IMG/VR virus record: IMGVR_UViG_3300033182_000980 | Span: 248,001-312,000 of that record | Reading direction: 5' to 3' (one strand) | Length of the DNA: 64,000 nt | Shown: positions 1-64,000 of the stretch, in pieces | How positions within the stretch are numbered: the stretch's first letter is position 1 | How the letters are laid out: every line of letters begins with the position of its first letter | Made by a program: the position numbers and the translations under genes | The notes under the pieces: model-generated | What the model was told of the DNA's origin: nothing | Seen by the model: the letters and a program-made list of their open reading frames with translations, nothing else | Databases searched by the model: none

Positions 1-1406
1 GGTGCTTCGGAAACAGAGATTGTTCCTGCTTGGAGAGTCCTAAAACGCACACCTCCACCAGAGATGATCTGTCCAATAGGTACGATGAGGTCAAAAGTAG
101 GTAAAGACCTTGAATAGAAAGTTGCTTCCCCTCTAGCTACTTGTCCAGATAGTCTGACGATCCCTAGATTAGAAGCCAAGCGATCAAAACAGATGTCGAT
201 AAGGTTTTGTACCTGTGTGTCTGTATCGAGGAAATAAGCCTCTTTTAAGAGCTGTTTATAGCTAGAGTTCGATACATAGATGGACTCACCCAATCCTGTG
301 GGGTCGTCTATATCGTTGAGGGAGACAAAGTTAGTCGCCTTGTAGCAGAAATCTAAGAGGACTCTGATGCGAGATACTTCGGAGACAACAGGATCAATGA
401 ATAAGTCTCTTATAGCTGAACCAGCTTGAACACTCGCTGTGGGGTCAGCATCGTAGATTGCCGAGATCATGCTCTCTGTAAGCTGTGAGTCAGTCACATT
501 AGGTAATGTCGTGTTGATGAGCTGTAGGTTGATAGGTGCTGACCCGACCTCAACACTAAAAGCAGACTCTACGGATTGGTTGTCTACAACCTTGACCGCT
601 GTGATGACATAATAAAGAGGAGTGTTCACATTGAGTGAAGCAAACTCGCCTATCTCGATTGTGTTCGCAGAGTTAGGGTTGGTTCGATTGTGTTTGAAAG
701 ATACCTTTGTCTCCAACTCGATTGCGGATACATTTGTTGCGACTCTTAATCGACCCACGCTCTCTGCGATCTCCTGTGTTCCCACATCACTCTCGGTGGT
801 GTTCTGTAGGGCTTTTATAGTGAGAACATTCGGATCTTCTCCAATGGCTTCAATGTCGCTAGATAAATCTACTATTGAGGAGACTTTTTCTGACTTAAAG
901 CCATAGGTGATAGGGTCGATTGGGATCTTGTTGATCTGTTGATAACCATTTCCACCACCACCACTTACAGTTGAAGCGTACACATTATAAGAGCTGATCT
1001 CGGAGTCGGTATGTACCCAACTAAGAACGACATTATCATCAGCTCTCTCGGCTTTTATGTTGATGGGTGGTTGAGGTTTAGCCGTATTTGAGTCTAGGCT
1101 AGAGATAACAATCAGCGTTAAAGATGTTGTATTTATTCCGTCTGTTGCCGAGATAAGGAAGCTGTTAGCTCCTTGATTTAAGTCGATCCCCTCGGATGTA
1201 TTTGGAAATACCCATGATCCATCAGCGATTGTGATGTCTGCATCTACACCCACGGATGTAAATGTCTCGTCTAAGAATGACACTGTGATTTGGTCATACC
1301 CTTCAACAAGACCATGAATGAATACTTCTTCTTTGTCGGTTGAATAACTAGTTGATGTTGAGGAGCTGACTCCATCTGGCTTTACGATTTTTAAGCTATA
1401 ACTCAT
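1..1406 (-). CDS. Baseplate J/wedge-like protein with N-terminal Ig/FN3-like region (partial, runs off window start)
   Basis: Absent from the ORF track (no stop in window). ATG at 1406 overlaps the TGA of the preceding gene (ATGA). Translation MSYSLKIVKPDG...PQPPINIKAERADDNVVLSW...SYNVY (FN3-like), then GSAIRDLFIDPVVSE...DRLASNLGIVRLSGQVARGEATFY, resembling baseplate J proteins; adjacent to a gp25-like gene. Confidence 0.75.
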   Translation of the reverse strand, partial: MSYSLKIVKPDGVSSSTSTSYSTDKEEVFIHGLVEGYDQITVSFLDETFTSVGVDADITIADGSWVFPNTSEGIDLNQGANSFLISATDGINTTSLTLIVISSLDSNTAKPQPPINIKAERADDNVVLSWVHTDSEISSYNVYASTVSGGGGNGYQQINKIPIDPITYGFKSEKVSSIVDLSSDIEAIGEDPNVLTIKALQNTTESDVGTQEIAESVGRLRVATNVSAIELETKVSFKHNRTNPNSANTIEIGEFASLNVNTPLYYVITAVKVVDNQSVESAFSVEVGSAPINLQLINTTLPNVTDSQLTESMISAIYDADPTASVQAGSAIRDLFIDPVVSEVSRIRVLLDFCYKATNFVSLNDIDDPTGLGESIYVSNSSYKQLLKEAYFLDTDTQVQNLIDICFDRLASNLGIVRLSGQVARGEATFYSRSLPTFDLIVPIGQIISGGGVRFRTLQAGTISVSEA

Positions 1407-2443
1407 GTCAAACTCCCATCTAATGAAATGCTACCTGGTACTTCAAAAACTATATTTACGCTCACTTGGCGATTAGCACCACTACGAACGACCACATTAC
1501 ACAATAATGCGGTCGCATTGCCATTGAGTGCTGAAACTTCCACAGATTGAACGCTCACTAATCTTTCTTCTTGGCTGAGGTATTGTACCCTCTTGAGGTC
1601 TTGTTGCATCTTTTGCAACTTATCTAGTGCTTGTTGGACGCTCATTCTTAATGCGACCCCTACCGAAGCATTGTTCTTTTGACCGATGAGTCGGTTAGCG
1701 TTTGAACCGTACCAAGGGTGATATGGGTTAGACCCGATCTCTGTTAGTAGGGTCTTAGCTATATTCTGATAGAGCAGGTCTGTGTCTTGTACCTTTTGAA
1801 GATCTCCGTCAGTACCGAACCTAAAGTCGTTCTCTACCCCTGTGCCACCACATCGTCTACAGTATATCTTTTCAGTCGTGTAAGAGATTTCTAGCAAGCC
1901 CTCTGGTTCTAGTTTGCTCTTGAACTGTATATCGTTTCCGTTGAGCCGTGAAACCAACCCCCAAGCAGGAGTGGTCTTTTTAGTCTTAACGACTTGCTTT
2001 TGCTTAGTGAACCCTAGTGCTTTTAAGAGGCTTCCTGTGAGGGTGAACCCAATACCAAGTTTTCGATCAGAGAACCTCAACGCTTTTGATGTAGTCTCTT
2101 CAACGCTGATCGCTCCGATTTGGCTTTGTATTTCGGAGATGAGGCTCTGTGTGTTGTATATCTTTGTGGGTAAAGTGATTGTGTTCGAGTACCCCTCTGT
2201 GGTGGTGATTGTAAGCACATTAGATGTGCTTCTCACTCTAAAGGGAGACACATTAGGAGTGGTGATAGTAGCCTCTCGGTTATTGCCTTGAGGTTCGAGT
2301 ACGACACCATCTCGTTTAATCACTACAAGACCAGCACCATTGATCGGTGATGCTGGTATAATGTAGATACCATTTTGTAGCCCGACCCTCTCATAGCGAA
2401 TATAATGAGGGCAAGCATAAGAAATCTGTAGATCTTCGCTCAT
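1403..2443 (-). CDS. Baseplate wedge protein with C-terminal gp25/GPW-like domain
   Basis: C-terminal DFRFGTDGDLQKVQDTDLLYQNIAKTLLTEIGSNPYHPWYGS...ERLVSVQSVEV matches the gp25-like pattern; CxxC precedes it; late-promoter motif upstream. Confidence 0.7.
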   Translation of the reverse strand: MSEDLQISYACPHYIRYERVGLQNGIYIIPASPINGAGLVVIKRDGVVLEPQGNNREATITTPNVSPFRVRSTSNVLTITTTEGYSNTITLPTKIYNTQSLISEIQSQIGAISVEETTSKALRFSDRKLGIGFTLTGSLLKALGFTKQKQVVKTKKTTPAWGLVSRLNGNDIQFKSKLEPEGLLEISYTTEKIYCRRCGGTGVENDFRFGTDGDLQKVQDTDLLYQNIAKTLLTEIGSNPYHPWYGSNANRLIGQKNNASVGVALRMSVQQALDKLQKMQQDLKRVQYLSQEERLVSVQSVEVSALNGNATALLCNVVVRSGANRQVSVNIVFEVPGSISLDGSLT

Positions 2444-2486
2444 GTTATCACCAGTAGTCTAGTGGGTTAATACTAGACTACCGATG

Positions 2487-2498
2487 ATAAATAAACTA
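2487..2498 (-). promoter_or_regulatory. Putative late promoter TA-N5-TTTAT (TAGTTTATTTAT)
   Basis: One of 12 similar motifs; about 45 nt upstream of the baseplate gene. Confidence 0.65.
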
Positions 2499-2502
2499 AC
2501 GA

Positions 2503-4887
2503 TTAACCTAAGTGAACAAATGCCTCATACAGCTCGGTTCCTGGTTCGATACCGAACTCTTGGAATACCTTTGTGACTGCGTTTCTCGCGGTGAGTTTCT
2601 TCTTTATAAAGAACTCTTCTCTTGCTTTTAGAGCCGACTGAACTTCATTCGCCCAGTTTGGTAAGATAAACTGATCGTAAGCCTCGCTCTTAACCTCGTT
2701 TAACTCTTTTGTAGGAATAGGACCGACAAGGTATCGGACACGATTATCACAGTCAGCATTACCTAGACCCTTTGGTAAGTTAGCCCCTTCGGTCAGACCA
2801 ATGTCGAGGTAGAAACGATAGCGAACAAGCTCACTAGCGATGCCACTATAGAAGCCTTTAAGTTTACCGCCACTGTTTGTGACAGTTTTATGTGCTTGAC
2901 CTGCTTTCGCAGGTACCGATTTGTAGCTTGGGTTATTGGCAATAGTAATGATGTTATTCAAAAAGTCAGACATCTTATAATCTAAACCTTTTGGTCTATA
3001 CGGAGCGATAAGATCTTCGAGGCTTTTCGTGATCTTTGCAACCTCAGCGTCAGAAGCCACCATAAGTGCGTTTACTAAACCTTTGTAAACAGAATTAGTG
3101 ACTTTGAAGAAACTTAATTTTCCTACTTCAATCTTGTGAGACTTCCCACCTGCTTTTACAGTTGTAAATCCACCGTTTAAGACGAGGGCTAACTCAAGAT
3201 ACCAACCTAGAGTTCCTTTATTGCCACCAATAAACTTTTTGACCAGAGCTTGATCCATACAGTTATCAGCAAACTCTTTGATAGCTATTATCTTTGCTTT
3301 GTCAGCAAAGACAGCAGAGTTAAAGATGTGCTTTAATCCAAGAGGCAAAAGAGGCTCTTGATGTTCTTCGATAGTGTCTTGGATCGCTCTCAAGGCTTTA
3401 GGGTCGGACTCTCTAAGAGCTAAAGACCATTCTGTATCATCGAGATACAGGTTAGCATCAAGCATCCAACTGAAACCGTCATCGGTGAACATCTTTGACA
3501 GCTTTTTCATGTGCTCTAGCGTTAGATTAACTTTAGCTAGTTCAGCGATCACTTCTCCAATTTTACCTTCTGGTAAGCTCAGACCACTTACAGCGACATT
3601 TGCCATCTGGTTGGCTTGACCCTCGATCATCTGGACAGCTTCTTCGGCCTCCACAGAGACTTCGATGTTATCAATCATCCAACCGTCATTAACAAGGTCA
3701 TACTCTGCATCGAGGCGATCAAGCTCATCGAGTTCACCCGAATGGTAGCTTCGGATAAGCTCTTCAAGCTCATCTGTGATAGGATTTCCTGTCATCTCAA
3801 GGAGTTTTCTAGCGAGAGTATTTGATTCGACACTATCATATACACCAGCAAAGAAATCTGGCTTCAAGGTGTCAGAGATCAGAGCATCATCATTACTAAT
3901 GTGGTCGGACAACAAAAGCATCTCTAGCCCTGTGAGCCACTTTAATGGTTCGTTATCCAAACTCCCGTCAGTTAAAAGACCCTCAATCTTATCAAGATCT
4001 TCTTCGCTAAGACCTTTTTCTTCTATGTATTTCTCGGTGTTGGCTTTACCGAGGTTATTCTCAATATGACCCTCGGCGGATAACTGATCGAGTCTGCTAT
4101 ATTCCTCGCCTTCAGAAGATTGACCTTCTGTTGACTCTTGTCTCAGTTTTACCCCTTTTGCGATCTCATCCATTCCTAGCTCTCTTCTTTCTTGAAGAGT
4201 TAGGTAGCGACCTTTAGATGCCATTGCACTGAATACACCTTTACGAATAGCCCCCATAACTCTCTCAGCGATAGAGCTTCCCCCTCCTACATTTTCAGTA
4301 ATTCTTTTCCAAGGGGTGACATCTGTATCTCTTACAGCATTGTCTCTTTTACCAGTCACAGCCCACATAGTGGCCCTCTGCCAAAGGTCTTCAAGGATGT
4401 CGTTACTTAGTCTCGTATACTCTCGGTTGTTATTAACAAAAGCACCATAGGTACTGTTGATGCTTTTAGTGAGAGCAGGTTTGATTTGCTCATAGAGACT
4501 GTTCAAGAAGTTTGCGTATCTTGCAACGCTTGCTTGTCGCCTTCTTCTTCTCATTCGATTCGCAAAGCTACCAACTCCACTAAGTTGGTTTAGGATCTTT
4601 GTCCCATACTCTGTGGGGGAGTCAGCACCAACATCTGGGATAGTCATTCCCTGTAGTGCTGGATCACCTGTCATCTGAGAAAGAGCGGCACTTGCCCAAT
4701 AGAAGAAGATCTTCTTAAGATCAGTGTCACTTTGTAGGTACAACCTCAGATCAGCTTGTTTTTTCATACCCGCTGATTTGATGTACTGCTCAAGCTCTCT
4801 TACAAGCTCTTGAGCAACTTTGGTCTTGGTGTGGAGGCCAGATTTCTTGATCTGATCCAGCATCTGGTTCGCCTGTTTTATGTTCAT
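2503..4887 (-). CDS. Large hypothetical protein, probable virion internal/head protein
   Basis: 794 aa; N-terminal region rich in K/R-x-A motifs (IKQAN, TKVAQ, IKSAG, KKQAD, RRQASVARYA); late motif upstream. Confidence 0.55.
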   Translation of the reverse strand: MNIKQANQMLDQIKKSGLHTKTKVAQELVRELEQYIKSAGMKKQADLRLYLQSDTDLKKIFFYWASAALSQMTGDPALQGMTIPDVGADSPTEYGTKILNQLSGVGSFANRMRRRRRQASVARYANFLNSLYEQIKPALTKSINSTYGAFVNNNREYTRLSNDILEDLWQRATMWAVTGKRDNAVRDTDVTPWKRITENVGGGSSIAERVMGAIRKGVFSAMASKGRYLTLQERRELGMDEIAKGVKLRQESTEGQSSEGEEYSRLDQLSAEGHIENNLGKANTEKYIEEKGLSEEDLDKIEGLLTDGSLDNEPLKWLTGLEMLLLSDHISNDDALISDTLKPDFFAGVYDSVESNTLARKLLEMTGNPITDELEELIRSYHSGELDELDRLDAEYDLVNDGWMIDNIEVSVEAEEAVQMIEGQANQMANVAVSGLSLPEGKIGEVIAELAKVNLTLEHMKKLSKMFTDDGFSWMLDANLYLDDTEWSLALRESDPKALRAIQDTIEEHQEPLLPLGLKHIFNSAVFADKAKIIAIKEFADNCMDQALVKKFIGGNKGTLGWYLELALVLNGGFTTVKAGGKSHKIEVGKLSFFKVTNSVYKGLVNALMVASDAEVAKITKSLEDLIAPYRPKGLDYKMSDFLNNIITIANNPSYKSVPAKAGQAHKTVTNSGGKLKGFYSGIASELVRYRFYLDIGLTEGANLPKGLGNADCDNRVRYLVGPIPTKELNEVKSEAYDQFILPNWANEVQSALKAREEFFIKKKLTARNAVTKVFQEFGIEPGTELYEAFVHLG

Positions 4888-4933
4888 ATCTCTCTCGCTT
4901 TCCGATAGACAAGTTTTACAGAAGATACCAAGT

Positions 4934-4945
4934 ATAAACGATCTA
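4934..4945 (-). promoter_or_regulatory. Putative late promoter (TAGATCGTTTAT)
   Basis: Matches TA-N5-TTTAT, 47 nt upstream of the ATG at 4887. Confidence 0.6.
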
Positions 4946-5064
4946 CAAATCGTATAAAAGAGGGATAAAGGGGTTGCTCCATTGGTCTATGTGTGATAAG
5001 GTGGGGTCTGACTTGGATAGATGTCCAATAAGTCAGCCTTTAACCCGATCAATCGGAGACACAA

Positions 5065-5934
5065 ATGAATAGAATAATCAAGGGTTTACCATACCCTATT
5101 AGGAGTGGTGCGAATATCCACTTCGACATGATGTTTGAGGTGTCGGCAGACGACCACTTCAATATGATCTTCTCATGTACACAACCCAAAGAGGCAAAGC
5201 CTGCTGTGGTGCGTAATGAGACTGAAACTTGGCTCTATGACTCACGATGTGAAAACTATGAGCGTGTGCTTGAGATGGTTCAGAGAAGAACCCCATATAA
5301 CAAGCGTTTCACGCTACCCGAAGATCAGATCGTAAGCTACTTCCACAGCTTCCTCACCGAACACTTCATCGAGAAAAATCAGCTCAAGAAGGAGCTTGAT
5401 AAAGGCAAGTCTGTGAAGCCATCGGTGGTGTATGAGTGGTTCTTGCAGTATGTGGTGCGTGAAAAGTACCAAGAGGGCCAAGACGCTCTACAACGCACTC
5501 GTGGTGCGAGGACTCAATCAGAGGTGACAAAGATCAAGGCATACGAGACAAAGCAGACTAAGAATGCGTATACTCCAGTCCACCATATCAAGAACCTTGA
5601 GTCAGAGGGGTGGCAAGTCGCTCAAGTCGTATCTAAGATGGACGCAGAGACTGGACAACAAGTAGGAGAACCCGACTACTATATCAATGAAGATGCGTAT
5701 AGTAGCCTTGAAGAGCGTTCGGAAAATGCGTACATGAAAGAGCTGTTGCTTGATCGCTTCGGTCAAGACAAGCTGAATATGTACTACTCGCTGTGGCTTG
5801 AGCTTCGCTATGCCGAGTATGAGAGCAAGAAGAAATGGGCTTCGGCTCGTAAGGTATCTTACAAGGTCTTGTCCTCTCAGATCGAGCAAGTACAAGATGT
5901 CTTTAGGGATAACCTTGAAGCCTTTGGCTACTGA
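5065..5934 (+). CDS. Hypothetical protein, possible divergent sigma-70-like/HTH transcription factor
   Basis: GGAG RBS; helical protein with C-terminal KKWASARKVSYKVLSSQIEQV resembling a region-4 HTH. Function is inference. Confidence 0.4.
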   Translation: MNRIIKGLPYPIRSGANIHFDMMFEVSADDHFNMIFSCTQPKEAKPAVVRNETETWLYDSRCENYERVLEMVQRRTPYNKRFTLPEDQIVSYFHSFLTEHFIEKNQLKKELDKGKSVKPSVVYEWFLQYVVREKYQEGQDALQRTRGARTQSEVTKIKAYETKQTKNAYTPVHHIKNLESEGWQVAQVVSKMDAETGQQVGEPDYYINEDAYSSLEERSENAYMKELLLDRFGQDKLNMYYSLWLELRYAEYESKKKWASARKVSYKVLSSQIEQVQDVFRDNLEAFGY

Positions 5935-6689
5935 TACCTAACTCGCCCATAGACCTCTTGGAGTGTACGCTTGTCGGCACTCTCCTTTGGCTCAAAAGGT
6001 CTACCCCTCTCAAGCTCAAACTCTTTGACTAATCTGACAAGGTAGTCATCGGGATCTCTATGTAATCTTATCGTCCTACTATGTCTCGCCAAAGTCATGT
6101 AGAAATCGACCTCTAAACCGAGTCGGTATGCTTTAAGCATGGGTATGAGTTGATCTATCACAGAAGCTTCTCGAATAGCTTTCTTGAGGTCTGCTTTAGG
6201 TAGGGTATGGCCATACCTCAAAGCGAATAGGATGTTGCGTAAAACAGCTCTAGGTCGATCATCAGAGGTCATGCCTACACTAAAAGAACAGGCACTACGC
6301 TTTGCTTCATTGGTGAAATATAACCCTTCTTGACCAAGAAGGACTTGGTTGAGGGTGTTGTCTCTACTCTTAAAGTATTCTTCTACGCTCCAATGCCTTT
6401 CGACATCACCTAGCTTGTGTAGTCGATCAAACTCGTCATATTGCTCATCATTAAAGATGACTTCTTCCTCCCCATATCCGTCATCCCATTCGACATCATC
6501 CCCAAAGACTACAAAGTCAAAGTCCATATTTGGCTTTGTTGCTCGTGCGACATATTCTGGTGTGAAATGGTTAATCAAAGCATCTCTAGCCACTCCACCC
6601 TTGAAGTAGGAATAGGGCTTGAGCGTCTTTAATATACTCATCACTTTAGAGTCTAGTCCGAGCCTCTTTAGTGGGACAAATTGGATCAT
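5928..6689 (-). CDS. Class II (CCA/poly(A) polymerase-like) nucleotidyltransferase, short form
   Basis: YFKGGVARD...MDFDFVV (GGxxRD...DxD) and SRDNTLNQ (RRDFTIN-like). Confidence 0.7.
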   Translation of the reverse strand: MIQFVPLKRLGLDSKVMSILKTLKPYSYFKGGVARDALINHFTPEYVARATKPNMDFDFVVFGDDVEWDDGYGEEEVIFNDEQYDEFDRLHKLGDVERHWSVEEYFKSRDNTLNQVLLGQEGLYFTNEAKRSACSFSVGMTSDDRPRAVLRNILFALRYGHTLPKADLKKAIREASVIDQLIPMLKAYRLGLEVDFYMTLARHSRTIRLHRDPDDYLVRLVKEFELERGRPFEPKESADKRTLQEVYGRVRYQ

Positions 6690-7057
6690 CGTTTTCCACC
6701 ATCATAAGCGACAGCATGACCCATTCGGATCATCTCATCATTAAGAGACTCCCCTAGTTCTTCCATGCCCTCCTCATAGAGCCATATGACACCAAGCCAA
6801 CGACCAAACTTGCCCTTCTTAACTGTGTTGATGACGATGGTCTTACCCTCGATACGAGACTTGAGGTAGTCCTTAGCGGCGTAGCCTCTAGCTTTCTCTT
6901 CAAGGTCTTTGGTTCGTATCTCTGGTGTGTTGATCCCCACCATACGAACCTTGACTCTCGCAAAGTGCTTCATGCCTTGGTCGATCATAACTGTAATGGT
7001 ATCTCCGTCATATACGGATAAGACTTCTGCTTTGTAGTGATATAAATTAAGACTCAT
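6686..7057 (-). CDS. Staphylococcal nuclease (SNase/thermonuclease)-like protein
   Basis: VYDGDTI, VRMVGINTPE and GKFGRWLG motifs. Confidence 0.9.
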   Translation of the reverse strand: MSLNLYHYKAEVLSVYDGDTITVMIDQGMKHFARVKVRMVGINTPEIRTKDLEEKARGYAAKDYLKSRIEGKTIVINTVKKGKFGRWLGVIWLYEEGMEELGESLNDEMIRMGHAVAYDGGKR

Positions 7058-7063
7058 ATTTCA

Positions 7064-8362
7064 TTACCCTTTGATGCTGTATGTAATACCAATGTCGGTA
7101 GCATTTCCGTTGTTTGTGATGTCGAGTGAGACTGTGAACTGATTGTTGTTTCCGTCAATCTCTGAAACCCAGGGTGTCTTAGTGACAGTAAACTGACCGC
7201 CAACACCCCCTACAAACATAAGACTTACAACGATTGAGCTACCACCATTAACAAGACCTGCAACGGGTACTGTCACTGTCACAGATGTTAGATTTTGAGC
7301 GTTAGCGACATTGACGATTTCTTTACCTTGATAGAAGTCGGGGGCGAAGTCAGAGCCTGTACTCTTAACAGCACCACCTACCATGTGGAGAACACCATTC
7401 CCTAAGTGGTCAATGATAAGCTCACCCTCTGTTGCACCATTAGCACCCCCCCCAACAACAAGCTCAATGCTACCACCTGCGTTGCCATTACCATCACCTC
7501 GACCTGCATTTAAGTAAATGCCACCACCATCCGAGTCAGAGTCCGAGCCACCTGCGTTCAAGTAAAACTCGCCCCCAGTATCTCCATGTCCTGTTCCAAG
7601 ATCAACATTAAAGTCACCTCCACTCCCACCAAAGTCTCCACCATTTCCTGTGTTAAAGTGTACAGACCCACCTTTTGTACCCTCATTCTCTTGAGCGTTA
7701 GAAACATAGCCTTTGCCTGTGTAGACTCTAAACTCACCTCCACTTGCATAGTCAGTTTCGGGATCTCCATCATTCTGAAAGCCCTCTAACTTATAGCCCT
7801 CTGCGGTATTGATGTAGATGTCAGCGTCATCTGCGTCTGGACCTCCGTCATTAGGTCCATTACCCTCAAAAACTTGATCTGTGGGTGCGTGGCAGACGAT
7901 TCTTAGACCAGATACGCTACTGTCATAGAACATATCCACATAGCCATTATTCACACCCTCTTTCCCACTTATACGGAATCCTTGGTCATTTTCATCTCCA
8001 TCAAGGTCTACTCCATCATGTTGATCCCTACTCCAAAGACTTGTACCCTCAACCGAGTTTACAGCACCCTTAAGAGTAGCCGTTAGGTGTCCACTTGCAA
8101 TGAGCTTAGAGATAGCACCAGCGTTGTAAGATTTCTCTACAAGATCAGTCATCTCAAGAGTAACTGTATTCTCACCACCTACTCTATAAGTGAGCTGTGT
8201 GGGTTGTGCTTGAGATCGTGTATTCTGAGAGTTATCAAGATCACTAGCAACATCTGTGAAATAGACTGTGAAGCCATCTGTTGCTTGTAGGTTCGTTTGG
8301 GTTCTTGGGTCAAGTGGTCCAAGACCTGTATGAGTTAGAATTAATTTAGAAATAGTAGCCAT
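7064..8362 (-). CDS. Glycine-rich virion fibre-like protein (paralogue of 8381..9847)
   Basis: Shared N-terminus (LTHTGxGPxDPRT) and GG-x-hydrophobic-x-hydrophobic-xx-GxG repeats; GGAG RBS. Confidence 0.6.
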   Translation of the reverse strand: MATISKLILTHTGLGPLDPRTQTNLQATDGFTVYFTDVASDLDNSQNTRSQAQPTQLTYRVGGENTVTLEMTDLVEKSYNAGAISKLIASGHLTATLKGAVNSVEGTSLWSRDQHDGVDLDGDENDQGFRISGKEGVNNGYVDMFYDSSVSGLRIVCHAPTDQVFEGNGPNDGGPDADDADIYINTAEGYKLEGFQNDGDPETDYASGGEFRVYTGKGYVSNAQENEGTKGGSVHFNTGNGGDFGGSGGDFNVDLGTGHGDTGGEFYLNAGGSDSDSDGGGIYLNAGRGDGNGNAGGSIELVVGGGANGATEGELIIDHLGNGVLHMVGGAVKSTGSDFAPDFYQGKEIVNVANAQNLTSVTVTVPVAGLVNGGSSIVVSLMFVGGVGGQFTVTKTPWVSEIDGNNNQFTVSLDITNNGNATDIGITYSIKG

Positions 8363-8380
8363 AGTTTATCTCCTAGTAGA

Positions 8381-9847
8381 TTAAAGACCGATAGAAGCGT
8401 TAAAGACTTGATAGACGATTGTGATAACCCTTTGAGCATTTGCAGTATTGGTCACATCTAGTCCGACTGTGAAAGCGTTGCCACCTACATTGATTGCTTT
8501 GAGATGTGGGGCGACAGCAACTGTGATGTCACCTGGGTTATCGACAACACTTAGAGTAAGCATGACAAGAGCTTGGTTAGATAAAGCACCTGCTAAACCA
8601 TTGTCGTTAATGACGACCTCATTAAGACCTACGAGTGCCCCGATTGTGAAGTTGGCTTTACCAACCCTCATGTCTGTGCTTCTAAGACTATTCCCAGCTA
8701 CATGGAGCAAGCCATCTGCATGGTCGGGGAACTTGATTTCTCCAGCTGTTGCACCATTGTGTCCGACACCAGCTTGAATGATGACATCACCACCTTGAAA
8801 GCCACCATTTCGACCAAAGCCACCTTCAATCGTGACATTACCACCATTACCCCTCGCACCCCCTGCGTTCTGCCAAGGTGAGCCACCTCTAAGAAGAATA
8901 GCACCCCCTGTTGAGTCAGCTGGGTTTAAGACTGTGCCACCATAGATGTTTACAGAGCCTCCCTCTTTATTTGATGCCCAACAGTATCCACCATAAATAG
9001 AGAGATCACCACCATTCTGAGTGCGAGAGCCACCCCCGCCTATATTAACACCACCACCATTACCTGTGCTGTTATCCCAAGCAATCCCACCATAAATACT
9101 TACCGAGCCACCTCTAGTCCCACCAGCGTTGGCATTACCCGCTTGGAAAGTAAACCCACCACCACTTGAAGCATTAGAAGCCCCGCCAGAAAAGTAGACC
9201 CCACCACCACCGTCTTGAGTGCTTGCACCACCAATGAAAGAAAAGCCACCACCATTACCTTGAGTGCCTGCCCCACCCCTCAGAGTAAAGCCACCACCTT
9301 GTCTCTCACCATTTCCTGCTGTGAAAGTGAAGTCTCCACCATCGGATTGGTTTGTGCCTCTACCAGCACCTGTGTAAACCTCAAAGCCACCACCGTCTCC
9401 ACCAAACTCACCACTATTTCCAGAGGTGAAAATGAAGTTAGCTCCATCAGTTCCTGCGAAGTCTACATTGTTTGAGTCAAAGCCTTGTCCTGATGTAAAT
9501 CTTACGACTGGAGCGTTTTCTCCCTCAACTGCATTGTCGGCAACCTCTTCAATGTTATTTGTCTCTTGGATATATCCGTCAATATAACCACGATCAATAT
9601 ACGATCTGATAGACCCATGATTGAACGAGTATTCCACTCTAGCGGTGTATTCTAGTTCAAAGGTATGCTCACCATTAGCGTAATAGGTAAAACTCGATCT
9701 AGGGGCAATAGAGCGTGTGTACTGACTTTGATCTAGCCCATCTGTGAGATCGTTGAAATAAAGGGTACTCCCCTCTGCCGAAAGCTCTTGGTTTGTGCGA
9801 GGGTCGATTGGACCTTTGCCTGTATGTGTTAAGACGAGTCTTGCCAT
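8381..9847 (-). CDS. Glycine-rich virion fibre-like protein
   Basis: Many GG(F/V)x(F/I/L)xxG repeats; late motif and AAGGAG RBS upstream. Confidence 0.6.
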   Translation of the reverse strand: MARLVLTHTGKGPIDPRTNQELSAEGSTLYFNDLTDGLDQSQYTRSIAPRSSFTYYANGEHTFELEYTARVEYSFNHGSIRSYIDRGYIDGYIQETNNIEEVADNAVEGENAPVVRFTSGQGFDSNNVDFAGTDGANFIFTSGNSGEFGGDGGGFEVYTGAGRGTNQSDGGDFTFTAGNGERQGGGFTLRGGAGTQGNGGGFSFIGGASTQDGGGGVYFSGGASNASSGGGFTFQAGNANAGGTRGGSVSIYGGIAWDNSTGNGGGVNIGGGGSRTQNGGDLSIYGGYCWASNKEGGSVNIYGGTVLNPADSTGGAILLRGGSPWQNAGGARGNGGNVTIEGGFGRNGGFQGGDVIIQAGVGHNGATAGEIKFPDHADGLLHVAGNSLRSTDMRVGKANFTIGALVGLNEVVINDNGLAGALSNQALVMLTLSVVDNPGDITVAVAPHLKAINVGGNAFTVGLDVTNTANAQRVITIVYQVFNASIGL

Positions 9848-9888
9848 GATATATCTCCTTTGTTTGTTTATTTACTTACAGAGGAGAT

Positions 9889-9900
9889 ATAAAGAAACTA
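9889..9900 (-). promoter_or_regulatory. Putative late promoter (TAGTTTCTTTAT)
   Basis: Matches the motif, 42 nt upstream of the ATG at 9847. Confidence 0.65.
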
Positions 9901-12660
9901 TTAGTGTCTTAAACCAATGTCCGAGAGTGTCTTGTCAACGAGCTTGCGAACCACTTCAAGATCATCTGTCTTTTTGACCACTCGACCATTGACCTCTACG
10001 ATTAAGTTTTTGTAGTCATAGCCCGATCCACTAGACTTGAAACCACTAATAGAAATCTTAGTGTTTGGGGCTTCAATCTTGATGACCCTCTCTCCTTTTC
10101 GGTCAAGTACACCAGTGACTTTGTGTTGCCCCTTCTTGAACATCCACTGTAGCTGTTTTTCAAATCGGCTGAGATCTTGCCACCCAATGTGGTTGCTAAG
10201 TAGTCCAAACAAGCGAGCTTCCATATAGCGAGAAGCGACTCGAATGGCTGGTAAGTCAGACATAAGGTTCTCTTTGACTTGCTCCTTGTCATAGATGATG
10301 CTTGGGTTTGAGAGATACATATTCCTTAGTTTTGAGGACACAGACATCATAAAGTCTTTCATCCCTCGACCAGAGAATCCTTGATTTCTTGCGAGAGTAG
10401 GCAACAAGCTACGATCTTTTAAAATGGAACTTGGGGATCTCAACGCTTCGACTAACTCTCTTTGTTCTTCTGGAGTCAGTTCAAGAGACAGTTCTTCCAT
10501 TCGCCTTAGTTGTTCACGACTAAGTGTGCCGAGATCATGTTGAAGGTTGAAGCCTCGATTCACGAGGTTGATGAAAAACATATAGGGTAGCTTTCTGCTG
10601 TGCGTAGATAAAGCCGCCCTAAATGATTTATGCTCTCTAGCTATCTCCACGAGAACTTCAATAACACCTAGTTTGTCGAGTGTAAGAAGTGCGTCTTTCC
10701 ATGTCTTGGACTTAAAGATATGGAGTAATTCTCGGTAGACACGATCTGGACTCTGATCCTTTAACTTGTGCTTGTTTCTCTTGATCGCTTGGGCTGTATC
10801 TTTGGGGATAGTCAGACCATATTTGACCACAAACTTAACTGCACGAATGATGCGTGTAGGATCTTTCGATAAGGTCTTATCAGCATCTAGGAAACACCTT
10901 GCTTCACCTGCTTCTAAATCCCTAATGCCGCATCCTGTCATGTCGATGATTTCTGCTTTATCTGGACCATCAGCTAAGTCAGATAGTCTCCACATAAGCA
11001 TATTAAATGTGTAGTCTCTGTTTGTTAGGGAGGTGTAGAGATTTGATCCTTCTAACTTCTCTTCTTCGGGGTATTCCTCAACATCTCTAATCTCGATAGC
11101 CGCATCACCATCTTTTGAGAACTCGCTAAGATCAACACCGTCTACGATCCACTCGGAGTTTACCCAAATGTGTGTGCCATACCAGTCAGTCATCACATGG
11201 GTCTGTGCGGGGATCATGTCTACAAGGTTATTAGCAACCCACTCGGCATCCCTTCCTAGATTTTCAGCGTCTACTACAACATCTACATCTTTCACAGGCA
11301 CATCAATCATAAAGTTGCGAATCGCACCACCTGCGACATAAATGTTTTCTGCCACTCCCCGACCCATAGATTTAGTTGCCCTTGAGAGCCACTTCATAAG
11401 GGCAGTTGAGTGAGCGTTTGAGACAGCTAGTTTCTTTCTTCTGGCCATTTTAGAAATCCTTCTCTTGATTAGATTTGGGTCATTTATGATTGATGGATCA
11501 GAGACATACATCTCTCTTAGTTGATCCATTTTGCGAGACATAAAATCTCTCATGTTCGACTTTCCGACACCCTTATGTCTAGCAAGGGTGGGGAGGAAAG
11601 ATTTGTCTTTAATTGCACCACCAGGAGACTTTATGTATTTAACAAGATCTCTCTGTTCCTCGTCCGTTAAGGCGAAGGCTTTTTCCTCTAGCCTAGCGAT
11701 CTGATTTCGATCTAAGACCGACAGGTCATGTCGAAGGGAGATACCTAAGTTGAGCATCCTAATGAAGAACCTATAGGGTAGCTTCTTCGCTTCTGTACTT
11801 AGTGCCGCTCTGAAGCTAGGTTCTTCTTCGGCTATGTCGGCAAGCACCTCAATCAGACCTAACTCTTCAAAGGTATCTAAAACGCTCTCCCATGTTCTCT
11901 CGGATAGGATGCCTCTAATCTCACCATAGATGCGGTTCGGGGGGACTTTGGTTAGAGCGTATCTCGTCTTTAGGATAGCCCTCTTAGTCTCATTAGGGAT
12001 GTTCAGACCATATTTGACTAGGAACTTAACAGCCCTAAGAATACGAGTAGGGTCATCATAGAATGTTTTTTCGGGGTCTAGTGGACACCTTGCTTCGCCT
12101 GCTTCTAAGTCAGCTAATCCACAGCCTGTCATATCTACGATTTCTGCTTGGTCTGGACCATCCGCTAAGTCAGCTAACCTCCACATAAGAGTGTTGAAGG
12201 TAAAGTCTCTACGATAGATGTCCTCTCGAATAGTGGATTTGGTGATCGAGGGTTTGTACCCACCCCCTGTGTCATCAGAGTAAGTCTCTGATCTAGCGTC
12301 CACGATCTCAATCGCCGCATCACCTTCTGCACTAAACTCACTAAGATCAAGACCGTCTACTATCCATTCAGACTTAACGAAGATCTTAGCTACACCATAC
12401 TGATCGCTCACAGTTTCAGTTCGAGCAGGAATCATGTCTGCCAGCTCGTCAGCGAGCCAAGCCGAGTTCTCCCCAAGAGCTATGGAGTCAAGCACAAGGT
12501 CTACATCTTTAACTGGCTTATTGAGCTTAAAGTTGCGTATAGCTCCACCTACTACATAAGTGTTTTCAGCAACATCTCTACCTAGTCTCTTGGTGGATCT
12601 TGAGAGCCACTTCATTAGAGCTACCGAGTGTTCATTAGATACCATTGCTGACTTAATCAT
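9901..12660 (-). CDS. Tandem-duplicated class II tRNA nucleotidyltransferase (CCA/poly(A) polymerase family), two catalytic units plus small C-terminal domain
   Basis: Two copies of GGAIRN...KDVD and DPTRI(L/I)RAVKF; unit 1 EDIYRRDFTFN, unit 2 TSLTNRDYTFN. Start moved to ATG 12660 (MIKSAM), which overlaps the upstream gene's end. Confidence 0.85.
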   Translation of the reverse strand: MIKSAMVSNEHSVALMKWLSRSTKRLGRDVAENTYVVGGAIRNFKLNKPVKDVDLVLDSIALGENSAWLADELADMIPARTETVSDQYGVAKIFVKSEWIVDGLDLSEFSAEGDAAIEIVDARSETYSDDTGGGYKPSITKSTIREDIYRRDFTFNTLMWRLADLADGPDQAEIVDMTGCGLADLEAGEARCPLDPEKTFYDDPTRILRAVKFLVKYGLNIPNETKRAILKTRYALTKVPPNRIYGEIRGILSERTWESVLDTFEELGLIEVLADIAEEEPSFRAALSTEAKKLPYRFFIRMLNLGISLRHDLSVLDRNQIARLEEKAFALTDEEQRDLVKYIKSPGGAIKDKSFLPTLARHKGVGKSNMRDFMSRKMDQLREMYVSDPSIINDPNLIKRRISKMARRKKLAVSNAHSTALMKWLSRATKSMGRGVAENIYVAGGAIRNFMIDVPVKDVDVVVDAENLGRDAEWVANNLVDMIPAQTHVMTDWYGTHIWVNSEWIVDGVDLSEFSKDGDAAIEIRDVEEYPEEEKLEGSNLYTSLTNRDYTFNMLMWRLSDLADGPDKAEIIDMTGCGIRDLEAGEARCFLDADKTLSKDPTRIIRAVKFVVKYGLTIPKDTAQAIKRNKHKLKDQSPDRVYRELLHIFKSKTWKDALLTLDKLGVIEVLVEIAREHKSFRAALSTHSRKLPYMFFINLVNRGFNLQHDLGTLSREQLRRMEELSLELTPEEQRELVEALRSPSSILKDRSLLPTLARNQGFSGRGMKDFMMSVSSKLRNMYLSNPSIIYDKEQVKENLMSDLPAIRVASRYMEARLFGLLSNHIGWQDLSRFEKQLQWMFKKGQHKVTGVLDRKGERVIKIEAPNTKISISGFKSSGSGYDYKNLIVEVNGRVVKKTDDLEVVRKLVDKTLSDIGLRH

Positions 12661-13228
12661 CTGACTTAACCTCTTCTGGTTCGGGTGTGGTTTCGACACC
12701 AAGTGATTTCTTAACCTTTGCTTTGAACATCTTGATAACGAACGCATTTAAAGCACCCGCACTCGCACCCATATAGACATCAATCATCATAAATGGCTTT
12801 GATAAGGTGACTGCAATACCCGCTCCTGTTAAAACAGCAACAAGTCGGATCACAGCGTCAGCCTTCTCTTTACAGGTTTTGAAGATGAAGGGCTTAATGA
12901 TCTGAGTGATCGCTAGGCTCAAGATAGCGGCGTTGACTACAAGATACACATGACCCATAAAGACATCATGTGTTTCACGACCTTCAGCTTTCCAAGGAAT
13001 ATACTCCATATACTGTGTGCAGGCTACACCCTCTTCGTATATTTTACATTCTTGGTTTTCTTCACCACATAGAAGATCATTACCCTCTATGATTTCGCAC
13101 AGCCTCGGTTCAGACTCCCCATCTTTATTCATGGTTTGACAGAGGATTGTATGAACATCAACAAACTGACAATGGTCTGGTAATGCGTGTAGTGGCTCTG
13201 CACTTATAGGTATGTTATGTTTAGCCAT
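12653..13228 (-). CDS. Membrane protein, holin-like C-terminal part
   Basis: Cys-rich N-terminus followed by about three hydrophobic segments and a charged tail; late motif upstream. Confidence 0.4.
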   Translation of the reverse strand: MAKHNIPISAEPLHALPDHCQFVDVHTILCQTMNKDGESEPRLCEIIEGNDLLCGEENQECKIYEEGVACTQYMEYIPWKAEGRETHDVFMGHVYLVVNAAILSLAITQIIKPFIFKTCKEKADAVIRLVAVLTGAGIAVTLSKPFMMIDVYMGASAGALNAFVIKMFKAKVKKSLGVETTPEPEEVKSDD

Positions 13229-13266
13229 GATTCACCTCGCTTCTTTTTATTTAATAAAGCAAGGCG

Positions 13267-13278
13267 ATAAACAAACTA
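13267..13278 (-). promoter_or_regulatory. Putative late promoter (TAGTTTGTTTAT)
   Basis: Identical 12-mer to the one upstream of the tail tube gene (49991). Confidence 0.7.
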
Positions 13279-13620
13279 TTAAGTGATAGAGATGCTATGG
13301 CTACTAGACTTAAACCTTCGAGCTAAAGAGTCCCACACCCTCAATGCGGACTCGCTCGTCTTACCCTCATAGAGATAGTCTGGTATAAACTGAAAGGGTT
13401 GCCCCTTGCTTTCAACCTTACCCTCTTTGACCACCTCAAGGTATAACCGAGTACCAATCCCTCGCCCTCTGTATTGGTCTTTAAGCTCACTTTCAAGCAA
13501 GACGAGGGTTTGGGTATTGGGTAAGTAAACAGCGTGAGCAAAACCTACCTCTACGCCCTTATCGAGAGCAAGGATATAGAACCGATCTCTTGTATCTGGC
13601 TCACGCTTAAAAGAAATCAC
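13279..13620 (-). CDS. GNAT-fold acetyltransferase-like protein (paralogue 3)
   Basis: YRGRGIGTRLY acetyl-CoA-binding motif A; shared FIPDY...TSESALRVW. Confidence 0.65.
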   Translation of the reverse strand: MISFKREPDTRDRFYILALDKGVEVGFAHAVYLPNTQTLVLLESELKDQYRGRGIGTRLYLEVVKEGKVESKGQPFQFIPDYLYEGKTSESALRVWDSLARRFKSSSHSISIT

Positions 13621-14156
13621 AGGTGGGGCATCTTATCTATGACGATGACATCACCCTCCGAGTGATACTTCTTAGCAAATGATTTCCATACCCTTAGAGC
13701 CTTATCCGAGGTAGACCTATTGTGGCAGTAGTTAGGCATGAACAACAAAGGCAATCTACCATGTTCAAGCCACGCTTCTTTGACTAACTCAACATACATT
13801 TGAACTCCACATCTCTGACCTTGTAGAGACTCATGGAGATAGGAACTAATAACTTCTACAACAAGAATAACTGGTTCATCTCCATCTTCATATCGAAGCA
13901 TTTCGTCCTCAAACCAATACTCTTCGGATAGCTTCTCAATGTCATCTGCACAGGCAAAATGACCTCTACCCATTTCTTCTAGTGTATAGAAAGCTACATG
14001 GGCTTCACAATGCCCCTTGTATTCACCATCAACTTGAAGCTCAACACCAAGATTAGCATTTCTATCGTCATAGTCAGTGGAGACATCAATGGTGATGTTG
14101 CCCTTTTGGTAATTGGCTTTCATGTAGCGACTAGCTACTCTTTCATAGGATTTCAT
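13617..14156 (-). CDS. GNAT-fold acetyltransferase-like protein (paralogue 2) with RVASRY leader
   Basis: LQGQRCGVQMY motif A; FMPNYC...TSDKALRVW; N-terminus MKSYERVASRYMKA. Confidence 0.6.
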   Translation of the reverse strand: MKSYERVASRYMKANYQKGNITIDVSTDYDDRNANLGVELQVDGEYKGHCEAHVAFYTLEEMGRGHFACADDIEKLSEEYWFEDEMLRYEDGDEPVILVVEVISSYLHESLQGQRCGVQMYVELVKEAWLEHGRLPLLFMPNYCHNRSTSDKALRVWKSFAKKYHSEGDVIVIDKMPHL

Positions 14157-14650
14157 CTTGTACTCCCATCATATACAATAACATCACCAGACGATGGGAG
14201 CTTACGAGACAGTGATTTCCAGACCCTTAAAGCGGAGTCTGATGTTTCGTCTTGAACACTCTCACAATAGTTAGGGATAAATAGAAAGGGTGCCTGAACC
14301 ATAGAGTAGGTGTGTTCCAGAAACTTTAGGTACATTTCTATTCCGTAGCCTTTACCTCTTGAAGACTTAGCGATCTTACTATCCTTAATAGAAACGATAT
14401 ATATTTTATCCCCTTTAACTAATTTTGGATAACGATCGATGAGTTTATACATATCCTCATAGCACAAATAAGTATCCCCAATGAATTCGGGTTCGATTTC
14501 GTCTTGTTTAACTTTTTCAATCCTACCACTAATGTTTCCTATCAAACTCCCACTGAGGTAGGCATAGCCTTTAGGGTTGCGAGAATGGTTGTTAAAGTTA
14601 AACACCATTTCACTAGCATATCTTAATGCGACTCTCTGATATGGCTTCAT
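14153..14650 (-). CDS. GNAT-fold acetyltransferase-like protein (paralogue 1) with RVALRY leader
   Basis: SRGKGYGIEMY motif A; FIPNYC...TSDSALRVW; N-terminus MKPYQRVALRYA. Confidence 0.6.
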   Translation of the reverse strand: MKPYQRVALRYASEMVFNFNNHSRNPKGYAYLSGSLIGNISGRIEKVKQDEIEPEFIGDTYLCYEDMYKLIDRYPKLVKGDKIYIVSIKDSKIAKSSRGKGYGIEMYLKFLEHTYSMVQAPFLFIPNYCESVQDETSDSALRVWKSLSRKLPSSGDVIVYDGSTR

Positions 14651-14686
14651 TTTTTGTACTCCTTTAATAAGTACAATAGGAGCATA

Positions 14687-14698
14687 ATAAACAATTTA
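14687..14698 (-). promoter_or_regulatory. Putative late promoter (TAAATTGTTTAT)
   Basis: Matches the motif, upstream of the GNAT triplet. Confidence 0.6.
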
Positions 14699-14705
14699 TT
14701 AAAGG

Positions 14706-15089
14706 ATGGATATTATGGGTGCTGGAGTAATGCTTTTATGCAATAACAAAACGCTAATACTTAAAAGAGCGAACTACAAACATGATCGCTTTTCAGGCTA
14801 TTGGAACTTTCCTGGTGGTCAAGGAGAGCCAAACGAAACGACTTATCAGACAGCCCTAAGAGAGACTGAAGAAGAGACAGGTATCAAACCCGATCAATAT
14901 AAAGTAGTAGACCATGTAGACGACAAGATTTACACGATGTATGTCGGGGTGTGTAAGGAAGAGATCGTGCCTGTCCTAGATCACGAGCATACAGAGTGGG
15001 AGTGGGTTGTCATCTCTAAGATCCCTAGCATGACTCGTGAGATGCACCCCAAGGATTGGCGAGGGTTCAAGAAGTATTATCGGCTTTAG
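14706..15089 (+). CDS. Nudix hydrolase
   Basis: Nudix box PGGQGEPNETTYQTALRETEEETG. Confidence 0.92.
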   Translation: MDIMGAGVMLLCNNKTLILKRANYKHDRFSGYWNFPGGQGEPNETTYQTALRETEEETGIKPDQYKVVDHVDDKIYTMYVGVCKEEIVPVLDHEHTEWEWVVISKIPSMTREMHPKDWRGFKKYYRL

Positions 15090-15092
15090 AAA

Positions 15093-16175
15093 TCACCACA
15101 CTTGGAAGTGAACCCCTAAAGACCAAGTGTTTGAACCGTCAGCACCGATAACCCAACCAAGACCTGGAGCTATGTTGAGGCTCTTACCCATAATGTAAGG
15201 ATGCCATGTACCCATCACCCCTAGATACTGATTGGACTCGGTTAGAGCAAAGTTAGCTCCTAAGCGATAATCGCCCTTAGCAAAGTTGATAAAGCTACCC
15301 CCAATAGACAACCCAAACTCACCACCTTGAAAGGTTGACCCTACAAGTAAGCTCGGCTCGAACATTCTAAGACCAAGACGAACCGAAGTTGCTGGTGTCG
15401 TTGGGATGTAGACGAGTTGTGAATCGAGGTTAGGGTCGCCTGCCATGAGGATACTTTCAAGACCCTCTAGGGGTACAAACTTCCCTTGCTCATCAGTGTA
15501 CCCTCCATATATGTGAATACCTTGGTTTTGAACAGCTCCAGAACCCAAACTATCACCCTCACCATAAGTGATAGCAACAACCTTAAATGCGAGGTTGAAG
15601 TCTATGTGGTTGTCTAGTTCAGCCCAAAGATTTCTACTCCGAAAGGTATATGCTGGCCTACCATTAAAACTAAAAGGAGATCGCCAACTAAACTCAAATG
15701 GCTCACATCTTTCGGGGTGGTCGGAACACCTGTGCCTATCCTCCCTAGAAACACCAGGCCAACTCTGAGGTGGTGCAGGTGTTGGTTCTCTGCCACTTCT
15801 AAGGGATGAGATACCTCTGTTAAGTTTGCCCTCCATACGAACAAATCTTTGACTGATAGCTCTTATCTCTGCACCTGTCTCGGATTTGAAATCGCTTATG
15901 GCTTGCTGTGTTCTTTGGTCAAGACCGCTGATGATCGCATTCGCTCTTTGTTCAAGAGTGACTCGGTCAACCATATGAGACTGAACTGTACCTAGAGTGG
16001 TTTCAATCGCAGAAATCTTCTGTGCGTTCTCGGACAAGATGCCCTTCATTTGATTTTGGATCGTATCGTTCATTCTTTGCATCTTGTAGACAGACCAAGC
16101 GTTGCCTCCTACAGAAATCAAGAACAGGCTCAAGAGTGCGTAAGCTCCATATTTGATGTTCGCCAACTCAATCAT
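15093..16175 (-). CDS. Membrane-anchored coiled-coil protein with C-terminal beta-barrel-like region (spanin-like candidate)
   Basis: N-terminal TM segment (YALLSLFLISVGGNAW), coiled coil, amphipathic beta strands ending SLGVHFQVW. Confidence 0.45.
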   Translation of the reverse strand: MIELANIKYGAYALLSLFLISVGGNAWSVYKMQRMNDTIQNQMKGILSENAQKISAIETTLGTVQSHMVDRVTLEQRANAIISGLDQRTQQAISDFKSETGAEIRAISQRFVRMEGKLNRGISSLRSGREPTPAPPQSWPGVSREDRHRCSDHPERCEPFEFSWRSPFSFNGRPAYTFRSRNLWAELDNHIDFNLAFKVVAITYGEGDSLGSGAVQNQGIHIYGGYTDEQGKFVPLEGLESILMAGDPNLDSQLVYIPTTPATSVRLGLRMFEPSLLVGSTFQGGEFGLSIGGSFINFAKGDYRLGANFALTESNQYLGVMGTWHPYIMGKSLNIAPGLGWVIGADGSNTWSLGVHFQVW

Positions 16176-16254
16176 AGTAAATCTCCTTTCTTTGTTAGGA
16201 GATACTATACCATGACCGAGCTAGTCCACCTTCTTCTTAATCTGATCCGATCTC

Positions 16255-16446
16255 CTATTCTTTATCTTCTACAACTACGATCTCTCGTGTCGTCTTACCT
16301 GTGCTGTAGTCGATGTTCTCACGAACCCGAAAGACAGGTGGTGGTTCGGGTTGTGGTGGTCGGCTGTAGTAGCGAACTTCATTTTTCCACTGACCTCCGA
16401 CTTCGACCCACACTCGCTCTCCATTTTCCATTCGCTTGTAAGGCAT
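16255..16446 (-). CDS. Small hypothetical protein
   Basis: AAGGAG RBS before ATG; 63 aa. Confidence 0.5.
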   Translation of the reverse strand: MPYKRMENGERVWVEVGGQWKNEVRYYSRPPQPEPPPVFRVRENIDYSTGKTTREIVVVEDKE

Positions 16447-16461
16447 TGTATTTCTCCTTTG

Positions 16462-16692
16462 TTAAAGTGTTTTGATAACTTCCCACCAACCTGGTCCACA
16501 TTGTTCGGTACGCTGTAGGACTAAGGTTTGTGAGCCTAGAGGCTCAAGAAAGTCTCTGTGTGTTTTGTCGTATCCATCGCCCCCTTTGGACTTTAAGAGA
16601 GCGTCTGCTGAACAGACAAGCATCTCGTTAAGTCCAAAGTATTGAGCACCGAACAGACCACATTGATCGACATCTGTGTAGACCATCATCAC
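16462..16692 (-). CDS. Small hypothetical protein
   Basis: Co-oriented and tightly packed with neighbours; G-rich RBS-like sequence upstream. Confidence 0.45.
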   Translation of the reverse strand: MMMVYTDVDQCGLFGAQYFGLNEMLVCSADALLKSKGGDGYDKTHRDFLEPLGSQTLVLQRTEQCGPGWWEVIKTL

Positions 16693-16702
16693 CCACCCCC
16701 CT

Positions 16703-17098
16703 TTACTTCTGAAGCATTGAGAGGGGCAACTGCTGGATCACTTGGAAGATACACTCGTTAAAGTGTTCGACCACAAACTCGGTATCGTTGCGACTTGATG
16801 CTGAGGGTTGGATGATGACCACGACATCTCCGTCAGAGAGGCTGACATTGCCACCGACACACTCAGATTTGGTGAGTCCTTGAGCGAGGGCGACAGTGGA
16901 CTCATGTCGGGGGTTGATTGCGTTCTCGAACGCAATGTTCGAGGCACTTTCTGCAAGGGCAACGAGTGCCTTTGCGTCCTCGACAGAGATACTGCTCTTG
17001 TGTACAAGAGCGTTGGTGTCTGTCAGCATACGATTGCTGAAGGCACTTGAGAGGACGACACGGGTGGTAGGTGCTTTGAGGATGTTTGCGATAGTCAT
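16703..17098 (-). CDS. DUF1874/STIV B116/AcrIII-1-like protein (divergent)
   Basis: VVLSSAFSNRML...ISVEDAKAL...NAINPRHESTVALA...VSLSDGDVVVIIQ parallels the DUF1874 pattern as recalled (LLNAFSLNML...ISLEEAK...SAIGHxxTA...IKLxxGDxxxVxQ). Start at 17098 with AAAGGAG RBS. Confidence 0.55.
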   Translation of the reverse strand: MTIANILKAPTTRVVLSSAFSNRMLTDTNALVHKSSISVEDAKALVALAESASNIAFENAINPRHESTVALAQGLTKSECVGGNVSLSDGDVVVIIQPSASSRNDTEFVVEHFNECIFQVIQQLPLSMLQK

Positions 17099-17139
17099 AT
17101 TAGGTTCTCCTTTCAAGAGATTGAGTTGATGACATTGGT

Positions 17140-17228
17140 TATATGATTAAGGGGTTACAGGGGGCGAGGGTTGCTCACTCACAGTGAGGATTGCTCCTCG
17201 GTACACAATCTTATAGATAAGGGGTTAC
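17140..17228 (-). promoter_or_regulatory. Two tandem putative early promoters (GTAACCCCTTATCTATA at 17212-17228; GTAACCCCTTAATCATATA at 17140-17158)
   Basis: The same motif recurs at 30886, 31118 and 31764, each time upstream of small accessory genes. Confidence 0.65.
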
Positions 17229-17241
17229 GCTTTGCCCTTTC

Positions 17242-17250
17242 TCATATAAT
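17242..17250 (+). promoter_or_regulatory. Putative middle promoter element TCATATAAT
   Basis: The same element lies upstream of other replication/nuclease genes (28215, 34873, 45165, 49205). Confidence 0.5.
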
Positions 17251-17287
17251 ATGCGTGTGAGCATTTACTTATAAGGAGGTGCAACTG

Positions 17288-20020
17288 ATGTTTGCCGATA
17301 TGCTTGAGACATTAAGACGACCCGATATAAAGCCCAAGCTGTGGATGAAAGATTGCGAGCTGATCTTGGGTACGAAAGAAAACCTAGATCAGTGCATTGA
17401 TGAGTGTATCAACAGCGTTGCGTATGGGATTGACCTTGAGACAACAGGTCTTGATAATCGTGTGTTCAATGGACGCACACGAGATACGATTGTAGGGGTC
17501 TGCTTGTCAGCCCATAAGGATAAGGGGTACTACTTCCCTGTCGGTCATCAAGAGGGTGTAGAACATAACATCCCTTGGAGGTTGATGTATCCAGCTCTTG
17601 AGCGTCTGTTTGATCTCTCTGTGAAAGCAGAGCCTGTCTTTCACAACGCCGCTTTCGACCAAGAGTTCTTGGAGTTCAACGAGTACAAGTCGGGTCTTGG
17701 TGAGGAGCGTTGGGATTCGTTCAAGTGGCATGACACCTATATCATCCAGTATCTCTTGAACCCTCGTGAAAAGGGAGGTCGAGGACTCAAGCATTTAACG
17801 AATGTTCACCTTGAGCGTGAGATGATTGAGCTGTCTGATCTCATGCCCGATGCCCCCGACAAAAACTACTCTAAGCTCGATGTGAGCTGGGAGCCTTGTG
17901 TTTGGTATGCCGCTAGTGATGCGATGTGTACGCTTGGTCTTTGGGAAATCCTTTATAAGAAGTACACCGAGGCTAAAGAGCATACGCTCTCTATGTATGT
18001 GTTAGAGCGTATGTGTCTGCTCTCAACCCGATGGATGCACAGAAATCGTGTCTACATTGATCGGGACACAGCGTTAAAGTACAGCCAGCAAGGTCAGAAG
18101 TTATGGTTTGACTCTCTGATTGATGTCTATGACGGAGCAAAAGAAATCTTAGGTCGAGACATTACCCCTAACTATGTTCGAGTCCTTAAAGGCGAGTTGA
18201 AGGGCGAGAACAAGTTTAACCACATGGAAGTGGAGGGGATGAGCTATAAGACTCGTGTAGACGAAGCTCGTAAGGAAGCGACTCGTTTATATCCCGATGA
18301 AAAGGGAGTAGTCACTAAGGCTGTGAAGATCATCGGTAAGAGTGCAGGTACAGAGGAGATTGAGTTTCCTTTGACCTATGACATCTTATCCCCTCAAAAG
18401 CTCGGCTTGTTGTTTAGAGAGTTGAGTGTACCAGGTCTTAAGGCGAGTGAAAAGTCGGGGCAAGTCGTAACCTCTAAAGACATTCTTGAAGAGGTCATTG
18501 AGAAGGCATCTGATGACTTTCCATTCATGGCTAAGGTTAAGACCTTTCGTGAGCTTGGAAAGGCTATGGGTCAATACCTCATTCCCTTTGTAGAGGATGT
18601 CGGACAAGACGGTACTCTCAAGCCCAAGTTTGATCAGTTTGCCGCTGACACAGGACGCTTTTCATGTAAGACAAACAGCAAGCCTTGGAAGGTCAAAGAC
18701 GGTGGGTGTCGTGTACCATTTCAAGGTATACCAGCTACCTACGATCCGACTAAGCCCGAAGCTGTGGCTAAGATGCGTTCTTGCGTGGCAGTGCGTGATG
18801 ATGATTGGTGGTTAGCGGCCATTGACTATGCAGGTGTAGAGCTTCGGTTAGTCACAAACTTGAGTCTTGAGCCTAAGTGGATTAAGGCTTTCTTTGAGTG
18901 TTCCGAGTGTGGCACATCTTACCCACAAGAAATCCAAGAGGATGGGTTCGCCAAAGCACCTCCGTCTAACTGTACGAACTGTGGCTCTGATAAGATTGGC
19001 GACTTGCACACGATTACAGCGGTGGCGTTTTATGGTGAGAGTGCTAAGAAGCGTGATGATTGGAAGGCGTTGAGAGGTAATGGTAAGGGTTGCAACTTTG
19101 CTCTGTCTTACGGTGGTACAGGTAAGGCTGTTCAGCGTACCATTGGTTGTTCAGCCGAAGAAGCAGAGGAGAAGTTCAAGAAGTTCACCTCGACTTATAG
19201 TGAGCTGACGAAGTGGTGGTCTAAGCAACACAACTTTGGTCGTAAACATGGTTATGTCAAGACAGGTATGGGTCGTGTTCAGCCATTGCCCGACATCAAC
19301 TCTGATGATTTTAGGTTCAAATCCAAAGATGAGCGTAAGGCTGTTAATGGGCCAGTACAGGGTACGAGTGCAGATGTAACCAAGTTGGCGATGAGCTTCA
19401 TCTACCAAGAGACTAAGAAGCGTGGGTGGCAAGACAAGCTGATGATGATCTTGACCGTCCATGACGAAATCGTCTTTGAGATCCATAAGTCGATCTTGAA
19501 AGAGGCGATTGATATGATCTCCGAGATGATGACTCGCAACAAGGTGATTAAGCGTCTAGGTTGGCGTGTGCCTTTGCTTGTAGATGTTGAGCTTGGTAAG
19601 GATTGGACTGTTCCTTTTGATGTGAAAGATGTAATCGCAGGAGAAGCTGGCGACAAGATCATCAATGCCAAGTACAAGTGCAAGGATTGTGAGGAAAAGA
19701 CACCTCGTGATCCTAAGCCTACGGTTTGTATGCACTGTGGCTCTAGCAACATTAAGTGTGATTACACAGATGAGTTTATTGCCAAGATCAAGAAGCAGAC
19801 CGAACAGCTTTATGCAGACTATGGGGTGAATCCCGATGAGATTGTTAAAGAGGAAGAGGTACCCAATAAGGTTGAGGAAGCTCCCCCAAGCAAGCCTACT
19901 TTCATGCTAGAGTCTTTGACCGAAGATACTGCTAAAGAGCTTGCTGATTGGATTAAAAATCAAGATGGTGAGTATGATGTAGTATATCAAGGTCGTAGTA
20001 TAAATGCTTTACTAGATTGA
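17288..20020 (+). CDS. polA: Family A DNA polymerase with 3'-5' exonuclease domain
   Basis: Exo motifs IDLETTG, FHNAAFD, YAASDA; polymerase motifs AIDYAGVELR (A), RGNGKGCNFALSYGG (B), VHDEI (C); AGGAGGT RBS. Confidence 0.95.
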   Translation: MFADMLETLRRPDIKPKLWMKDCELILGTKENLDQCIDECINSVAYGIDLETTGLDNRVFNGRTRDTIVGVCLSAHKDKGYYFPVGHQEGVEHNIPWRLMYPALERLFDLSVKAEPVFHNAAFDQEFLEFNEYKSGLGEERWDSFKWHDTYIIQYLLNPREKGGRGLKHLTNVHLEREMIELSDLMPDAPDKNYSKLDVSWEPCVWYAASDAMCTLGLWEILYKKYTEAKEHTLSMYVLERMCLLSTRWMHRNRVYIDRDTALKYSQQGQKLWFDSLIDVYDGAKEILGRDITPNYVRVLKGELKGENKFNHMEVEGMSYKTRVDEARKEATRLYPDEKGVVTKAVKIIGKSAGTEEIEFPLTYDILSPQKLGLLFRELSVPGLKASEKSGQVVTSKDILEEVIEKASDDFPFMAKVKTFRELGKAMGQYLIPFVEDVGQDGTLKPKFDQFAADTGRFSCKTNSKPWKVKDGGCRVPFQGIPATYDPTKPEAVAKMRSCVAVRDDDWWLAAIDYAGVELRLVTNLSLEPKWIKAFFECSECGTSYPQEIQEDGFAKAPPSNCTNCGSDKIGDLHTITAVAFYGESAKKRDDWKALRGNGKGCNFALSYGGTGKAVQRTIGCSAEEAEEKFKKFTSTYSELTKWWSKQHNFGRKHGYVKTGMGRVQPLPDINSDDFRFKSKDERKAVNGPVQGTSADVTKLAMSFIYQETKKRGWQDKLMMILTVHDEIVFEIHKSILKEAIDMISEMMTRNKVIKRLGWRVPLLVDVELGKDWTVPFDVKDVIAGEAGDKIINAKYKCKDCEEKTPRDPKPTVCMHCGSSNIKCDYTDEFIAKIKKQTEQLYADYGVNPDEIVKEEEVPNKVEEAPPSKPTFMLESLTEDTAKELADWIKNQDGEYDVVYQGRSINALLD

Positions 20021-20028
20021 GGTTAAAT

Positions 20029-21255
20029 ATGTTTTTTGAGTATGAAAAAAAGAAGTACAACGGAATAGACGATTACACTTGGGTGAGTGGAGGTAAATTA
20101 TTCACACCTGCCCATGAGCTGTCCGAGATCAAATCAAAGTTTACAAGATATGAGATCATACTCAAAATCTGTCAGGTGATATATGACCACCAAATACCAT
20201 TCCCCTATAAAGAGCACAGCGTATCTAAAGCTAAAGGTGAGTTATCTAAGCTCTTTAATACACATTTCCCTGCTGATGAAAGAGAATGGTATTCAGACTT
20301 ATGCGAAGGCATCAAGTGCTTTAAATATAGGGGGGGCTATCTGCGGATAAAGACCAACCACACAGGCACTTATGTCTCTGACCTATTTTGTCATCGTACT
20401 CGATTAAAGGCACAAAAGAAAAGGTACGCTGATGATCGTCTAGGAATGGTAGGTCTTTGGGAGTATCTTTTATCTTACAGGTGCGAGGAGGAGTCTGATA
20501 TAAATACGGTCATGTATATGTTTATCAATGGTATCTTTCACTTTAGCGATAAGATTGACCATACAGCGGTTTACACTTCGGGGAGATTATCTATTGGTAC
20601 TGTAAGTCAATTTAAACCCGCTAGTGCTAAGGCTCTGTACGATTTATTTGGAGCTAAGAATGTACTCGACTTTTGTGCTGGATGGGGGGATAGGCTAGTA
20701 GGATTTCATGCATCCAATGCCGAAACATATATCGGAATTGACCCTAACTCTGATTTGCACCCTCAATATGAAAAGATACATGAGTTTTGTGGCACTGGAA
20801 AAGAAGCAAAGTTCATCTGTTTGCCCGCAGAAGATGTAGATTATTCAGAACTCCGATATGACTTTGTTTTCACATCTCCACCATACTTTGATCTGGAAAT
20901 ATACAATGGAGAAGAGACTCAATCCGTGAAAAGATACCCTAAGATCGACCATTGGTTAAAGGGGTTCTTGTTCAAATCTTTGAGTAAGATTTATGAGTAT
21001 CTAGAAGATGGTGGTAGAATAGCGGTCAATATATCAGACAGTCCAGCAGTGAACATTTTTGTTTGTGAGTCTATGCTAGAGCACATGGAGTCGATAGGTG
21101 CTACTTATGAGGGTACTATAGGTTATGGCCTTGCTCGTAGACCTACCGAGAGTGGGCATAATTATTTAAAAGAAAAGTCTGAGCCTATTTTTATTTGGTC
21201 TAAGGGTGTTGCTCCCGATCCAAATCGACAAACAGATAATTTTTTTGGAGTCTAG
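20029..21255 (+). CDS. DNA amino-methyltransferase (N4-C/N6-A type), paralogue 1
   Basis: LDFCAGWGDR (motif I), YIGIDPN, FTSPPYF (motif IV); start at MFFEYE. Confidence 0.85.
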   Translation: MFFEYEKKKYNGIDDYTWVSGGKLFTPAHELSEIKSKFTRYEIILKICQVIYDHQIPFPYKEHSVSKAKGELSKLFNTHFPADEREWYSDLCEGIKCFKYRGGYLRIKTNHTGTYVSDLFCHRTRLKAQKKRYADDRLGMVGLWEYLLSYRCEEESDINTVMYMFINGIFHFSDKIDHTAVYTSGRLSIGTVSQFKPASAKALYDLFGAKNVLDFCAGWGDRLVGFHASNAETYIGIDPNSDLHPQYEKIHEFCGTGKEAKFICLPAEDVDYSELRYDFVFTSPPYFDLEIYNGEETQSVKRYPKIDHWLKGFLFKSLSKIYEYLEDGGRIAVNISDSPAVNIFVCESMLEHMESIGATYEGTIGYGLARRPTESGHNYLKEKSEPIFIWSKGVAPDPNRQTDNFFGV

Positions 21256-21256
21256 T

Positions 21257-21856
21257 ATGAAGCCCAATAAAGATTTCTTTATCGAGTGCAATGAAGGTGG
21301 GATGATGAGTCCACCAGAGTTTGAACGCACTTTTTGTAATCAATGTAAGAACCGACAATGTGTTCGAGCTAACTGGGCTTTTAGTGCTTGGGATAAGCGA
21401 ATCCTTACCCAAGTGGACCGCTTATTAACAAACCCTAACATTGTGCTTCAATCAGAGGCGAGTCGGTGGGAAGGGGTGTCCGACTTTGAGGGCTTTCAAG
21501 AGCCACAGGTGATCGAGGTTTGGGGTGTACCAGAGGAGCAACCACAAGCTCCTCTGATTATAGGTGATGAGAGGGAAGAAGCAGACACAGTACCAGCACC
21601 TCCTGTCGATCCTCCAGAGATTGAAGAAGAAGATGCTGTGATGACTTCTGCCCCTAAGATTGAGTTAGAACCTCAACCGATACCTCAACCCCAACAGGTG
21701 TATCAGAATCCTTTGAACACACCCCCACAAGAAATCACGATAGGTGAAGCTCCTAAGCCTGCTCAACCACAGTCTCGCCCTAAGAGGTTTCAAGCAGACC
21801 CTTGGGCTGTGTCCGAAACGCTACCTGTAGGTGGCAAGTTTAAGATGGGGAAATAA
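21257..21856 (+). CDS. Hypothetical protein with Cys cluster and Pro/Glu-rich tail
   Basis: C-x14-CNQC-x4-C pattern; ATG 1 nt after the MTase stop. Confidence 0.6.
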   Translation: MKPNKDFFIECNEGGMMSPPEFERTFCNQCKNRQCVRANWAFSAWDKRILTQVDRLLTNPNIVLQSEASRWEGVSDFEGFQEPQVIEVWGVPEEQPQAPLIIGDEREEADTVPAPPVDPPEIEEEDAVMTSAPKIELEPQPIPQPQQVYQNPLNTPPQEITIGEAPKPAQPQSRPKRFQADPWAVSETLPVGGKFKMGK

Positions 21857-21858
21857 GA

Positions 21859-22062
21859 ATGATTGAACTTGTAATCTGTAATCACATCAATAATGGTTAT
21901 AAGGTTGTGTTGCCTAAGAACATGAGTGTAAAGGTCTTACCTAAGTACAACAAGGGGATCGTATCTAGCCCCTCCGATTTGAAGCCTAATGACAAGATTA
22001 AGTTTGTCGGGTGGGTGACAGCTTCAAATGATGATCGCTCATTATGGCGAGATTATCTTTGA
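21859..22062 (+). CDS. Hypothetical protein
   Basis: Tightly packed co-oriented ORF. Confidence 0.45.
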   Translation: MIELVICNHINNGYKVVLPKNMSVKVLPKYNKGIVSSPSDLKPNDKIKFVGWVTASNDDRSLWRDYL

Positions 22063-22412
22063 AATATGAGCGTCTTGTTAAGCCCTCTAAGGTACTCCCT
22101 CCCGACCTTATAAGAGGCTATTATGAACAAGACCCTAAAACCCTTAAAGAGATAGAGGCTTGGCTTTCTAAGAATGGGCTGACCATATTATTTACGCTTG
22201 GAGAAGCCTATGGTAATGAGAGGGTTTATCTAGGCAAAGATAATCGTGTCTATATAGGTACTGAAAAGATCCCTCGCATAAGCTGGCTTAAGAAACAGCT
22301 CTTGAGAGTAAGTACAGAGCTTTTACAGCGAGCGATTAGGGAGGGCTGGACTCGCAAAAAAATGTTTGAGGCACTTAAAAAAAAGTCTGAAGAAGAGCTT
22401 GGAATAGTATAA
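22044..22412 (+). CDS. Hypothetical protein
   Basis: Co-oriented ORF, 122 aa. Confidence 0.5.
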   Translation: MARLSLKYERLVKPSKVLPPDLIRGYYEQDPKTLKEIEAWLSKNGLTILFTLGEAYGNERVYLGKDNRVYIGTEKIPRISWLKKQLLRVSTELLQRAIREGWTRKKMFEALKKKSEEELGIV

Positions 22413-22473
22413 TAAGCGTGTTGGGTGGGCGTTCTACCCATAAACTCAAACCATACACTACAGGAGAATCACT

Positions 22474-22662
22474 ATGAGTGGTATCGCTGATCGTATTGCA
22501 AATCTCAAACAACTCCTCACCGACCTTGAGTCTGACGCAACTAAGACTGACAGTGGCAACAAGGCCGCAGGCACTCGTGTTCGCAAGACTCTTCAAGAGG
22601 TTGTCAACGAGTCTAAAGAGATTCGCAAGGCAGTCATCGAGGCTCGTAATAGCGACAGCTAA
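22474..22662 (+). CDS. Histone H1-like Hc1 family small DNA-binding protein
   Basis: DATKTDSGNKAAGTRVRKTLQE, the GNKAAGTRxRK signature; AGGAG RBS. Confidence 0.8.
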   Translation: MSGIADRIANLKQLLTDLESDATKTDSGNKAAGTRVRKTLQEVVNESKEIRKAVIEARNSDS

Positions 22663-22728
22663 TCGACCCTCTCGGTCTAACTAGACCAAACACACACACA
22701 CATCACACACACAGAAAGGGCATGACCC

Positions 22729-23043
22729 ATGTCTAAGTTAAAAGGCGACCTCGCCCCCAAACCCACCAAGACACCTTATGAAGTTCGTCTTGAGATTTTA
22801 CATCTCGCTCAACACATCGTTGAGGATAAAGCCGAAAAGACAATGCACTATTTACAAACTCAAAGCGACATTGCTCATAACTTCCTCCACAGGGATTATG
22901 AAGAAGAAGCTACGAGTGAAGAAGCAGACGCTCTGGTTCGATCAGCTAAGGCGAACATCAATCAGATGCCTATGCCACAGATGGGTATTGATGAGGTTTT
23001 GAACATTGCTAAGAAGTTGAACGATTTTGTCTCCAATGGGTGA
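22729..23043 (+). CDS. Phage hypothetical protein
   Basis: TPYEVRLEILHLAQ...EVLNIAKKLNDFVS resembles small phage proteins. Confidence 0.6.
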   Translation: MSKLKGDLAPKPTKTPYEVRLEILHLAQHIVEDKAEKTMHYLQTQSDIAHNFLHRDYEEEATSEEADALVRSAKANINQMPMPQMGIDEVLNIAKKLNDFVSNG

Positions 23044-23081
23044 CAGATCATATAACTAAAGCATATTCATTTGTGTCGGAG

Positions 23082-23122
23082 AAACCCTCGATTGCCCTAG
23101 TGGTAGTCGGGGGTTTTTCTTT
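23082..23122 (+). terminator. Rho-independent terminator
   Basis: AAACCCTCGATTGCC-loop-GGTAGTCGGGGGTTT stem (with G-U pairs) followed by a T-tract, between convergent genes. Confidence 0.75.
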
Positions 23123-24366
23123 TAGTGGGCCAGAGACATATATCGGGAAGCAACCCTTGAAGCGGCTCGTGCCATTTGTAGGTTATCTACGAGATCGGGA
23201 TTTCTTTTAATGTCTTTCATTTTAAGGAAATCACCTTGCATAGTCTTTACGAACATATCCTTTTCCGAGGTGAGGTTATTAACTTCTTTAACGACATGGT
23301 TTTCAACTTTCTTTCCTCCAAACCATGACTTCCAGACCTTACCAAACTTCTTTGCCATTTTCTTAGCGAGAACTGATTTGAGTACGCCTGCTAAAGCACC
23401 TTTTGTGAGTAAGGTATAGATAATGCCACCACCAAGAACAGCAGAGACTACTTTTGTTCCTAATAAAGTCGCTAGGATAATTTTGAACCCTGCGTAGGCG
23501 GCCCCAACAAGCAAAGCACCTGTACCAGCGGCAAACGCTTTCATTGTGCCACCTTCACCGTCACCCATTACTTGCTTCCAAGTGTCTTTCATAGCTGGTA
23601 TCAAAGATAGTGGGTTCAAGAGGGCGTTAAGCTCTTTGAGGATTGCTCCGACAACTTTCACACCCATCTCTTTCTGGACGATTTCTTGAGCAGACTGCTT
23701 GATGCTTTTCATGGCTGAATCTGGCATCTTCATTCTTCTAGGGTCTGCCTTTTTCCCACGCTGTTCTTCTAATGACTTTTGTACTCTTGGGTCTGGATTT
23801 TTGATTAACTCGTCATAGTACATCCAGCCCTCTAAATAAGAGTCAAAGTGGAACGCAAATACCTCATTGGTGAATGGGCTACTAAAGTCTTGAGTGTTCC
23901 GATCTTCATCTGTTTGAAACCATCCACTTATAAGCTCACCTGTGTTATAATCCTTATCTTGATCGGTGTCCCACTTAAACTTTCTTTCAACACACCCTTG
24001 CCACCAAGACCAGTAGTTGCCTTCAGCGACTTTACCTATGATGGATTTTTGCAGACCTTCGGTCATCAGATCTACAAAGGGAGTGTCTACAATAAACTTT
24101 TGTAGGAGTTCATAGAAGGTCTTTACAAACTTCTCTTTCAACCCTTTGACCCACGCAAGACCCGTATTGATTGTGTTTGAAATCCAGTTCTTGATCTTAC
24201 CAAAGAAGCCTGTTTTTTGGTACTCAAGCTGTGCGACTCTAAGCTGTAAGAGTGCAATCTTGACCATTTGAGGTTCATCCACCATAGGTAAGCGACTTGC
24301 TCTTTTAGTCCTGTAGTGAGCTTGGAAAACATCTGGGTCTGCGAGTAGATCAAAAGCGTATTTCAT
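23122..24366 (-). CDS. Probable virion-packaged protein with long hydrophobic Gly/Ala segment and C-terminal RVASRY tag
   Basis: Ends ARAASRVASRYMSLAH; hydrophobic AFAAGTGALLVGAAYAG...VLGGGIIYTLL; late motif TAGACTATTTAT at 24406-24417. Confidence 0.55.
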   Translation of the reverse strand: MKYAFDLLADPDVFQAHYRTKRASRLPMVDEPQMVKIALLQLRVAQLEYQKTGFFGKIKNWISNTINTGLAWVKGLKEKFVKTFYELLQKFIVDTPFVDLMTEGLQKSIIGKVAEGNYWSWWQGCVERKFKWDTDQDKDYNTGELISGWFQTDEDRNTQDFSSPFTNEVFAFHFDSYLEGWMYYDELIKNPDPRVQKSLEEQRGKKADPRRMKMPDSAMKSIKQSAQEIVQKEMGVKVVGAILKELNALLNPLSLIPAMKDTWKQVMGDGEGGTMKAFAAGTGALLVGAAYAGFKIILATLLGTKVVSAVLGGGIIYTLLTKGALAGVLKSVLAKKMAKKFGKVWKSWFGGKKVENHVVKEVNNLTSEKDMFVKTMQGDFLKMKDIKRNPDLVDNLQMARAASRVASRYMSLAH

Positions 24367-24403
24367 TGTTCCATTCCTTTACAAATTATTTAGTAAAGAC
24401 AAC

Positions 24404-24763
24404 CTATAAATAGTCTACAAACTCTCCTTCCCAATCAGTATATGTGACTTTGACCACACCAGATTTGTGTATGTGCCTTCGGCAATACTTACAAGGTCGA
24501 GCCATTGTCATCGTACCGTCTTTGAGAAATCTAACGACCTCAAGGCGATCTCCTTCTTGGGTGTGTCTAAGAGCGTCCATCTCTGCGTGTAGGCAAGACA
24601 CAAGTGTTCCGTCTTTGACCCTCCGAGCAAACCTTAAGTCTTGTTTGCTTGAGTTGACTCCAATGTAGACGGGTTTCTTTTTTCGGTAGACTATGCAAGC
24701 GACATGGTACTTTTCACCATTAGACAATGCCATTCTCATAGCTTGTTTATAAATGCGTTTCAT
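24404..24763 (-). CDS. Zn-dependent cytidine/deoxycytidylate deaminase-fold protein
   Basis: HAEMDAL...PCKYC zinc motif. Confidence 0.85.
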   Translation of the reverse strand: MKRIYKQAMRMALSNGEKYHVACIVYRKKKPVYIGVNSSKQDLRFARRVKDGTLVSCLHAEMDALRHTQEGDRLEVVRFLKDGTMTMARPCKYCRRHIHKSGVVKVTYTDWEGEFVDYL

Positions 24764-24835
24764 TATAGGAGGTGCATTATGTGTTATTATGATCCGGTGC
24801 TTCTGATGTGTATCTGTGAGATACTAGAGGAGCTT

Positions 24836-25261
24836 TTAATAGTTTGATTTATCTAGGGCGTTCTCTAACGCCTTGGTGTTGAATCCATAGTCTTGGTACT
24901 TCTTGTGTACTCGCATGAGGTATTCCTCATCGGGTGCTACAAGATTTTTGTTCTCTGTGTAATAGACATGAGCTGTTACATATTCTCCATTATCACACAT
25001 GACATCCATGATTGAACAAGAGCACCCTTCAAACGGTTCGGGTAGCTCCCAATGATCGACCGTATAGAGGACACCCTCTAAGTAGTCGTCCATCTTTCCA
25101 GCTACCATAGAGCAGAATCCGATTTCTCCCTCGCTTTTGTTCGAGAAGATCAGCTTGAACCCTTTGATGAGGGCAAACTTATAAAATCGTGCAGAGGGGT
25201 AGTTATCTACCATGCTGTGTTCTTCAAGGCTCAAGCCATAAGCGAAATAAAGTGCTTTCAT
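24836..25261 (-). CDS. Gamma-glutamyl cyclotransferase (AIG2/GGCT)-like protein
   Basis: LYFAYGLSL start motif, EGVLY, AHVYY, PDEEYL; start at MKALYF with AAGGA RBS. Confidence 0.7.
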   Translation of the reverse strand: MKALYFAYGLSLEEHSMVDNYPSARFYKFALIKGFKLIFSNKSEGEIGFCSMVAGKMDDYLEGVLYTVDHWELPEPFEGCSCSIMDVMCDNGEYVTAHVYYTENKNLVAPDEEYLMRVHKKYQDYGFNTKALENALDKSNY

Positions 25262-25272
25262 CGCATATCCTT

Positions 25273-25593
25273 TTAGTTGTGTACGATAAGGGCAGCCGCC
25301 CCACAGAGACAAAGTGCTAGAACACCTTTCCAGTTGAAACCGAAAAAGTAGCAGTTAAGGATAAGGTCTATTGTTAAGCTACACAAGCCCCAAGTGACCC
25401 CTGCCTTCCACACATCGCCCATCTCAATCAGTTTCCACCAAGCGTACAGGGTCATATAGTTGGTGAAAAGGCTCGTGTAGAGCCACCATTTAAAAGGCGA
25501 CCACTCGAAGCCATAGATGACTTTGGCATTGCCTTTAAACCAGAATACTACATTGGCGAGGCACAACAGGCTCACAGGGATCACATAGTTCAT
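25273..25593 (-). CDS. Small membrane protein with about four TM segments
   Basis: Four hydrophobic segments in 106 aa. Confidence 0.6.
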   Translation of the reverse strand: MNYVIPVSLLCLANVVFWFKGNAKVIYGFEWSPFKWWLYTSLFTNYMTLYAWWKLIEMGDVWKAGVTWGLCSLTIDLILNCYFFGFNWKGVLALCLCGAAALIVHN

Positions 25594-26049
25594 TTAATGC
25601 ACCACATATTCTTCTTCAAAGTCATACCCCAAGAATGAGGGTACGATCTCATGTGGGTCATTCAAAACCGAGGGTTCTGATTGGAACTCGATGTCGGATA
25701 GAAATCCTTTGAACCCTTGCTCTTTAAAATAAGACAGGCCAAAGACGGACTGTCCCCCACTTTTACTATCTTCAATCAAGCACCAAAAAACGAACCCGAT
25801 ACTGTTCTCCACCTCGTGCATCTTTTGGTGTGCGATAAAAGACCAGAAATCTGGACTCACATCTTGTAAGATTTCGGGCAACGAGAAACCGAGCAAGACT
25901 TTATTTTCGTCATGTAAATCTTCGCTTGTCATTACCGAGAGGTGAGGGGGTAAAGTAGATACATCAAGACCGTATTCTCTAGCACCCGATACTGTTGTGC
26001 TTATCATGTTGTAGGCTTCGTTGTGGAAGTCAAAAGGGGAAATGTTCAT
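25594..26049 (-). CDS. Hypothetical protein
   Basis: Start at MNISPFD with GGAG RBS. Confidence 0.55.
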   Translation of the reverse strand: MNISPFDFHNEAYNMISTTVSGAREYGLDVSTLPPHLSVMTSEDLHDENKVLLGFSLPEILQDVSPDFWSFIAHQKMHEVENSIGFVFWCLIEDSKSGGQSVFGLSYFKEQGFKGFLSDIEFQSEPSVLNDPHEIVPSFLGYDFEEEYVVH

Positions 26050-26301
26050 GTCAACTCCATTAAGATCTGCTAGGTCTATCCAGCAAAAAGTCCTCACAAG
26101 CAAGGAGGCTATCAGATCGGTTATTTCTTATTGTACTTATAGGAAAGACGATAGGGTATGCTCCGACAAAGATTTGGCGAAAAAACTCAAGCAAGTAGAC
26201 AGAGAGCTTGGTAGATTACTAGAGTATGTTCAATCGTTAGAGAGTCAAACTCGAAGAGAACAACGAGAAGAGCGTCTCAAGCAAGAAAGTGAGAAAAGAT
26301 A

Positions 26302-26484
26302 ATGCCTACCTATAACTACAGATGTAAAAATGAAGAGTGCAAGCATGAGTTCCAAGCAATGCACAAGATGAGTGAGCCAGCACCACCTTGTCCCGAATGT
26401 AAGACCGAAGAGCCTCAAAAACTTATAAGTAAGAGTAGCTTCGTACTTAAAGGACCAGGTTGGTTTAACTCAGGTGGATATTGA
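26302..26484 (+). CDS. FmdB-family zinc-ribbon protein
   Basis: MPTYNYRC...C.HEF...CPEC...KLIS...FVLKGPGW signature. Confidence 0.85.
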   Translation: MPTYNYRCKNEECKHEFQAMHKMSEPAPPCPECKTEEPQKLISKSSFVLKGPGWFNSGGY

Positions 26485-26764
26485 CTTACTAAAAGAACTC
26501 GTAGACCACCCCAAGTGGAAATGGGAGACTGGATTACTCTGTTTCCCCTATTTCAAACCCACACAAAGGGTACGCATACTTGGGACAGACAAAGACTCTT
26601 GGCTACCTGCTTTAGATGACCCTATTACCCTCGCTTACTTACACCACCTATATGCGATCAATAATGGGTCTGTAAGGCGAGAGAAGAAGATATGGGTAAG
26701 CTCACATGGGGTTGAGGGAAAAGACTTAGCACAGGTGCTTGTAGAGTCTTTCCTTAATCTTTGA
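26474..26764 (+). CDS. Hypothetical protein
   Basis: ORF overlapping the FmdB gene end; WLPALDDPITL motif. Confidence 0.5.
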   Translation: MDIDLLKELVDHPKWKWETGLLCFPYFKPTQRVRILGTDKDSWLPALDDPITLAYLHHLYAINNGSVRREKKIWVSSHGVEGKDLAQVLVESFLNL

Positions 26765-26776
26765 TAGTTTCTTTAT
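26765..26776 (+). promoter_or_regulatory. Putative late promoter (TAGTTTCTTTAT)
   Basis: Identical to the 9889-9900 motif. Confidence 0.65.
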
Positions 26777-26814
26777 GACTCACTTTATTCAACCATTTGA
26801 AAGTTGGAGTCATT

Positions 26815-27858
26815 ATGAAAGTCATTGAGAACACGAAAGGCTTGGTCTATTTCCATGCCCCCAAGTCTAAAGAAAAGCACATCACCAAGACATTAACCGA
26901 GGATCTTTTTTCCGACATCGGTAATGATATGTACGAGAACAGGCTTACCGACTGGGACGGATTCAGCTGGAGTGGTGAGGAGACTGATGCTTTCTTTGAT
27001 GAATGTATGCCCATTGTTCGTAAGAACATAACACTAGAAGTCTTTCCTCGAAGCAGATATGGGTACGACTGTACGATGTTTCGTTTCCATCTTGACTTTG
27101 CAGGCATGGAGCGAGACTTAGCTCGTAAGATCAGAACTCTAAAGTTAAAGGGTAAGCGTTCATCAAGGGATAGGGTAGAGGGTTGGAGTATCACAGTCCC
27201 TTCACTAGCTTTCAATCATGTGTCCTCTGCTTTAAAGAGCATTGGTATTAAATGGGAGTCATCTAAAACATCTAGCTACAATGGAGAGCTAAACATGAGA
27301 AGATCAGCATCAGAAATCATCAATGACCTTGAATCCCGTATTGCCCGACTTGAGTCGGGAAGTTTCAATGTCGGAGATCAAGTAGAATGTGTTGTGCTTG
27401 GAAAACAAGTCAAAGGGGCTATCAAAGCAGACCACTTTGGAAAGTATGTCTTTGTAGACTTTGGCAGTCAAACTCTAGCTGTGCCTTATGAGGACTGTGA
27501 GCTTGTTAATCAAACGACTGCACCTTGGAATCCCAAAGATATGTTTAGGGATCTAGCTAGGTCTTTCCCTAGTTTACCTAGAGGTCAAGCGTACTCTAAA
27601 AATGGTAGTACCCAAATCATTGTGTCCGACATTGGAAAACATTCAGCTCGGATTAATATAGCTGGTCCTACCTATGGAGTCGCCAAAAAGATCATGGCAA
27701 AGATTAGTAAGTTGCTCGCTAAAAAGTATGGGTTTGAAATGGTGAGGTATGACACCCTAGCACTTAATGATGGGAGCGGATACAAGTATACGATTGAAAT
27801 GAGTTCTATGGGGTCAATCAGTTTCGGTTCTAGTGTAGAGACTATTAGGTTGTATTAA
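26815..27858 (+). CDS. Hypothetical two-module protein with internal MRRSASE leader at 27295
   Basis: GGAG RBS before ATG 26815; internal GGAGAG + ATG at 27295 encoding MRRSASEIINDLESRIARLE. Confidence 0.6.
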   Translation: MKVIENTKGLVYFHAPKSKEKHITKTLTEDLFSDIGNDMYENRLTDWDGFSWSGEETDAFFDECMPIVRKNITLEVFPRSRYGYDCTMFRFHLDFAGMERDLARKIRTLKLKGKRSSRDRVEGWSITVPSLAFNHVSSALKSIGIKWESSKTSSYNGELNMRRSASEIINDLESRIARLESGSFNVGDQVECVVLGKQVKGAIKADHFGKYVFVDFGSQTLAVPYEDCELVNQTTAPWNPKDMFRDLARSFPSLPRGQAYSKNGSTQIIVSDIGKHSARINIAGPTYGVAKKIMAKISKLLAKKYGFEMVRYDTLALNDGSGYKYTIEMSSMGSISFGSSVETIRLY

Positions 27859-28181
27859 AATCTAGGTTCTCTACCTCGACACCATTTGGACTCATCTTCA
27901 GTCCAATAGAGCCTAGCCTTACCACGCTTCTTCTTTAGAGCCATCTCTGCTTTCATGGCTTCTGATCTGTTAGCGTATGTGCCATAGGTACACATCAACA
28001 CCCAAGGTCGGTGCTTAGAGGTGTACTTAGCACCGCCTTTGATTTCTCCATTGTGCTGCCGTAGCCTCCGATTAACATCTGTGGTGCTACCCACATAGAA
28101 GAAACCAGGTAGCTGTTTACCTGTCTTAGCTGATCTTCTGATCTGCTGACTCTGAATGACATATACGACCCATTCGCTCAT
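27855..28181 (-). CDS. GIY-YIG nuclease (SLX1-like)
   Basis: WVVYVI...FYVGSTTDVNRRLRQHNGEIKGGAKYT...RPW; start MSEW with AAGGA RBS. Confidence 0.9.
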   Translation of the reverse strand: MSEWVVYVIQSQQIRRSAKTGKQLPGFFYVGSTTDVNRRLRQHNGEIKGGAKYTSKHRPWVLMCTYGTYANRSEAMKAEMALKKKRGKARLYWTEDESKWCRGREPRF

Positions 28182-28186
28182 GTTTG

Positions 28187-28198
28187 TAGTTCCTTTAT
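28187..28198 (+). promoter_or_regulatory. Putative late promoter (TAGTTCCTTTAT)
   Basis: Matches the motif, 41 nt upstream of the ATG at 28239. Confidence 0.6.
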
Positions 28199-28238
28199 AT
28201 CTTGTCACATAGCGATTATATGACGAAGGAATAATACC

Positions 28239-28689
28239 ATGAGAAATCATAACAAGATGGCAAGTCGGGTCGCATATCGCTACATGAAGCAAGCTGGACT
28301 TTTGAGCAAGATTGTAAACTTCTTCTCGGAGTCTCCTCGTGAGAAAGCAAAGAAGCCAGTTTACGATGTCGCTAAGTTTTGGGTGACCGCAGGGATGTAT
28401 GGCACGACTATGGGAGAGGTTTCTAGGGAGCTAAAAACTCAAAGGCAAAGACACAGCGATTATTGATGTCAATGGTCGTAAAGTTAAGCTCTCTCTTGAG
28501 ATGGATCGTGTTAAGATGAAAGATGACGGAGGCATCAAAGGCAACATCTTCGTTGCGATTTCTCTTACAGGGGTAGACGAGAATGTTCCTAAGAGGGATC
28601 TTGAAAAGATGCTTATGCAGATTGTGAAAGAGACTCGTCTTAGGAATGTGTTTACCTCAACCCCTGTGGAACACCCAAGGATGGGCTAG
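28239..28689 (+). pseudogene. RVAYRY-tagged gene split by a +1 frameshift in an A5 run (28433-28437); sequencing error, pseudogene or programmed shift
   Basis: Removing one A joins 28239..28466 and 28501..28689 into a 149-aa ORF (...SRELKLKGKDTAIIDVNGRKVKLSLEMDRV...). Confidence 0.6.
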
Positions 28690-29270
28690 ACCTCTAAGCT
28701 CACCCCAAAGAGCCGACCTTCCGACACCCTGTCGATCTTAATCGACTTCATACCTTGTAGGTTCAGAGACTCTGTGGACAGCTCACCAATCGTGAGGCTT
28801 GACCCTGTGGTGAGGGTGAACATCAGACCTCCGATGTTCACCTCTTTAGTGTCGGTGTTAGTCGGCTCTGATGGAGGTTCTTCACTAGAGGATGTATCAC
28901 CATTCTCCATGATGCTGTGCATCTGATCCCTAAACTTCTTTGGAAGCTCACAGCCGTACAGCCCTTTAAGGTGGCTATTGAGCTGATTGACCGACTTAAA
29001 CCTGTGGCATACCTTCTTTGAGTATTCGAGGATTGAGGCATGGATGAGGACTTTCTCTCCACCTTGAGCACCCCTTTGAGAAGCGTACCTACGGATCGTT
29101 TTTAAAGCACTCGTAAAAAGCTCTTTATCGACTGACCAATTTGGGTGCTTGTGCTGGTGCAGTACAGTCCAGATGTGGTCTGGACTCACTGGATTCTTTT
29201 GACCATGATCGAGGTCAAGGTACTTCATAGGGTTGTGTAGGATGTCCTTTGCCATTGATGACAGGCTCAT
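28686..29270 (-). CDS. Hypothetical protein sharing a C-terminal domain with 29273..30499
   Basis: IGGLMFT...LTIGEL...IKIDRVSEGRLFGV. Confidence 0.6.
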   Translation of the reverse strand: MSLSSMAKDILHNPMKYLDLDHGQKNPVSPDHIWTVLHQHKHPNWSVDKELFTSALKTIRRYASQRGAQGGEKVLIHASILEYSKKVCHRFKSVNQLNSHLKGLYGCELPKKFRDQMHSIMENGDTSSSEEPPSEPTNTDTKEVNIGGLMFTLTTGSSLTIGELSTESLNLQGMKSIKIDRVSEGRLFGVSLEV

Positions 29271-29272
29271 GT

Positions 29273-30499
29273 TTAACCTTTCTTGATCTTAACCCCATAC
29301 AGGGTGTTGTTTTCAATGCGATCTACTTCGAGGTTGATGCCACCGTAAATGTGGATTCCACCCTCTAGCTGTACCTCCCCGATACAGATCACATTGTCGT
29401 TGGGAGTGATTTTAAGAGTACCGAGTAGGACATAAGGTTCTGTCGGTGATTGCTCTTGAGTTGAGACAGGAAGCTCAACAGTCGGATCTTCCTCGATGAT
29501 TGGATTTTGAGCCATTAAGTCATCGCATTCCTCTTGAGTCATAGGTACGACCATGTTCTCCTCTGCTGTGGCTTCGACCACTGCAACAAAGGCTTCCTCT
29601 CGCTCTCGCTTGTTCTTCTTAGCTTTGGGGCGTCCAGGCTTTGGGAAGTGTTCGTCTATGACCTCCACAGTTTCGGGAGACAAGCTATCAATGCTCAACC
29701 CGAAGATCAGCTTTAGAGCATAGTTAAGGTTAGACTTACTTTGAAAGTCTCTTAGGTTCGTTCCTAGATAAGCATCACGCACCCATTGGTCAGCGATCAT
29801 TTTCACTTGACCTAGACCCAAGCTACCCTCTTTGAAAGACTTAAAGACCTCGATCAGCTTAAAGTACGGAGACTTGCCTTTATTGACGATATGGAGAGGT
29901 TGAAGAGTTGCCTTTCGCCCTTCGAGTGAAGCCACACGATTGAGCATATTCCGAGTTGTCTCTGAACTCTCTTTAGAGTAGCTGACCCAAAGACGATCCC
30001 ACTTAGCGACCATTCGCTTCTTACCATCACGAACCCAAGGCATACGCTCGTAGGCATCTTTGCCTGTAAAGACCCCCTCATCGTCCATGCCGAGAAGGGG
30101 TAAAACAAAGAAGTGTTCGCCTAGAAACTCGTTCCAAGTCTCATAAAGGTCAAGCTCCTCTTGAGTGGTATCTAGGTCGGTGCTGATGGGTAACTGATAG
30201 CAATGCCTTATGTCTGTCTCGGCTATTGCTGTCTTGTGCGAGCACTCGATAAACTTGACATTAGCCTTAGTAGCCTCTTGTCTAGCCCAGTTTCTTAAGC
30301 TGTGGTTGCAGTTGGATTTGAGGACAAGGACTAGGTCAGTACCAGAAGGTATATCCTCTCTGCGATCTGCCGATTGATCCCAAGTCTTGTGGTTGCCGAT
30401 GACGAGCTGAAGCTCTTTGCCGAAACGCTTGTTAAGGCGTTCGACAAACTTAGAAGCGAACTTGGACTCGCCTCCGATAACGAATGTGTTCTGTTGCAT
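29273..30499 (-). CDS. DUF2325-like N-terminal domain protein
   Basis: FVIGG...IPSGTDLVLVLKSNCNHSLRNWARQEATKANVKFIEC resembles DUF2325; AGGAG RBS. Confidence 0.55.
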   Translation of the reverse strand: MQQNTFVIGGESKFASKFVERLNKRFGKELQLVIGNHKTWDQSADRREDIPSGTDLVLVLKSNCNHSLRNWARQEATKANVKFIECSHKTAIAETDIRHCYQLPISTDLDTTQEELDLYETWNEFLGEHFFVLPLLGMDDEGVFTGKDAYERMPWVRDGKKRMVAKWDRLWVSYSKESSETTRNMLNRVASLEGRKATLQPLHIVNKGKSPYFKLIEVFKSFKEGSLGLGQVKMIADQWVRDAYLGTNLRDFQSKSNLNYALKLIFGLSIDSLSPETVEVIDEHFPKPGRPKAKKNKREREEAFVAVVEATAEENMVVPMTQEECDDLMAQNPIIEEDPTVELPVSTQEQSPTEPYVLLGTLKITPNDNVICIGEVQLEGGIHIYGGINLEVDRIENNTLYGVKIKKG

Positions 30500-30552
30500 G
30501 GTACTCCTTTGAGAGTGGATTGATAGAGAGGGCTTCCCCCAAGACCCTTATA

Positions 30553-30834
30553 TTATTCAGCCTCGATGGTAGCCGAACAGTTGGTTGCAAAGACGGAGTC
30601 GCCCTCGACGGTCAAGAAAGACCAGATACCCGACCGACCTCCGTAGGAGTTATAAGGGTGTCGCTTGGTCTGATAGTTAGTCCACCCTGTCGGTCCTTCA
30701 CATGAGATGGTGTAGACCTTAGAGGTATCGGACATCTCTCTGTCGGGTCGGGTCGATACTGCGTTCTCATAGCTTGCATTGGGGCTACAAGCTACAGCGA
30801 GTAGGGCTAAGACTGTAAAAGCAATCGCTTTCAT
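30553..30834 (-). CDS. Small lipoprotein
   Basis: MKAIAFTVLALLAVA-C lipobox; AAAGGA RBS; early motif upstream. Confidence 0.7.
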   Translation of the reverse strand: MKAIAFTVLALLAVACSPNASYENAVSTRPDREMSDTSKVYTISCEGPTGWTNYQTKRHPYNSYGGRSGIWSFLTVEGDSVFATNCSATIEAE

Positions 30835-30885
30835 GGTATTGTGTCCTTTCAAGACTGTTAAGAGCAACATCGCTCGATACTAGAC

Positions 30886-30902
30886 GATAGATAAGGGGAT
30901 AC
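30886..30902 (-). promoter_or_regulatory. Putative early promoter (GTATCCCCTTATCTATC)
   Basis: Variant of GTAACCCCTTATCTATA. Confidence 0.55.
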
Positions 30903-30906
30903 AACC

Positions 30907-31140
30907 ATGTATTATGTTCAGAACAAGACCACAGGACAGCCACTCTATTACACGCATAAAGGCAAGGTAGAGAAGGTCTACTCGCTACGCATCGTGGCAG
31001 AAATCGAAGCCGAGAAAGCTGACCAAGCGAACCACTTAAAGACAGCCCGGATTGATGTCGTTGAGCTATCCAAGTCAGCTCGCCTATATATGGAGAACCA
31101 AGCGAGAATGTGTGGCTGTAACCCCTTATCTATACCCTAG
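30907..31140 (+). CDS. Small hypothetical protein
   Basis: AAGGGG RBS-like sequence; 77 aa. Confidence 0.45.
   Translation: MYYVQNKTTGQPLYYTHKGKVEKVYSLRIVAEIEAEKADQANHLKTARIDVVELSKSARLYMENQARMCGCNPLSIP
31118..31134 (+). promoter_or_regulatory. Putative early promoter (GTAACCCCTTATCTATA)
   Basis: Exact copy of the 17212-17228 motif. Confidence 0.65.
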
Positions 31141-31189
31141 TGTCGAGGGCAATGAAGCCCACCAACCACTCCCACTAAGGAGAACAAAA

Positions 31190-31753
31190 ATGACTGCGAC
31201 AGCAACCCCCACCCACTTTGTATGCGACCCTTGCTATGTCCTTCACACTATCGACCCAGAGGGCACTCCCCACTCTGAGGGTCTTTGGGTCAAGAGCTTC
31301 GTTGAGGCTCTTTGCAATGCCGAAGAAGCTGACGACTTTGACGGACACCTCACTTACATGGGACACCCCATCTTTGTGCATAGCACAGCACATGGTGATG
31401 GCTCATACAATGGGTCAGACGGACGCTCTTACTTTGTTGACGCAGGGATCATCGGAGCAATCCCTGTTGAGCTGATCGAGGACGAGGTAGTCCAAGAGAT
31501 GATCAAACAACCTTATGTCCGAGCTGTGAGCATGACCAAGAGTCAACTCGGTATGGCTGACTACTATGAGGGTACTTTCACCTTCTACACAAGTGAGGGC
31601 CGTCTTGAGATCGAGACTGATCCCGAAGAGGAATACAAGTGCGAGGACTGTGGTGAGGAGATCAGCGAGTATGAGTACAACGATGACGCTGTATGTAAGT
31701 GGTGTCGAGCTGACCGAGAGGAGGAGGAGCGAGAGGAGGAAGATGAGGACTAG
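31190..31753 (+). CDS. Phage hypothetical protein with C-terminal Zn ribbon and acidic tail
   Basis: DPCYVL...TAHGDGSY...VDAGIIG motifs; CEDC...CKWC; AAGGAG RBS. Confidence 0.7.
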   Translation: MTATATPTHFVCDPCYVLHTIDPEGTPHSEGLWVKSFVEALCNAEEADDFDGHLTYMGHPIFVHSTAHGDGSYNGSDGRSYFVDAGIIGAIPVELIEDEVVQEMIKQPYVRAVSMTKSQLGMADYYEGTFTFYTSEGRLEIETDPEEEYKCEDCGEEISEYEYNDDAVCKWCRADREEEEREEEDED

Positions 31754-31763
31754 GGGAAAAGTC

Positions 31764-31780
31764 GTAACCCCTTACCTATA
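31764..31780 (+). promoter_or_regulatory. Putative early promoter (GTAACCCCTTACCTATA)
   Basis: One mismatch to consensus; followed by hairpin GTGAGGA-ACGA-TCCTCAC. Confidence 0.65.
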
Positions 31781-31835
31781 ACATCCTGTGAGGAACGATC
31801 CTCACCAACTAACTACTCTGACAAGGAGAGCAAAT

Positions 31836-32204
31836 ATGAGCATGGCGATGGATCTTTACCGAGAAGTAATGAGTGAGTTTAATGATGAGAGCCCGTACTA
31901 TCGACCTCACCTCGCTGATCATGGGTATGACTACGAGGACGGATACTGGTTCGCTGTGTTCGTAAACAAAGATGTAGTCGCTCGTAAAGACTACCCTAAG
32001 TTTGGCATCAAGAAAGGCGAGAAGCATCGCTTCATCAAGAGTAAGTACATCTGTGACGAGACAGGCTGTAGCTCTTGGGAAGTGGAGCGTAAAGCTCTTT
32101 CACCCACAGTAAGCCCCACACCTGTTATGTCTGATAGAGACGCTTGGTATGCCGAGGGATATAAATCAAGTTGGACTGGATCTTGGACTCAAAAGGATAA
32201 ATAA
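31836..32204 (+). CDS. Hypothetical protein
   Basis: AAGGAG RBS before ATG 31836. Confidence 0.6.
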   Translation: MSMAMDLYREVMSEFNDESPYYRPHLADHGYDYEDGYWFAVFVNKDVVARKDYPKFGIKKGEKHRFIKSKYICDETGCSSWEVERKALSPTVSPTPVMSDRDAWYAEGYKSSWTGSWTQKDK

Positions 32205-32277
32205 TGGCATACGCTTTAATCTGTGGACTGATAGAGGTGTCAATCATAATCACCTTAATAAAGGCATGGAGGTCATA

Positions 32278-32535
32278 ATGAGACAAGTAGAAGCTATCAG
32301 CTATCTGTTAGGGCAAGACCCCCGACCTAACGGATCAAATTTTAACTGGTCGGGTATCACCCATTCGGGCGAACGCCTTAGCCTCTATTACGAGGTCAAC
32401 CGTAAACTTAGTGATCTACATTGGGTGGAGGTCATGGACTCACGAGGCGTACTAGGCTTACCTACAGATGACTTTGGTCTAGTCGGTATCAATATCTCGG
32501 ACTTACCCAAATACTTTAAGCAAGAGGAGAAATGA
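32278..32535 (+). CDS. Hypothetical protein
   Basis: GGAGG RBS before MRQVEAISY. Confidence 0.45.
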   Translation: MRQVEAISYLLGQDPRPNGSNFNWSGITHSGERLSLYYEVNRKLSDLHWVEVMDSRGVLGLPTDDFGLVGINISDLPKYFKQEEK

Positions 32536-32536
32536 A

Positions 32537-32866
32537 ATGGGTTTAGATCAATATGGTTTCGCTCGTAAAGAGGGCAAGAAAGATACACAACTCATGCAAT
32601 GGCGTAAGCACTCAAACCTTGAGGGTTGGATGCAAGAGCTTTACGCTGAAAAGGGTGGCACAGAAATGTTCAACTGCGTTGAGCTATCCCTCACCAAAGA
32701 GGATTTGTTGAGGCTCAAGGCAGAGTACAAGAGTTTAGAGGAAGCATCTGGGTTCTTTTGGGGTACAAGTCAATCCTCGGATGATGTGGACACTGGTCGC
32801 TTTATTGAGCTTGCCCTTGTCGCTTTAGAGGAGGGGTATGAGGTCATCTACACATCCTGGTGGTGA
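32537..32866 (+). CDS. Conserved phage protein (MGLDxY...WRK...GFFxG...YxSxW type)
   Basis: MGLDQY, WRKHSNLEGW, GFFWG, YTSWW; GAGGAG RBS. Confidence 0.7.
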   Translation: MGLDQYGFARKEGKKDTQLMQWRKHSNLEGWMQELYAEKGGTEMFNCVELSLTKEDLLRLKAEYKSLEEASGFFWGTSQSSDDVDTGRFIELALVALEEGYEVIYTSWW

Positions 32867-33835
32867 CGATTTATATTTTCTTTATAAGATCTCCATTGGT
32901 GCTAACCCTTAACCGACAATGGAGAATGACCTATGAGAAGATCAGCATCAGAAGTAATCAGAGAGCTTGAGTCAAGAGTCGATCAGCTTGAAAAACAAGC
33001 TGGTCTATTTGATTTCTTTCGCAGTGAGAAAACGATTCAAACCGAGACTAAAGAGCTTGAGAAGTTAGTCAAGTCTATACGAGGTGTCAGTCGTGTTGCC
33101 ATTGACATCAAAAACCGAGATCGTTGCAAAATGAAAGTAACCTATGAAGGTGAAACCCTTATTCTTAAAGGGTGGTGCAATGATGATGAGTTAGGTATTT
33201 ATGGTAAGGGCAAAAGAGCTGTCTATATACCAGGTAGTCCAGGTGTCGGACTTTTGACAACACACGGCATAAGATCAAGGGGAGGAAGACCTTCATCTAA
33301 AGGGGGGAAGATTAACACTTATGTATTTGGGGGTCAGATAAGACGAGGCAAAGTGATTACAGTCAGTCTCTACACCATGAATGGATCTCGTGTTAAAGAT
33401 ACCAAAGAACTTGAGGCTTTCTTAGATTTGATTTTAGAGGATGCACTCGATGATGGACCTCGCAAGAGGGAAGAAGAAATCGAGAGACAGAGGATTGAGA
33501 AGGAAAGGGTTGAACAGGAGAGGGTACACAACAGAAAGGTGCAGAAGGAGAGGGAAGAGCGTAAGCGTCAAAAGAGGGAGATGTTTGAAAAGAACAGACA
33601 AAAAAAGATGCAGGGTAGGCAAGCCAGCCTAAGCTCAAACCGATTAGTAAAGAGCAGAAGCCATTGGTGATGGATATGGAGTCATCTACACTTCGTGGTA
33701 GTGATTTTTATAAATTATTTATAGGTTCTCATAAGTGATCTAACCTTAACCCCTATGGAGAATGAACATGAGAAGGTCTGCTTCAGAAGTTATCAGAAAC
33801 CTTGAAATGAGGATTGCTCGTCTTGAGCGAGTTGC
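32833..33835 (+). repeat. Imperfect direct repeat (about 32833-33000 and 33671-33835): gene tail + late promoter + RBS + MRRSASE leader
   Basis: GTCATCTACAC.TC.TGGT.GTGA, TA-N5-TTTATA, CTAACC(C)TTAACC, ATGGAGAATGA, ATGAGAAG.TC.GC.TCAGAAGT.ATCAGA in both copies. Confidence 0.8.
32933..33670 (+). CDS. Hypothetical protein with MRRSASE leader (probable virion cargo)
   Basis: MRRSASEVIRELESRVDQLEKQAG; late motif at 32874-32885. Confidence 0.65.
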   Translation: MRRSASEVIRELESRVDQLEKQAGLFDFFRSEKTIQTETKELEKLVKSIRGVSRVAIDIKNRDRCKMKVTYEGETLILKGWCNDDELGIYGKGKRAVYIPGSPGVGLLTTHGIRSRGGRPSSKGGKINTYVFGGQIRRGKVITVSLYTMNGSRVKDTKELEAFLDLILEDALDDGPRKREEEIERQRIEKERVEQERVHNRKVQKEREERKRQKREMFEKNRQKKMQGRQASLSSNRLVKSRSHW

Positions 33836-34496
33836 GAAGTCAGATGGTCCAGTGCTGAAAGCCATCAATTCTTCAAATGCTTACCATCACCCGCATTATG
33901 GTGGAAGCTACACCACTGCGATGCTTTTTGAGTTAAGATCTAATAAGAGATGGGAAGCAGTCCTTGACGGAAATGTTGTCATCGTATCTCAAGGATTGAT
34001 CGACGGTAAAACCAAGACTACTAAGAAAACCTTTGATGACGGTGTTGATGCTGAACGACACTTTAGGAGAATCTTGGGTAGGAAACTTAATCAAGGTGGG
34101 GTGGATTGGACATCTGCGTTCTATGCAAAAGACGGAGATAAGAGCGAGAGAGGAAGGCATCATGGTCCTTCCGAAATAATGTATGGTCGTTATCCTACCC
34201 CTAATAACCTACAGGAGAGATACCACGCAACCGCTTTACCAGACATTAAATCTGCTCTTGACGAGTTAGAGGGTATGGCTATTCCTGCTCTTATGGAAGA
34301 TGACTTTCATAGCGGGGATAGACATCTACAACACGCACTCGTACTGATTGGTAGCCACAACGGTCATGAAGATTTGTCCACCTCATTATTTGAGGGGATC
34401 TTATCTGCCAAGCAAAACTTAAAGAGTGGATTAGACTCTGATCAAGTAATCAGAGATATATCTGATCTCGTGGATCAGATCAGACGCAAGATGTGA
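33768..34496 (+). CDS. Hypothetical protein with MRRSASE leader; weakly WGR-domain-like middle
   Basis: MRRSASEVIRNLEMRIARLERVA; SNKRWEAVLDGNVVIVSQGLIDGKTKTTKKTF...AERHF..ILGRKLNQG resembles a WGR domain; late motif at 33711-33722. Confidence 0.6.
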   Translation: MRRSASEVIRNLEMRIARLERVAKSDGPVLKAINSSNAYHHPHYGGSYTTAMLFELRSNKRWEAVLDGNVVIVSQGLIDGKTKTTKKTFDDGVDAERHFRRILGRKLNQGGVDWTSAFYAKDGDKSERGRHHGPSEIMYGRYPTPNNLQERYHATALPDIKSALDELEGMAIPALMEDDFHSGDRHLQHALVLIGSHNGHEDLSTSLFEGILSAKQNLKSGLDSDQVIRDISDLVDQIRRKM

Positions 34497-34505
34497 TTAG
34501 ATAAG

Positions 34506-34853
34506 TTAAGATTTCCACCAGTCATCGAACGCTCCCCATTCGATCATCTCATATAGGTCAGTAGGGATCGACCCGACACAATCATGGTGAAACCACTCAC
34601 CATTTTGCCTTATACGCCACTTTTTGAGTTCTTCATGTAGGTGGGCTTCCCTCCACCCTAAACCTTCAAAAGAGGCTATAAGGCGAAGCTCATGTGAAGC
34701 ACCTGTTTGGAGTTGCTTGAGTCTCTTCTTAGGGTGCTTGGATCGACCTATCTTAATCATGCCTGTCTTGCTCGCCTGGATGAAGTACAGATAGTCTCCC
34801 TGCTTTCGTTGCTTTTGCTCACGATTTCTATTTAACATTTCTTCTAAGGTCAT
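34506..34853 (-). CDS. T5orf172/MUG113-type GIY-YIG domain protein
   Basis: YLYFIQ...IKIGRSKHPKKRLKQLQTG...EAHLH...GEWF. Confidence 0.85.
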   Translation of the reverse strand: MTLEEMLNRNREQKQRKQGDYLYFIQASKTGMIKIGRSKHPKKRLKQLQTGASHELRLIASFEGLGWREAHLHEELKKWRIRQNGEWFHHDCVGSIPTDLYEMIEWGAFDDWWKS

Positions 34854-34883
34854 CGTATTACTCCTTGTGTGTATTATATGAGC

Positions 34884-36059
34884 TTAAAAGAAATAATCAT
34901 CCCTAACCCATTTAGGTTCGGATGTTAAACCCTTACTCCAAATAAAGATCGGCTCACAAGTTGGGAGGTCTGTTTTCTGACCTCCTCGCTCGGACATACG
35001 ATAGCCAATCACACCCTCATAGGTCGCTCCTAAGTTTCTCATGTGTTCAAGCATCGGTGTGCAGATGTCCTCACCTTTTTTATCTGCGATGTTGATTGCT
35101 ATCCTACCACCCTCTTTAAGTACCGACCAGCATTTAGTGAGGGTAGCGAGTAAGAAATCGTTGACCCAATCTTTAAGATCTGGATAACGCTTCCACGATT
35201 GAGTCTCCTCTTGGCTGTACCTCTCGATGTCGAAGTAAGGTGGACTCGTAAATACAAAGTCCACCTTAACATCAGATAGATCAGCATCCTCTGCTGGAGA
35301 GCAAATAAATCGAGTGGTCTTACCTGTATCGCAGAGATTGACGATTTGCTGGTAAGGCTCATGAAGGTTCGTATTAGGATCAATCCCGATATAAGACTCC
35401 GCGTTCGAGGCAAGGAAACCGACAAGCCTATCGCCCCACCCTGCCGAGAAATCTAAGACACTTTTGGCTTGGAACAGATCGTAGAGAGCTTTAGCTGATT
35501 CGGCTTTAAACTGACTTGCCATATATGTGTGCATCTTTAAGGCTCTTCTAAGGGTTTGCTTATTGACTCCACCTCTCTCATAGATGTCTCTCTCACAAAT
35601 GCCAAAGAAGCATCTTAAGAATGAGTTGCTTTTACTGGCATTGACCCACTCATCATAGGGTGAGTTTCCTTGAGTTCGATAGCTACATTTCATCCTCTGT
35701 GATTGGGTAAACAGATTAGAGACAGCCTTACCTTTGTAGTAGCTGTTAAGGTAAACATATTTACCTTGATAGGTTGTGTCTAGGGGTGTAGCTTGGCGAG
35801 GTGCGATCCATTCTTCAAATACGAATGGATCTTCCTTTGCTTTAAGATCATTAAAGTCGTTTATTGCCTGTCCTACTGTGTACTCGGAGTAGGGGTAAGG
35901 CAAAGACTCAATGATGGGTGCGATGTGATCTTTGATCTGTTCCTTAGTGTATGTCTCACGAAGCATACTCCACTCATTAGGGAGTATGTGAATATATCCG
36001 TCTTTGATATACTCAATGTCATCTAGCGACTTGAGTGTGGTTTTATAGTCAAAGTACAT
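34884..36059 (-). CDS. DNA amino-methyltransferase paralogue 2
   Basis: LDFSAGWGDR, FTSPPYF, EPIFIWSKG. Confidence 0.85.
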   Translation of the reverse strand: MYFDYKTTLKSLDDIEYIKDGYIHILPNEWSMLRETYTKEQIKDHIAPIIESLPYPYSEYTVGQAINDFNDLKAKEDPFVFEEWIAPRQATPLDTTYQGKYVYLNSYYKGKAVSNLFTQSQRMKCSYRTQGNSPYDEWVNASKSNSFLRCFFGICERDIYERGGVNKQTLRRALKMHTYMASQFKAESAKALYDLFQAKSVLDFSAGWGDRLVGFLASNAESYIGIDPNTNLHEPYQQIVNLCDTGKTTRFICSPAEDADLSDVKVDFVFTSPPYFDIERYSQEETQSWKRYPDLKDWVNDFLLATLTKCWSVLKEGGRIAINIADKKGEDICTPMLEHMRNLGATYEGVIGYRMSERGGQKTDLPTCEPIFIWSKGLTSEPKWVRDDYFF

Positions 36060-36893
36060 TTAAGCACCTAAATTCCAGAATAGGGTTTTCCCTTTTAACT
36101 TGTATGGATTTTCAGTGATCCACTCCCATGCTTTTTTATCCCAGAGTTTGTTGCAAGGGAATGGGGTTGTGAAGTGATCCATCTCATCGTAGAAATCGTA
36201 CTCGGACTTATAAATCTTGAGGCAAGATGGGACACTTCCTAGATTAGAGATCAGAGCCTTCTCTATAGTCTTAACGCTAGAGGTAGCAACGATTACAATC
36301 TTCTTCCCTTCAAAGTCTGGCTCAAACATAACACCAGCGATGTAGTCAACACCTAAGAACCCTTTAATCAGCCCAACACTTGTAATGCCACTACCCCCTT
36401 CAATGACTAGTGTGTTGTATTCATTCCGAGAGAAGAACTCTTTAGAACGCTCTGTCCAATAGTTGATGTAGACAGGGTGGTTGAACGCATCTGGACACAT
36501 CTGCCAATCGTTTTGAGAAGCTATTTTCTTTGTCTGCGAGGACAAGATAGCTACCATGTTGTGCTTTAAGGGGATCAACTCTCCACCATATAACTCGACC
36601 TTTTTCAGCATCTCTTGAGAGTACGCTTTTGTGTTCGGGTAAGCTATTTTGATGTCATAGCCTAGCTCTTTGCCCCAATAAGCTAACGCCCACCCTGTGT
36701 ACGATCCTCTGACTGTGAGGTGTACAATGGGTTTATCTTTTGTGAAGTAGTCCGAGGCGAGAAGTCTCCTTATGCCTTCAAGTTTCGCCCAAGGGGGGAG
36801 ATCGAGGGAGCCGTTGAGTAGATCATCTCTTTTGACATCGACATTTTTGTGTTTGACTTTGTATGTTTCTACTGGAGTATCAAAGTTTAACAT
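36060..36893 (-). CDS. PLP-dependent fold-type II enzyme (ACC deaminase/D-cysteine desulfhydrase/TrpB-like superfamily)
   Basis: VKRDDLL...WAKLEG (candidate Schiff-base Lys), GSYTGWALA, GGSGITSVG, LFWNLG; start at MLNFDTP. Confidence 0.75.
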   Translation of the reverse strand: MLNFDTPVETYKVKHKNVDVKRDDLLNGSLDLPPWAKLEGIRRLLASDYFTKDKPIVHLTVRGSYTGWALAYWGKELGYDIKIAYPNTKAYSQEMLKKVELYGGELIPLKHNMVAILSSQTKKIASQNDWQMCPDAFNHPVYINYWTERSKEFFSRNEYNTLVIEGGSGITSVGLIKGFLGVDYIAGVMFEPDFEGKKIVIVATSSVKTIEKALISNLGSVPSCLKIYKSEYDFYDEMDHFTTPFPCNKLWDKKAWEWITENPYKLKGKTLFWNLGA

Positions 36894-37791
36894 TGAACAT
36901 CGCCTTTTCTTCAAACTCTATGTCTTTGAGTATTTGGTTGTATATCGCTCTAGTGTCTTTATATGAAGTCCCTGCTAATAAGACTCTTCTGTGTAAGCCC
37001 TTTAAGCCTCCACTTTTCCCTGTGGTGTGGAAGTTGGATCTGTTCGTTTTGTGTTTATCAAAGTATTCTTTATGCGTATGTTCGGTAATGAACCATTTGG
37101 GCTGGATCTTATTACTAGCTGGATTGAGCAGTAGCTGATCCCACAGTAGAGATTTACACAAGGACTCTATTCGGGGTGTGCGAAATGGACACAACACTTC
37201 AATACCCTTACTTTTTAAGAACTGTCTTATCACCCACAGGTTGTGAGGGCTTCCAGAAGGGTACTTTTCTTCTAGCTCTTTCTCGACTAAGTTTTTGAAA
37301 TAGTTATCTAGGGCAACCCTAGACCCTCCTTTTTTGTATGCTCCCCAAAGGCTGTTAACTTTCGCTCCGCTGTGAGCAAACATCGTAGTGTAAAACCCTG
37401 TGATCAGATAGGGTGTGGTCATTTGATTTCTCATGTAAGAATAAGCATGACAAACCTGTGTCTCTATATTCCTCGTTGTGCGTGTGGTCTTAATGACTTC
37501 CTTAACTTCCCTTAACAAGTCATCTCGAATAGGGTCAGAGGGGATGGTAGCCACTTTCAAGGGTAGGTCATAATGCTTTGCTATTTGTTGAGCATACTCA
37601 AGGTCTTTGGAATACTCGCCCTCAATCTCAAAGGTGATCAGCTCTTTTGGCGGCCTTCTTAGCTCTATCATTGTGAACAATAGCATGGAAGAATCTATCC
37701 CACCAGAAAACGAGAGACTAATGTCTTGGGGTAGGTTTCTTACCGAGTCATAGATTGCTTCTTTAAATTCCTGTACCCATGTGTGTGTCAT
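36880..37791 (-). CDS. Asparagine synthetase-like PP-loop ATP pyrophosphatase (synthetase domain only)
   Basis: LSFSGGIDSS PP-loop; DLEYAQQIAKHY, LITG, EVLCPF; no glutaminase domain. Confidence 0.75.
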   Translation of the reverse strand: MTHTWVQEFKEAIYDSVRNLPQDISLSFSGGIDSSMLLFTMIELRRPPKELITFEIEGEYSKDLEYAQQIAKHYDLPLKVATIPSDPIRDDLLREVKEVIKTTRTTRNIETQVCHAYSYMRNQMTTPYLITGFYTTMFAHSGAKVNSLWGAYKKGGSRVALDNYFKNLVEKELEEKYPSGSPHNLWVIRQFLKSKGIEVLCPFRTPRIESLCKSLLWDQLLLNPASNKIQPKWFITEHTHKEYFDKHKTNRSNFHTTGKSGGLKGLHRRVLLAGTSYKDTRAIYNQILKDIEFEEKAMFNVKL

Positions 37792-38470
37792 ATCTTCTCA
37801 TCAACTCTCTTGAGTTTTTTAACTCGTTGTTTTGAGTCCTTACATGACAAGAATGAGCAAACGAGGTTACGAGTCCGAAATCTAAACAGCCACTCTCTTT
37901 ACAGAGGAAATCGCATAGGTCAACGAGAGCCATGTAGTCAGCATATCCAGACTTGGACACAGCTTGGCTTCTAAAGTTAGCTGTTAAGTTAAGTTTCCCA
38001 CCTCTAGGTTTCAAGTCGATTGTCAGTAAGCAAGGCATACCGCCCATAACCTTTTTACCATCCGACTGAGGATCATATACACCAATGACAATCGTTTTAG
38101 CTTGCTTGTTTTCCCTTAGCCTCTTAATCGCCTGCTCGATTTGATTGAAGCCTCCGTTCCAAGAAATCATTCGCCCCCAATAACTATTCGTCCATTTCCC
38201 CTCTTTGTTCTGCTGATACTCTAACATCTGTGGGAACAACATATTAGGTTCTGGCTTCACAAAGGTAACAGACTTAGCATAGTCGATACGCTCATCTCCA
38301 AAGATGTCTCTAAACTCTTTATCAAACACAGGGCAGACCTCGGAGGATTTGATCTCTATACCCATGTTTAAAATCTCATAAAGACCTCCCATATTCATGC
38401 CTTTGTCAAGGATGTCTTGAGTCGCTTTGACCCATGCTTCTGCACAGTTGTTTGCTGTTATGTGATACAT
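37763..38470 (-). CDS. Thymidylate synthase/dCMP hydroxymethylase-fold protein (divergent, cytosine-type Asp)
   Basis: YWGR, NQIEQAIKRL, MPCL (catalytic Cys), FRSQAVSKSGYADY, HSCH. Confidence 0.8.
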   Translation of the reverse strand: MYHITANNCAEAWVKATQDILDKGMNMGGLYEILNMGIEIKSSEVCPVFDKEFRDIFGDERIDYAKSVTFVKPEPNMLFPQMLEYQQNKEGKWTNSYWGRMISWNGGFNQIEQAIKRLRENKQAKTIVIGVYDPQSDGKKVMGGMPCLLTIDLKPRGGKLNLTANFRSQAVSKSGYADYMALVDLCDFLCKESGCLDFGLVTSFAHSCHVRTQNNELKNSRELMRRYDTHMGTGI

Positions 38471-38473
38471 ATT

Positions 38474-39679
38474 CTACACTCCAAAGAAGTTGTCTTGATG
38501 CCATTTAGGTTCGGGAGCTTCACCCTTACTCCAGATAAAGATCGGTTCGCAAAACACATCTATCTTCGACAACTCATCGTTTAAGGAATGGTGATTGCCT
38601 GGCCTCTTAGACATACGATAACCCATGACTCCTTCATAGGTTGCCCCTAGTGAGTCCATGTACTCGATCATGGGCTGACATACTCGTATGTCTCCTCTTA
38701 CTTTATCCGAGATGTTCACGCATATACGACCCCCATCTTCTAAAGCGTCCCAACATTTTTTTAGAGTCGGGTAGAGGAAGCCATTAAGCCAGTCATCTGT
38801 ATCTGGATAACGCTTCCATGATTGCGTGTCCTCTTGGCTGTACTTCTCGGTATCAAAGTAAGGTGGACTAGTGAATACAAAGTCTACTTTAACATCGGAT
38901 AGATCAGCATCCTCTGCCGGCGAACAGATAAACCGAGTGGACTTATTCGTAGAACAATAATCAGCGATCTTCTGATAAGGTTCATGGAGCTTAGTGTTAG
39001 GGTCTAGTCCGACATAAGACTCCGCATCCGAGGCTAAAAACCCAACTAACCTGTCGCCCCACCCCATAGAGAAATCTAAGACTCGTTTAGCTCCGAAGAA
39101 GTTATACATAGCCTTAGCTAAGGTAGGCTTAAACTGAGCTGGAATATATCCAGACATACCGATAGCGTTTACAAGTATCTTGCTATTCACACCCTTTGAC
39201 GGATCGTATAGTGTCCATAGAGGTCTAAGGAACGCTCTCTTTTTGGACTTGAGGTCTGTTCGAGTCCATTGCCTCATTGCACTTGGGAACTGCTTATGAT
39301 CAACCTCTAAACGCATAGGCTCACTATATTGGTTAGACACCTTGAGTCCTTTGTTATTAGGGGCGAAGTAAAGATACCTCCCTTGATAGGTATGGGGCTG
39401 ATCTATCTCGCACCGAGGCAACCCCCACTCTCCCTCAATCGGGGTCATGTAATCGGATTGAACCTCTAGCCAGTCTTTCTTGATCTCTTGAGGAGTGTAC
39501 TTAGTGAATGGGTAAGGTAGCCCTTCAATCTTTGCCGACAGGTAGTCTGTGATCTCATCTCTACTAAAGTTATCTACCATCTCTAACCACTGATGCGGTG
39601 GTATAAAGATTTCTTGTCCGCTCACAACAGCATAATCTTCAAGACTATCTTTTTTGGTTTTTTCATAATCAAAGAACAT
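38474..39679 (-). CDS. DNA amino-methyltransferase paralogue 3
   Basis: LDFSMGWGDR, FTSPPYF; near-duplicate of 40876..42081. Confidence 0.85.
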   Translation of the reverse strand: MFFDYEKTKKDSLEDYAVVSGQEIFIPPHQWLEMVDNFSRDEITDYLSAKIEGLPYPFTKYTPQEIKKDWLEVQSDYMTPIEGEWGLPRCEIDQPHTYQGRYLYFAPNNKGLKVSNQYSEPMRLEVDHKQFPSAMRQWTRTDLKSKKRAFLRPLWTLYDPSKGVNSKILVNAIGMSGYIPAQFKPTLAKAMYNFFGAKRVLDFSMGWGDRLVGFLASDAESYVGLDPNTKLHEPYQKIADYCSTNKSTRFICSPAEDADLSDVKVDFVFTSPPYFDTEKYSQEDTQSWKRYPDTDDWLNGFLYPTLKKCWDALEDGGRICVNISDKVRGDIRVCQPMIEYMDSLGATYEGVMGYRMSKRPGNHHSLNDELSKIDVFCEPIFIWSKGEAPEPKWHQDNFFGV

Positions 39680-39708
39680 ACTTAAATCCTTTCAAGATAC
39701 TTATAGGA

Positions 39709-40872
39709 TTATACTCCAAAGTAGTTATCTTGATGCCACTTAGGTTCTGGAGCTTCCCCTTTACTCCAAATAAAGATCGGTTCGCAGAATACCTCTCCTA
39801 GATTCATTCCGTTTCGCTTTTGCATCTTGTAGCCAATGACACCTTCATAGGTAGCCCCTAATCTCTCCATGTGGTCAATCATTGGCGAACAGATGTCTAA
39901 TCCTTTTTTGTCGGCTATGTTGATTGCTATCCGACCACCTTCTTCTAACGCTTCATAACACTTAGTAAGCGTGGGTAGCAGAAATGATTTAATCCACTGT
40001 TGAGGATTTCTGTATCGTTTCCACGATTGCGTATCTTCATCGCTATATCTTTCTATGTCGAAGTAAGGGGGGCTTGTAAAAACGAAGTCTACTTTAACAT
40101 CGGATAGATCAGCATCCTCTGCTGGAGAACAGATAAATCGAGTCTCCTTGTTCGTATCGCAGAAGCGTACAATCTGTCCATAAGGCTCATGGAGCTGGGT
40201 ATTAGGATCAATGCCGATATAGGACTCGGCATTGGAGGCGAGGAAGCCAACTAACCTATCGCCCCAACCAGCAGAGAAATCTAAAACCCGTTTAGCTCCG
40301 AAGAAGTTATATAAGGCGAGGGCAGTCTCTGGTTTAAACTGACTTGCCATATAGGTGTGCATCTTTAAGGCTCGGTACAGGACGCTGTTATTAAGCCCAC
40401 TTGCCTTGACCTCATCTTTAAGTATTCCAAACAGACACCTCAAAAATGAGCTTGGCTTGTTTGGGTGTTGCCATTCAAACATCGGGGAGTTTCCGTTATG
40501 GTATCCACAACACATCCTCTGCACTTGAGTAAACTGATTGGAGACTTTTTGACCCTTATTACTTGGCGTAAAGTATAAGGCTCTACCCTTATAAGTAAGC
40601 TCTATTGCTTCTGTTTGTCTTGGTGCGTTCCAAGTACCCAAAGTGTATGTAGGGGTAGCACCTTGAACTTGTGACCAGTCGCCTTGCGTTTCAAGTTCAA
40701 GGTATCTTCGTAGAGGGAAGGGCTTATCTTTTATGATCTCGGTTAAGTGTTGTTTTATCTCTTGGTCAGAGTAAAACTTTTTAAGGGCTTCCCAGTCCGA
40801 TGGTTTGCAGGACACAGTATCTGTGAAATACTCTGATATATCTTTCTTTTCGATCTCATAGTCAAAGAACAT
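39709..40872 (-). CDS. DNA amino-methyltransferase paralogue 4
   Basis: LDFSAGWGDR, FTSPPYF; closest to 34884..36059. Confidence 0.85.
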   Translation of the reverse strand: MFFDYEIEKKDISEYFTDTVSCKPSDWEALKKFYSDQEIKQHLTEIIKDKPFPLRRYLELETQGDWSQVQGATPTYTLGTWNAPRQTEAIELTYKGRALYFTPSNKGQKVSNQFTQVQRMCCGYHNGNSPMFEWQHPNKPSSFLRCLFGILKDEVKASGLNNSVLYRALKMHTYMASQFKPETALALYNFFGAKRVLDFSAGWGDRLVGFLASNAESYIGIDPNTQLHEPYGQIVRFCDTNKETRFICSPAEDADLSDVKVDFVFTSPPYFDIERYSDEDTQSWKRYRNPQQWIKSFLLPTLTKCYEALEEGGRIAINIADKKGLDICSPMIDHMERLGATYEGVIGYKMQKRNGMNLGEVFCEPIFIWSKGEAPEPKWHQDNYFGV

Positions 40873-40875
40873 AGC

Positions 40876-42081
40876 TCATACCCCAAAGTAGTTATCTTGA
40901 TGCCATTTAGGTTCGGGTGCTTCCCCCTTACTCCAAATGAAGATAGGCTCACAGAATATATCTACCTTAGCCAGCTCATCGTTTAAGGAATGGTGATTAC
41001 CTGGCCTCTTAGACATACGATAGCCCATCACCCCCTCATAGGTTGCTCCTAGTGAGTCCATGTACTCAATCATAGGTTGGCACACCCTAACATCTCCATG
41101 TACTTTGTCGGAGATGTTTACACAGATACGACCTCCTTCTTCTAAAGCGTCCCAACACTTCTTGAGCGTTGGGTAGAGGAAACCTTTAAGCCAGTCATCT
41201 GTTTCTGGATATCGCTTCCAACTCTGTGTATCTTCTTGACTGTACTTTTCGGTATCAAAGTATGGTGGGCTGGTAAATACAAAATCAACTTTAACATCGG
41301 ATAGGTCAGCATCTTCCGCAGGGGAACAGATGAACCTCGTTTTCTTATTGGTGTTGCAATAAGCCTCTATCTGTCCATAAGGTTCATGGAGCTTGGTATT
41401 AGGGTCAATCCCGACATAAGACTCTGCATCAGAAGCTAAGAATCCGACTAACCGATCACCCCAACCCATAGAGAAATCTAGCACCCTTTTAGCTCCGAAG
41501 AAGTTATACATGGCTTTGGCTAGAGTAGGCTTGAACTGAGCCGGTATGTAATAAGACATATTAATGGCGTTATAGAGCATCTTGCTGTTAACCCCTTTCG
41601 ACCTATCGTATAGGGTGAAGAAGGGTCTTAGGAAGTATCTCTTGTCGCCCTTCATCCCTATGCGAGTCCATTGAGTGATGGCACTTTTATATTGTAGGTG
41701 GTCAACCTCTAAACGCATAGGCTCGGTGAACTGATTAGATACCTTGAGTCCTTTGTTATTAGGAGCGAAATAAAGATACTTACCTTGATAAGTATGAGAC
41801 TCATCTATCTCACAGCGTGGTAATCCCCATTCTCCCTCAATCGGAGTCATGTAATCAGATTGAACCTCTAGCCAGTCACGATGTACCTCTTGGGGAGTGT
41901 ACTTGGTATATGGGAAAGGCAGACCTTCAATCTTAGTAGATAAGTAAGTGATGATCTCATCACGAGTGAACTTATCTAGCATCTGTGACCATTCGTGAGG
42001 GGGTATAAAGATTTCTTGTCCTCTTACGACTTCATATTCTTCTATGTTGTCTTTGGCTTTCTTTTCATATTCAAAAAACAT
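40876..42081 (-). CDS. DNA amino-methyltransferase paralogue 5
   Basis: LDFSMGWGDR, FTSPPYF. Confidence 0.85.
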   Translation of the reverse strand: MFFEYEKKAKDNIEEYEVVRGQEIFIPPHEWSQMLDKFTRDEIITYLSTKIEGLPFPYTKYTPQEVHRDWLEVQSDYMTPIEGEWGLPRCEIDESHTYQGKYLYFAPNNKGLKVSNQFTEPMRLEVDHLQYKSAITQWTRIGMKGDKRYFLRPFFTLYDRSKGVNSKMLYNAINMSYYIPAQFKPTLAKAMYNFFGAKRVLDFSMGWGDRLVGFLASDAESYVGIDPNTKLHEPYGQIEAYCNTNKKTRFICSPAEDADLSDVKVDFVFTSPPYFDTEKYSQEDTQSWKRYPETDDWLKGFLYPTLKKCWDALEEGGRICVNISDKVHGDVRVCQPMIEYMDSLGATYEGVMGYRMSKRPGNHHSLNDELAKVDIFCEPIFIWSKGEAPEPKWHQDNYFGV

Positions 42082-42907
42082 TCATTCTCCTAAAAATAGT
42101 CCTACATTGAGGCAGACTTTCCCTGCGTTCTTTACAGGTATTATACTTATATTGAAGCCCATTTAACCTGTCTCTTTCTCTCCACAGATCACCCCTCTCC
42201 TCTCTACAAGTTTCGTTTTCTGCTACTTGTTGCTCTCTCTCTTTATGTCTGCCTTCTATATTGGCTTGCAGGACTTGTAGCTCTTCTTTCAATCTAGCAA
42301 GTTCCACTCGTATTTCTTCTTCTTCATCGGGATCGACACTAGACTTGTTTGGTGAGTAAACAGGCATCTCTAGCACCCCGAACCTTTCAGTGAAAACATC
42401 TCTCTGTCCGTTGTAGTAGAGGTTGGTGAAAGACACCCCTTGTCGATCACCGTTAAGGTTGTAGAACCTCACCGTCTCGTCTAAATCTACGATCAAGGCT
42501 TTTTCTTCTCTGAGCCTACCAGTCTGTGTGGACTCAACCTGACCCTCAAAGACCACACCTCTATCTTCGGTATAAGCCAGAACAACTGACACATAAGGGA
42601 GTGAATACTGAATACCCCTATCTGCCTCTTGTGTTCTCACAGCAATATGCTGTTGGAGGTCATCTTCTTGAGTTAACCACCCCATGAGTTCTTCATCATA
42701 AATAATATGTGGCACTCTTGAACAGGACATACTGTCAGCCTGTCTCTTCAGAGATGCGATTTGTTCCGAGAAATCCTCGTGTGTGATTGAGCAATCAACG
42801 CTAGTTCGAGCTTTGGTTCTCTCTACGACATCTCTCCAAGACTTTTCACATCTCTCTTTTAAGGTTGCACACCCAGAAAAGAGGAGGGCGAAAATCAGCA
42901 GACGCAT
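42071..42907 (-). CDS. Predicted lipoprotein with coiled coils
   Basis: MRLLIFALLFSG-C lipobox; C-terminal coiled coil and several Cys. Confidence 0.55.
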   Translation of the reverse strand: MRLLIFALLFSGCATLKERCEKSWRDVVERTKARTSVDCSITHEDFSEQIASLKRQADSMSCSRVPHIIYDEELMGWLTQEDDLQQHIAVRTQEADRGIQYSLPYVSVVLAYTEDRGVVFEGQVESTQTGRLREEKALIVDLDETVRFYNLNGDRQGVSFTNLYYNGQRDVFTERFGVLEMPVYSPNKSSVDPDEEEEIRVELARLKEELQVLQANIEGRHKEREQQVAENETCREERGDLWRERDRLNGLQYKYNTCKERRESLPQCRTIFRRMNVF

Positions 42908-44433
42908 TACAGATCCATTAGTGCGTCTAATGGATCATCAAAGACCTCTGTCTTTTTATCCTTGTTCTTGTAGGTGGTGTTCGTTTGGAACTGCAAAGGC
43001 ATATTCATAATGCGACCATAAGGCCAGACGATTTGAGCATCAAACTCCTCAAAGGGAGCTTGGTCACGAGACTTGAGGCATTGATACTTGACCATGCTAT
43101 TCTCACGCTTGTCATCTCCGTACCATGATGAGATAACCACATCTGCCGAACGCTCTGCTTCATTGGCATAGCTCAAGTGCGTGAGGTTGTATGATCCACC
43201 ATTCTTCTCGGCAGACTTGTACCCCTCACGACTGATTTGGAATAGACAGAGGACAGGAATACCCTCACCTCGATTGAAGCCTAGAGCAGTCTTTTTAAGA
43301 TCACGAATGACCTCATTCAATCGGTCTGTAGTCGAGGCAACCCATTTACGAGGAGATACCAAGAGAGCGTGGTCAACAACCATCATCTTGAATGGTGTTT
43401 TCTGATAAAGAAGCTCGGCACGAGTCCGAATGTTCTCTACTGTGAAGTCAAGTACATCTGGATCAGCCACCTCAATATGGATTGACCCATAAGTACCTTG
43501 CTTCATCCCATCGTCAAGGTCTTTGATGACTTCTTTCATAAAGGACATCTCATCCTCGTTCAGCTCACCCTTTTTAATCTTAGAAGGCTCGATACCTGCG
43601 TCTGTTTGCCCTTGTTGGATGCCAAGGGCGATACGCTTCTCTCGGAACTTGGGGTGCATGGAATGGTAGACATAGATGATGCGTCTACATTGAGGATAGT
43701 GCATCTCAAGTGAGAAGTAGAGGGTGCTTGTTCCACCATAGACTGCTTGGTTATACACCCAATTAAGAGATGAGGTTGACTTGAGGTGTCCTGTAAACGC
43801 CGCCATGATGTAAAGCTCTTTACGCTTGAACCCACCGATAGCGTTGTCGATGATCTGTAGACCAGTTTGTGGTCTGATGTCTGTGGTCGCATTTTTAGTG
43901 CGTTCGTATTCCTCCCAAAAGTCTGAACCATCACCTAAGATTTCTCCACCGATACGAGAACCGAATGTCGGGGTGTTGATCTTAGCGATCTCATTTAAGA
44001 GGAAGTTGCCAGCATCTCTTGAGCCTTTGAGGATCTTCTTTTCCCTACCCTCTTTGACCTCTAGTCCTGCACGAGCGATGACTTTAGCATCTGCCATGAC
44101 AGACGCTAGTCGAGTCATGCGTCCTTCTTCTACTCGCCTCTCAATGAGCGAGATGAAGTCTCCTCGATATGACACAGGTCGGTTAGCGATCTGTTGGATA
44201 CGGTCAGCTTCATCAAAAGACTGATTCTCTTCAAAGTGTTCTCGGACAGATTGTTGTGAGGGTAAGTGTCCGTGTTTGAGGGTGAAGTCCTCAACATACT
44301 CAAAGACATTGATCTCGGCGGGTAAGTCAAAGCGTAGTACCGACTCTTTAAGAGCACAGTAGTTTTGGAACATGAGCTTGGGGTCATCCCCTCTAGGTTC
44401 ATCAGGGAGTATGCTTCGTAATATATCACTCAT
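42907..44433 (-). CDS. dnaB: DnaB-like replicative helicase
   Basis: AAFTGHLKST (variant Walker A), YFSLEM, VVDH, LFQISR, ERSADVV, KSRD. Confidence 0.85.
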   Translation of the reverse strand: MSDILRSILPDEPRGDDPKLMFQNYCALKESVLRFDLPAEINVFEYVEDFTLKHGHLPSQQSVREHFEENQSFDEADRIQQIANRPVSYRGDFISLIERRVEEGRMTRLASVMADAKVIARAGLEVKEGREKKILKGSRDAGNFLLNEIAKINTPTFGSRIGGEILGDGSDFWEEYERTKNATTDIRPQTGLQIIDNAIGGFKRKELYIMAAFTGHLKSTSSLNWVYNQAVYGGTSTLYFSLEMHYPQCRRIIYVYHSMHPKFREKRIALGIQQGQTDAGIEPSKIKKGELNEDEMSFMKEVIKDLDDGMKQGTYGSIHIEVADPDVLDFTVENIRTRAELLYQKTPFKMMVVDHALLVSPRKWVASTTDRLNEVIRDLKKTALGFNRGEGIPVLCLFQISREGYKSAEKNGGSYNLTHLSYANEAERSADVVISSWYGDDKRENSMVKYQCLKSRDQAPFEEFDAQIVWPYGRIMNMPLQFQTNTTYKNKDKKTEVFDDPLDALMDL

Positions 44434-45137
44434 AGTTTAACTCGCTTGTGCGATCCCATATTAGATACGCTTTTCTTATTTGTTGATCGAGAGGAGGAAC
44501 GACTCGAAGAAGTCTTTTCATTAAGATTTATACGATCCCAAGGAAGAATGGTGTCCTCTAAAAGACGACTCCACGCAATATGTCCTTCTTCAAGAGGCTT
44601 GTCTGGATCAATAATCAACCAAGTGGGCTTCTTGAGGTGTTCTCGGATCTCGATAGTCTCGGTTACAACCTCGGACATAGCCGCGTTTCGTGCGACTTTT
44701 GTACCAAGCCGAATGACCATCAGATAAGGTGCTTCAGCGAGATCGTCCAAAGAGTAGACCTTTAAGTCTCGCTGAAAGTCTGGATCAGCGATGTCTTTGC
44801 CTTGAATCATCATAGACCCAAGCCAAGCTGACATCAGCGTGTGATCTCCGATGACCTTAACGAACAGGTTTGGGTTTCTCATATTCCCAAGAGCTGATCT
44901 TAGGTGTAGCCTTAGTTGGTCTGTGGTCGCTGTGATGACAAGGTTCTTAGAAATCTTACCATTAAGCATAGAACGCTTTCGTATCGGGGCAACGCTCAGA
45001 TAGTTCCATGCCCTTTCTGCTTGCTCGTCAATCGCTTTATCAATAACGCAATCGCATTGGATGGCTTGAGGCATACCCATGTGTCCGTCATCGGTTTGGG
45101 TGTAGCCTAATCCACCACATTTTTTACATTCACTCAT
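44430..45137 (-). CDS. DnaC/DnaI-like helicase loader, degenerate ATPase
   Basis: N-terminal CKKCGGLGY...QCDC; AAA+-like strand pattern without GKT; directly upstream of DnaB. Confidence 0.5.
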   Translation of the reverse strand: MSECKKCGGLGYTQTDDGHMGMPQAIQCDCVIDKAIDEQAERAWNYLSVAPIRKRSMLNGKISKNLVITATTDQLRLHLRSALGNMRNPNLFVKVIGDHTLMSAWLGSMMIQGKDIADPDFQRDLKVYSLDDLAEAPYLMVIRLGTKVARNAAMSEVVTETIEIREHLKKPTWLIIDPDKPLEEGHIAWSRLLEDTILPWDRINLNEKTSSSRSSSRSTNKKSVSNMGSHKRVKL

Positions 45138-45187
45138 AGTCTTGCTGACCTCCTTTGGTTATTCATTATATGAATAAGGAGGCAACT

Positions 45188-46354
45188 TTATACGCCAAAA
45201 AAATTATCTTGTTGCCACTTGGGTTCGGGGGGGTTAGACCCCTTACTCCAAACAAAAATAGGTTCCGCTACATTCTCCTTTACACCCTGTCGTGGAGATA
45301 GCGGATAGCCAATCGAACCTTCATAGGTTAAACCTAAAGACCTAGCGTGTTCTAAAAGAGGAGTGCTGACCACCACTTTCTTCCCTTTCCACATGAAGTC
45401 GCTGATGTTAATCGCTATCCTCCCATTCTCTTTTAGAGACTCCACTATGAGTGAGACGGTCTTGAGTAAAAACTCATTTAGCCACAGGTCAAAGTCTTGA
45501 TAGCGGGAAGAAGACTGGGTGTCCTCATCGGAGTAAATCTCTAGGTTGAAGTATGGTGGGGATGTGAAAACGAAGTCATACTCAAGCGATGAGAAGTCCA
45601 CATCTTCCGAGGGGGAGCAGAGAAGCCTAACCTCTTTATCGGGAGCATACGCATTATGTATCTGACGATAAGGTTCATGTAGCTTAGTGTTAGGGTCTAT
45701 CCCTATGTAAGATTCAGCATCCGAGGCTAAGAAGCCGACAAGCCGATCACCCCAACCAGCCGAGAAATCTAAGACGCTCTTAGCTCCGAAAAAGTCATAC
45801 AGGTGCTTTGCACAGTTGGGCTTAAACTGTGTGAGCGTTCGTATGGTTCTTTCATTTGAGAAGGCGTGTATGATTGAGCTTCTGCTCAACTTAGGCTTCA
45901 TAAAGAGTCCTGTTAGTCTTGAGAAGTCATTTTCTTTTCTTTTACCTTGTTCCCAGTAATCTATGGGAGATAGGCCATTTGAGTATCTCCCCTCATGTCT
46001 TGCCTTGATCATGTACTTGCTAGACAACCGATTATAAATAGAAGTGTTTGGTGAAAGTTGTAAGTAAGACCCTTTGTAGAGAGGGTCGGTGTCGGAGTAA
46101 AGGCTTACCCAAGGTCCTTTGATGATCTGTGGTTTGTCATTCTTCAAACTGCGGAAGAGGCTGTTTAGGTCGCAGTTGATCTCTGCAAATGGGAAAGGTG
46201 AGTCAAGCTCTATAACCTTGTCTCGTATGAAGACTAAGACATCTTTCCTATCGTAGTTGTCTTTAATGTACTCCCAATCTTCTTTAGGGCAGTATGGGAA
46301 TCCATCTTTTGACCCTATCAATCCCCCAAGGGTTTTATCGACCTCAAAGAACAT
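45188..46354 (-). CDS. DNA amino-methyltransferase paralogue 6
   Basis: LDFSAGWGDR, FTSPPYF; start at MFFEVD (46354), 1 nt after the upstream stop. Confidence 0.85.
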   Translation of the reverse strand: MFFEVDKTLGGLIGSKDGFPYCPKEDWEYIKDNYDRKDVLVFIRDKVIELDSPFPFAEINCDLNSLFRSLKNDKPQIIKGPWVSLYSDTDPLYKGSYLQLSPNTSIYNRLSSKYMIKARHEGRYSNGLSPIDYWEQGKRKENDFSRLTGLFMKPKLSRSSIIHAFSNERTIRTLTQFKPNCAKHLYDFFGAKSVLDFSAGWGDRLVGFLASDAESYIGIDPNTKLHEPYRQIHNAYAPDKEVRLLCSPSEDVDFSSLEYDFVFTSPPYFNLEIYSDEDTQSSSRYQDFDLWLNEFLLKTVSLIVESLKENGRIAINISDFMWKGKKVVVSTPLLEHARSLGLTYEGSIGYPLSPRQGVKENVAEPIFVWSKGSNPPEPKWQQDNFFGV

Positions 46355-46355
46355 A

Positions 46356-47570
46356 CTAAACCCCGAAAAAGTTGTCTTGGTTATACTTAGGTTCGGGTGC
46401 TTCCCCTTTAGACCAAATGAAAATAGGTTCAGAAGATGTGTTCTTCTCGCCATTGGGTAAGGGTCTATTTGAAAGACCATACCCTATCACCCCCTCATAA
46501 GTCGCACCTAGCGATTCCATATGTTTGAGTAAATCTTTACAGATGAACACCTTAAAATTAGGGTTGTCTGATATGTTGATCGCAATCCGACCTCCTACTT
46601 TAAGGCTTTGATATACCTTAGTAAGCGTCTTAAAAAGAAACCCATCTAACCACAGATCAAGATTGGGGTATCTGATGATTGATTGAGTCTCTTCTTTTGT
46701 GTAGGACTCTATGTTAAAGTAAGGGGGTGAGGTTAAAACAAAGTCATAATCTAGCTCGGTATAATCGACATCTTCTGCGGGGCTACAGATAAAGTTTGCT
46801 TCTTTTCCGGTGCCACAAAACTCATGTATCTGTTGATAAGGTTCATGTAGCTTTGTATTAGGGTCAATCCCGATATACGAGTCGGCATTAGACGCATGAA
46901 ATCCAACCAAACGATCACCCCATCCAGCACAAAAATCTAAGATCCTCTTAGCCCCGAAGAAGTCATAAATGCCTTTAGCTGTAGAGGGTTTAAATTGAGA
47001 TACCGAACCACAGCCTAGCCGACCCGCAGTATATACTGCATCTTTGTTTAGTTTGTCGTTGAGGAATACAAACGCACTTAAAAAGTTCAGAGTAGGTGAA
47101 TCGTACTGTGAGGGATGAAACTCATCTTGTTTCATGTGATTCCATACACCAACTATACCCTCATACTTACCCGCCCTCCGTTGGTTTTGAGCTTTTAATC
47201 TTTCCTCGTGTGTGAACTGATCAGAGATTTTTGTTCCAGCAACGGCCGAAAAGACCCATTGGTTACCTTTATATGTGAAGTCTTTAATCTCACACTTTTG
47301 AGTGCTCCACTCCCTCTCAACAGGGGAGTAGTAGCTAGACTTTAACTGATTGAACAGAGCTTTGCACTCGATACGAGAAAAGGTCTTCAAAGGAAAGTCT
47401 ATTTGGTGCTCATGGATTAGCTTGTAGATATGAACATATATCTGTTTTCGTGCAAACTTTGCTTTGATCTCATCAAAGTCTTCCTTACAAACTTCAAAGA
47501 ATCCATCTTTTATCCACACATAATCATCTAGGGAGGTTCTTACCTGTTTTTTTTCATAGTCAAAGAACAT
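46356..47570 (-). CDS. DNA amino-methyltransferase paralogue 7
   Basis: LDFCAGWGDR, LTSPPYF; closest to 20029..21255. Confidence 0.85.
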   Translation of the reverse strand: MFFDYEKKQVRTSLDDYVWIKDGFFEVCKEDFDEIKAKFARKQIYVHIYKLIHEHQIDFPLKTFSRIECKALFNQLKSSYYSPVEREWSTQKCEIKDFTYKGNQWVFSAVAGTKISDQFTHEERLKAQNQRRAGKYEGIVGVWNHMKQDEFHPSQYDSPTLNFLSAFVFLNDKLNKDAVYTAGRLGCGSVSQFKPSTAKGIYDFFGAKRILDFCAGWGDRLVGFHASNADSYIGIDPNTKLHEPYQQIHEFCGTGKEANFICSPAEDVDYTELDYDFVLTSPPYFNIESYTKEETQSIIRYPNLDLWLDGFLFKTLTKVYQSLKVGGRIAINISDNPNFKVFICKDLLKHMESLGATYEGVIGYGLSNRPLPNGEKNTSSEPIFIWSKGEAPEPKYNQDNFFGV

Positions 47571-49172
47571 TTACTTAACCTTAATAATGTCTCGTGCGTC
47601 ATCGAGTAGACCATCAAACAGGTCAGCAATCTCGGACTGACCAACCTCAAGTACAGCGTCATCTTCTCCGTCCTCTTTTAGACGCTTACCTAAGACAGCT
47701 TCAATGAGGTTCATCTTAGCCTTAAGGGTTTTCATAACCCTCTCGTCAATGGTCTTGGGGGCACAGATATGGTAGCTATAGACCTTATCGTGAATAGACC
47801 CGATACGAATCATTCTACCGATGATCTGCAAGTAATCACCAGCAGACCAAGGGGTATCGAAGAAGATAACAGCCTTAGCAAGTTGAAGATTTACACCCTC
47901 TGCCGCCGCCATTGTAATGAGGCAAACCTTAGTGTCGCTCTCTGGATCTTGGAAAGCCTTCTGACTTGCAAGCCTTTCTTCTCCAGACTCTGCCCCTGTG
48001 ATACGACAAGTCTTGATCTTCTTGCTCTCGATTTCTGCTTCGAGGATGTCTACCATGCCCCTAAAGCGAGAGAAGATGATGACCTTTTCACCCTCAAGCT
48101 CATTCTCTAAGAGATCAAGCAAGGTTTCGAGTTTACCAGAGTCTCCGTCACAATCGACAAGTGCTGGATGGTTTACGATTTGTTGACAGATCGTGACTGC
48201 TGTGAGCTTGGTTACCTCACGCTCCATCATCTCACCAGTCTCTGGATCAATGTACTCAAGCAACCCCTCAAGAGCTTCGGCATATTTGTTTTTCTGTTGC
48301 TTGCTCAAGTCGCAGTTTACAACCTTTGTTGTAAGAGGGGGCAACTCCTGTGCAACCTCATGCTTAGGGCGACCTAAGAAATAAGGGTCGATGTGTTCCC
48401 TAAATGCTTCGATGTCTCGCTTACGGTGTCCAACTACGATTTGAATACGCCTACGAGAACCAGGGATAGGTTGATCTCTAGTGATGCAATACTCACGCAT
48501 GAAGTGGGTCTTTGTGGAGAACAGGTGAGGTACAGTCACTTTATAGATCGCCCATGCTTCCATGAGTCGGTTCTTAATGATGGTCGCTGATAAAGACCAT
48601 ACACGCTCGGCTGAACCCGCGAGATGCTTACAGACTTGGTGGACTTGAGAGCGATCATTCTTAAAGGCTGTCGCTTCATCAAAGATCATCACATGACCTG
48701 TGATGTCTTGGAGATGTTGGAAATCTTGAACTGCTGTCCGATAACCCATAATGAGAGCTTTAGGGCCTTCATAAGCCTTGAACTCATTGTGGATCTTCTC
48801 ACGCTTCTTCTTTGTGCCTAGACACTTAAAGACTTTAACCCCTGTAGTGAACTTATCGAACTCGGATTCCCATTGTCCGACAGCCGACTTGGTAGTGCAG
48901 ATGAGAGCAGGTATGTCGGGTCGCTTGTCCCATAGGTAAGAGAGTGTAGCGATAGTCTGTAAGGTCTTACCCAGACCAGTATCATCACCAAGCACGAACC
49001 GAGGCATGGCGAGTAAGTGCAACACGCCTTGTATCTGATACTGTCTTAGCTTTAGCTCAACTCCATTAGGGAGATGCGAGTTAAGGATCTTACAGGCTGG
49101 TGGAGTCAGATCATCTTTAACTCTGATCTCCCTGAGCTTTTCAATTGTAGCGAGTAGTTTCTTGTTGTCCAT
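47571..49172 (-). CDS. SNF2-family helicase/translocase
   Basis: LRQYQ, DDTGLGKT, FDEAT, SAT, KVIIFS, EGVNLQ, QIIGRMIRIG. Confidence 0.92.
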   Translation of the reverse strand: MDNKKLLATIEKLREIRVKDDLTPPACKILNSHLPNGVELKLRQYQIQGVLHLLAMPRFVLGDDTGLGKTLQTIATLSYLWDKRPDIPALICTTKSAVGQWESEFDKFTTGVKVFKCLGTKKKREKIHNEFKAYEGPKALIMGYRTAVQDFQHLQDITGHVMIFDEATAFKNDRSQVHQVCKHLAGSAERVWSLSATIIKNRLMEAWAIYKVTVPHLFSTKTHFMREYCITRDQPIPGSRRRIQIVVGHRKRDIEAFREHIDPYFLGRPKHEVAQELPPLTTKVVNCDLSKQQKNKYAEALEGLLEYIDPETGEMMEREVTKLTAVTICQQIVNHPALVDCDGDSGKLETLLDLLENELEGEKVIIFSRFRGMVDILEAEIESKKIKTCRITGAESGEERLASQKAFQDPESDTKVCLITMAAAEGVNLQLAKAVIFFDTPWSAGDYLQIIGRMIRIGSIHDKVYSYHICAPKTIDERVMKTLKAKMNLIEAVLGKRLKEDGEDDAVLEVGQSEIADLFDGLLDDARDIIKVK

Positions 49173-49219
49173 ATAAGTGAACCCTCCTTTGGGTGTGGGA
49201 TGTACTTATATGATTTTAC

Positions 49220-49969
49220 CTACCCCTCAAATAAGTACCTAAGCAATCTAGTATATTCTACATTGAACTCAACATTATGGAGCGTTAAAAACTCAACTCG
49301 AATGGTACGGATCGGTATGTCTCCCGATGCGACCCATACCTTAGACCACACTTTACTCGACCAGTAAATGTGGCAGTATTTACAGATCTTATAGAGAGTT
49401 TTGTAAGCTACCTTTTCTTCTTGGTAAGTGATGTCCGACACCTTTTCTTCGTGGTGCATTAGTCCAGAAATCTTACCTAAGATGCGAGCTTCTGTGGAAA
49501 TCCTAAACATATATGTGGGGAACTTACCATAGGTGAACATATACCATACGAGCTGTTCTTCACGCTCTGTGGTGGTATTGGACTTAATGATCTTAGTGAT
49601 ATGGTCAAGACCTTTGCTCACAAGCTGATCTAGCTTCCCGCTGATCCTCATTGTCCTTCTTCTGATTTCTTGTTGCTCTTTCTTCGTCCAAGTCGCTTTT
49701 TTCTTCCTACTAGGGAAGTAGTCGTCTGTCTCTTTCTTACAATGAGGTGATCCTGGCTTCTTGTACTTACAATAAATCGACCAAGCCACAGCCCATGCTT
49801 TGCCCTCGTCTTTCTCTTTTTGCTTCTCCATGATCTCCTCTACTTTATCATGGACATAAGCTGGTACATTCTTGTTTCTCTCTTTTTTGTCTGCCGATCT
49901 CTCGGCATTACGCATGGGAGAGAAAGACGAATAACCCCCATAAGATTTCTCATTTGATGTAAATGACAT
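49220..49969 (-). CDS. Hypothetical protein with ChaB-like motif
   Basis: EGKAWAVAWSIYC motif; start MSFTS with GAGG RBS. Confidence 0.5.
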   Translation of the reverse strand: MSFTSNEKSYGGYSSFSPMRNAERSADKKERNKNVPAYVHDKVEEIMEKQKEKDEGKAWAVAWSIYCKYKKPGSPHCKKETDDYFPSRKKKATWTKKEQQEIRRRTMRISGKLDQLVSKGLDHITKIIKSNTTTEREEQLVWYMFTYGKFPTYMFRISTEARILGKISGLMHHEEKVSDITYQEEKVAYKTLYKICKYCHIYWSSKVWSKVWVASGDIPIRTIRVEFLTLHNVEFNVEYTRLLRYLFEG

Positions 49970-49990
49970 AGTACCTCGCATAGACTTTAA

Positions 49991-50002
49991 TAGTTTGTTT
50001 AT
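49991..50002 (+). promoter_or_regulatory. Putative late promoter of the tail operon (TAGTTTGTTTAT)
   Basis: Consensus motif upstream of the tail tube gene. Confidence 0.7.
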
Positions 50003-50065
50003 AGTCCGATTATAAATGAATAACAAACTTTCCCTTAGCTCATGTCAATCATCTAGGAGGACATC

Positions 50066-50914
50066 ATGCCAGCAACAAATAAAGATATGAACCCACAGGC
50101 AGGTATTGCAGGTACATCTGCCCTGTACAAGTTCAACTCATCTCCAAACACTCGTGCAGTTGTTTCACAGAAGTGTCGCATCCTCACCCCTGCTTATGGA
50201 AGTGGTGACGGGCTTCTATATCAAATCGGTGTGGTTGCTTCATTCTCAATCTCGGCTTCTTCAAGAGGTGCAGAGCCATATCGTGGTGTCGGTTTCGGTG
50301 ATCAGATCGCTGAACTCGTTCCAAGTGTTTCTGACCCACACAGTGCGTCATTCACTCGTACACTCCTTTACCTCTCAAACGCTCACCAAGCATTTGGTTA
50401 TGCTGGTGGTGTTGATGGTCCAGTTCGTACACTACAACAACACAGATGGCCTTTCGACATTGAGCAACAGCTTGTGTTCTCAACTCTTGCTGACACCGAA
50501 GCACCAGCAAATGGTCCTAATGGTCTTGTGAATGTCGATTTCTCATCTCAAAACGCTACCAATGGTGCTTTGTCTCCCGCACAGCGAGAGGATTTGGACG
50601 CAGGCGAGAGAGATGGTACTCCAGGTGAAGGGGGTTCTCAGAAGCACAAAGCTCTCATCACTTATTGTGAGGGTTGCTGGATCACCTCGATGGATCATGG
50701 CGAGATGTCAGCCGATGGTGGCATCATTCAGCAATCTATCGAAGCTCAGATTACTGATGTGCATGACCTATACTCTACCTATGGTGAGTTCATGGCTACA
50801 GGTAATGATCCGACACTTGGTCAGAACAGCTCACTCCTTTATAATGAGCGAGCGACTACTGCTGTTGAGCGTTCCACAGGAGCGGCAGCAACAGGTGTAG
50901 CACCAGGCGAGTAA
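50066..50914 (+). CDS. Tail tube protein (putative)
   Basis: AGGAGG RBS; IGVVASFS...GFGDQIAELVP...PFDI...YCEGCWITS beta pattern; first gene ahead of chaperones and tape measure. Confidence 0.7.
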   Translation: MPATNKDMNPQAGIAGTSALYKFNSSPNTRAVVSQKCRILTPAYGSGDGLLYQIGVVASFSISASSRGAEPYRGVGFGDQIAELVPSVSDPHSASFTRTLLYLSNAHQAFGYAGGVDGPVRTLQQHRWPFDIEQQLVFSTLADTEAPANGPNGLVNVDFSSQNATNGALSPAQREDLDAGERDGTPGEGGSQKHKALITYCEGCWITSMDHGEMSADGGIIQQSIEAQITDVHDLYSTYGEFMATGNDPTLGQNSSLLYNERATTAVERSTGAAATGVAPGE

Positions 50915-50983
50915 TCTTTAGCCTTACATGGTATTATGAGGGTAGCCGTACCCTCTACAAATAAACGGACAGGATGAAAATAA

Positions 50984-51523
50984 ATGACTATCAACTTATC
51001 ACAGCTCAAAGAGCTGATGTCTCCTCTTACCCAGCTTTGCCAAAGGGAAAGAGAGGTAGACCTTCAAGGTATTAAAGTTGTCCTCAAGCACCTCACACCC
51101 AAAGAGGAGCTTGAGGTACAAAAGATGTTACCCGAACTCGACTCGGCTACTGCTGTCGAGTTTGCCGATGTGTTTCGTAGAGAGACACTTGCTCGGTCAA
51201 TCGTTCAAGTAGGAGATCTCGATTTACGAGACATGAAAGAAATCGAGACAGGTGAAACCTTACCGAACGGTAAAGCAGTTAAAGTCTCCAAAGAAGAAGC
51301 TGTCGTTCAAGTGATGGACAAGTGGTCTAAGTTTGTACTCGCTAAGTTATTCGAGCAGTACGGGTTTCTATCCGAGGAGATCGAGCAAGGGTTAGATGAG
51401 AGCTTAAAGATCAACATTGAGGACACAGAGGTGGAAAAAGAGAACTTGAAAGCTCGTATTGAAAACCTTGAAGTTTCTCAAAAGTTAGAAAATCTTGAAA
51501 GCAATGAAAAAGAAGTACCATGA
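50984..51523 (+). CDS. Tail assembly chaperone (putative)
   Basis: Position between tube and tape measure; VVLKHLTPKEE pattern, acidic. Confidence 0.6.
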   Translation: MTINLSQLKELMSPLTQLCQREREVDLQGIKVVLKHLTPKEELEVQKMLPELDSATAVEFADVFRRETLARSIVQVGDLDLRDMKEIETGETLPNGKAVKVSKEEAVVQVMDKWSKFVLAKLFEQYGFLSEEIEQGLDESLKINIEDTEVEKENLKARIENLEVSQKLENLESNEKEVP

Positions 51524-52574
51524 AGCCATACACGACTACATTAAGACAGGTGGTCAAGGCTTAGTAGTCTCTGTTAAAAAGGGGTACACGCTTCGGTTTC
51601 GACTACCTATGCTTGAAGATATTCAGCGTAGTGATGACTATGCTGAATATGAGGTCGAAAAAAGCTCATTCATACTGGCTAGGACTTTACAGTCAGTCGG
51701 TGGGTTTGATGTACCTCAATCTTCCTCGTTTGAGGTTTTGAATCAGTTTTTGTCTTGCCCTCGTTTTACAACGAGGGTGATCAAGTATTACTGGTGTTGT
51801 GTGAAGGAGTCTCAATCTTTTGCGAGTTTCTTTGAGGCTTTTTGCTACACTCAAAAGTCTCGTACTTTATGGGAAGAGTGGAAACAAGCGACACGGTTCG
51901 GAATGGCTTTTACTGCACAGAACTTTCCCCTCACCGACTTACAAATGAGTTGGATCGCCTATAACGAAGCGGAAGATCAGAAGGCAGACATCGAGGACGA
52001 GTGGGGTAGAGCGTTCTTCATAGCTTCTTCAATGAATCCTAAAGGTGTGCAAAAAGCACAGAGAGATTGGGAAGATCGAAAGAAGAAAGAATCAGAGTAC
52101 CGAGCGAGGTTAATCGAAGAAGCTAATAAAGGTGAGTTAGATGAGAAGAAGGCCGAAGATCTTCGAGCCGAGAAATCTGTGCAGGAGCTACAAGGAGAGT
52201 ATTGGGACTGGGTTGACGGCAAAGAGGACGATCACGATAGAGCTGTTCGGGAATATAAAGAGCAGGTGATGAAACACATAGAGGAGAGGAAAGGGTTTTT
52301 GAGTCGTCAAGCTCAAGAGGCTCGTGAAATGGCGATGCAAGTGCAAGAGATGAATAGTTTATCTATGAGTTCACCTATTAGAGCATACACAGATGACGAG
52401 GTGGCTAAGATGACTCAAGGAAGAGAACGAAGCACGATTAACTTTGACGAGGGTCAAGAATACTCGGAACACCTCTCTAAGAGATACTTTAAATCACAGC
52501 AAGTGCCAGGTGGCAAGATGCCTTCTTTACAGGAGCAGATTGCGAATAGACCTTTACCGAAGTTAGAGAGGTAA
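51504..52574 (+). CDS. Second tail assembly chaperone-like protein
   Basis: Overlaps the previous gene by 20 nt; directly precedes the tape measure gene. Confidence 0.5.
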   Translation: MKKKYHEAIHDYIKTGGQGLVVSVKKGYTLRFRLPMLEDIQRSDDYAEYEVEKSSFILARTLQSVGGFDVPQSSSFEVLNQFLSCPRFTTRVIKYYWCCVKESQSFASFFEAFCYTQKSRTLWEEWKQATRFGMAFTAQNFPLTDLQMSWIAYNEAEDQKADIEDEWGRAFFIASSMNPKGVQKAQRDWEDRKKKESEYRARLIEEANKGELDEKKAEDLRAEKSVQELQGEYWDWVDGKEDDHDRAVREYKEQVMKHIEERKGFLSRQAQEAREMAMQVQEMNSLSMSSPIRAYTDDEVAKMTQGRERSTINFDEGQEYSEHLSKRYFKSQQVPGGKMPSLQEQIANRPLPKLER

Positions 52575-52578
52575 TGTT

Positions 52579-55500
52579 ATGGCTAATCCTACAGAGTTAA
52601 CAAGCATATTTGAGACATTAGTTAAAGAGATCAATGAGGCTGGACAATCCGATTTATTAAAGGGTTCGCTAGGGTCTATTAAAGACTTACAAGCAGTCCT
52701 TAAAGAGCAAGATAAACTCATAGACAAGACTCTTAGGGCGGGTGATCAGCAAGCGGCGATGCGTATTCTTAAAGCCGCAAAACAAGCTCAAGAGGCACAG
52801 GTAGAGGCAACGAACAACCTTAGAGATGCAAAGGAAAAACTGTTAAAGTTAGAGCAAGAGGGCAATACAAAAGGGAGAGATGCACAGCTCAAGGTTATTG
52901 GGAAGATCAACCAAGAAATCAATCGCTTGGCTAGAGAAGCCAAACTCATGCAGAAGAACGCCGCCGAGTTTGGTAAGGGTGCAGAGTATAGTCTCTTGCA
53001 ATACTCAAGGGTCTTGGAAAACCGAGAAGAGCGTATCAAAGAGCTTGGTAAGACTGGTGCTCTTATAGAGGAGAAGTTTGCTAACAGATTTGAAGCATCG
53101 GTTAATGCGTTCACATCGGGGGTGGGTGATCTTGAGAGCTTTGGCGATACCTTTGCAGGAAGCCTCAAATCATTAGGTTCTTATTTACAACAGCGAGCTG
53201 GTAAAGCCGCCGAGAAAGCTCAAGCAGGTCAAGGTAGCTTGGGCTTGGCTAATATGCTCGGTACTTTTTCCAAGATAGCGGCGACAGCGGCGGTAGTAGC
53301 AGGTTCTGTTATGATGCTTGTGAAGCTATTTCAGTTCATTGAGGGTAGTGTTCTTGAAGCAAACAAAAAACTTCTCGCACAGGCTTCTATCGCTGATTTA
53401 TCTGCTGTCGCTTTCGGTTCTACAGCAGATAACTTGAAAGCTATGAGGAAAGAGTTTCAACGAGCTGACTTTGCTAATGAGATGAACATCACACTCGATG
53501 AGGCGTTAGAACTCACAGGTGCTTTTAATCAACTGAACCTTGGCGTTAAACAATTTGGGGGAGGTCTTACAGGTATTCGGAATATGAAGGAGGCCATGAA
53601 AGAAGCAAAAGGGCAAAGTTATGCTTTGGGTATCTCAATGGATGAGGCATCTCAATACATGGCAAAGTTTTCTTTCGATTTAGGGGTGGCCGCTAGTGAT
53701 AGCAACTTTTTGTCTATGATGGCAGATGAGTTTGCTTCTATCAGAGATATGGCAATACAGTCGGGGTATAGCACCGCTAACTTCTTCAAGAAAGTGGAGG
53801 AGCTTGCGGGTAGCTTAGAAAACATGAACTATCGCTCTAGGGAAGCAGGGATCTTGTTTTTAAGGTTCTCTAAAGTATTAGGGAAAAGTGGTCTGGATAA
53901 AGCTCTGCAATCTTTATTTTCGGGGTTTCGGGGTGAGGACTATCTTGAGCAATTAAAGCGTAATATGATCTCGAAATCTGGTGAGTTGCGAAGGGCTACC
54001 GAGGTTGAAGCTGTTAGATTCGCTAATAACTTCCAAAGAATGTTTGGAGGAGATCAAGCACAAGCCGCACTTAGAGAAGCGGGTCTTGATTTAGAGGGTC
54101 TAAACTCACAGCAAATCGTGGCGAAAATAGGTGCTTTAAATGAAGCACAAAGACAAGAAATCATGGGTGTTCTCGTAGACGACTCACGAGTCTCTGGAGA
54201 GATGAGAGATCAACTTTATAGTTTTATGAGACTAGCAAGAGGAACGAACGCTAGAGCGAGCACCGCAGAAAAGATAGCCGCACAGGAAGAGTTTTCAGCA
54301 GGTGGTAATCTGAGGGCTAACTTTGCTCGGATGTCCGCATTTCTCGGAGATAGGAACATTAATGACCTAGGCCAAGCAGGTAGAGCTTCACTACTAGCTC
54401 TACCTGGTGTCACAAAAGAAATGGTTCAACAGTTTGCCCAGCTACAGACTAGTTTTAAAGGGCAATTTGAACGCATAAAAGGGATCGCTAGTGGAGACAT
54501 TGCTGTCCCTGGATCAGCAACCGTTAGGGGTGCGGATGGTGAAGAAAGACCAATGACGAAAGCTGAATATATAGCTTCTCTCAATGCTGGTGTGTCATTA
54601 GATGAGAATGGTCAGCTTGTTATGACAGACACACGAATGGCAATCGGGACTTTTACAGATTTCTTACAGGCGAAGCAGTCTGAATCAGCCGACCCCGAAG
54701 CTCAAGCCGAGAGAGAAAAAACCACGAATGAGTATCTTGCGGAAGGTCGAGAAGCAACGCAGTCGGTTTTTGATGTCTTGAATAACAACATCCAAGCTAT
54801 CTTAAGAGACATAGCTGGTGGCATTATGGAGATGGTCACTTGGCTAACAGGGGGTGAGGAGAGTGAAGAAACTAAAAGGGCGAAGCAACAAGTATTAGAC
54901 CAGTATCAAGGGATGATGGAGGAACTTTTAGCTACCGACAGAGATGACGCTGAAAGACTACGAAACAGGAAAAGGGAACTAGCAGTTGTTGAAGCTAGAA
55001 CAGATCTTTCAGCAGAAGAAAAAGCATCTCAAAGGCAATCACTTACTGCCGACATAGCCGCAATAGAAGCTCGTAGAGTACAAACATCCGAACAGAGAGA
55101 AACAATAAGGGCAAGGCAATCTTTCGTCAGAAGAAATAAGTTTTCAGCCACTTCTGCCGGTGCACTTAACAGAGAGGCTACTCGACAAGGTGTCGAACAA
55201 AATCTTGAAGAGTTCATGCCAGCTAATGTCCGAGCAGTAATGGAAGCAGAGAATAGATTTTTCAACGAGCAGTTACCAGACGGTAGAACTGTTGGTGCTT
55301 TAACAGGACAAACAACTTTTGAAGGATTAAAGGCGTGGTTAAATAACACAGATCCAGGAGTTATTTCTGCATCTGGTATCGGACAGGTAATGAGTAAATT
55401 CGGAATGACTGCGATCAAAGTTCACAGTAAAGCACAAGCAACAGGTGCGTCTGCGTTCTCTGGTGTACGCAGTGAAGTAATCGGTAGCCAACAGACAGCA

Positions 55501-56529
55501 AACAGGCAATATGTCACAGATGCTGAAAGGCGAGCTGGTCATAGAGGTCAACAAGGCGTGGCAAGTTTCGATGCATCAGCGGCCCAAGCGTCTTTTGGTA
55601 CTGTTGATGCTGTTTACTTAGAAATGAATGGGTTAGACTTAGGTAGAACTGGTGGTGATACTCAAGTTAGAGCAAATGAAGGGAACATGAGAAGCAGGAG
55701 AGGGAGAGGTCCAGGGTATCAAGGCATGAGCAGAGCAAAAGCGAGCGGTGGTTCGCAAAATACATCAGCAACAGCCGCCCTTCAAGCCCAAGCACAAGAA
55801 CAAGGTAATGCGTCATTAGAGGCTATTAGAACGGCAGTAGAAACCACAGCCGCAGAGAGAAGAAGACTGTCGGAAGAGGATCAAAAAGCGAGAGCAAAGG
55901 AAGCGATAGATCAGCAAAAGCAGGCTTATTTAGAGGCACTAGATCAACAGTCAGAAGATCAGCTACAGGCTGTCGCTACAGCTTTAGGTGCTCAAGGAAC
56001 TTCTCCAGAACAAATAATGAGTGCATTAGACTCGGCTAGTGAGGCTCAAATGGCAAAACTTAGGGGGTTGAGTGCAACAAATGCGGTTGCTCGTAACCTT
56101 TTAGGTGGAGGTGATGCTCCCTATGTGGAAACGCCATATGTGGAAACGCCAGATCCAGAGACGGACGCAGAGATGGCAGCCGGATTAAATGATCCAGAGC
56201 TAGGAGGCCATGTGGGTATGGATGGTCAACCCATAGAGAAGCTACAGGACTTTTGGATTGATAGGAGTGGTAAGATTTGGAAAATTGACCCTCAAGATAT
56301 GCCCTCGCCTTTAGGACCAGGTGGGTCAATGGCTATGACCAAACCTGGAGGTGCAGTACAAAACTATGTGACAGAAGTTATGAACTCCATTCTTGGACAA
56401 GGCGGTATGGGTGGGGGCTTTAGCATCACAGTTAATGTTAATGGTGCTCAAAGTCCAGCAGAGACGGGTAGGGCAGTCGTACAAGAAATCAGAAGAGCAC
56501 AAGAGAGTCTTACAGGGAGGACTAGATGA
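52579..56529 (+). CDS. Tape measure protein
   Basis: 1316 aa, Ala/Gln-rich helical with a hydrophobic segment and C-terminal ITVNVNG; canonical position. Confidence 0.8.
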   Translation: MANPTELTSIFETLVKEINEAGQSDLLKGSLGSIKDLQAVLKEQDKLIDKTLRAGDQQAAMRILKAAKQAQEAQVEATNNLRDAKEKLLKLEQEGNTKGRDAQLKVIGKINQEINRLAREAKLMQKNAAEFGKGAEYSLLQYSRVLENREERIKELGKTGALIEEKFANRFEASVNAFTSGVGDLESFGDTFAGSLKSLGSYLQQRAGKAAEKAQAGQGSLGLANMLGTFSKIAATAAVVAGSVMMLVKLFQFIEGSVLEANKKLLAQASIADLSAVAFGSTADNLKAMRKEFQRADFANEMNITLDEALELTGAFNQLNLGVKQFGGGLTGIRNMKEAMKEAKGQSYALGISMDEASQYMAKFSFDLGVAASDSNFLSMMADEFASIRDMAIQSGYSTANFFKKVEELAGSLENMNYRSREAGILFLRFSKVLGKSGLDKALQSLFSGFRGEDYLEQLKRNMISKSGELRRATEVEAVRFANNFQRMFGGDQAQAALREAGLDLEGLNSQQIVAKIGALNEAQRQEIMGVLVDDSRVSGEMRDQLYSFMRLARGTNARASTAEKIAAQEEFSAGGNLRANFARMSAFLGDRNINDLGQAGRASLLALPGVTKEMVQQFAQLQTSFKGQFERIKGIASGDIAVPGSATVRGADGEERPMTKAEYIASLNAGVSLDENGQLVMTDTRMAIGTFTDFLQAKQSESADPEAQAEREKTTNEYLAEGREATQSVFDVLNNNIQAILRDIAGGIMEMVTWLTGGEESEETKRAKQQVLDQYQGMMEELLATDRDDAERLRNRKRELAVVEARTDLSAEEKASQRQSLTADIAAIEARRVQTSEQRETIRARQSFVRRNKFSATSAGALNREATRQGVEQNLEEFMPANVRAVMEAENRFFNEQLPDGRTVGALTGQTTFEGLKAWLNNTDPGVISASGIGQVMSKFGMTAIKVHSKAQATGASAFSGVRSEVIGSQQTANRQYVTDAERRAGHRGQQGVASFDASAAQASFGTVDAVYLEMNGLDLGRTGGDTQVRANEGNMRSRRGRGPGYQGMSRAKASGGSQNTSATAALQAQAQEQGNASLEAIRTAVETTAAERRRLSEEDQKARAKEAIDQQKQAYLEALDQQSEDQLQAVATALGAQGTSPEQIMSALDSASEAQMAKLRGLSATNAVARNLLGGGDAPYVETPYVETPDPETDAEMAAGLNDPELGGHVGMDGQPIEKLQDFWIDRSGKIWKIDPQDMPSPLGPGGSMAMTKPGGAVQNYVTEVMNSILGQGGMGGGFSITVNVNGAQSPAETGRAVVQEIRRAQESLTGRTR

Positions 56530-57179
56530 TTAAATCACCAATCCCACATAAAGATATAGCCGACTCTAATCTCGGCATCAGACCATTTGTATTCGATATA
56601 GTCGCTCCCGATGGTGTTACATCTTTACTTCCAGATGATATAAAGATGACCCTACATACGAACCCAAAGAACATCTCATTTTCATACGAGAAGAAGCATG
56701 AGATTTCTCCTACGCTGAGTGGGTGGGTGGAATACTATTGGGGAGATAACCCTACGACCATCTCACTTGAAGCATCTAGTGGAGCTTTCATTCGACCATA
56801 TACAGGTTTAAGTGCAGTAACCGGTCCTGTTACTATCCCGAATGAGTTTAATAACTCGGTGTCAAATGGTGAGGGGCAAGCCAGTACCATTGGGGCAAGT
56901 ATCGGAGGTACAAGACGAGATACGATTACTTATGACAAGTACCTCGATCTACTCGCTCTCTTTCATAACAATGGGTCGGTCTATGATCAGACAGGTAGGG
57001 TAGTCGTACAAGGCAAGATCAAGATGATCTTTGACGGTGGGGTGTGGTTCGGGTGGTTTCAGTCATTCAGCGTGACTGATGACGCAAGCACTCCTTATAG
57101 CTTCAATGTGAGCTTGGCTATGCAAATAGAGAGGGAGTATCATGGGGTAAGAACCCAAATGCCATCAGAAAGGTTTTAG
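56526..57179 (+). CDS. Baseplate/tube-initiator-like protein
   Basis: NPKNISFSY...YWGD...GWFQSFS...PYSF; paralogous to the next gene. Confidence 0.6.
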   Translation: MIKSPIPHKDIADSNLGIRPFVFDIVAPDGVTSLLPDDIKMTLHTNPKNISFSYEKKHEISPTLSGWVEYYWGDNPTTISLEASSGAFIRPYTGLSAVTGPVTIPNEFNNSVSNGEGQASTIGASIGGTRRDTITYDKYLDLLALFHNNGSVYDQTGRVVVQGKIKMIFDGGVWFGWFQSFSVTDDASTPYSFNVSLAMQIEREYHGVRTQMPSERF

Positions 57180-57181
57180 TC

Positions 57182-58279
57182 ATGGCTAAAGCGACAGTAG
57201 ATACAAAACCCTTTGTAGACTTACCAACCACAGAAGAGTTTATTTTATTCCCCGAAGATAATCCAGGGACGATTCCTTTAGAGCATGGACGCTTAGATCA
57301 TTTAAGGTCAATGTCTCCCTTCGTGTTAAGGATCAAGCCCCCTTACATTGGTGAGTACATAAAAAACTCTAGTGGTCGTCCTTTTAGTGGGGTAGCTCGG
57401 TCAAGGGGTAGGATTTCTGCAACACAGAATAAAGAAGTGGCAATGTTCAAGCCTAACTTATCCACTTACGCTTTAAGACCGATAGACGGTGCGAGAAGGG
57501 ATGAGAACAACGAGCTGAGACAAGATGCCGGTATTACAGACCAAGATCAGATTCGTTCAATCATGGCACAGCATAGAAGAATGTTAGATTTGCCTCCTAT
57601 TGTCTTTGCCATCAACCCAACCTCTATACAGTTCAGCTATAACGACAGACAGAGTTATGGAGATGTCACTCGCTATGGTTTTATCTTTCATCGTTGGGGT
57701 GAGGAGCAAACCGAAATCAACATCACTTGTACGATAGGTGCATTTATCGCTGGTCGGGATAAAGTGGAGGTACCAGACTTTGACGGAAACATCCAAGGCA
57801 TATCGGGCTTACAATATGTGAGTCGTAGGGATAGTTTAGCGTTTAGAAATCTAACCTCAATCCTCGCTTTATATCGCAACAGTGCCACCATCGTTGACCT
57901 TCTTGGTAGGTCGAGAGCTTATCATGCTGTGGGTACACAATGTATTCATTATGACGGTCAGACTTGGGAAGGTCGTCTTAAGAGCATGGAGTTTTCTTTA
58001 AGTGAGGATCAACCACATGGGGGGATTGAGTTCAGTTTGAGCTTTACTGTATTCAAGCACACACAAGAGGGATTTGAGTATAAGTCGCAGTTATTCCCTA
58101 TGAAGCCACCTTCAGCGAGTGCCGATCAAGTAGGTAGTATAGATCAGATCCTCAATGATGCAGATAGTATAGGAGACAGTGCAAGCTCGATAGGTAGCTC
58201 AATTTCATCTAGTACATCAGAGGCCCTAAATGCAATAGCCAATAACTTTAGTGGCAATGTTGATCTTGGTGGTTTTTAA
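57182..58279 (+). CDS. Baseplate/tube-initiator-like protein (paralogue)
   Basis: NPTSIQFSY...RWGE...YDGQTWEGRLKSMEFS...EFSLSF. Confidence 0.6.
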   Translation: MAKATVDTKPFVDLPTTEEFILFPEDNPGTIPLEHGRLDHLRSMSPFVLRIKPPYIGEYIKNSSGRPFSGVARSRGRISATQNKEVAMFKPNLSTYALRPIDGARRDENNELRQDAGITDQDQIRSIMAQHRRMLDLPPIVFAINPTSIQFSYNDRQSYGDVTRYGFIFHRWGEEQTEINITCTIGAFIAGRDKVEVPDFDGNIQGISGLQYVSRRDSLAFRNLTSILALYRNSATIVDLLGRSRAYHAVGTQCIHYDGQTWEGRLKSMEFSLSEDQPHGGIEFSLSFTVFKHTQEGFEYKSQLFPMKPPSASADQVGSIDQILNDADSIGDSASSIGSSISSSTSEALNAIANNFSGNVDLGGF

Positions 58280-58288
58280 GGAGTTAAT

Positions 58289-61200
58289 ATGAAAGTAAGT
58301 GATAGACCATATGCAGGAAACTGGTCAGAGGACTTTGTAAATAAGTACCGAAAGACTCGCTCTTGGACTCCTGATGCCATTGTGACTTTTAATGGTGAGA
58401 CTACGCTACCAGGTTGCCCGACTTGTAGGAACAAGATTGATTTCTCTAGGTTCATCACGAGCGTTAATACAAGTGGGGGGGTAGATGGGTCAAATAGTTG
58501 TGATATAAGTTTAAAGATCCCTTGGGCTTATGGAGACTCTGTATATAAAGACGGTAAGTTTATCCTCGTATCCGGTATCGAGGTTTTCGTTTATTATAGG
58601 GGCTTCTTTCAAGTTAAAGACCTTGCCTTAAAAGCAGACAACATCAACCTAGAAAACGGAGAAGTGTTATCTGCACCTGATGCCGAGATCAGACCTTATT
58701 ACCCTGTCTTTCATGGTGTCATATCGGGTGTAGATGTGAGTCTAACAGACGGAGCATATGAGGTGTCTATCTCCACGAGAAATATGCTCTCGTTTTGGGA
58801 TAATCAGCAGATCAATACACAGCAAGGGTACTTTGCCGCTGACCCAACCATGTCTCGTGGTTCAGTTAATCTTAGAGGTCATGTATACACAGGGATGACC
58901 CCACACCAAGTCATCTACGATCTGTTTTTAGATGCAGGAGGTAGTGCCGAGGGTACAGGGTTTGCTTTGTCAAAGAAGTCGAATGTTAAAGCTCGATCAA
59001 GCACAGGACCACAACTTTATTCTTTGATGATTAGGTACTTAGAGCAACGCTTCAAGAATGGTATGTATGGGCTTCGTATGTATGGTGCATCAGGTCGTAT
59101 GTACTCAGCGATAGAAACACAGATTATTGCGAATAAAGCAGTCACCAAGTCTGAAAACTCGGCAGAGTTCAGAGAGGTGGTAACAAGACAGAATAAACCC
59201 TATTCACAGCCTAAATCGAACGAGATTTCTTTTTCTCGATTGGTCAAGGCGGGACTGATCGCTTTTGAACATAACAACGCTACTGGCGGTCGGGTTCAAA
59301 GGACAATGGACGCTAGATTCTTGGGTAAGGTAACCGAGGAGGATAAGACAGGTTTGAGCGTATTTTCACTCAAGCCTTTCGTGCCGGACTTGGGGTCGTT
59401 TGGTCAGATTGAGTTCTTTGAATCTCAGATGGAGACAAAAAAATCCATTGCTGATCGTGTTTGTCAAGCGACAGGATATGAGTTCTATCAAGACATGGAC
59501 GGAGACTTAGTATTCAAACCTCCGATGTATAACATGGACACATCGGGAGATCGAGTTTATAACATCTACCGAGAAGATTGTATCGACATCAGCTTTACTC
59601 ATGCTGAACCCGAAGCAACTTATATCACTATGAAAGGATCTCACTTTAGGAACTTCAATGGTGTAGCACCGACAGGAGAGTGGGGTGTTAAAGGTGTCTA
59701 TGTAGACTATGCTTTGGTCGCTAAATATGGGTGGAAGGGTCAAGACTTCGACTCGTCTTTTTATAGCAATGGAAGGCAAGCCTATTACGCGGCCGCTGTG
59801 GAGCTAGACAAGCAAAATAAGACGACCGAGGGGTGTAGTGTGACCATCCCTCTCCGCCCCGAAATCAAAGCTGGATACCCTGTCTACATTGAGGAGAACG
59901 ACTGCTACTACTATGTGGAATCAGTCAACCATTCATTCAGTTATGGTGGGTCATGTACGACCTCTCTAACCTTAACCTGTCAGCGTAAGAAGTTTATTCC
60001 ACCAGGAGATGCTTCTGTTAAGTATAGAGATGATCCTTCAAAGGCAGTGGACTTAGGTCGTACCGAGTTGCCCGAACGCTATCTTTACAAGAGGTATGAT
60101 CGCACTGATGAGGGTAGTAGACAGATCAACGCTCAAACACAAGACACAGACATTGCGTACAGGAAGATCACAGGATTTCCTAATGTGGTGATGGCATTTG
60201 ACCATCAAAATGTGAGTCCGAATATGTTGTTCTTCACACCCGACTTACAAAACTTGGGGGGTAAGGGTACAAGAGAGCGAGAGCGATATAGAAACATGAT
60301 TATCAATGAGGGGCTTCGTTTAGGTGTCCTCAATGTCGAGAATGGAAATGACCAGCGTAGAGGTCCTTGGTTCTTAATGGTTCCGCAAGCAGATGGGTCT
60401 GCACCGAGAAAAGTAGTGCTTCCTTTGGACGGAACTGACATTGCGGGTACAGATCAGTTAAGGAGAGTTTCAGAACGATCTCGTAGAGATGCTGAACGAG
60501 CGGCGAAGAGAATAGGTAAAGGGGGTCAAGCGGCTGCTGTTGAGAGAGCGAGGAAGAGGGAAGCTGACCGGTTAGACGCATTACAAGGCAACATTCAGAG
60601 AGCTGTTGGCACAGCAGGTGTCTATGAGGGTTCAGAAGAAACCACAGGTTCATCTCCCACAGCTACGATCCTTGACCTCATTTATCTGATTCAATCACAA
60701 AGAGGTCGCAACCCTGGCAACTCACCTTTAACAAACTTAATGTCAGCTTTGACGGATAAGAAATCGAGCTTTGTGCCTAGAGCACAGGGATACTTTAGAT
60801 ACTATTCATCATCACACCCTAGCCCCGAACATCAAGGACCAGATCTCTTTGAATACAATATAGACAGTGAAGGGGATACCCCCGAACTTGTTTTCAACGA
60901 CAATGTACCCGACACAGTTAGGGATAATGTAGTCAAGGCTAAACCAGATGGGGATGGGGATACAGTTATCTTCGGTAATGACGCAGATGATCGTAGTCAG
61001 ATCGTTCGAGGGTTATTGACAAAGACCATGTATTCTAATGGTTTGGAATATGTGCCGACTAAAGACATCACCTCTTTATCTTTTCAAGTCAGTGGTGATT
61101 TTAAAGTCGGCTACTCTTCTGGGCCAATAGTCAAGCTGTCGGAAGTTTGGTATCAACGAAACTATGAACCAGGTACAGAGTTTTGGGAGATGACATACAG

Positions 61201-62617
61201 ATCAGTAAGAAGATCTCTATCTCGTGCGATTGACAAAGCCACACCGTTTGGGACTTTCTTAAACTTTTTCAATAAGGAAGCAGATGGAGCAATCACGCAG
61301 ATCTCAATGCCCCTTATCAAAAAAGACTTCCCACCTGCGACTTGGGCGAGTGAGGAAGCTGAAGCATATTTTAATGATGAGAACAACTATCCTATAACTG
61401 CTGTTGACACTTTAAGTTTTGATGTCAAAAACCTCAAGTATGACCCAGATGGTACTTCTTCTCGGAGGGGGAGAACCATCACTAACAAAAACACAATAGC
61501 GAGTCATGTGGCATCAGTCTTTTTATATGCCCTTTGGAAGAAATCTAAAGAGGTACACCCTTCTGCATACGACACAGAGAAATGGCAGAGGTTAGTAGCA
61601 GATGTATCTCTTGATTCTATAGCAGAGCAAGAATCACTGATAGGCGGTGTAAGGGCATATGTATATGGTTTGGCTGACTCAACAATGGGACTCCCTATTA
61701 GATCCCTCCCAATCTTAAAGAGTCAGACGACCTTCCAAGTAAAAGAGCGAACACAGACAATCACTCCAATCTTCCCTATCTCTGACGCTAAGGGGTATGA
61801 GGTGTTCGGAGCGTATCAATATGGTAGGGGTCTTACACCAGCTAGGGGTACATTATTTGACGCTCTCTTAAGGCAAGACCCTTCTCAGATCTTTACACCA
61901 GAAGATCTTAAGCAAGCGATGGATAATTTAGACGCGGCTAACAACCAAACCGAGTTTCGAGCGAGGTTGAAGCAAATGTATATACGCAGAGTGACGGACA
62001 TGAGTCCAGAAGATCGAGATCGTCTTAGGGTAGGGTTAGGGTTGGACGGTGAGATACGAGACACCGAAGATAATAGAATCGAAGATGAAGTAAGTGCGTT
62101 AGCAAACAGGCTTATGACTCGTAGTGATGAGCAGGTCATCACGAACATTCCTTCATCTCTTGCCGAGATTTATCCAAGCGAAGATGGGAATGAGGTTTGT
62201 GAATGTAGAATACACAGTACAGACGCAATCTTATTGGAGGGGTCATTAGACTTAGACAACTTCTTAGAGATTGAGAATCCAGCACTTAGAGGTATTAGAA
62301 ACATGACCGAGAAGAAGGCAGTTGAATGGAGAGAGCATCAGACAGCTCTGCGTGGCGAAAACCTTACACGACCAGTACCAGGACAAGGGGGCTTTGCCAC
62401 CTCGTCCTCATTTGGGTCGGACTTTGATTTTAACAATCGTGGCAACAATCGTTTGCTGAACTCGTTTACTAGGGTCAATGAAAACAACGAGCTTGAGTTT
62501 GCGAACCCATTTGCAGGGGCTGTCTCAAGTGCGAGTGCAGGGGCTGATCAGTTAAGCGATCAAGCAAGAGCCATCAAAGCGGCTTCCGAACGATTAGGAG
62601 GAGATGATAATGACTGA
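58289..62617 (+). CDS. Baseplate hub protein (gp27/late control D-like) with long C-terminal extension
   Basis: PVFHGVISGV, GYEFYQDMDGDLVFKPP, LRPEIKAGYPVY...YYVESVNHSF...TTSLTL hub-like motifs. Confidence 0.75.
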   Translation: MKVSDRPYAGNWSEDFVNKYRKTRSWTPDAIVTFNGETTLPGCPTCRNKIDFSRFITSVNTSGGVDGSNSCDISLKIPWAYGDSVYKDGKFILVSGIEVFVYYRGFFQVKDLALKADNINLENGEVLSAPDAEIRPYYPVFHGVISGVDVSLTDGAYEVSISTRNMLSFWDNQQINTQQGYFAADPTMSRGSVNLRGHVYTGMTPHQVIYDLFLDAGGSAEGTGFALSKKSNVKARSSTGPQLYSLMIRYLEQRFKNGMYGLRMYGASGRMYSAIETQIIANKAVTKSENSAEFREVVTRQNKPYSQPKSNEISFSRLVKAGLIAFEHNNATGGRVQRTMDARFLGKVTEEDKTGLSVFSLKPFVPDLGSFGQIEFFESQMETKKSIADRVCQATGYEFYQDMDGDLVFKPPMYNMDTSGDRVYNIYREDCIDISFTHAEPEATYITMKGSHFRNFNGVAPTGEWGVKGVYVDYALVAKYGWKGQDFDSSFYSNGRQAYYAAAVELDKQNKTTEGCSVTIPLRPEIKAGYPVYIEENDCYYYVESVNHSFSYGGSCTTSLTLTCQRKKFIPPGDASVKYRDDPSKAVDLGRTELPERYLYKRYDRTDEGSRQINAQTQDTDIAYRKITGFPNVVMAFDHQNVSPNMLFFTPDLQNLGGKGTRERERYRNMIINEGLRLGVLNVENGNDQRRGPWFLMVPQADGSAPRKVVLPLDGTDIAGTDQLRRVSERSRRDAERAAKRIGKGGQAAAVERARKREADRLDALQGNIQRAVGTAGVYEGSEETTGSSPTATILDLIYLIQSQRGRNPGNSPLTNLMSALTDKKSSFVPRAQGYFRYYSSSHPSPEHQGPDLFEYNIDSEGDTPELVFNDNVPDTVRDNVVKAKPDGDGDTVIFGNDADDRSQIVRGLLTKTMYSNGLEYVPTKDITSLSFQVSGDFKVGYSSGPIVKLSEVWYQRNYEPGTEFWEMTYRSVRRSLSRAIDKATPFGTFLNFFNKEADGAITQISMPLIKKDFPPATWASEEAEAYFNDENNYPITAVDTLSFDVKNLKYDPDGTSSRRGRTITNKNTIASHVASVFLYALWKKSKEVHPSAYDTEKWQRLVADVSLDSIAEQESLIGGVRAYVYGLADSTMGLPIRSLPILKSQTTFQVKERTQTITPIFPISDAKGYEVFGAYQYGRGLTPARGTLFDALLRQDPSQIFTPEDLKQAMDNLDAANNQTEFRARLKQMYIRRVTDMSPEDRDRLRVGLGLDGEIRDTEDNRIEDEVSALANRLMTRSDEQVITNIPSSLAEIYPSEDGNEVCECRIHSTDAILLEGSLDLDNFLEIENPALRGIRNMTEKKAVEWREHQTALRGENLTRPVPGQGGFATSSSFGSDFDFNNRGNNRLLNSFTRVNENNELEFANPFAGAVSSASAGADQLSDQARAIKAASERLGGDDND

Positions 62618-64000
62618 TGTAAACTTAATGAGGGAACAAAACGCAATAGATAACATGAACGCTGACTCAAGCAGAGGCTGGTCAGCTCTTTCGATGTGTA
62701 TTGCTCAGATTGTTGAGATTCATTGGGAGGAGATGAGGTGTACTTTAGAAATCCTTAATGGGAACGGAGCTGACACGAGGGCATTAACAGGGGTGGAACT
62801 ACTGATGCCTTCTATGGGTAATCGCCACTTCATGGGAGGCATACCAGAGATTGGTGATCAATGTGTTGTGGGTTGGTTTGCACATGACACAAGAGCAGGC
62901 ACAGCAGGTAAGACCCCTGCCATCTTAGCGTGGTGGCCTTCAACACCTTGGGTCAGACATGATTGGCACATGACTCAAGGTTTCGACCCCGATGAAAACA
63001 TAATGGAGGACAATGTAAATAGACAGATTGTCCAAAACTTTTATCAGCGTATCCGACATAAAATGAGACACTTCTCTCCTGGCAATATAGGAGCGAGTTC
63101 ATCTCAAGGGTCAGATATGGTTCTTGATGAGAGCGTCTTGTTGAGCAATCGGAGAGCGAATGAGATCATCATAAGAGATCAAGACCAAGCGATCATTATG
63201 AGATCTTTACAGCAGTTTCATGCGATGTCGGGAGCTAGGGTCTATGCTGGTATGGTTCAAAGAGATGCTAGGACTTTACCGAGAGAGATGTTCTCTGATG
63301 GGATCAAATGGGATGCCAACATACAAATAGACTCCGAGGGTAATCCTTATAATCCATTTAGTGGTGGCGAGGGCTTTGAAAACCCTTTAGAGCAAGGAGA
63401 GCTACAGCCTCATCCAGTTTTCCAAAGAGACGAATTTGAGGGAGTCGGTGTAAACATTGAGGGTGAGCGTACCAACTATAAAGGTAGGTTTCCGACTCAT
63501 TTAGACCCTTATGTTTTCTTGTACAACGCAGGGTTTGTGGATGATAACTATGATGAGCTGAACGAAGAAAGCGACATCATTTATGGTGGTAAGTCGATAC
63601 TAAGAGTCGGTAATGAGTTTGGTAAAAATGCGTTTGATAATGGTCAAGCCTTTACCGAGTATCGTATTGAGATGAACCACCTAACAGACGGTATTCTTCC
63701 TGTAACCGAACAGACAGATGGGTTTGACTCTGATAGGGCGAGCAATAGACCTAACGAGAACAGGACTCCTCCATTTATCGAATGGGTGCTAGGAACACCT
63801 GTAGGGAATGATGCGTTTTCAGCTAAGGGCAAAGCTGAATACGGACTACCTGTCGTACCTAGTTTAGCAAATCTTGGAGTGGCGAATGGAGAAACACCTT
63901 TCGCAGATCATGCGGCGACTCTCTTAAGAATCACACCTGTTGTCCCTAACACAGACGACTCTTTTGTGTCATTTACGAAGGGTGGGAAGCTCAAGGCTAA
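62610..64000 (+). CDS. Baseplate spike / gp5-VgrG-like OB-fold protein (partial, runs off window end)
   Basis: Absent from the ORF track; ATG 62610 with GGAGGAG RBS; IAQIVEIHWEEMRCTL...GGIPEIGDQCVVGW OB-fold pattern. Confidence 0.7.
   Translation, partial: MTDVNLMREQNAIDNMNADSSRGWSALSMCIAQIVEIHWEEMRCTLEILNGNGADTRALTGVELLMPSMGNRHFMGGIPEIGDQCVVGWFAHDTRAGTAGKTPAILAWWPSTPWVRHDWHMTQGFDPDENIMEDNVNRQIVQNFYQRIRHKMRHFSPGNIGASSSQGSDMVLDESVLLSNRRANEIIIRDQDQAIIMRSLQQFHAMSGARVYAGMVQRDARTLPREMFSDGIKWDANIQIDSEGNPYNPFSGGEGFENPLEQGELQPHPVFQRDEFEGVGVNIEGERTNYKGRFPTHLDPYVFLYNAGFVDDNYDELNEESDIIYGGKSILRVGNEFGKNAFDNGQAFTEYRIEMNHLTDGILPVTEQTDGFDSDRASNRPNENRTPPFIEWVLGTPVGNDAFSAKGKAEYGLPVVPSLANLGVANGETPFADHAATLLRITPVVPNTDDSFVSFTKGGKLKA

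What the first reader, a model, noticed from the sequence alone, without database searches (positions are those of the whole stretch)
2503..34496. Portable peptide tags on unrelated late proteins: a candidate virion-cargo sorting and processing system
Seen: two short peptides recur on otherwise unrelated proteins. Tag A (RVA[S/L/Y]RY) is at the N-terminus of 13617 (MKSYERVASRYMKA), 14153 (MKPYQRVALRYA) and 28239 (KMASRVAYRYMKQAG), at the C-terminus of 23122 (ARAASRVASRYMSLAH), internal in the nucleotidyltransferase at about 10225-10242 (AIRVASRYMEAR), and degenerate in 2503 (RQASVARYA). Tag B (MRRSASE[V/I]IxxLExR[I/V]xxLE) starts 32933 and 33768 and is internal at 27295. Tags often sit beside K/R-x-A motifs (KQA, KSA, KLA, KMA, RVA). 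Every tagged gene lies downstream of a TA-N5-TTTAT motif; I saw neither tag in the tail, baseplate or replication proteins. Established: T4 internal proteins use a short capsid-targeting sequence removed by the prohead protease, and phiKZ head proteins are cleaved at a short consensus. Inference: the tags direct cargo into the head, K/R-x-A marks maturation sites, and the cargo is injected at infection.
Basis: partly seen in the sequence, partly recalled or inferred. Interest (0 to 1): 0.88.

Follow-up and report, generated by a model that had tools for sequence, protein, structure and literature searches.

The report
Portable peptide tags on late phage proteins
A 376-kb uncultured phage puts two short, strongly conserved peptide tags on dozens of otherwise unrelated late proteins, and one tag also sits in conserved head-assembly proteins, so the tags probably load proteins into the capsid, though no experiment has tested this.

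Summary
Tag A (R-V-A-x-R-Y) occurs 5 times in the window against 0.04 expected. Tag B (MRRSASEVIRNLEMRIARLE) occurs 3 times against 0.015 expected. Codon usage shows selection on the peptides, not on the DNA.

The window is part of a 375,691-bp IMG/VR contig. About half of that genome holds at least 23 Tag B proteins. A profile search finds 1,106 tag-bearing protein clusters in public metagenomes, almost always with the tag at residue 1. None was found in 185,579 bacterial and archaeal genomes, and neither GenBank phages nor PHROGs showed the tag. The parts after the tag are mostly unrelated.

It also precedes the head operon, the capsid gene, an endolysin-like gene and a baseplate-like gene.

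Tag A is a conserved element of two proteins encoded just upstream of the prohead protease, across distant relatives.

The best reading is a capsid-targeting or cargo-loading system analogous to the phage T4 capsid targeting sequence (confidence about 0.5). Cleavage at K/R-x-A and injection of the cargo are untested. K/R-x-A-S is not enriched window-wide.

The parts
33768..33836 (+). Tag B (residues 1-23) at the N-terminus of the 242-aa WGR-domain protein 33768-34496
   Evidence: HMM 49 bits. AF2 predicts a lone helix at residues 5-25 with low pLDDT, a disordered stretch at 26-49, then the WGR fold. The WGR match is weak in the window protein itself (Pfam E = 0.092) and clear in homologues (and P0010).
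32933..33001 (+). Tag B at the N-terminus of the 245-aa protein 32933-33670. This protein also has RQAS 13 residues before its C-terminus.
27295..27363 (+). Tag B preceded by a Met and a GGAG, inside the in-frame ORF 26815-27858. It is either a fusion or a second start.
   Evidence: The homologue L042:1176-1733 stands alone with its own promoter motif.
14124..14141 (-). Tag A, 5 residues after the start of the GNAT-like protein 13617-14156
14618..14635 (-). Tag A, 5 residues after the start of the GNAT-like paralogue 14153-14650
   Evidence: Its first 11 residues are 91% identical to those of the ART-PolyVal protein L065:2506-3579.
28266..28283 (+). Tag A near the N-terminus of the 75-aa protein 28239-28466, preceded by KMAS and followed by KQAG
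23140..23157 (-). Tag A 4 residues from the C-terminus of the 414-aa protein 23122-24366, which has hydrophobic membrane-like segments. Preceded by RAAS.
10225..10242 (-). Tag A at the joint between the double nucleotidyltransferase and a C-terminal domain of about 110 aa, in ORF 9901-12747
   Evidence: That domain is a separate protein with N-terminal Tag A in L033 and L079.
4516..4542 (-). Degenerate Tag A (RQAS-VARYA), residues 116-124 of the 794-aa protein 2503-4887
   Evidence: Conserved in orthologues. Lies at a boundary between a disordered stretch and a helix in the AF2 model.
4747..4866 (-). N-terminal leader (residues 8-47) of the 2503 family, nearly invariant although the proteins are only 36-40% identical overall. 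A third leader-like module that resembles Tag B.
33711..33722 (+). Promoter-like motif TA-N5-TTTAT, 57 nt before 33768
32874..32885 (+). Promoter-like motif, 59 nt before 32933
28187..28198 (+). Promoter-like motif, 52 nt before 28239
26765..26776 (+). Promoter-like motif, 50 nt before 26815
24406..24417 (-). Promoter-like motif (loose form), 51 nt before 23122-24366
14687..14698 (-). Promoter-like motif, 48 nt before 14153-14650. The co-directional genes 13617-14156 and 13279-13620 follow with no motif of their own, so one transcription unit is inferred.
13267..13278 (-). Promoter-like motif, 50 nt before 12653-13228, with 9901-12747 following on the same strand
4934..4945 (-). Promoter-like motif, 58 nt before 2503-4887
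2487..2498 (-). The same motif, 55 nt before the baseplate-wedge / sheath-initiator-like gene 1403-2443. Supports the structural (late) class of this promoter.
49991..50002 (+). The same motif, 75 nt before 50066, the first of a run of same-strand genes that ends with the tail-like 58289-62617

Best explanation
The two peptides are portable address tags of a late-expressed class of proteins, found in a clade of uncultured phages whose longest contigs are about 350-376 kb.

Tag B is a 20-residue N-terminal amphipathic helix. It ends in [KR]-[QS]-[AS]-[SA] and is followed by a flexible linker rich in Ser, Ala and Thr.

Tag A (R-V-A-x-[RK]-Y-[ML]) is native to two conserved proteins of the head-morphogenesis operon, encoded just upstream of the prohead protease. 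Enzymes and small proteins carry copies of it at either end or at domain joints.

Most likely both tags dock their carriers onto a component of the assembling prohead (scaffold-like core, protease or shell). The carriers would then be enclosed in the head, as with the capsid targeting sequence of phage T4 or the cargo-loading peptides of encapsulins. Possibly the prohead protease trims them at small-residue sites next to the tags.

Shown: the tags exist, are selected as peptides, are portable, are co-regulated with head genes, and Tag A belongs to head-operon proteins. Inferred: docking in the prohead, cleavage, and delivery into the host.
For: Statistics and codon evidence.

Portability:
- 87 complete Tag B proteins fall into 64 clusters by their post-tag part.
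- 1,106 representative clusters carry the tag, starting at residue 1 in about 145 of the best 150.
- At least 23 Tag B ORFs lie in 178 kb of this genome.
- Information content drops to zero after residue 24.

Common partner: invariant residues include positions that I assign, on my own heptad reading, to e and g (E13, R15, E20), while the position I assign to f (14) is free. This points to one shared partner rather than generic self-association.

Structure: AF2 gives a detached helix followed by a disordered linker.

Co-regulation: the promoter-like motif lies about 50-60 nt upstream of most Tag B genes. It also precedes the head operon and the capsid-gene pair, a baseplate-like gene and an amidase/endolysin. 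It does not precede the polymerase, the helicases or the methyltransferase checked.

Head module of this same contig: p344, p1171, protease (phrog_18299, E = 4.9e-14), acidic scaffold-like protein, p208, capsid protein (phrog_2522, E = 2.2e-51).

Tag A in the head module: it sits at the C-terminus of p344 and 64 aa before the end of p1171. Orthologues only 35-65% identical keep it in variant forms.

Neighbourhood: Tag B genes lie beside the capsid gene in at least 8 loci.

Cargo type: Tag A occurs on an ART-PolyVal enzyme. Window cargo includes nucleotidyltransferase, GNAT-like and WGR proteins, the kinds of enzyme that are useful if delivered with the DNA (PMC5512222).

Boundary motif: [KR]-x-[AS] at positions 21-23 in 61 of 87 tags, against 1.75% per position in the background.
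Against: - There are no proteomic, structural or genetic data, and no cultured relative.
- The Tag B profile finds nothing in the head-operon proteins.
- The promoter motif also precedes genes with no obvious virion role: a glutamine-synthetase-like gene, a topoisomerase gene and lipoprotein-like genes.
- Tag B genes are scattered among nucleotide-metabolism genes.
- [KR]-x-A-S is not enriched window-wide, so a cleavage site is not established.
- The capsid protein lacks the motif.
- Twenty-three or more different cargo proteins per genome is far more than in T4.
Confidence: 0.5

Rival explanations
1. The tags dock their carriers to some other shared late partner. Candidates are a hub or chaperone, a cytoplasmic assembly, the tail or capsid exterior (decoration or adaptor proteins), or each other through short coiled coils. 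On this reading they do not load the capsid interior.
For: Tag B is an amphipathic heptad-like helix, and R15/E20 could pair in a parallel dimer. Conserved N-terminal anchors with variable C-terminal domains are typical of fibre and decoration adaptors (general knowledge). Tag B shows no direct match to head proteins. The promoter motif also serves non-head genes.
Against: Residues are strictly invariant across more than 60 unrelated carriers, which argues for one partner. The cargo includes intracellular enzymes and DNA-binding domains rather than surface domains. Tag A is embedded in proteins of the head operon next to the protease.
Confidence: 0.2
2. The tags are recognition elements for regulated proteolysis or modification. 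They would act as a degron or processing site for the phage protease or a ClpP-like protease, or as a basophilic R-x-x-S kinase site. They would control the stability or activity of late proteins without packaging.
For: R-x-A-S lies inside both tags (RSAS, RVAS) and at their edges. Partial tags recur between domains and at C-termini. The protease's C-terminal extension and the scaffold-like protein are rich in [KR]-x-A-S. A ClpP-like gene lies beside polyvalent-like proteins in relatives.
Against: A 20-residue invariant helix is more than a cleavage or phosphorylation site needs. [KR]-x-A-S is not enriched window-wide. No ClpP-like gene was seen in the window. A processing-site role is compatible with packaging and does not exclude it.
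Confidence: 0.12
3. The conserved promoter, 5'UTR and leader form a recombination or expression cassette that shuffles downstream genes between phages, as regulatory cassettes do in T4-type phages. The peptide would be a passenger of that cassette, or of one fast-diverging paralogue family.
For: The promoter motif, a conserved 5'UTR and AGA-AGA at codons 2-3 travel together with Tag B. Tag B genes occur in tandem clusters.
Against: Synonymous sites vary freely while the residues stay fixed, and Ser6 and Arg15 use two codon families each. Copies within one genome are only about 75% identical in DNA. Tag A has no shared DNA context. Tags also occur internally and at C-termini.
Confidence: 0.08

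Closest known systems
Capsid targeting sequence (CTS) of phage T4 internal proteins and Alt
   Same: A short N-terminal peptide of 10-20 residues, shared by otherwise unrelated and variable proteins made late. In T4 it directs them into the prohead core and is then removed by the prohead protease (PMC5694885). An ADP-ribosyltransferase is among the carriers here too (PMC5512222).
   Different: This is not a T4-type phage: it has a family A polymerase and a small HK97-like capsid protein. No L/I-x-E site ends the tag (my reading of the tag consensus). There are two tags, and one works at either terminus. At least 23 carriers per genome against a handful in T4. Function is untested.
Propeptides of phiKZ / SPN3US giant-phage head proteins (cleavage at S/A/G-x-E)
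   Same: Giant phages that enclose many proteins. N-terminal regions are proposed to target proteins to the head, and paralogues have identical N-termini (PMC5694885).
   Different: Those propeptides are mostly over 100 residues and family-specific, not one portable 20-mer. The protease here gave no Pfam hit. Tag B does contain an invariant A-S-E (residues 5-7), but cutting there would remove only 7 residues.
Encapsulin cargo-loading peptides, and scaffold C-terminal coat-binding tails (P22; herpesvirus scaffold)
   Same: A short peptide at the C- or N-terminus binds the inside of an HK97-fold shell and suffices to enclose cargo (general knowledge). Tag A sits at the extreme C-terminus of a head-operon protein in many relatives. 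Herpesvirus protease-scaffold proteins are cut after Ala at sites such as ..QA-S (PMC4498786), and small-residue motifs follow the protease domain here.
   Different: This is a DNA-packaging virus. No sequence similarity to those peptides was tested or is claimed. The binding partner is unknown.
Polyvalent / MuF-linked packaged effector proteins of phages (Iyer et al. 2017)
   Same: Late-made enzymes predicted to travel with the DNA. Relatives have an ART-PolyVal domain, proteins with several HExxH motifs and large multi-domain proteins, with tags at the domain joints.
   Different: Most carriers here are small single-domain proteins with a short tag, not multi-domain fusions. No MuF domain was seen.

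Membership tests
T4-type capsid targeting sequence | A short (10-20 aa) N-terminal peptide shared by otherwise unrelated proteins | tested here: met
   Tag B covers residues 1-20(24). It is N-terminal in about 145 of the top 150 hits, and carriers fall into 64 clusters among 87 proteins.
T4-type capsid targeting sequence | The tag ends at the prohead-protease consensus site (L/I-x-E) and is removed | tested here: not met
   By my reading of the tag consensus, no L/I-x-E lies at the tag's end. The boundary is [KR]-[QS]-[AS]-[SA] instead. Removal itself cannot be tested here.
T4-type capsid targeting sequence | The tag is necessary and sufficient for packaging into proheads | not testable with these tools
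   Needs reporter-fusion packaging assays or virion proteomics.
T4-type capsid targeting sequence | Carriers are expressed together with head genes | tested here: met
   The same promoter-like motif precedes the tagged genes, the head operon, the capsid-gene pair and a baseplate-like gene. Timing is inferred from the motif, not measured.
phiKZ/SPN3US-type processed head proteins | A T4 gp21 / phiKZ gp175-type protease and S/A/G-x-E cleavage sites | tested here: inconclusive
   The protease matches phrog_18299 'head maturation protease' (E = 4.9e-14) but no Pfam family. A-S-E is invariant at Tag B residues 5-7, but it is not at the tag's end.
Encapsulin-type cargo-loading peptide | A short terminal peptide on cargo encoded next to an HK97-fold shell gene | tested here: inconclusive
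   Tag A occurs at N- or C-termini and inside the head operon. Tag B genes follow the capsid gene in at least 8 loci, but most tagged genes are dispersed.
Encapsulin-type cargo-loading peptide | The peptide binds the inner face of the shell protein | not testable with these tools
Polyvalent proteins (Iyer 2017) | Multi-domain protein with signature domains (ART-PolyVal, metallopeptidase, SNF2, MuF) | tested here: not met
   The window's tagged proteins show only nucleotidyltransferase, GNAT-like and WGR domains. ART-PolyVal occurs only in the relative L065.

The most novel reading that the evidence does not exclude
A natural, modular cargo-addressing system of a virus. A 20-residue helical leader (Tag B) and a 7-10-residue motif borrowed from a core head-assembly protein (Tag A) would send dozens of fast-evolving small proteins and enzymes per genome into the prohead, to be delivered with the DNA. 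Public metagenomes hold more than a thousand distinct tagged protein families. This would be an effector arsenal far larger than T4's internal proteins, with tags short enough to serve as packaging handles.
Probability: 0.4. Interest if true: 0.85.

Novelty: new variant of a known kind. Interest (0 to 1): 0.72.

Why it matters
If the tags load the capsid, this clade would show how huge phages fill their heads with proteins. It would also give a sequence rule that predicts virion cargo directly from metagenomes, with more than 1,100 candidate families already visible. Most of these are small proteins of unknown function, and some could be counter-defence or host-takeover factors, though nothing here tests that. 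Short portable tags for an HK97-fold capsid would also be useful handles for enclosing proteins in phage-derived particles. Even if the destination turns out to be different, a 20-residue invariant leader on a sizeable share of a phage's genes (at least 23 ORFs in the 178 kb examined) is an unexplained sorting signal worth an experiment.

Tried and rejected
- Megablast of 21 kb against GenBank phages gave no match.
- tblastn of the 26-aa tag against phages gave no match.
- Full-text search of the literature for the tag strings found 0 papers.
- Pfam and PHROGs on the tagged window proteins and on 64 Tag B representatives gave almost nothing, and no family corresponds to the tag.
- PDB sequence searches with 2503, 8381, 50066 and the protease gave nothing useful.
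- The Tag B DNA pattern has 0 hits in representative bacterial and archaeal genomes.
- A search for untagged homologues of Tag B cargo found mostly truncated loci or slightly variant tags.
- The Tag B profile against the head-operon proteins found no significant match.
- The degenerate 'Tag B-like' stretches in 23122 and 29273 are not significant.
- K/R-x-A-S as a general site is not enriched in the window.
- The larger forward-over-reverse excess in the loci is inflated by the tags themselves and by redundant contigs.
- A DNA-level repeat or gene-conversion explanation is rejected on codon evidence.
- Tat-type secretion or membrane signal: I rejected this by eye, because no hydrophobic core follows the two Arg residues.
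- Phage-nucleus import: rejected as unlikely, because the replication proteins lack the tags.

Full report
**What the window is.** The window is contig positions 248,001-312,000 of IMGVR_UViG_3300033182_000980, a 375,691-bp viral contig (offset checked). No GenBank phage is close. The best DNA-polymerase match is 45% identical, in a 485-kb uncultured phage. The window encodes:
- a family A DNA polymerase, helicases and six methyltransferase-like paralogues;
- a baseplate-wedge / sheath-initiator-like protein;
- a tail-like giant protein.

Homologues of one tagged protein lie on contigs of 347-376 kb, so this is a clade of huge phages. One Tag B hit comes from a Tara Oceans sample.

200 dinucleotide shuffles give 0.04 hits on average. 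Shuffling residues within the called proteins gives 0.0125. RRSASE occurs three times against 0.015 expected. A short-word all-against-all BLASTP of the window's ORFs finds no other short peptide shared by unrelated proteins. It finds only true paralogue families: the methyltransferases, 7064/8381, and the GNAT-like trio 13279/13617/14153.

**The selection is on the peptide.** Tag A copies use different codon families for the same residues. Over 83 distinct Tag B copies from this and related contigs:
- R15, A17, L19 and E20, which my search pattern did not require, are invariant or nearly so;
- third codon positions carry 0.1-0.6 bit where first and second positions carry about 2 bits;
- Ser6 uses both TCN and AGY, and Arg15 uses both CGN and AGR;
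- information content falls to zero after residue 24.

Only codons 2-3 (AGA AGA) and the Shine-Dalgarno region also look constrained at the DNA level.

**Tag B is a very large family of leaders.** An exact degenerate-DNA scan of IMG/VR found 83 stretches, 13 matches of them on this same contig. In about 1 Mb of fetched loci there are 94 distinct Tag B ORFs, nearly all starting M-R-R-S-A-S-E.
- The 87 complete proteins (59-360 aa) fall into 64 BLAST clusters by their post-tag part, 46 of them singletons.
- Pfam recognises only one WGR and one HAAS domain among 64 representatives. PHROGs gives nine families with one member each, so the tag itself is not a known family.
- A 30-column profile searched against 1.84 billion representative proteins finds 1,106 proteins at E <= 1e-3 and 141 at E <= 1e-10. 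The tag starts at residue 1 in about 145 of the best 150.
- The strict DNA pattern has no hit in 185,579 bacterial and archaeal genomes.
- In the 178 kb (47%) of this genome that I could read, 23 ORFs match the Tag B profile. These loci were fetched because they hold the tag, so the density is biased upward.
- The position right after the tag is [KR]-x-A in 39 of 87 and [KR]-x-[AS] in 61 of 87 proteins, against 0.9% and 1.75% per position in the cargo.
- The next 15 residues are enriched in Ser, Ala and Thr.
- AF2 of the 33768 protein gives a lone helix (5-25, low confidence), a disordered stretch (26-49), then a WGR sheet and a helical bundle.
- On my own heptad assignment, the invariant residues include e and g positions (E13, R15, E20), while the f position (14) is free. 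This fits recognition by one common partner.
- Some proteins carry a second, partial copy (R-[IV]-A-R-L-E-[KR]-Q-[AS]-S) between domains or at the C-terminus. A few have a true internal or C-terminal full tag.

**Tag A.** The pattern [RK][VI]A.[RK][YF][LMA] gives 20 distinct hits in ORFs of at least 60 aa in the loci plus the window. The reversed pattern gives none.
- Most hits lie 3-8 residues after a Met. Three lie 4-7 residues from a C-terminus. The rest lie at joints of large multi-domain proteins.
In L033 and L079 the downstream domain is a separate 132-aa protein with Tag A at its N-terminus.
- [KR]-x-A-[SN] often directly precedes Tag A (KQAS, KMAS, RAAS, RKAS).
- Tag A's own R-V-A-S, and Tag B's R-S-A-S, are instances of the same four-residue pattern.
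- The relative L065 has Tag A (first 11 residues 91% identical to 14153) on a protein with an ART-PolyVal ADP-ribosyltransferase domain (E = 1.9e-12, above the curated cut-off).

**The promoter-like motif is real and belongs to the structural class.** About 65 of 83 Tag B genes have TAGTTT-N-TTTATA some 60 nt before the ATG, followed by a conserved 5'UTR and a GGAG. In the window a strict form occurs 10 times. Nine of these lie 48-75 nt upstream of a start on the same strand: 1403-2443 (baseplate-like), 2503, 8381, 12653, 14153, 26815, 28239, 33768 and 50066. Looser forms precede 23122 and 32933. The motif is absent before the polymerase, the methyltransferase checked, the helicases, 7064, 52579 and 58289. 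Elsewhere it precedes an amidase/endolysin. It also precedes some genes with no obvious virion role: a glutamine-synthetase-like gene, a topoisomerase gene and lipoprotein-like genes.

**The head module of the same genome.** Scanning ORFs from other parts of the contig with PHROGs found a major head protein and a head maturation protease. Both lie at contig 42-64 kb (L019/L103). The order is:
1. p344;
2. p1171;
3. protease, 482 aa (phrog_18299, E = 4.9e-14);
4. acidic scaffold-like protein, 513 aa, with an EF-hand;
5. p208;
6. capsid protein, 292 aa (phrog_2522, E = 2.2e-51, HK97-like; no N-terminal extension relative to the PHROG profile);
7. a LAGLIDADG endonuclease gene, then p215 and p178;
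8. a Tag B gene.

The promoter motif lies 55 nt before p344 and 126 nt before the p208/capsid pair. p344 ends in a Tag A variant (..KMAK-RVARSYL-NLRG). p1171 has KKQAS-RVASKYM 64 residues before its end, just before a zinc ribbon.

The synteny holds in 30 loci from other contigs. The capsid protein is 81-99% identical there, while its neighbours are 31-92% identical. In those relatives the p344 C-terminus keeps Tag A-like peptides. The protein encoded immediately upstream of the protease, which is about 180 aa in its minimal form, keeps Tag A between a beta-rich domain and the zinc ribbon. So Tag A is an old, conserved element of head-assembly proteins.

[KR]-x-A-S occurs 14 times against 2 reversed in p344, p1171, the protease and the scaffold-like protein. 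Two of these lie right after the protease domain. None lies in p208 or the capsid protein. Tag B genes lie beside the capsid gene in at least 8 loci.

**Interpretation.** The facts fit the T4 paradigm, in which a short leader brings late-made proteins into the prohead core (PMC5694885). They also fit terminal coat-binding peptides such as encapsulin cargo-loading peptides and scaffold tails. The cargo types (ADP-ribosyltransferase, nucleotidyltransferase, GNAT-like, WGR, HExxH proteins) match what is expected of proteins delivered with the DNA (PMC5512222). Cutting after Ala at ..QA-S-like sites would parallel herpesvirus protease-scaffold processing (PMC4498786). That comparison is an analogy only.

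**Limits.**
- No tagged protein has been shown in a virion.
- Tag B has no detectable counterpart in the head operon.
- [KR]-x-A-S is not enriched across the window (21 against 17).
- The promoter also serves non-virion genes.
- Tagged genes are scattered through the genome.

I put the capsid-loading reading at about 0.5. The alternatives are another shared docking partner (0.2), a processing, degron or modification signal without packaging (0.12), and a recombination/expression cassette with a passenger peptide (0.08).

**Novelty.** The principle is known from T4, giant-phage propeptides and encapsulins. The sequences, the two-tag arrangement, the use of a motif taken from head-assembly proteins and the scale are not described in any source I could search. 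I file it as a new variant of a known kind, with function unproven.

Noticed in passing
window 20029-21255(+), 34884-36059(-), 38474-39679(-), 39709-40872(-), 40876-42081(-), 45188-46480(-): Six paralogous DNA-methyltransferase-like genes. The C-terminal ~215 aa are mostly 57-60% identical between paralogues (up to 88% for 38474/40876), while the N-terminal parts differ. This looks like a family with swapped specificity or targeting domains.
   Followed up: partly
window 9901-12747(-): One ORF holds two tandem CCA-adding / poly(A)-polymerase-type nucleotidyltransferase units, followed by the Tag A joint and a ~110-aa domain that is a separate gene in relatives.
   Followed up: partly
window 28239-28466(+) and 28501-28689(+): These two small ORFs together match a single 151-aa gene of a relative (L035:11366-11818). 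The window copy seems to be split or interrupted.
   Followed up: no
window 4747-4866(-) (residues 8-47 of 2503-4887): The N-terminal 40 residues of the 2503 family are almost invariant in 21 homologues that are otherwise only 36-40% identical, including a second paralogue per genome. This is a third leader-like module and it resembles Tag B.
   Followed up: partly
L103:13818-16109 (same contig, 42-64 kb): The capsid protein is 81-100% identical across relatives whose neighbouring head proteins are only 31-92% identical. In this contig a LAGLIDADG homing-endonuclease gene lies shortly downstream of the capsid gene.
   Followed up: no
Upstream of Tag B genes, e.g. window 33723-33767: A conserved 5'UTR (AAGTGATCTC .. 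TTAACCTTAACC .. GGAG) lies between the promoter-like motif and the start codon in most Tag B genes of many contigs. Codons 2-3 are fixed as AGA AGA.
   Followed up: partly
L098:10401-16766 and L006:11831-12559: In relatives, a ClpP-like protease gene (PF00574) lies beside large proteins with several HExxH motifs and beside a very basic 208-aa protein that ends in a C-terminal Tag B variant.
   Followed up: no
L101:12628-13626 (same contig, 185-206 kb): A gene whose product hits the Volactin family (PF25216, actin-like). A PhageMetallopep gene and a MazG gene flank a Tag B gene in the same stretch.
   Followed up: no
L083:3186-3441: A 29-aa Tag B ORF is followed, in another frame, by a homologue of the cargo of L078:3327-3611. 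This looks like a frameshifted copy or a sequencing error.
   Followed up: no
window 23122-24366(-) and L007:11134-12129: Two unrelated proteins with hydrophobic, membrane-like segments share the same layout: an N-terminal helical leader with ..EYQ-[AK]-[GT].., and a C-terminal Tag A or RVASY..RRASY. The layout recalls ejection proteins with transmembrane segments.
   Followed up: no

Follow-up and report, generated by a model that had tools for sequence, protein, structure and literature searches.

A coupled array of GNAT-fold paralogues in a marine huge phage and a recurring RVAxRY peptide that may mark injected proteins

Proteins injected into the host decide the first minutes of infection and, to our knowledge, only in a few model phages have those that accompany the DNA been identified. 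The internal proteins of phage T4 share an N-terminal capsid-targeting sequence of approximately 10 residues, carried by otherwise unrelated enzymes. T4 Alt, as summarised by Iyer, Burroughs, Anand, de Souza and Aravind (2017, PMC5512222), is a packaged ADP-ribosyltransferase injected with the DNA, and the same authors argued for packaging and injection of the GNAT and ART domains found in polyvalent proteins. Polyvalent GNATs occur solo or in giant multi-enzyme proteins beside ART domains and are encoded with head genes, and one of two described families, present in an uncultured marine phage, neighbours an ART domain (PMC5512222). A further phage GNAT, phiKMV Rac, acetylates the alpha subunit of host RNA polymerase, as cited in PMC7824862.

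We analysed a GNAT triplet encoded in a marine huge-phage genome of 375.7 kb (~376 kb), using the coordinates of a window of 64,000 nucleotides of that genome. The three genes, termed A, B and C, lie back-to-back on the minus strand with successive 4-nt overlaps (ATGA and GTGA):

14153..14650, minus strand: gene A, 165 aa, a full-length paralogue of the GNAT family that has an N-terminal tag and a canonical motif A
13617..14156, minus strand: gene B, 179 aa, GNAT fold with an N-terminal tag, an inserted Cys-bearing helix (C69) and a non-canonical CoA loop
13279..13620, minus strand: gene C, 113 aa, GTG start overlapping the B stop, minimal untagged GNAT

The start of gene A is preceded by a Shine-Dalgarno sequence (AAGGAG) 8 nt upstream, and plus-strand ORFs across the array are ≤ 85 aa in length and unsupported. 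BLASTP aligns A with B over their full length (E 3e-20), B with C (3e-16) and A with C (3e-13), and by these comparisons the three are true paralogues. Their N-terminal halves are divergent, with ~65 residues missing in C, which carries neither the tag nor the Cys-helix insert and has Leu in place of the second Cys of the family. The overlap coupling of the three genes and the divergence of their N-terminal halves, both described in an earlier note made from the sequence, were reproduced at exactly these coordinates.

The array is flanked by the following genes:

14706..15089, plus strand: NUDIX hydrolase gene, divergent from the array (Pfam NUDIX, 1.1e-18)
12653..13228, minus strand: protein of 191 aa bearing two hydrophobic segments, immediately downstream of the array and kept there in relatives
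9901..12747, minus strand: tandem-duplicated CCA-adding/poly(A) polymerase-type enzyme, with two stretches each of PolyA_pol and PolyA_pol_RNAbd

Synteny of the NUDIX gene and the array is retained in most relatives (L001, L004, L005 and L029), while the array itself varies between one and three copies: gene A is absent or replaced in related strains, C is the sole array copy in one relative, and B-only arrays occur too. The 4-nt overlaps are kept in relatives. A frameshift fusion of B and C was considered and rejected, because the overlap recurs in relatives together with separate gene calls and each gene can stand without the other. In a 296.6-kb relative a B-type gene adjoins tail-fibre-like genes. 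Two metatranscriptome contigs of 151 nt match B with zero mismatches. No antitoxin-like gene adjoins the array and no Mom-type or REase partner is present; the surrounding region is one of replication and nucleotide metabolism (DNA polymerase, methylases, helicases) and lies outside the head module.

The GNAT motif A has the form Q/R-x-x-G-x-G/A at the junction of beta4 and alpha3 (the pyrophosphate loop), and a corresponding hexapeptide was located in each of the three proteins:

14342-14359, minus strand: motif A of gene A, RGKGYG, residues 98-103, canonical
13806-13823, minus strand: motif A of gene B, QGQRCG, residues 112-117, non-canonical CoA loop
13453-13470, minus strand: motif A of gene C, RGRGIG, residues 51-56, canonical

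A and C conform to the motif, while B has Arg/Lys at the fourth position, as do its aligned homologues. All three proteins also contain F(I/M)P(D/N)Y and TSxxALRVW, so that the motif trio and the shared signature named in the earlier note were both recovered. AF2 models of B (pLDDT 82) and C (pLDDT 90) display the mixed alpha/beta order of the GNAT fold (beta1-4, alpha3, beta5, alpha4, beta6). VIA-align superposes B on GCN5 with a Z of 10.5 (104 residues, rmsd 2.8) and C on GCN5 with a Z of 12.0 (102 of 113 residues). The Foldseek check suggested at the outset retrieved GNATs for both models, the leading matches listed from PDB, BFVD and Atlas all being GNATs apart from one BFVD entry named inositol oxygenase. 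C scores 25.2 bits against Pfam Acetyltransf_1 (cut-off 20.7) with a weak match to Acetyltransf_CG, while A and B gave no Pfam match even at E 10. The assignment of all three as GNAT-fold proteins is supported, on modelled structures, by the fold of B and C, by the Pfam score of C and by the full-length homology of A to B (BLASTP) together with its canonical motif A. The PDB entries ranked first by Foldseek for B are AtaT, TacT and KacT (E 2e-4 to 5e-3, TM ~0.45); VIA-align did not bear this lead out, with GCN5, EctA, RimI and Nat enzymes tied at Z 9-10.5.

In this genome the phage-specific family to which the triplet belongs has five members, and metagenomes contain at least 337 cluster representatives of it (E ≤ 1e-3); gene A matches the family profile at 1.4e-48 (hmmsearch). 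Among the best 151 of these representatives 81 are solo proteins, and 30 (approximately one fifth) lie inside proteins of more than 600 aa, the giant proteins with the family domain also carrying Topoisom_I, ART-PolyVal, HAD_SAK_1, PolyA_pol, 2H and further GNAT domains. The family therefore displays the multi-domain architecture of polyvalent proteins, of which A, B and C are themselves solo versions, and it is found almost exclusively in phage and metagenome sequences and in such architectures. Its invariant positions (B numbering) are G-x-G117, Y121, P141, C69, C144, T149-S150 and A-x-RVW-x-SL; C69 is kept in 136 of 141 domains, C144 in 148 of 156, and the fourth position of motif A is Gly in 133 of 159. 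The invariant Cys pair is unusual. The tag and the loop [QRH]G[QKH][RK]CG are retained in 33 B homologues, 32 of them at 52-94 % identity, and C orthologues share 71-96 % identity. A fourth paralogue of 143 aa scores 22.3 bits against Acetyltransf_1, above the Pfam cut-off. Blastn and tblastn searches started from the region, from A and B and from the paralogue of 143 aa matched none of 50,697 GenBank phage records and so gave no cultured representative; the absence of the family holds at the level of tblastn with three single-sequence queries. The family profile found no significant match among PDB sequences (best YjdJ, E 0.82), and a PHROGs search returned no usable match for A, B or C. Its five copies, variable arrays, absence from the GenBank phage records at that tblastn level and invariant Cys pair make the family a concrete candidate for a new activity, in host takeover or counter-defence, that acts on host proteins or aminoacyl-tRNA.

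The N-termini of A and B read MK[PS]Y[QE]RVAxRY, in which RVAxRY is the tag that the earlier note had recorded for two of the three genes, and the same short tag recurs in the neighbouring CCA-type enzyme:

14618..14635, minus strand: RVALRY tag of A, residues 6-11
14124..14141, minus strand: RVASRY tag of B, residues 6-11, of which R6, V7, A8 and Y11 do not vary among 19 aligned homologues
10225-10242, minus strand: RVASRY tag of the CCA-type enzyme, before its last ~107 residues

Six-frame translation of the genome gives nine strict copies of RVAxRY, eight of these within long ORFs, and the called genes contain seven copies against 0.05 expected from composition. The codons vary synonymously from copy to copy, and to judge by sequence RVAxRY is a real element conserved at the level of the peptide. 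Other tagged proteins of the same genome are an ART-PolyVal protein, whose orthologues retain the tag, a HAD_SAK_1 protein, the CCA-adding enzyme and a very basic protein of 424 aa. In giant proteins the tag stands ahead of each module, and it is also found at C-termini and at module junctions; a recognisable copy lies ≤ 120 residues upstream of only 29 of the 151 family domains. As it occurs on unrelated folds (ART, HAD, nucleotidyltransferase and basic protein), at C-termini and at junctions, this distribution indicates that RVAxRY is not a GNAT-specific extension. A search of 8.4 million papers for the peptide found no mention of it.

In three contigs from phages of smaller size that share the portal and head families (L027, L028 and L006) the tag is confined to the gene block that follows the portal. 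Contigs of this head lineage occur in marine and wetland samples. The post-portal modules that the tag marks in phages with these portal and head genes are GNAT, ART, HAD phosphatase, CCA-adding enzyme and topoisomerase IB, and post-portal giant proteins of related phages combine the same GNAT domain family and the same peptide, with several enzymes per protein. Homologues of the family lie within or beside the head-portal module in L027 and L028. Behind the portal of the huge phage itself (phrog_16240) lie a 631-aa protein, in which an HExxH motif, the tag and a GNAT-like region succeed one another, and the basic protein, which has two tags. The genome further encodes a 208-aa protein upstream of its major head gene and a C39-like peptidase. 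The 631-aa protein is a tagged GNAT paralogue, so that adjacency to head and portal genes is found for this paralogue and for the L027 and L028 homologues and not for the triplet. Its first 250 residues gave only leads to zincin-type peptidases and LPD23 (scores < 0.9, TM < 0.5), and it is best described as HExxH-containing and not as a proven peptidase.

The earlier note had placed the array under a late promoter and had taken late expression as an argument for packaging. None of the three upstream motifs that are over-represented in the genome has a copy in the 55 nt preceding A (14651-14705), which contain only one marginal site:

14681..14703, minus strand: weak promoter-type site resembling M3, with its start 53 nt ahead of the ATG of A, PWM score 7.2 bits, 9/12 of the core TAGTTTATTTAT

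The M3 class is defined as TT.aTAGTTTATtTAT at 44-126 nt upstream of the start codon. Its background scores reach 3.7 bits at the 95th and 8.4 bits at the 99th percentile, between which the site upstream of A falls, while 59 genes score ≥ 11. M3 stands ahead of the major-head operon, of a tail-like gene encoding 2084 aa and of three genes with the tag. As neither Pfam models for sheath and terminase nor a PHROG terminase model matched in the genome, M3 can be presumed a late promoter class only from the major-head operon and the tail-like genes. Scanning 9700-15200 for sigma-70 promoters and terminators showed no excess over shuffles and no hit on the strand of A upstream of A, and Rfam gave no match in 12500-15300 on either strand. 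The late promoter is not confirmed by a match of this quality, and the premise of the argument from late expression to packaging is weak.

We consider, with a probability of roughly one half, that A, B and C form a coupled array of acyl-CoA-dependent GNATs, of which the tagged A and B are injected cargo acylating host amino groups. A and B are the full-length forms, with a GNAT core, the Cys-helix insert and the second invariant Cys at the end of beta-5. RVAxRY would serve as a cargo signal by targeting to the head interior, by marking a processing site, or both; A and B would be loaded into the capsid late, enter the host alongside the DNA and, as soon as infection begins, acylate an amino group of a macromolecule of the host, while C would be made de novo or would serve as a partner. 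The use of acyl-CoA, the packaging, the injection and the nature of the acceptor are inferences. A and B are probably injected cargo because the tag marks enzyme modules encoded just after the portal in related phages, a comparative support from gene context. The proposal of injected acetyltransferases made in the earlier note gains real comparative support in so far as the peptide and the family are post-portal in those phages and a tagged paralogue follows the portal of this genome, but the triplet itself lies outside the head module and the support is confined to comparative context. The B-type gene beside tail-fibre-like genes in the 296.6-kb relative also speaks for this reading; the marginal M3 match, the untagged C, which is the sole copy in one relative, the small share of family domains with a recognisable tag and the Arg/Lys in the CoA loop of B speak against it. 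Among the targets that it had offered, aminoacyl-tRNA and host proteins suit the neighbourhood (tagged CCA-adding enzyme and NUDIX) to a similar degree, and phage DNA is unsupported; we would rank a host protein as a likelier acceptor than aminoacyl-tRNA or RNA, and different targets for A, B and C are plausible from the divergent N-terminal halves.

More tentatively, and with somewhat less conviction than the injected-cargo reading, we suggest that RVAxR[YWF][LM] is a portable head-targeting and/or processing signal of a phage lineage sharing portal and head genes, whose modules are dispersed here as tagged genes. In small genomes it would punctuate giant post-portal polyvalent proteins, and in the 376-kb phage the same modules, among them three tagged GNATs, ART, HAD phosphatase and a CCA-adding enzyme, would have been scattered with the peptide retained. 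A peptide binding a hub inside the infected cell would explain the distribution of the tag almost as well.

Such a hub is central to a reading that we regard as unlikely, although it is the foremost of the rivals, in which the proteins are cytoplasmic GNATs of an RNA-repair or translation-takeover module and RVAxRY docks them to the ribosome, tRNA or a phage scaffold without being a capsid signal. Acting beside the CCA-adding enzyme, NUDIX and HAD_SAK phosphatase, the GNATs would then acetylate aminoacyl-tRNA, tRNA or another RNA-linked amine. The tagged tandem CCA-adding enzyme on the same strand and the conserved divergent NUDIX gene agree with this, as do fusions of the family to PolyA_pol, 2′,5′-RNA-ligase-type and HAD_SAK_1 ("Swiss Army Knife RNA repair") domains, the Foldseek ranking of the tRNA-acetylating toxins for B and the presence of B in a metatranscriptome. 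However, VIA-align gives AtaT and TacT no precedence over other GNATs, an antitoxin-like partner is not found beside the array, ART-PolyVal and topoisomerase IB are not RNA-repair enzymes, and a cytoplasmic hub does not predict a tag found only post-portal in three contigs. An RNA-directed role is also compatible with packaging, as injected cargo might still act on tRNA.

It is improbable, in our estimate, that B or C is a non-catalytic regulatory or structural partner of a catalytic paralogue, the overlap coupling then reflecting a hetero-oligomer. The Arg/Lys at the canonical Gly of B is conserved in its aligned homologues, C lacks both C69 and C144, which are near-universal in the family, and the overlaps are conserved; but the variants of B and C are maintained at 52-96 % identity in many contigs with their remaining motifs intact, C has a canonical loop and exceeds the Pfam GNAT threshold, and either gene may be the only copy in an array. 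A predicted complex of B (18-179) with C scored 0.00, which bears neither for nor against binding. Least probable is that these are ordinary small-molecule GNATs (for polyamine, antibiotic or amino acid) or Mom-like DNA-base acyltransferases, duplicated by chance and with the peptide as a structural extension. The fold does not reveal the substrate of a GNAT, and EctA and aminoglycoside and streptothricin acetyltransferases are among the structural neighbours of B and C; the spread of the peptide over unrelated folds, C-termini and junctions, the near-restriction of the family to phage, metagenome and polyvalent contexts and the lack of a Mom-type or REase partner argue against it.

Set beside the described systems, C resembles the minimal GNATs YjdJ of E. 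coli (5i0c) and At1g77540 of Arabidopsis (1xmt/2q4y) in having no alpha1-alpha2 arm and aligns with them over 89 residues at Z 9.6-9.8, but it clearly derives from the longer A/B type, with which it shares FIPxY...TSxxALRVW, and does not belong to the YjdJ family. TacT, AtaT and KacT are the best Foldseek PDB matches of B, and the tRNA 3′-end enzymes nearby suggest tRNA-linked substrates; the TM is only ~0.45, however, they are not at the top in VIA-align, there is no antitoxin gene and the sequence profile finds no PDB relative. Like phiKMV Rac, which in the account cited above acts on a host protein for takeover, A, B and C are solo phage-encoded GNATs, but Rac is made early and not packaged, unlike the proposed packaged A and B. 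As with the T4 capsid-targeting sequence, a short peptide is shared by unrelated proteins (GNAT, ART-PolyVal, HAD_SAK_1, CCA-type and basic), whereas similarity to the T4 signal is limited to a chance-level start, MK.YQ, and RVAxRY, known here from sequence alone, also occurs at C-termini and between the modules of giant proteins. If RVAxRY is a cargo signal, the injected enzymes of an uncultured marine huge-phage clade and its smaller relatives could be listed from sequence. The text of PMC5512222 contains no mention that we found of a recurring inter-module peptide. As with the polyvalent GNATs described there, the family co-occurs with ART-PolyVal and sits behind a portal gene; the giant proteins here differ, compared by description, in being built around topoisomerase IB, HAD_SAK and CCA-type modules, and the huge phage encodes its modules as separate genes scattered over the genome, which, if the proposed reading is true, would mean that polyvalent proteins also come in a dispersed form.

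We identified three adjoining minus-strand genes, A, B and C, encoding members of a phage-specific GNAT family:
14153-14650, minus strand, gene A, ORF of 165 aa
13617-14156, minus strand, gene B, ORF of 179 aa
13279-13620, minus strand, gene C, ORF of 113 aa with a GTG start
The overlapping triplet described in the earlier note lies exactly here, with 4-nt overlaps (ATGA and GTGA), and all of the motifs it listed were found in the three proteins; its observation is real, the promoter claim excepted. GGAGTACAA occurs 5′ of both A and B, in copies 496 nt apart, indicating that the duplication unit took in the ribosome-binding site. Rfam gave no match over the array region, and opposite-strand ORFs there are short and without support. 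The source virus is a single record of 375,691 bp (45 % GC, CheckV completeness estimate 100 %), and the window covers its bases 248001-312000. Of the deposited genomes the closest is that of an uncultured 485-kb phage, at 45 % identity in the DNA polymerase; metagenomes from seawater, marine and wetland sites contain near-identical DNA.

Pairwise matches among the three proteins (E of 3e-20, 3e-16 and 3e-13) establish their paralogy, and A, with a canonical loop, aligns with B end to end. Of the three, C alone is recognised by Pfam (Acetyltransf_1, 25.2 bits; cut-off 20.7), the scan of A and B giving no match whatever. AlphaFold models were confident (pLDDT 82 for B, 90 for C) and the Foldseek check proposed in the earlier note, run on both, was led by GNATs. 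Nearly all of the leading matches listed (Foldseek against PDB, VIA-align, BFVD, ESM Atlas) were GNATs, the sole named exception among them being one BFVD row. The C model aligned over 102 of 113 residues (Z 12.0, rmsd 2.5) and the B model over 104 residues (Z 10.5, rmsd 2.8); as modelled, B is a full GNAT with an extra helix between beta-3 and beta-4.

A profile of A, B, C and their orthologues, searched against 1.84 billion cluster representatives, matched 337 proteins at E<=1e-3, of which 110 also pass E<=1e-10. Among the best 151 domains, 81 are solo proteins (<=220 aa) and 30 lie within proteins >600 aa. Very large multi-enzyme proteins bearing the family, here called giants, further contain topoisomerase IB, ART-PolyVal, HAD_SAK_1, PolyA_pol (CCA-type), 2′,5′-RNA-ligase-type and additional GNAT domains, and are polyvalent proteins as meant by Iyer et al. 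2017 (PMC5512222), where GNATs already figure in the list of domains predicted to be packaged and injected. Aligning the 151 domains with the genome's own copies (159 in all, B numbering) revealed near-invariant G48, C69, D72 and L76, the loop R/Q112-G-x-G115-x-G117 with Y121, P136, F139, P141 and C144, and T149-S150, A153-x-R-V-W157-x-S-L and G168, in which TSxxALRVW is the counterpart of GNAT motif B. Position 115 is Arg/Lys in B-type proteins and is kept across aligned B homologues. In C-type proteins the C69 helix has been lost and position 144 is Leu. The C69/C144 pair is unusual among GNATs and, speculatively, may be catalytic. The family is represented five times in the genome, by A, B and C together with
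genome 208560-208991, a 143-aa copy adjoining a C39-like peptidase
the C-terminal domain of a 631-aa protein
In 50,697 GenBank phage records, tblastn with single sequences as queries returned no family member. A, B and C add new members to a phage-specific GNAT family that is linked to polyvalent proteins and has been little described.

The makeup of the array varies among relatives:
A-B-C, the window
B-C, contigs L004 and L005
C alone, contig L001
A′-B without C, a 369.5-kb genome
B alone, a 296.6-kb genome
An opposite-strand NUDIX gene, a 185-191-aa hydrophobic protein and the CCA-type enzyme are syntenic in most relatives. In three DNA runs, contigs of related strains stop at 14147-14156 and restart at 14613-14628, the borders of gene A, so A is missing or replaced in these strains, and natural populations are polymorphic for its presence or replacement. 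Elsewhere in the window, five paralogous ~390-430-aa proteins matching DNA methyltransferase PHROGs (phrog_67, 498, 12517) are interleaved with a DnaB-like helicase at 34884-46480 (minus strand), with one more gene of methylase type at 20017-21255.

The most interesting part of the finding is a recurring peptide, RVAxRY, present in A and B and absent from C. Six-frame translation of the genome contains nine strict copies, eight within long ORFs; called genes hold seven against 0.05 expected. Its carriers are:
ART-PolyVal ADP-ribosyltransferase, N-terminal tag, MMKPYQRVANRYM
HAD_SAK_1 phosphatase, N-terminal tag
GNATs A and B
9901-12747, minus strand, tandem CCA-type enzyme of 948 aa, tag at 10225-10242 (RVASRY)
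23122-24366, minus strand, 414-aa protein with no assigned function, tag at 23140-23157, extreme C-terminus
28224-28466, plus strand, small 70-aa ORF, tag at 28266-28283 near the N-terminus (...MASRVAYRYM)
proteins of 1171 and 526 aa
a very basic protein of 424 aa that carries the tag twice
Tag codons vary synonymously from copy to copy, so that selection acts at the peptide level. B-type homologues show no change in the tag at residues 6-11, and orthologues of an unrelated enzyme keep it. The CCA-type enzyme, encoded downstream at a distance of two genes from the array, comprises two tandem CCA-adding/poly(A)-polymerase units (each PolyA_pol + PolyA_pol_RNAbd) followed by the tag and a ~107-residue C-terminal domain without assigned function; relatives encode a 734-aa and further copies (L029). 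In giants, a looser peptide, [RK][VIL][AS]x[RK][YFWH], lies ahead of each module; in P0115 it occurs at 855, 895, 1084, 1665 and 1983, around HAD (926-1064), GNAT-like (1360-1498) and topoisomerase (1697-1896) modules. No description of the peptide was found in the searchable literature or in the searched parts of the polyvalent-protein paper.

Directly after its tag, the ART-PolyVal protein (genome 15198-16274, L007) has a ~85-residue module also found in RimI-like GNAT proteins of other contigs (P0201-P0206), some of which close with a C-terminal tag behind a conserved DPDLQG...GDPDLSRR stretch; the same stretch lies at the end of the ORF that precedes the 1171-aa tagged gene (genome ~57.1 kb). 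RVAAKYQKKK-type tags precede the topoisomerase module of giants, unlike the genome's solo 476-aa topoisomerase IB (genome 62231-62863; L024 985-2415; Pfam Topoisom_I 7e-14), which has no recognisable tag.

Contig L027 (47.6 kb, 59 % GC) is ordered terminase, portal, 2H-like protein, 106-aa protein, PolyA_pol, HAD_SAK, a 2143-aa giant (ART-PolyVal, GNAT-like, topoisomerase IB), five more genes and the major head protein. The order on L028, which derives from a contig of 137 kb, is terminase, portal, 202-aa protein, 1831-aa giant, 1217-aa protein. On both, the peptide is confined to genes behind the portal, and on L006, where no portal gene was identified, to the giant itself; terminase, portal, capsid and all remaining genes are free of it. 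The genome's portal (genome 75305-76981) falls in phrog_16240 and its major head protein (genome 48887-49765) in phrog_2522, both families shared with the post-portal-giant contigs. The major-head match itself (genome 48902-49816, minus strand) contains one TAG and one TAA, probably because it overruns the ends of the called ORF (48887-49765). In the block at genome 69426-76981 (L026), the genome's own portal is followed by the 631-aa protein, composed of a HELVH motif, low-complexity linker, tag and GNAT-like domain, and then by the 424-aa double-tag protein, with two small opposite-strand genes inserted. The extremely basic, Lys/Arg-rich C-terminus of the 424-aa protein is what would be expected if it were an internal head protein associated with DNA. 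In the 296.6-kb relative the B-type gene adjoins the tail-fibre-like genes PA14, Laminin_G_3 and Mtd_N. Given the post-portal restriction, the shared portal and head families and these neighbours, the most economical reading is that the tag acts as a cargo signal.

Genome-wide, three classes of upstream motif are over-represented:
M1, GTAACCCCTTATCTATA, 65 copies, mostly before small genes; in the window for example at 17158 and 17228 (minus strand), 31118 and 31764 (plus strand)
M2, aTCATATAAc, 55 copies, including the DNA polymerase upstream region; in the window for example at 17242 (plus strand)
M3, TTgTAGTTTATTTAT, 23 exact cores, 59 genes at >=11 bits; in the window for example at 2498 (minus strand)
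As a group they resemble a set of temporal promoters. A GC-rich hairpin often follows M1, which clusters before small genes at genome 334-363 kb. The family A DNA polymerase (17279-20020, plus strand, 913 aa) has a HypA-like zinc-ribbon match at C-terminal residues 794-833. M3 precedes the major-head operon, a 2084-aa tail-like gene, a lysozyme/hub-like gene and three tagged genes, making a late role plausible; the 414-aa tagged protein, ending ...SRVASRYMSLAH, has an M3-like site of 13.8 bits upstream. The sole candidate 5′ of A, TTTAATAAATTGTTTATTATGCT (14681-14703), scores 7.2 bits, between the 95th and 99th percentiles of background, so the earlier placing of the array under a late promoter is at best weakly supported. 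Two 151-nt contigs of a marine metatranscriptome are identical to gene B, placing it in an RNA library and being uninformative on timing.

We propose, with a probability of about one half, that A, B and C would use acyl-CoA for N-acyl transfer, that the tag would bring A and B into the head, and that on entry these two would act on a host macromolecule. Some of the copies could instead be pseudo-enzyme partners, which we consider unlikely; complex prediction for B with C returned no verdict. Roles directed at small molecules or DNA appear more doubtful still. A strong rival, though less probable than our main reading, is action on RNA or tRNA together with the CCA, NUDIX and HAD enzymes, which would bear on the substrate and perhaps also on what the tag does. 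Among known systems, YjdJ and At1g77540 are of similar size to C, itself a minimal GNAT; for B, tRNA-acetylating GNAT toxins, the likeness favouring action on tRNA, are ranked first by Foldseek but not by VIA-align.

What the first reader, a model, noticed from the sequence alone, without database searches (positions are those of the whole stretch)
16703..17228. Divergent AcrIII-1 (DUF1874)-like gene directly behind two tandem putative early promoters
Seen: the DUF1874-like motif order (SAFSxxML, ISVEDAK, AI...H-xx-T, L-xx-GD-xxxxx-Q), but NPRH replaces the GH motif, the Arg normally preceding the LxxGD strand is missing, and an SRNDTE segment follows. Established: AcrIII-1 is a dimeric ring nuclease that degrades cyclic tetra-adenylate using a conserved His. 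Inference: an anti-type III CRISPR or anti-signalling protein, perhaps with changed ligand specificity or acting as a sponge.
Basis: partly seen in the sequence, partly recalled or inferred. Interest (0 to 1): 0.68.

Follow-up and report, generated by a model that had tools for sequence, protein, structure and literature searches.

The report
Divergent AcrIII-1-like ring nuclease gene
A 375-kb uncultured marine jumbo phage carries a small, conserved gene whose protein has the fold, predicted dimer and key histidine of the viral anti-CRISPR enzyme AcrIII-1. It belongs to a rare, unannotated branch in which two of the four known catalytic residues are replaced, so it probably destroys a host alarm nucleotide in a modified way.

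Summary
It sits behind two tandem copies of a phage-specific promoter-like motif that point at the gene.

- **Database annotation:** Pfam, PHROGs and NCBIfam do not recognise the protein.
- **Homology:** a profile of 51 relatives aligns to DUF1874 proteins at 98.6% probability (E 6e-15).
- **Fold:** a pLDDT-90.6 model matches only DUF1874 structures. These are STIV B116 (Z 13.2), Csx1-Crn2 (Z 12.4) and AFV3-109 (Z 10.4); the next hit scores 2.9.
- **Dimer:** a homodimer is predicted with the N-terminal motif at the interface.
- **Clade:** the gene belongs to a rare "NPRH" clade, with 23 clusters among 1.84 billion representatives. All were found in viral or metagenomic DNA and none in 185,579 prokaryote genomes.
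- **Residues kept:** the catalytic His (H65), a lid-loop Arg (R103) and a lid-loop Glu (E107) are invariant.
- **Residues lost:** the Asn and Arg that hold the scissile phosphate in AcrIII-1/Crn2 are Ser and Gly here. New arginines (R23, R64) appear instead.

The most likely function is a dimeric cyclic-oligoadenylate phosphodiesterase used against host signalling immunity. Ligand, activity, host and expression timing are all untested. I rate it a new variant of a known kind, of moderate interest.

The parts
16703..17098 (-). Coding sequence of the 131-aa DUF1874-fold (AcrIII-1/Crn2-like) protein, NPRH clade (P0001)
   Evidence: ORF and translation. 69 homologues at 52-93% identity. AF2 model with pLDDT 90.6. 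Fold matches 2j85 at Z 13.2, 8y7g at Z 12.4 and 2j6c at Z 10.4. hhalign against DUF1874 gives 96-98.6% probability.
17104..17113 (-). Ribosome-binding site (AAAGGAGAAC on the gene's strand), 5 nt before ATG 17098
   Evidence: Read from the sequence. The same CTCTTGAAAGGAGAAC leader recurs before many genes that follow the promoter motif and in relatives.
17138..17159 (-). Proximal promoter-like element, TGTAACCCCTTAATCATATAAC. It joins the upstream half of motif P1 to the core of motif P3 (WTCATATAA) and starts 60 nt before the ATG.
   Evidence: It is conserved at -59 to -61 in relatives L004-L011, even where the upstream neighbour differs.
17203..17228 (-). Distal promoter-like element, the canonical P1 motif GTAACCCCTTATCTATAAGATTGTGT, 130 nt before the ATG
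   Evidence: It is present only in the closest relatives (L004, L005).
17186..17199 (-). Short hairpin (GAGGA-gcaa-TCCTC) just downstream of the distal element
   Evidence: RNAfold of the leader. Similar hairpins follow about 40% of P1 sites, against 19% of random 40-mers. This is a weak feature.
15093..16692 (-). Three co-oriented downstream genes: 75/76 aa at 16462-16692, 63 aa at 16255-16446 and 360 aa at 15093-16175. They are probably co-transcribed with the gene.
   Evidence: ORFs. No P1, P2 or P3 motif lies between them. No Pfam or PHROG hit. The order 130-75-63-...-362 aa is conserved in related phages. Co-transcription is inferred.

Best explanation
The gene encodes a homodimeric, metal-independent cyclic-oligoadenylate phosphodiesterase (ring nuclease) of the DUF1874 / AcrIII-1 / Crn2 fold.

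Proposed mechanism (inferred):
- Two subunits pair through strand 28-36. This brings the two LSSAFSNRML motifs and the two NPRHEST motifs together into one ligand pocket on the dimer axis.
- A mobile loop (residues 98-108) closes over the ligand.
- H65 acts as general acid, as H47 does in AcrIII-1. E107 positions it, as E88 does. R103 locks the lid, as R85 does.
- The phosphate-holding Asn and Arg of canonical enzymes (N8, R66) are absent. Their role is probably taken by R64, next to the His, and/or by R23.

The phage transcribes the gene from two phage-specific promoters. It would use the enzyme to destroy a host immune second messenger, most likely the cA4 made by type III CRISPR-Cas.

Shown here: fold, homology, predicted dimer, residue conservation, and promoter motif and orientation. 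Inferred: ligand, catalysis, arginine relocation, biological target and timing.
For: **Fold**
- The model has pLDDT 90.6.
- Its only strong PDB matches are DUF1874 structures: 2j85 (Z 13.2, rmsd 2.0 over 108 residues; Foldseek E 8e-7, TM 0.71/0.80), 6scf AcrIII-1 (E 2.6e-6), 8y7g Csx1-Crn2 (Z 12.4) and 2j6c (Z 10.4). The next hit scores Z 2.9.
- BFVD and the ESM Atlas agree.

**Sequence homology**
- The profile's best PDB hit is B116, at E 0.062.
- hhalign gives 79% against two DUF1874 sequences, 96.1% (E 2e-9) against 13, and 98.6% (E 6e-15) with 51 NPRH-clade sequences against 14.

**Dimer**
- Complex prediction scored 0.82, and the best of 3 controls scored 0.00.
- That mark was reached by 20 of 30 proteins solved as pairs of one chain and by 1 of 23 solved as single chains. 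These counts hold only roughly, because my own alignment was used.
- The runs agree in 100% of contacts and the partner pLDDT is at least 88.
- The interface is residues 19-23, 25, 28-36, 95, 97 and 119-131.
- Like complexes are already solved, so the pass shows likeness, not that this copy binds.

**Active site**
- N59, H65, P98, R103 and E107 are invariant in all 51 sequences, down to 23% identity.
- S18 and F20 are invariant wherever the N-terminus is present. S67 is kept in 47 and T68 in 50 of 51.
- These map onto ligand and catalytic residues of gp29 (S11, H47, S49, T50, Q81, R85; paper 10.1101/778746) and onto E88/E536 (PMC11317161).
- Every sequence keeps at least one of R23 and R64: 33 have both, 14 have only R64, 4 have only R23, and none lacks both.

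**Viral setting**
- All members lie on phage or small-ORF metagenomic contigs.
Against: - Two of the four residues whose mutation cripples Crn2 are replaced: N451=N8 by S18 and R514=R66 by G82. Catalysis or specificity may therefore differ.
- The register of the lid-loop alignment is uncertain by about 2 residues. R103=R85 and E107=E88 are probable, not shown.
- The R23/R64 pattern is not statistically significant. About 0.9 sequences lacking both would be expected by chance, and the sequences are related to each other.
- No Pfam, PHROG or NCBIfam model recognises the protein.
- The host is unknown, so the presence of type III CRISPR or any cA4 signalling is unknown.
- The gene is a conserved, syntenic core gene next to the DNA polymerase across the lineage. 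That is unlike many patchily distributed anti-CRISPRs.
- In its native virus, the SIRV2 homologue gp37 did not act as an anti-CRISPR, because it is expressed middle/late (10.1101/2023.01.10.523387).
Confidence: 0.55

Rival explanations
1. Same fold and chemistry but a different ligand. The rewired pocket (N8->S, N13->R, R66->G, the NPR insertion and a longer lid loop) would adapt the enzyme to another cyclic nucleotide signal, such as cA3, cA6 or a CBASS-type oligonucleotide. It would then be an anti-signalling enzyme but not an anti-cA4 one.
For: The substitutions fall on residues that contact cA4 in gp29 and Crn2. The clade is sharply separated from canonical DUF1874: only one canonical protein reached E<=1e-3 in the exhaustive search. 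No member lies next to type III CRISPR genes.
Against: Every characterised DUF1874 protein is cA4-specific. The 2-fold symmetric dimer pocket suits an even-numbered ring. S21, S67, T68 and Q97, the equivalents of the cA4-binding S11, S49, T50 and Q81, are retained.
Confidence: 0.2
2. A catalytically weak or dead 'sponge' that sequesters the cyclic nucleotide in the closed dimer without turning it over.
For: Both scissile-phosphate stabilisers are lost (S18, G82). In Crn2, the N451A and R514A mutants had markedly diminished ring nuclease activity. Phage sponges for cyclic nucleotides are known (mentioned).
Against: A pure binder has no need for an invariant His-Glu pair. H65 and E107 are 51/51 conserved across sequences as low as 23% identical. 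Arginines adjacent to the His are also maintained.
Confidence: 0.08
3. A role unrelated to immune signalling. Examples are binding and inhibiting a host protein, as SIRV2 gp37 does with a lysine methyltransferase, or a housekeeping RNA or nucleotide phosphodiesterase of the replication module.
For: The gene is a conserved core gene beside the DNA polymerase with fixed synteny. Neighbours include a Nudix hydrolase and a 948-aa CCA-adding/poly(A) polymerase-like enzyme.
Against: The most conserved positions are those of the nucleotide pocket and lid, not a surface patch. gp37 itself still degrades cA4.
Confidence: 0.12
4. The repeated GTAACCCCTTA... elements are not promoters but terminators, RNA-processing sites or protein-binding repeats, so the gene is not promoter-proximal.
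For: No transcript data exist. No phage RNA polymerase or sigma region 2 was detected. A subset of sites is followed by hairpins.
Against: The orientation bias is 32:4 in one-directional gene runs. Only one of the 71 sites lies between convergent genes. The sites sit a fixed 40-80 nt before start codons, followed by a ribosome-binding site. The position is conserved in relatives. No T-tract follows the hairpins.
Confidence: 0.1

Closest known systems
AcrIII-1 (SIRV1 gp29, PDB 6SCF/2X4I) and STIV B116 (PDB 2J85), Pfam PF08960 STIV_B116-like/DUF1874
   Same: - Size is similar (131 aa here, 114-116 aa there) and the fold is the same (Z 13.2, TM 0.71/0.80).
- The homodimer forms through the strand after motif I.
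- The motif order matches: xAFSxxML, then His-x-Ser-Thr, then the GD strand ending in Gln, then a lid loop with Arg and Glu.
- The catalytic His is invariant.
- The protein is virus-encoded.
   Different: - There is no PF08960 hit at all, while the controls hit at 72-101 bits.
- GH becomes NPRH, a 2-residue insertion with Arg in place of Gly.
- N8 becomes Ser, N13 becomes Arg, and the 'NR' pair (R66) becomes 'GGF/GGN'.
- The lid loop is PSASSRNDTEF instead of ISQRLEEGK.
- An extra N-terminal 12 residues and a C-terminal helix are present.
- The host is presumably bacterial and marine, not a crenarchaeon.
Crn2 domain of Csx1-Crn2 (Marinitoga, PDB 8Y7F/8Y7G)
   Same: The fold matches (Z 12.4 over 118 residues). 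The His (H495) and the lid Glu (E536) have equivalents in H65 and E107.
   Different: Crn2 is fused to a CRISPR effector and is encoded in a type III locus. Its N451 and R514, which are needed for activity, are Ser and Gly here. No cellular or CRISPR-linked copy of the NPRH clade was found.
AFV3-109 (PDB 2J6B/2J6C), crenarchaeal virus protein called a viral homologue of Crn2
   Same: The core fold is the same (Z 10.4).
   Different: It is more distant than B116, and its function is also untested.
Bacteriophage and ICE DUF1874 proteins (for example B. subtilis YddF and Thermoanaerobacterium phage THSA-485A)
   Same: These are bacterial-virus members of the same fold. THSA-485A is BFVD hit 3. 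YddF cleaves cA4.
   Different: They keep the canonical NAFSINML, GH, NR and GPRLxEG motifs. The present clade does not.

Membership tests
Pfam PF08960 (STIV_B116-like / DUF1874) | Scores above the curated gathering threshold (26 bits) of the family HMM | tested here: not met
   No hit even at E<=10 for P0001. None for 33 close relatives or 20 wider clade members. None in a six-frame scan of the whole phage. Positive controls gp29, B116 and P0092 score 72-101 bits.
DUF1874 / AcrIII-1 / Crn2 superfamily (remote homology) | Significant profile-profile similarity to bona fide members | tested here: met
   hhalign gives 96.1% (E 2e-9) and 98.2-98.6% (E 3e-14 to 6e-15). The best PDB profile hit is B116. 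One canonical PF08960 protein was reached by the exhaustive profile search at E 9.8e-4.
DUF1874 / AcrIII-1 / Crn2 superfamily | The distinctive DUF1874 fold | tested here: met
   Z 13.2, 12.4 and 10.4 to 2j85, 8y7g and 2j6c; the next chain scores 2.9. Foldseek E values of 8e-7 to 7e-4 go only to DUF1874 entries. The Atlas top cluster is 98% PF08960.
AcrIII-1 / Crn2 ring nucleases | Homodimer whose interface forms the ligand site | tested here: met
   In silico only. Complex prediction scored 0.82 against a best control of 0.00. The mark was reached by 20/30 solved homo-pairs and 1/23 single chains. The interface includes motif I residues 19-25. The pass may reflect memory of solved AcrIII-1 dimers.
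AcrIII-1 / Crn2 ring nucleases | Absolutely conserved catalytic His (H47 of gp29, H495 of Crn2) followed by Ser-Thr | tested here: met
   H65 is 51/51, S67 47/51 and T68 50/51. They align to H47, S49 and T50 in every alignment.
AcrIII-1 / Crn2 ring nucleases | Mobile lid loop with Arg (R85) and Glu (E88/E536) | tested here: inconclusive
   R103 and E107 are 51/51 invariant and lie in the loop after the Gln-ending strand.
AcrIII-1 / Crn2 ring nucleases | Scissile-phosphate stabilisers Asn (N8/N451) and Arg (R66/R514) | tested here: not met
   N8 aligns to S18 (48/48) and R66 aligns to G82 (50/51). The N451 and R514 equivalence was checked, and their importance comes.
AcrIII-1 / Crn2 ring nucleases | Binds cA4 and cleaves it to A2>P | not testable with these tools
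   This needs biochemistry. cA4 is not among the ligands offered by the complex predictor.
Anti-CRISPR (functional class) | Expressed early enough and able to protect the phage from type III CRISPR in its host | not testable with these tools
   The host is unknown. No RNA runs hold the locus. The SIRV2 precedent shows that timing matters.
Phage-specific promoter (motif P1) | Over-represented, intergenic, strand-oriented toward the downstream gene, at a fixed distance, and conserved in relatives | tested here: met
   5 matches in the window against 0.7 expected. 71 in the genome. 32:4 orientation. 40-80 nt to the start codon. Conserved at -59 to -61 in L004-L011. The transcription start itself was not tested.

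The most novel reading that the evidence does not exclude
The NPRH clade would be a distinct enzyme class built on the DUF1874 scaffold. Its relocated arginines (R64 and/or R23 instead of R66) and longer lid would give it a different substrate. That substrate could be another cyclic oligoadenylate, or a non-CRISPR immune signal such as a CBASS-type oligonucleotide. On this reading, marine jumbo phages carry as a core gene a previously unrecognised anti-signalling nuclease with a new specificity.
Probability: 0.2. Interest if true: 0.75.

Novelty: new variant of a known kind. Interest (0 to 1): 0.55.

Why it matters
AcrIII-1 is the prototype viral enzyme that disarms cyclic-nucleotide immunity. 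HMM-based surveys found it in only 36 of 28,114 phage genomes.

This work shows a whole branch of the fold that those HMMs cannot see. The branch is conserved as a core gene in an abundant lineage of uncultured marine, estuarine and wetland jumbo phages of about 350-376 kb.

It also provides a natural experiment on the active site. His and Glu are kept, while the phosphate-binding Asn and Arg are replaced and new arginines appear. That can test how ring nucleases achieve catalysis and specificity.

If the protein is active on cA4, it implies that type III CRISPR (or other cA4 signalling) is a significant pressure on these phages and helps to narrow their unknown host. If it is active on another signal, it widens the known repertoire of anti-signalling enzymes.

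Tried and rejected
**Direct family scans**
- Pfam, PHROGs and NCBIfam gave nothing meaningful.
- Weak hits to ZapC_N (E 0.056), phrog_5063 (E 0.012), a ubiquitin-like domain (1v5o) and calexcitin are scattered, below threshold and contradicted by the fold. I rejected them as chance.

**Cultured-phage searches**
- tblastn and megablast against 50,697 phage records found no relative of the gene or the locus.
- The DNA polymerase's only good hit is an uncultured 485-kb phage at 45% identity, so no cultured relative or host could be named.

**Transcription machinery**
- The search for what reads the promoters found no T7-like RNAP (PF00940), no RNAP beta or beta-prime core domains (PF00562, PF00623) and no sigma70 region 2.
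- Only sigma70 region-4-like HTH ORFs turned up.
- A resemblance of the motif to T3/T7-class promoters is from memory only and found no support.

**Expression**
- No RNA run holds the locus.

**Host and cellular counterparts**
- The clade signature Nx[VI]NPRH[ET]ST encodes no relative in 185,579 prokaryote genomes. A first attempt with a too-diverse alignment failed.
- The phage carries no CRISPR array.
- Look-ups of five distant members gave only short contigs of small unannotated ORFs. Cluster look-up gave no names.

**Statistics and coordinates**
- R23/R64 complementarity is suggestive but not significant.
- Model coordinates are not exposed, so distances from R23 and R64 to the catalytic site could not be measured.
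Full report
**1. What is there**

The window is bases 248,001-312,000 of a 375,691-bp IMG/VR virus record that CheckV rates as complete. The record has 44.9% GC, nine tRNAs and no CRISPR array.

The finding's coordinates cover a minus-strand ORF. The mechanical ORF list starts it at TTG 17116. Homologues begin at ATG 17098, and AAAGGAGAAC lies 5 nt upstream, so the gene is 16703-17098 and encodes 131 aa. It is present once in the genome.

**2. Is it a real, conserved gene?**

Yes. The word-indexed search found 69 proteins at 52-93% identity. Several lie on contigs of 347-376 kb.

A 33-sequence alignment has 29 invariant columns. They are concentrated in four blocks: residues 16-23, 59-68, 91-108 and 113-122.

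Synteny is conserved in relatives. The order is: divergent family-A DNA polymerase, then zero to two small inserted genes, this gene, a 75-aa gene, a 63-aa gene, up to two variable small genes, a ~362-aa gene, and in the closest relatives a Nudix gene on the other strand.

DNA holders are wetland, seawater, estuary and marine metagenomes.

**3. Is it DUF1874/AcrIII-1-like?**

Direct family scans say nothing:
- Pfam gave no PF08960 hit at E<=10.
- PHROGs and NCBIfam were blank.
- A six-frame scan of the phage with PF08960 was blank.
- The same model scores SIRV1 gp29, STIV B116 and a metagenomic DUF1874 protein at 72-101 bits.

Three independent lines nevertheless establish the relationship.

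- **(a) Profiles.**
  - The family profile's best hit in the PDB is STIV B116 (E 0.062). The alignment pairs LSSAFSNRML with LTNAFSINML and NAINPRHEST with NAIG--HDST.
  - hhalign gives 79% against gp29+B116.
  - It gives 96.1% (E 2e-9) against 13 viral DUF1874 proteins fetched from IMG/VR.
  - It gives 98.2-98.6% (E 3e-14 to 6e-15) when the query is widened to 51 clade members.
- **(b) Structure.**
  - The AlphaFold2 model has pLDDT 90.6 and pTM 0.86.
  - Foldseek finds only DUF1874 entries at E<=1e-3: 2j85, 6scf, 2x4i, 8y7f/g and 2j6b.
  - The Foldseek-independent aligner gives Z 13.2, 12.4, 12.3 and 10.4 for these, and 2.9 for the next chain.
  - BFVD returns rudivirus, STIV and Thermoanaerobacterium phage THSA-485A proteins. 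The ESM Atlas's best cluster is 98% PF08960.
- **(c) Quaternary structure.**
  - A homodimer prediction scored 0.82, with the best of three controls at 0.00.
  - The mark was reached by 20 of 30 proteins solved as pairs of one chain and by 1 of 23 solved as single chains. These counts hold only roughly, because my own alignment was used.
  - The runs agree in 100% of contacts and the partner pLDDT is at least 88.
  - The interface comprises strand 28-36, motif-I residues 19-25, residues 95 and 97, and the C-terminal hairpin.
  - AcrIII-1 dimers are already solved, so this shows likeness rather than independent proof.

**4. A separate clade**

The exhaustive profile search of 1.84 billion cluster representatives found only 23 proteins at E<=1e-3.
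- Twenty of them share the signature SS(T/A)FS...NxxNP(R)H(E)ST...GGF...P...R..xE...CQF, at 23-48% identity to the query.
- The weakest hit is a canonical PF08960 protein.
- One hit (P0070) is a chimera.

None of the 20 clade members hits PF08960 at E<=1. The members whose contigs could be read lie among small unannotated ORFs on marine metagenomic contigs, with no cas genes nearby. In IMG/VR only the jumbo-phage lineage carries the clade. The clade signature encodes no relative in 185,579 prokaryote genomes.

I call this the NPRH clade.

**5. Active-site comparison**

The AcrIII-1 paper lists the cA4 contacts of gp29 (10.1101/778746):
- H47, the general acid; the H47A mutant is more than 2500-fold slower.
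- R85 on the mobile loop 82-94.
- Side chains N8, S11, N13, S49, T50, R66 and Q81.

The Csx1-Crn2 paper shows that N451A, H495A, R514A and E536A all markedly reduce ring-nuclease activity. N451 and R514 hold the scissile phosphate, and E536 (=E88) positions the His (PMC11317161). A gp29/Crn2 alignment confirms N451=N8, H495=H47, R514=R66 and E536=E88.

| gp29 residue | Residue here | Conservation in the 51-sequence alignment |
|---|---|---|
| N8 | S18 | 48/48 |
| S11 | S21 | not stated |
| N13 | R23 | 37/48 |
| H47 | H65 | 51/51 |
| S49 | S67 | 47/51 |
| T50 | T68 | 50/51 |
| R66 | G82 | 50/51 |
| Q81 | Q97 | Q in 32/51 |
| R85 (lid loop) | R103 (probable) | 51/51 |
| E88 (lid loop) | E107 (probable) | 51/51 |

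The mapping comes and the counts. The loop register is uncertain by about 2 residues.

So the His-Glu pair and the lid Arg are kept, while both scissile-phosphate stabilisers are gone.

The clade has two new arginines. One is R64, immediately before the His, in the position of the canonical Gly after a two-residue N-P insertion. The other is R23. Every sequence has at least one of them: 33 have both, 14 have only R64, 4 have only R23, and none lacks both. This fits a relocated phosphate-binding arginine. It is not statistically significant, because about 0.9 'neither' cases would be expected by chance and the sequences are phylogenetically related.

**6. The promoters**

The 11-mer TAAGGGGTTAC occurs at 17148 and 17218 on the plus strand. 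There are three more copies in the window, making 5 where 0.7 are expected, and no shuffle reached 5. The genome holds 71 copies with at most one mismatch.

Read on the other strand, the consensus is TGTAACCCCTTATCTATAnCCTAGTGT.

Evidence on orientation and placement:
- In one-directional gene runs the element lies in this sense orientation 32 times and in the opposite orientation 4 times.
- Only one site lies between convergent genes.
- The element starts typically 40-80 nt before a start codon and is followed by a CTCTTGAAAGGAGA-type leader.
- It precedes mostly small ORFs and is dense at 334-362 kb of the genome.

The proximal copy starts 60 nt before the ATG. It is conserved at -59 to -61 in eight related loci, including three where the upstream neighbour is a same-strand gene. 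The distal copy is found only in the closest relatives.

The genome has at least two further upstream motif classes:
- TAGTTT[ACT]TTTAT: 32 sites, of which 29 lie within 150 nt of a same-strand start.
- WTCATATAA: 42 sites, of which 32 lie near starts.

The proximal element of this gene is a hybrid, GTAACCCCTTA followed by ATCATATAAC. The DNA polymerase has a TCATATAAT at 17242-17250.

Which polymerase or factor reads these motifs is unknown. No T7-like or multisubunit RNAP domain and no sigma region 2 was detected. Only sigma region-4-like HTH ORFs were found. 'Early' is plausible from the association with clustered small ORFs but is untested, since no RNA data exist.

**7. Interpretation**

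The best-supported reading (0.55) is a homodimeric ring nuclease. It would bind a cyclic oligoadenylate, most likely cA4, in the dimer cleft and cleave it by His-mediated general-acid catalysis under a closing lid. A differently placed arginine would do the work of R66. The phage would use it against cOA-dependent immunity.

Rivals:

| Rival | Probability |
|---|---|
| Same chemistry, different ligand | 0.20 |
| Non-catalytic sponge | 0.08 |
| A function outside signalling | 0.12 |

The last rival is suggested by the gene's core, replication-adjacent position. It also has a precedent in SIRV2 gp37, which in its native virus is expressed middle/late, is not an effective anti-CRISPR, and inhibits a host lysine methyltransferase. 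The invariant His-Glu pair argues against a pure sponge or a pure protein-binding role.

**8. Membership and novelty**

The protein is a member of the DUF1874 fold superfamily by profile-profile and structural criteria. It fails the Pfam family threshold, and it lacks two of the four residues shown by mutagenesis to matter in Crn2.

I therefore file it as a new variant of a known kind, not simply a new member. It is an unannotated, virus-only clade with a rewired active site, conserved as a core gene in an uncultured jumbo-phage lineage.

HMM-based surveys found AcrIII-1 in 36 of 28,114 phage genomes. Such surveys would probably miss this clade, because PF08960 does not detect any member.

**9. 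Limits**

- No ligand, activity, host or transcript evidence could be obtained.

Noticed in passing
Whole genome G000. In the window: 30892-30902, 31118-31128, 31764-31774, and also 17148-17158 and 17218-17228: About 66 copies of a strongly conserved promoter-like motif, TGTAACCCCTTATCTATAnCCTAGTGT in the sense orientation. They lie 40-80 nt upstream of mostly small ORFs and cluster densely at 334-362 kb of the genome. About 40% are followed by a short GC-rich hairpin, against 19% of random 40-mers. The transcription machinery that reads them was not identified.
   Followed up: partly
Window sites near 2498 (-), 9900 (-) and 26765 (+); 32 sites genome-wide: A second upstream motif class, TTTRTAGTTT[AC]TTTAT. 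It lies about 45-63 nt before same-strand start codons, often of larger genes, and is frequently followed by a TTAACCCTTAAC-like leader. It may mark a different temporal class.
   Followed up: partly
Window sites near 17147 (-), 36967 (-), 45174 (-) and 49214 (-); TCATATAAT at 17242-17250 (+) before the DNA polymerase: A third upstream motif class, WTCATATAA, which resembles a -10 element. It lies about 30-50 nt before start codons of replication genes (helicase, DNA polymerase) and in the tRNA region. There are 42 sites, 32 of them near starts.
   Followed up: partly
Window 15093-16692 (-): Three genes downstream of the DUF1874-like gene (75/76 aa, 63 aa, 360 aa) have no family hit but keep conserved synteny in relatives. 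The 360-aa protein has an N-terminal hydrophobic segment and a Gly/aromatic-rich C-terminal region ending in ...HFQVW, which is reminiscent of a membrane beta-barrel.
   Followed up: no
Window 14706-15089 (+), 13279-13620 (-), 9901-12747 (-): A Nudix hydrolase (PF00293, E 1e-18), a short GNAT-like acetyltransferase and a 948-aa protein with two poly(A) polymerase/CCA-adding head domains lie just beyond the cassette. The Nudix gene keeps its position in the closest relatives.
   Followed up: no
Window 20017-21255 (+), 45188-46480 (-), 46356-47570 (-): Three paralogous methyltransferase-like genes of 404-430 aa, all hitting phrog_12517 and phrog_498; the 20017-21255 copy also hits the Pfam N6_N4_Mtase family. 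Two of them overlap as called.
   Followed up: no
Protein P0070 (NCBI MBP46815.1, MAG Myxococcales): A 118-aa protein whose N-terminal part is thioesterase-like (PF03061). Its last 48 residues are nearly identical to the C-terminus of this phage protein. It is most likely a chimeric assembly or gene call rather than a bacterial homologue.
   Followed up: no
Outside the window: G000:C1 27316-27432 (+), 42584-42736 (-), 147137-147226 (-): ORFs of 147-218 aa with sigma70 region-4-like HTH domains (PF08281, best E 3e-8). No sigma region 2, T7-like RNAP or RNAP beta/beta-prime domains were detected. These ORFs are candidate readers of the phage promoter motifs.
   Followed up: no
L012 and L013, about 3790-4000 (relatives on 290-kb and 81-kb contigs): In a more distant phage the 49%-identical homologue is not preceded by the GTAACCCC motif. 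It is preceded instead by two inverted ~30-nt copies of a different element (...ATCCCAAGTGGGGAACTAGCTCATTA), which suggests a lineage-specific divergent promoter pair.
   Followed up: no
Outside the window: G000:C1 173376-180001: A cluster of nine tRNA genes (Arg x2, Gly, Asn, Tyr, Glu, Lys, Leu, Met) interspersed with the WTCATATAA motif. The first ~100 bases of the record recur about 410 bp from its end.
   Followed up: no
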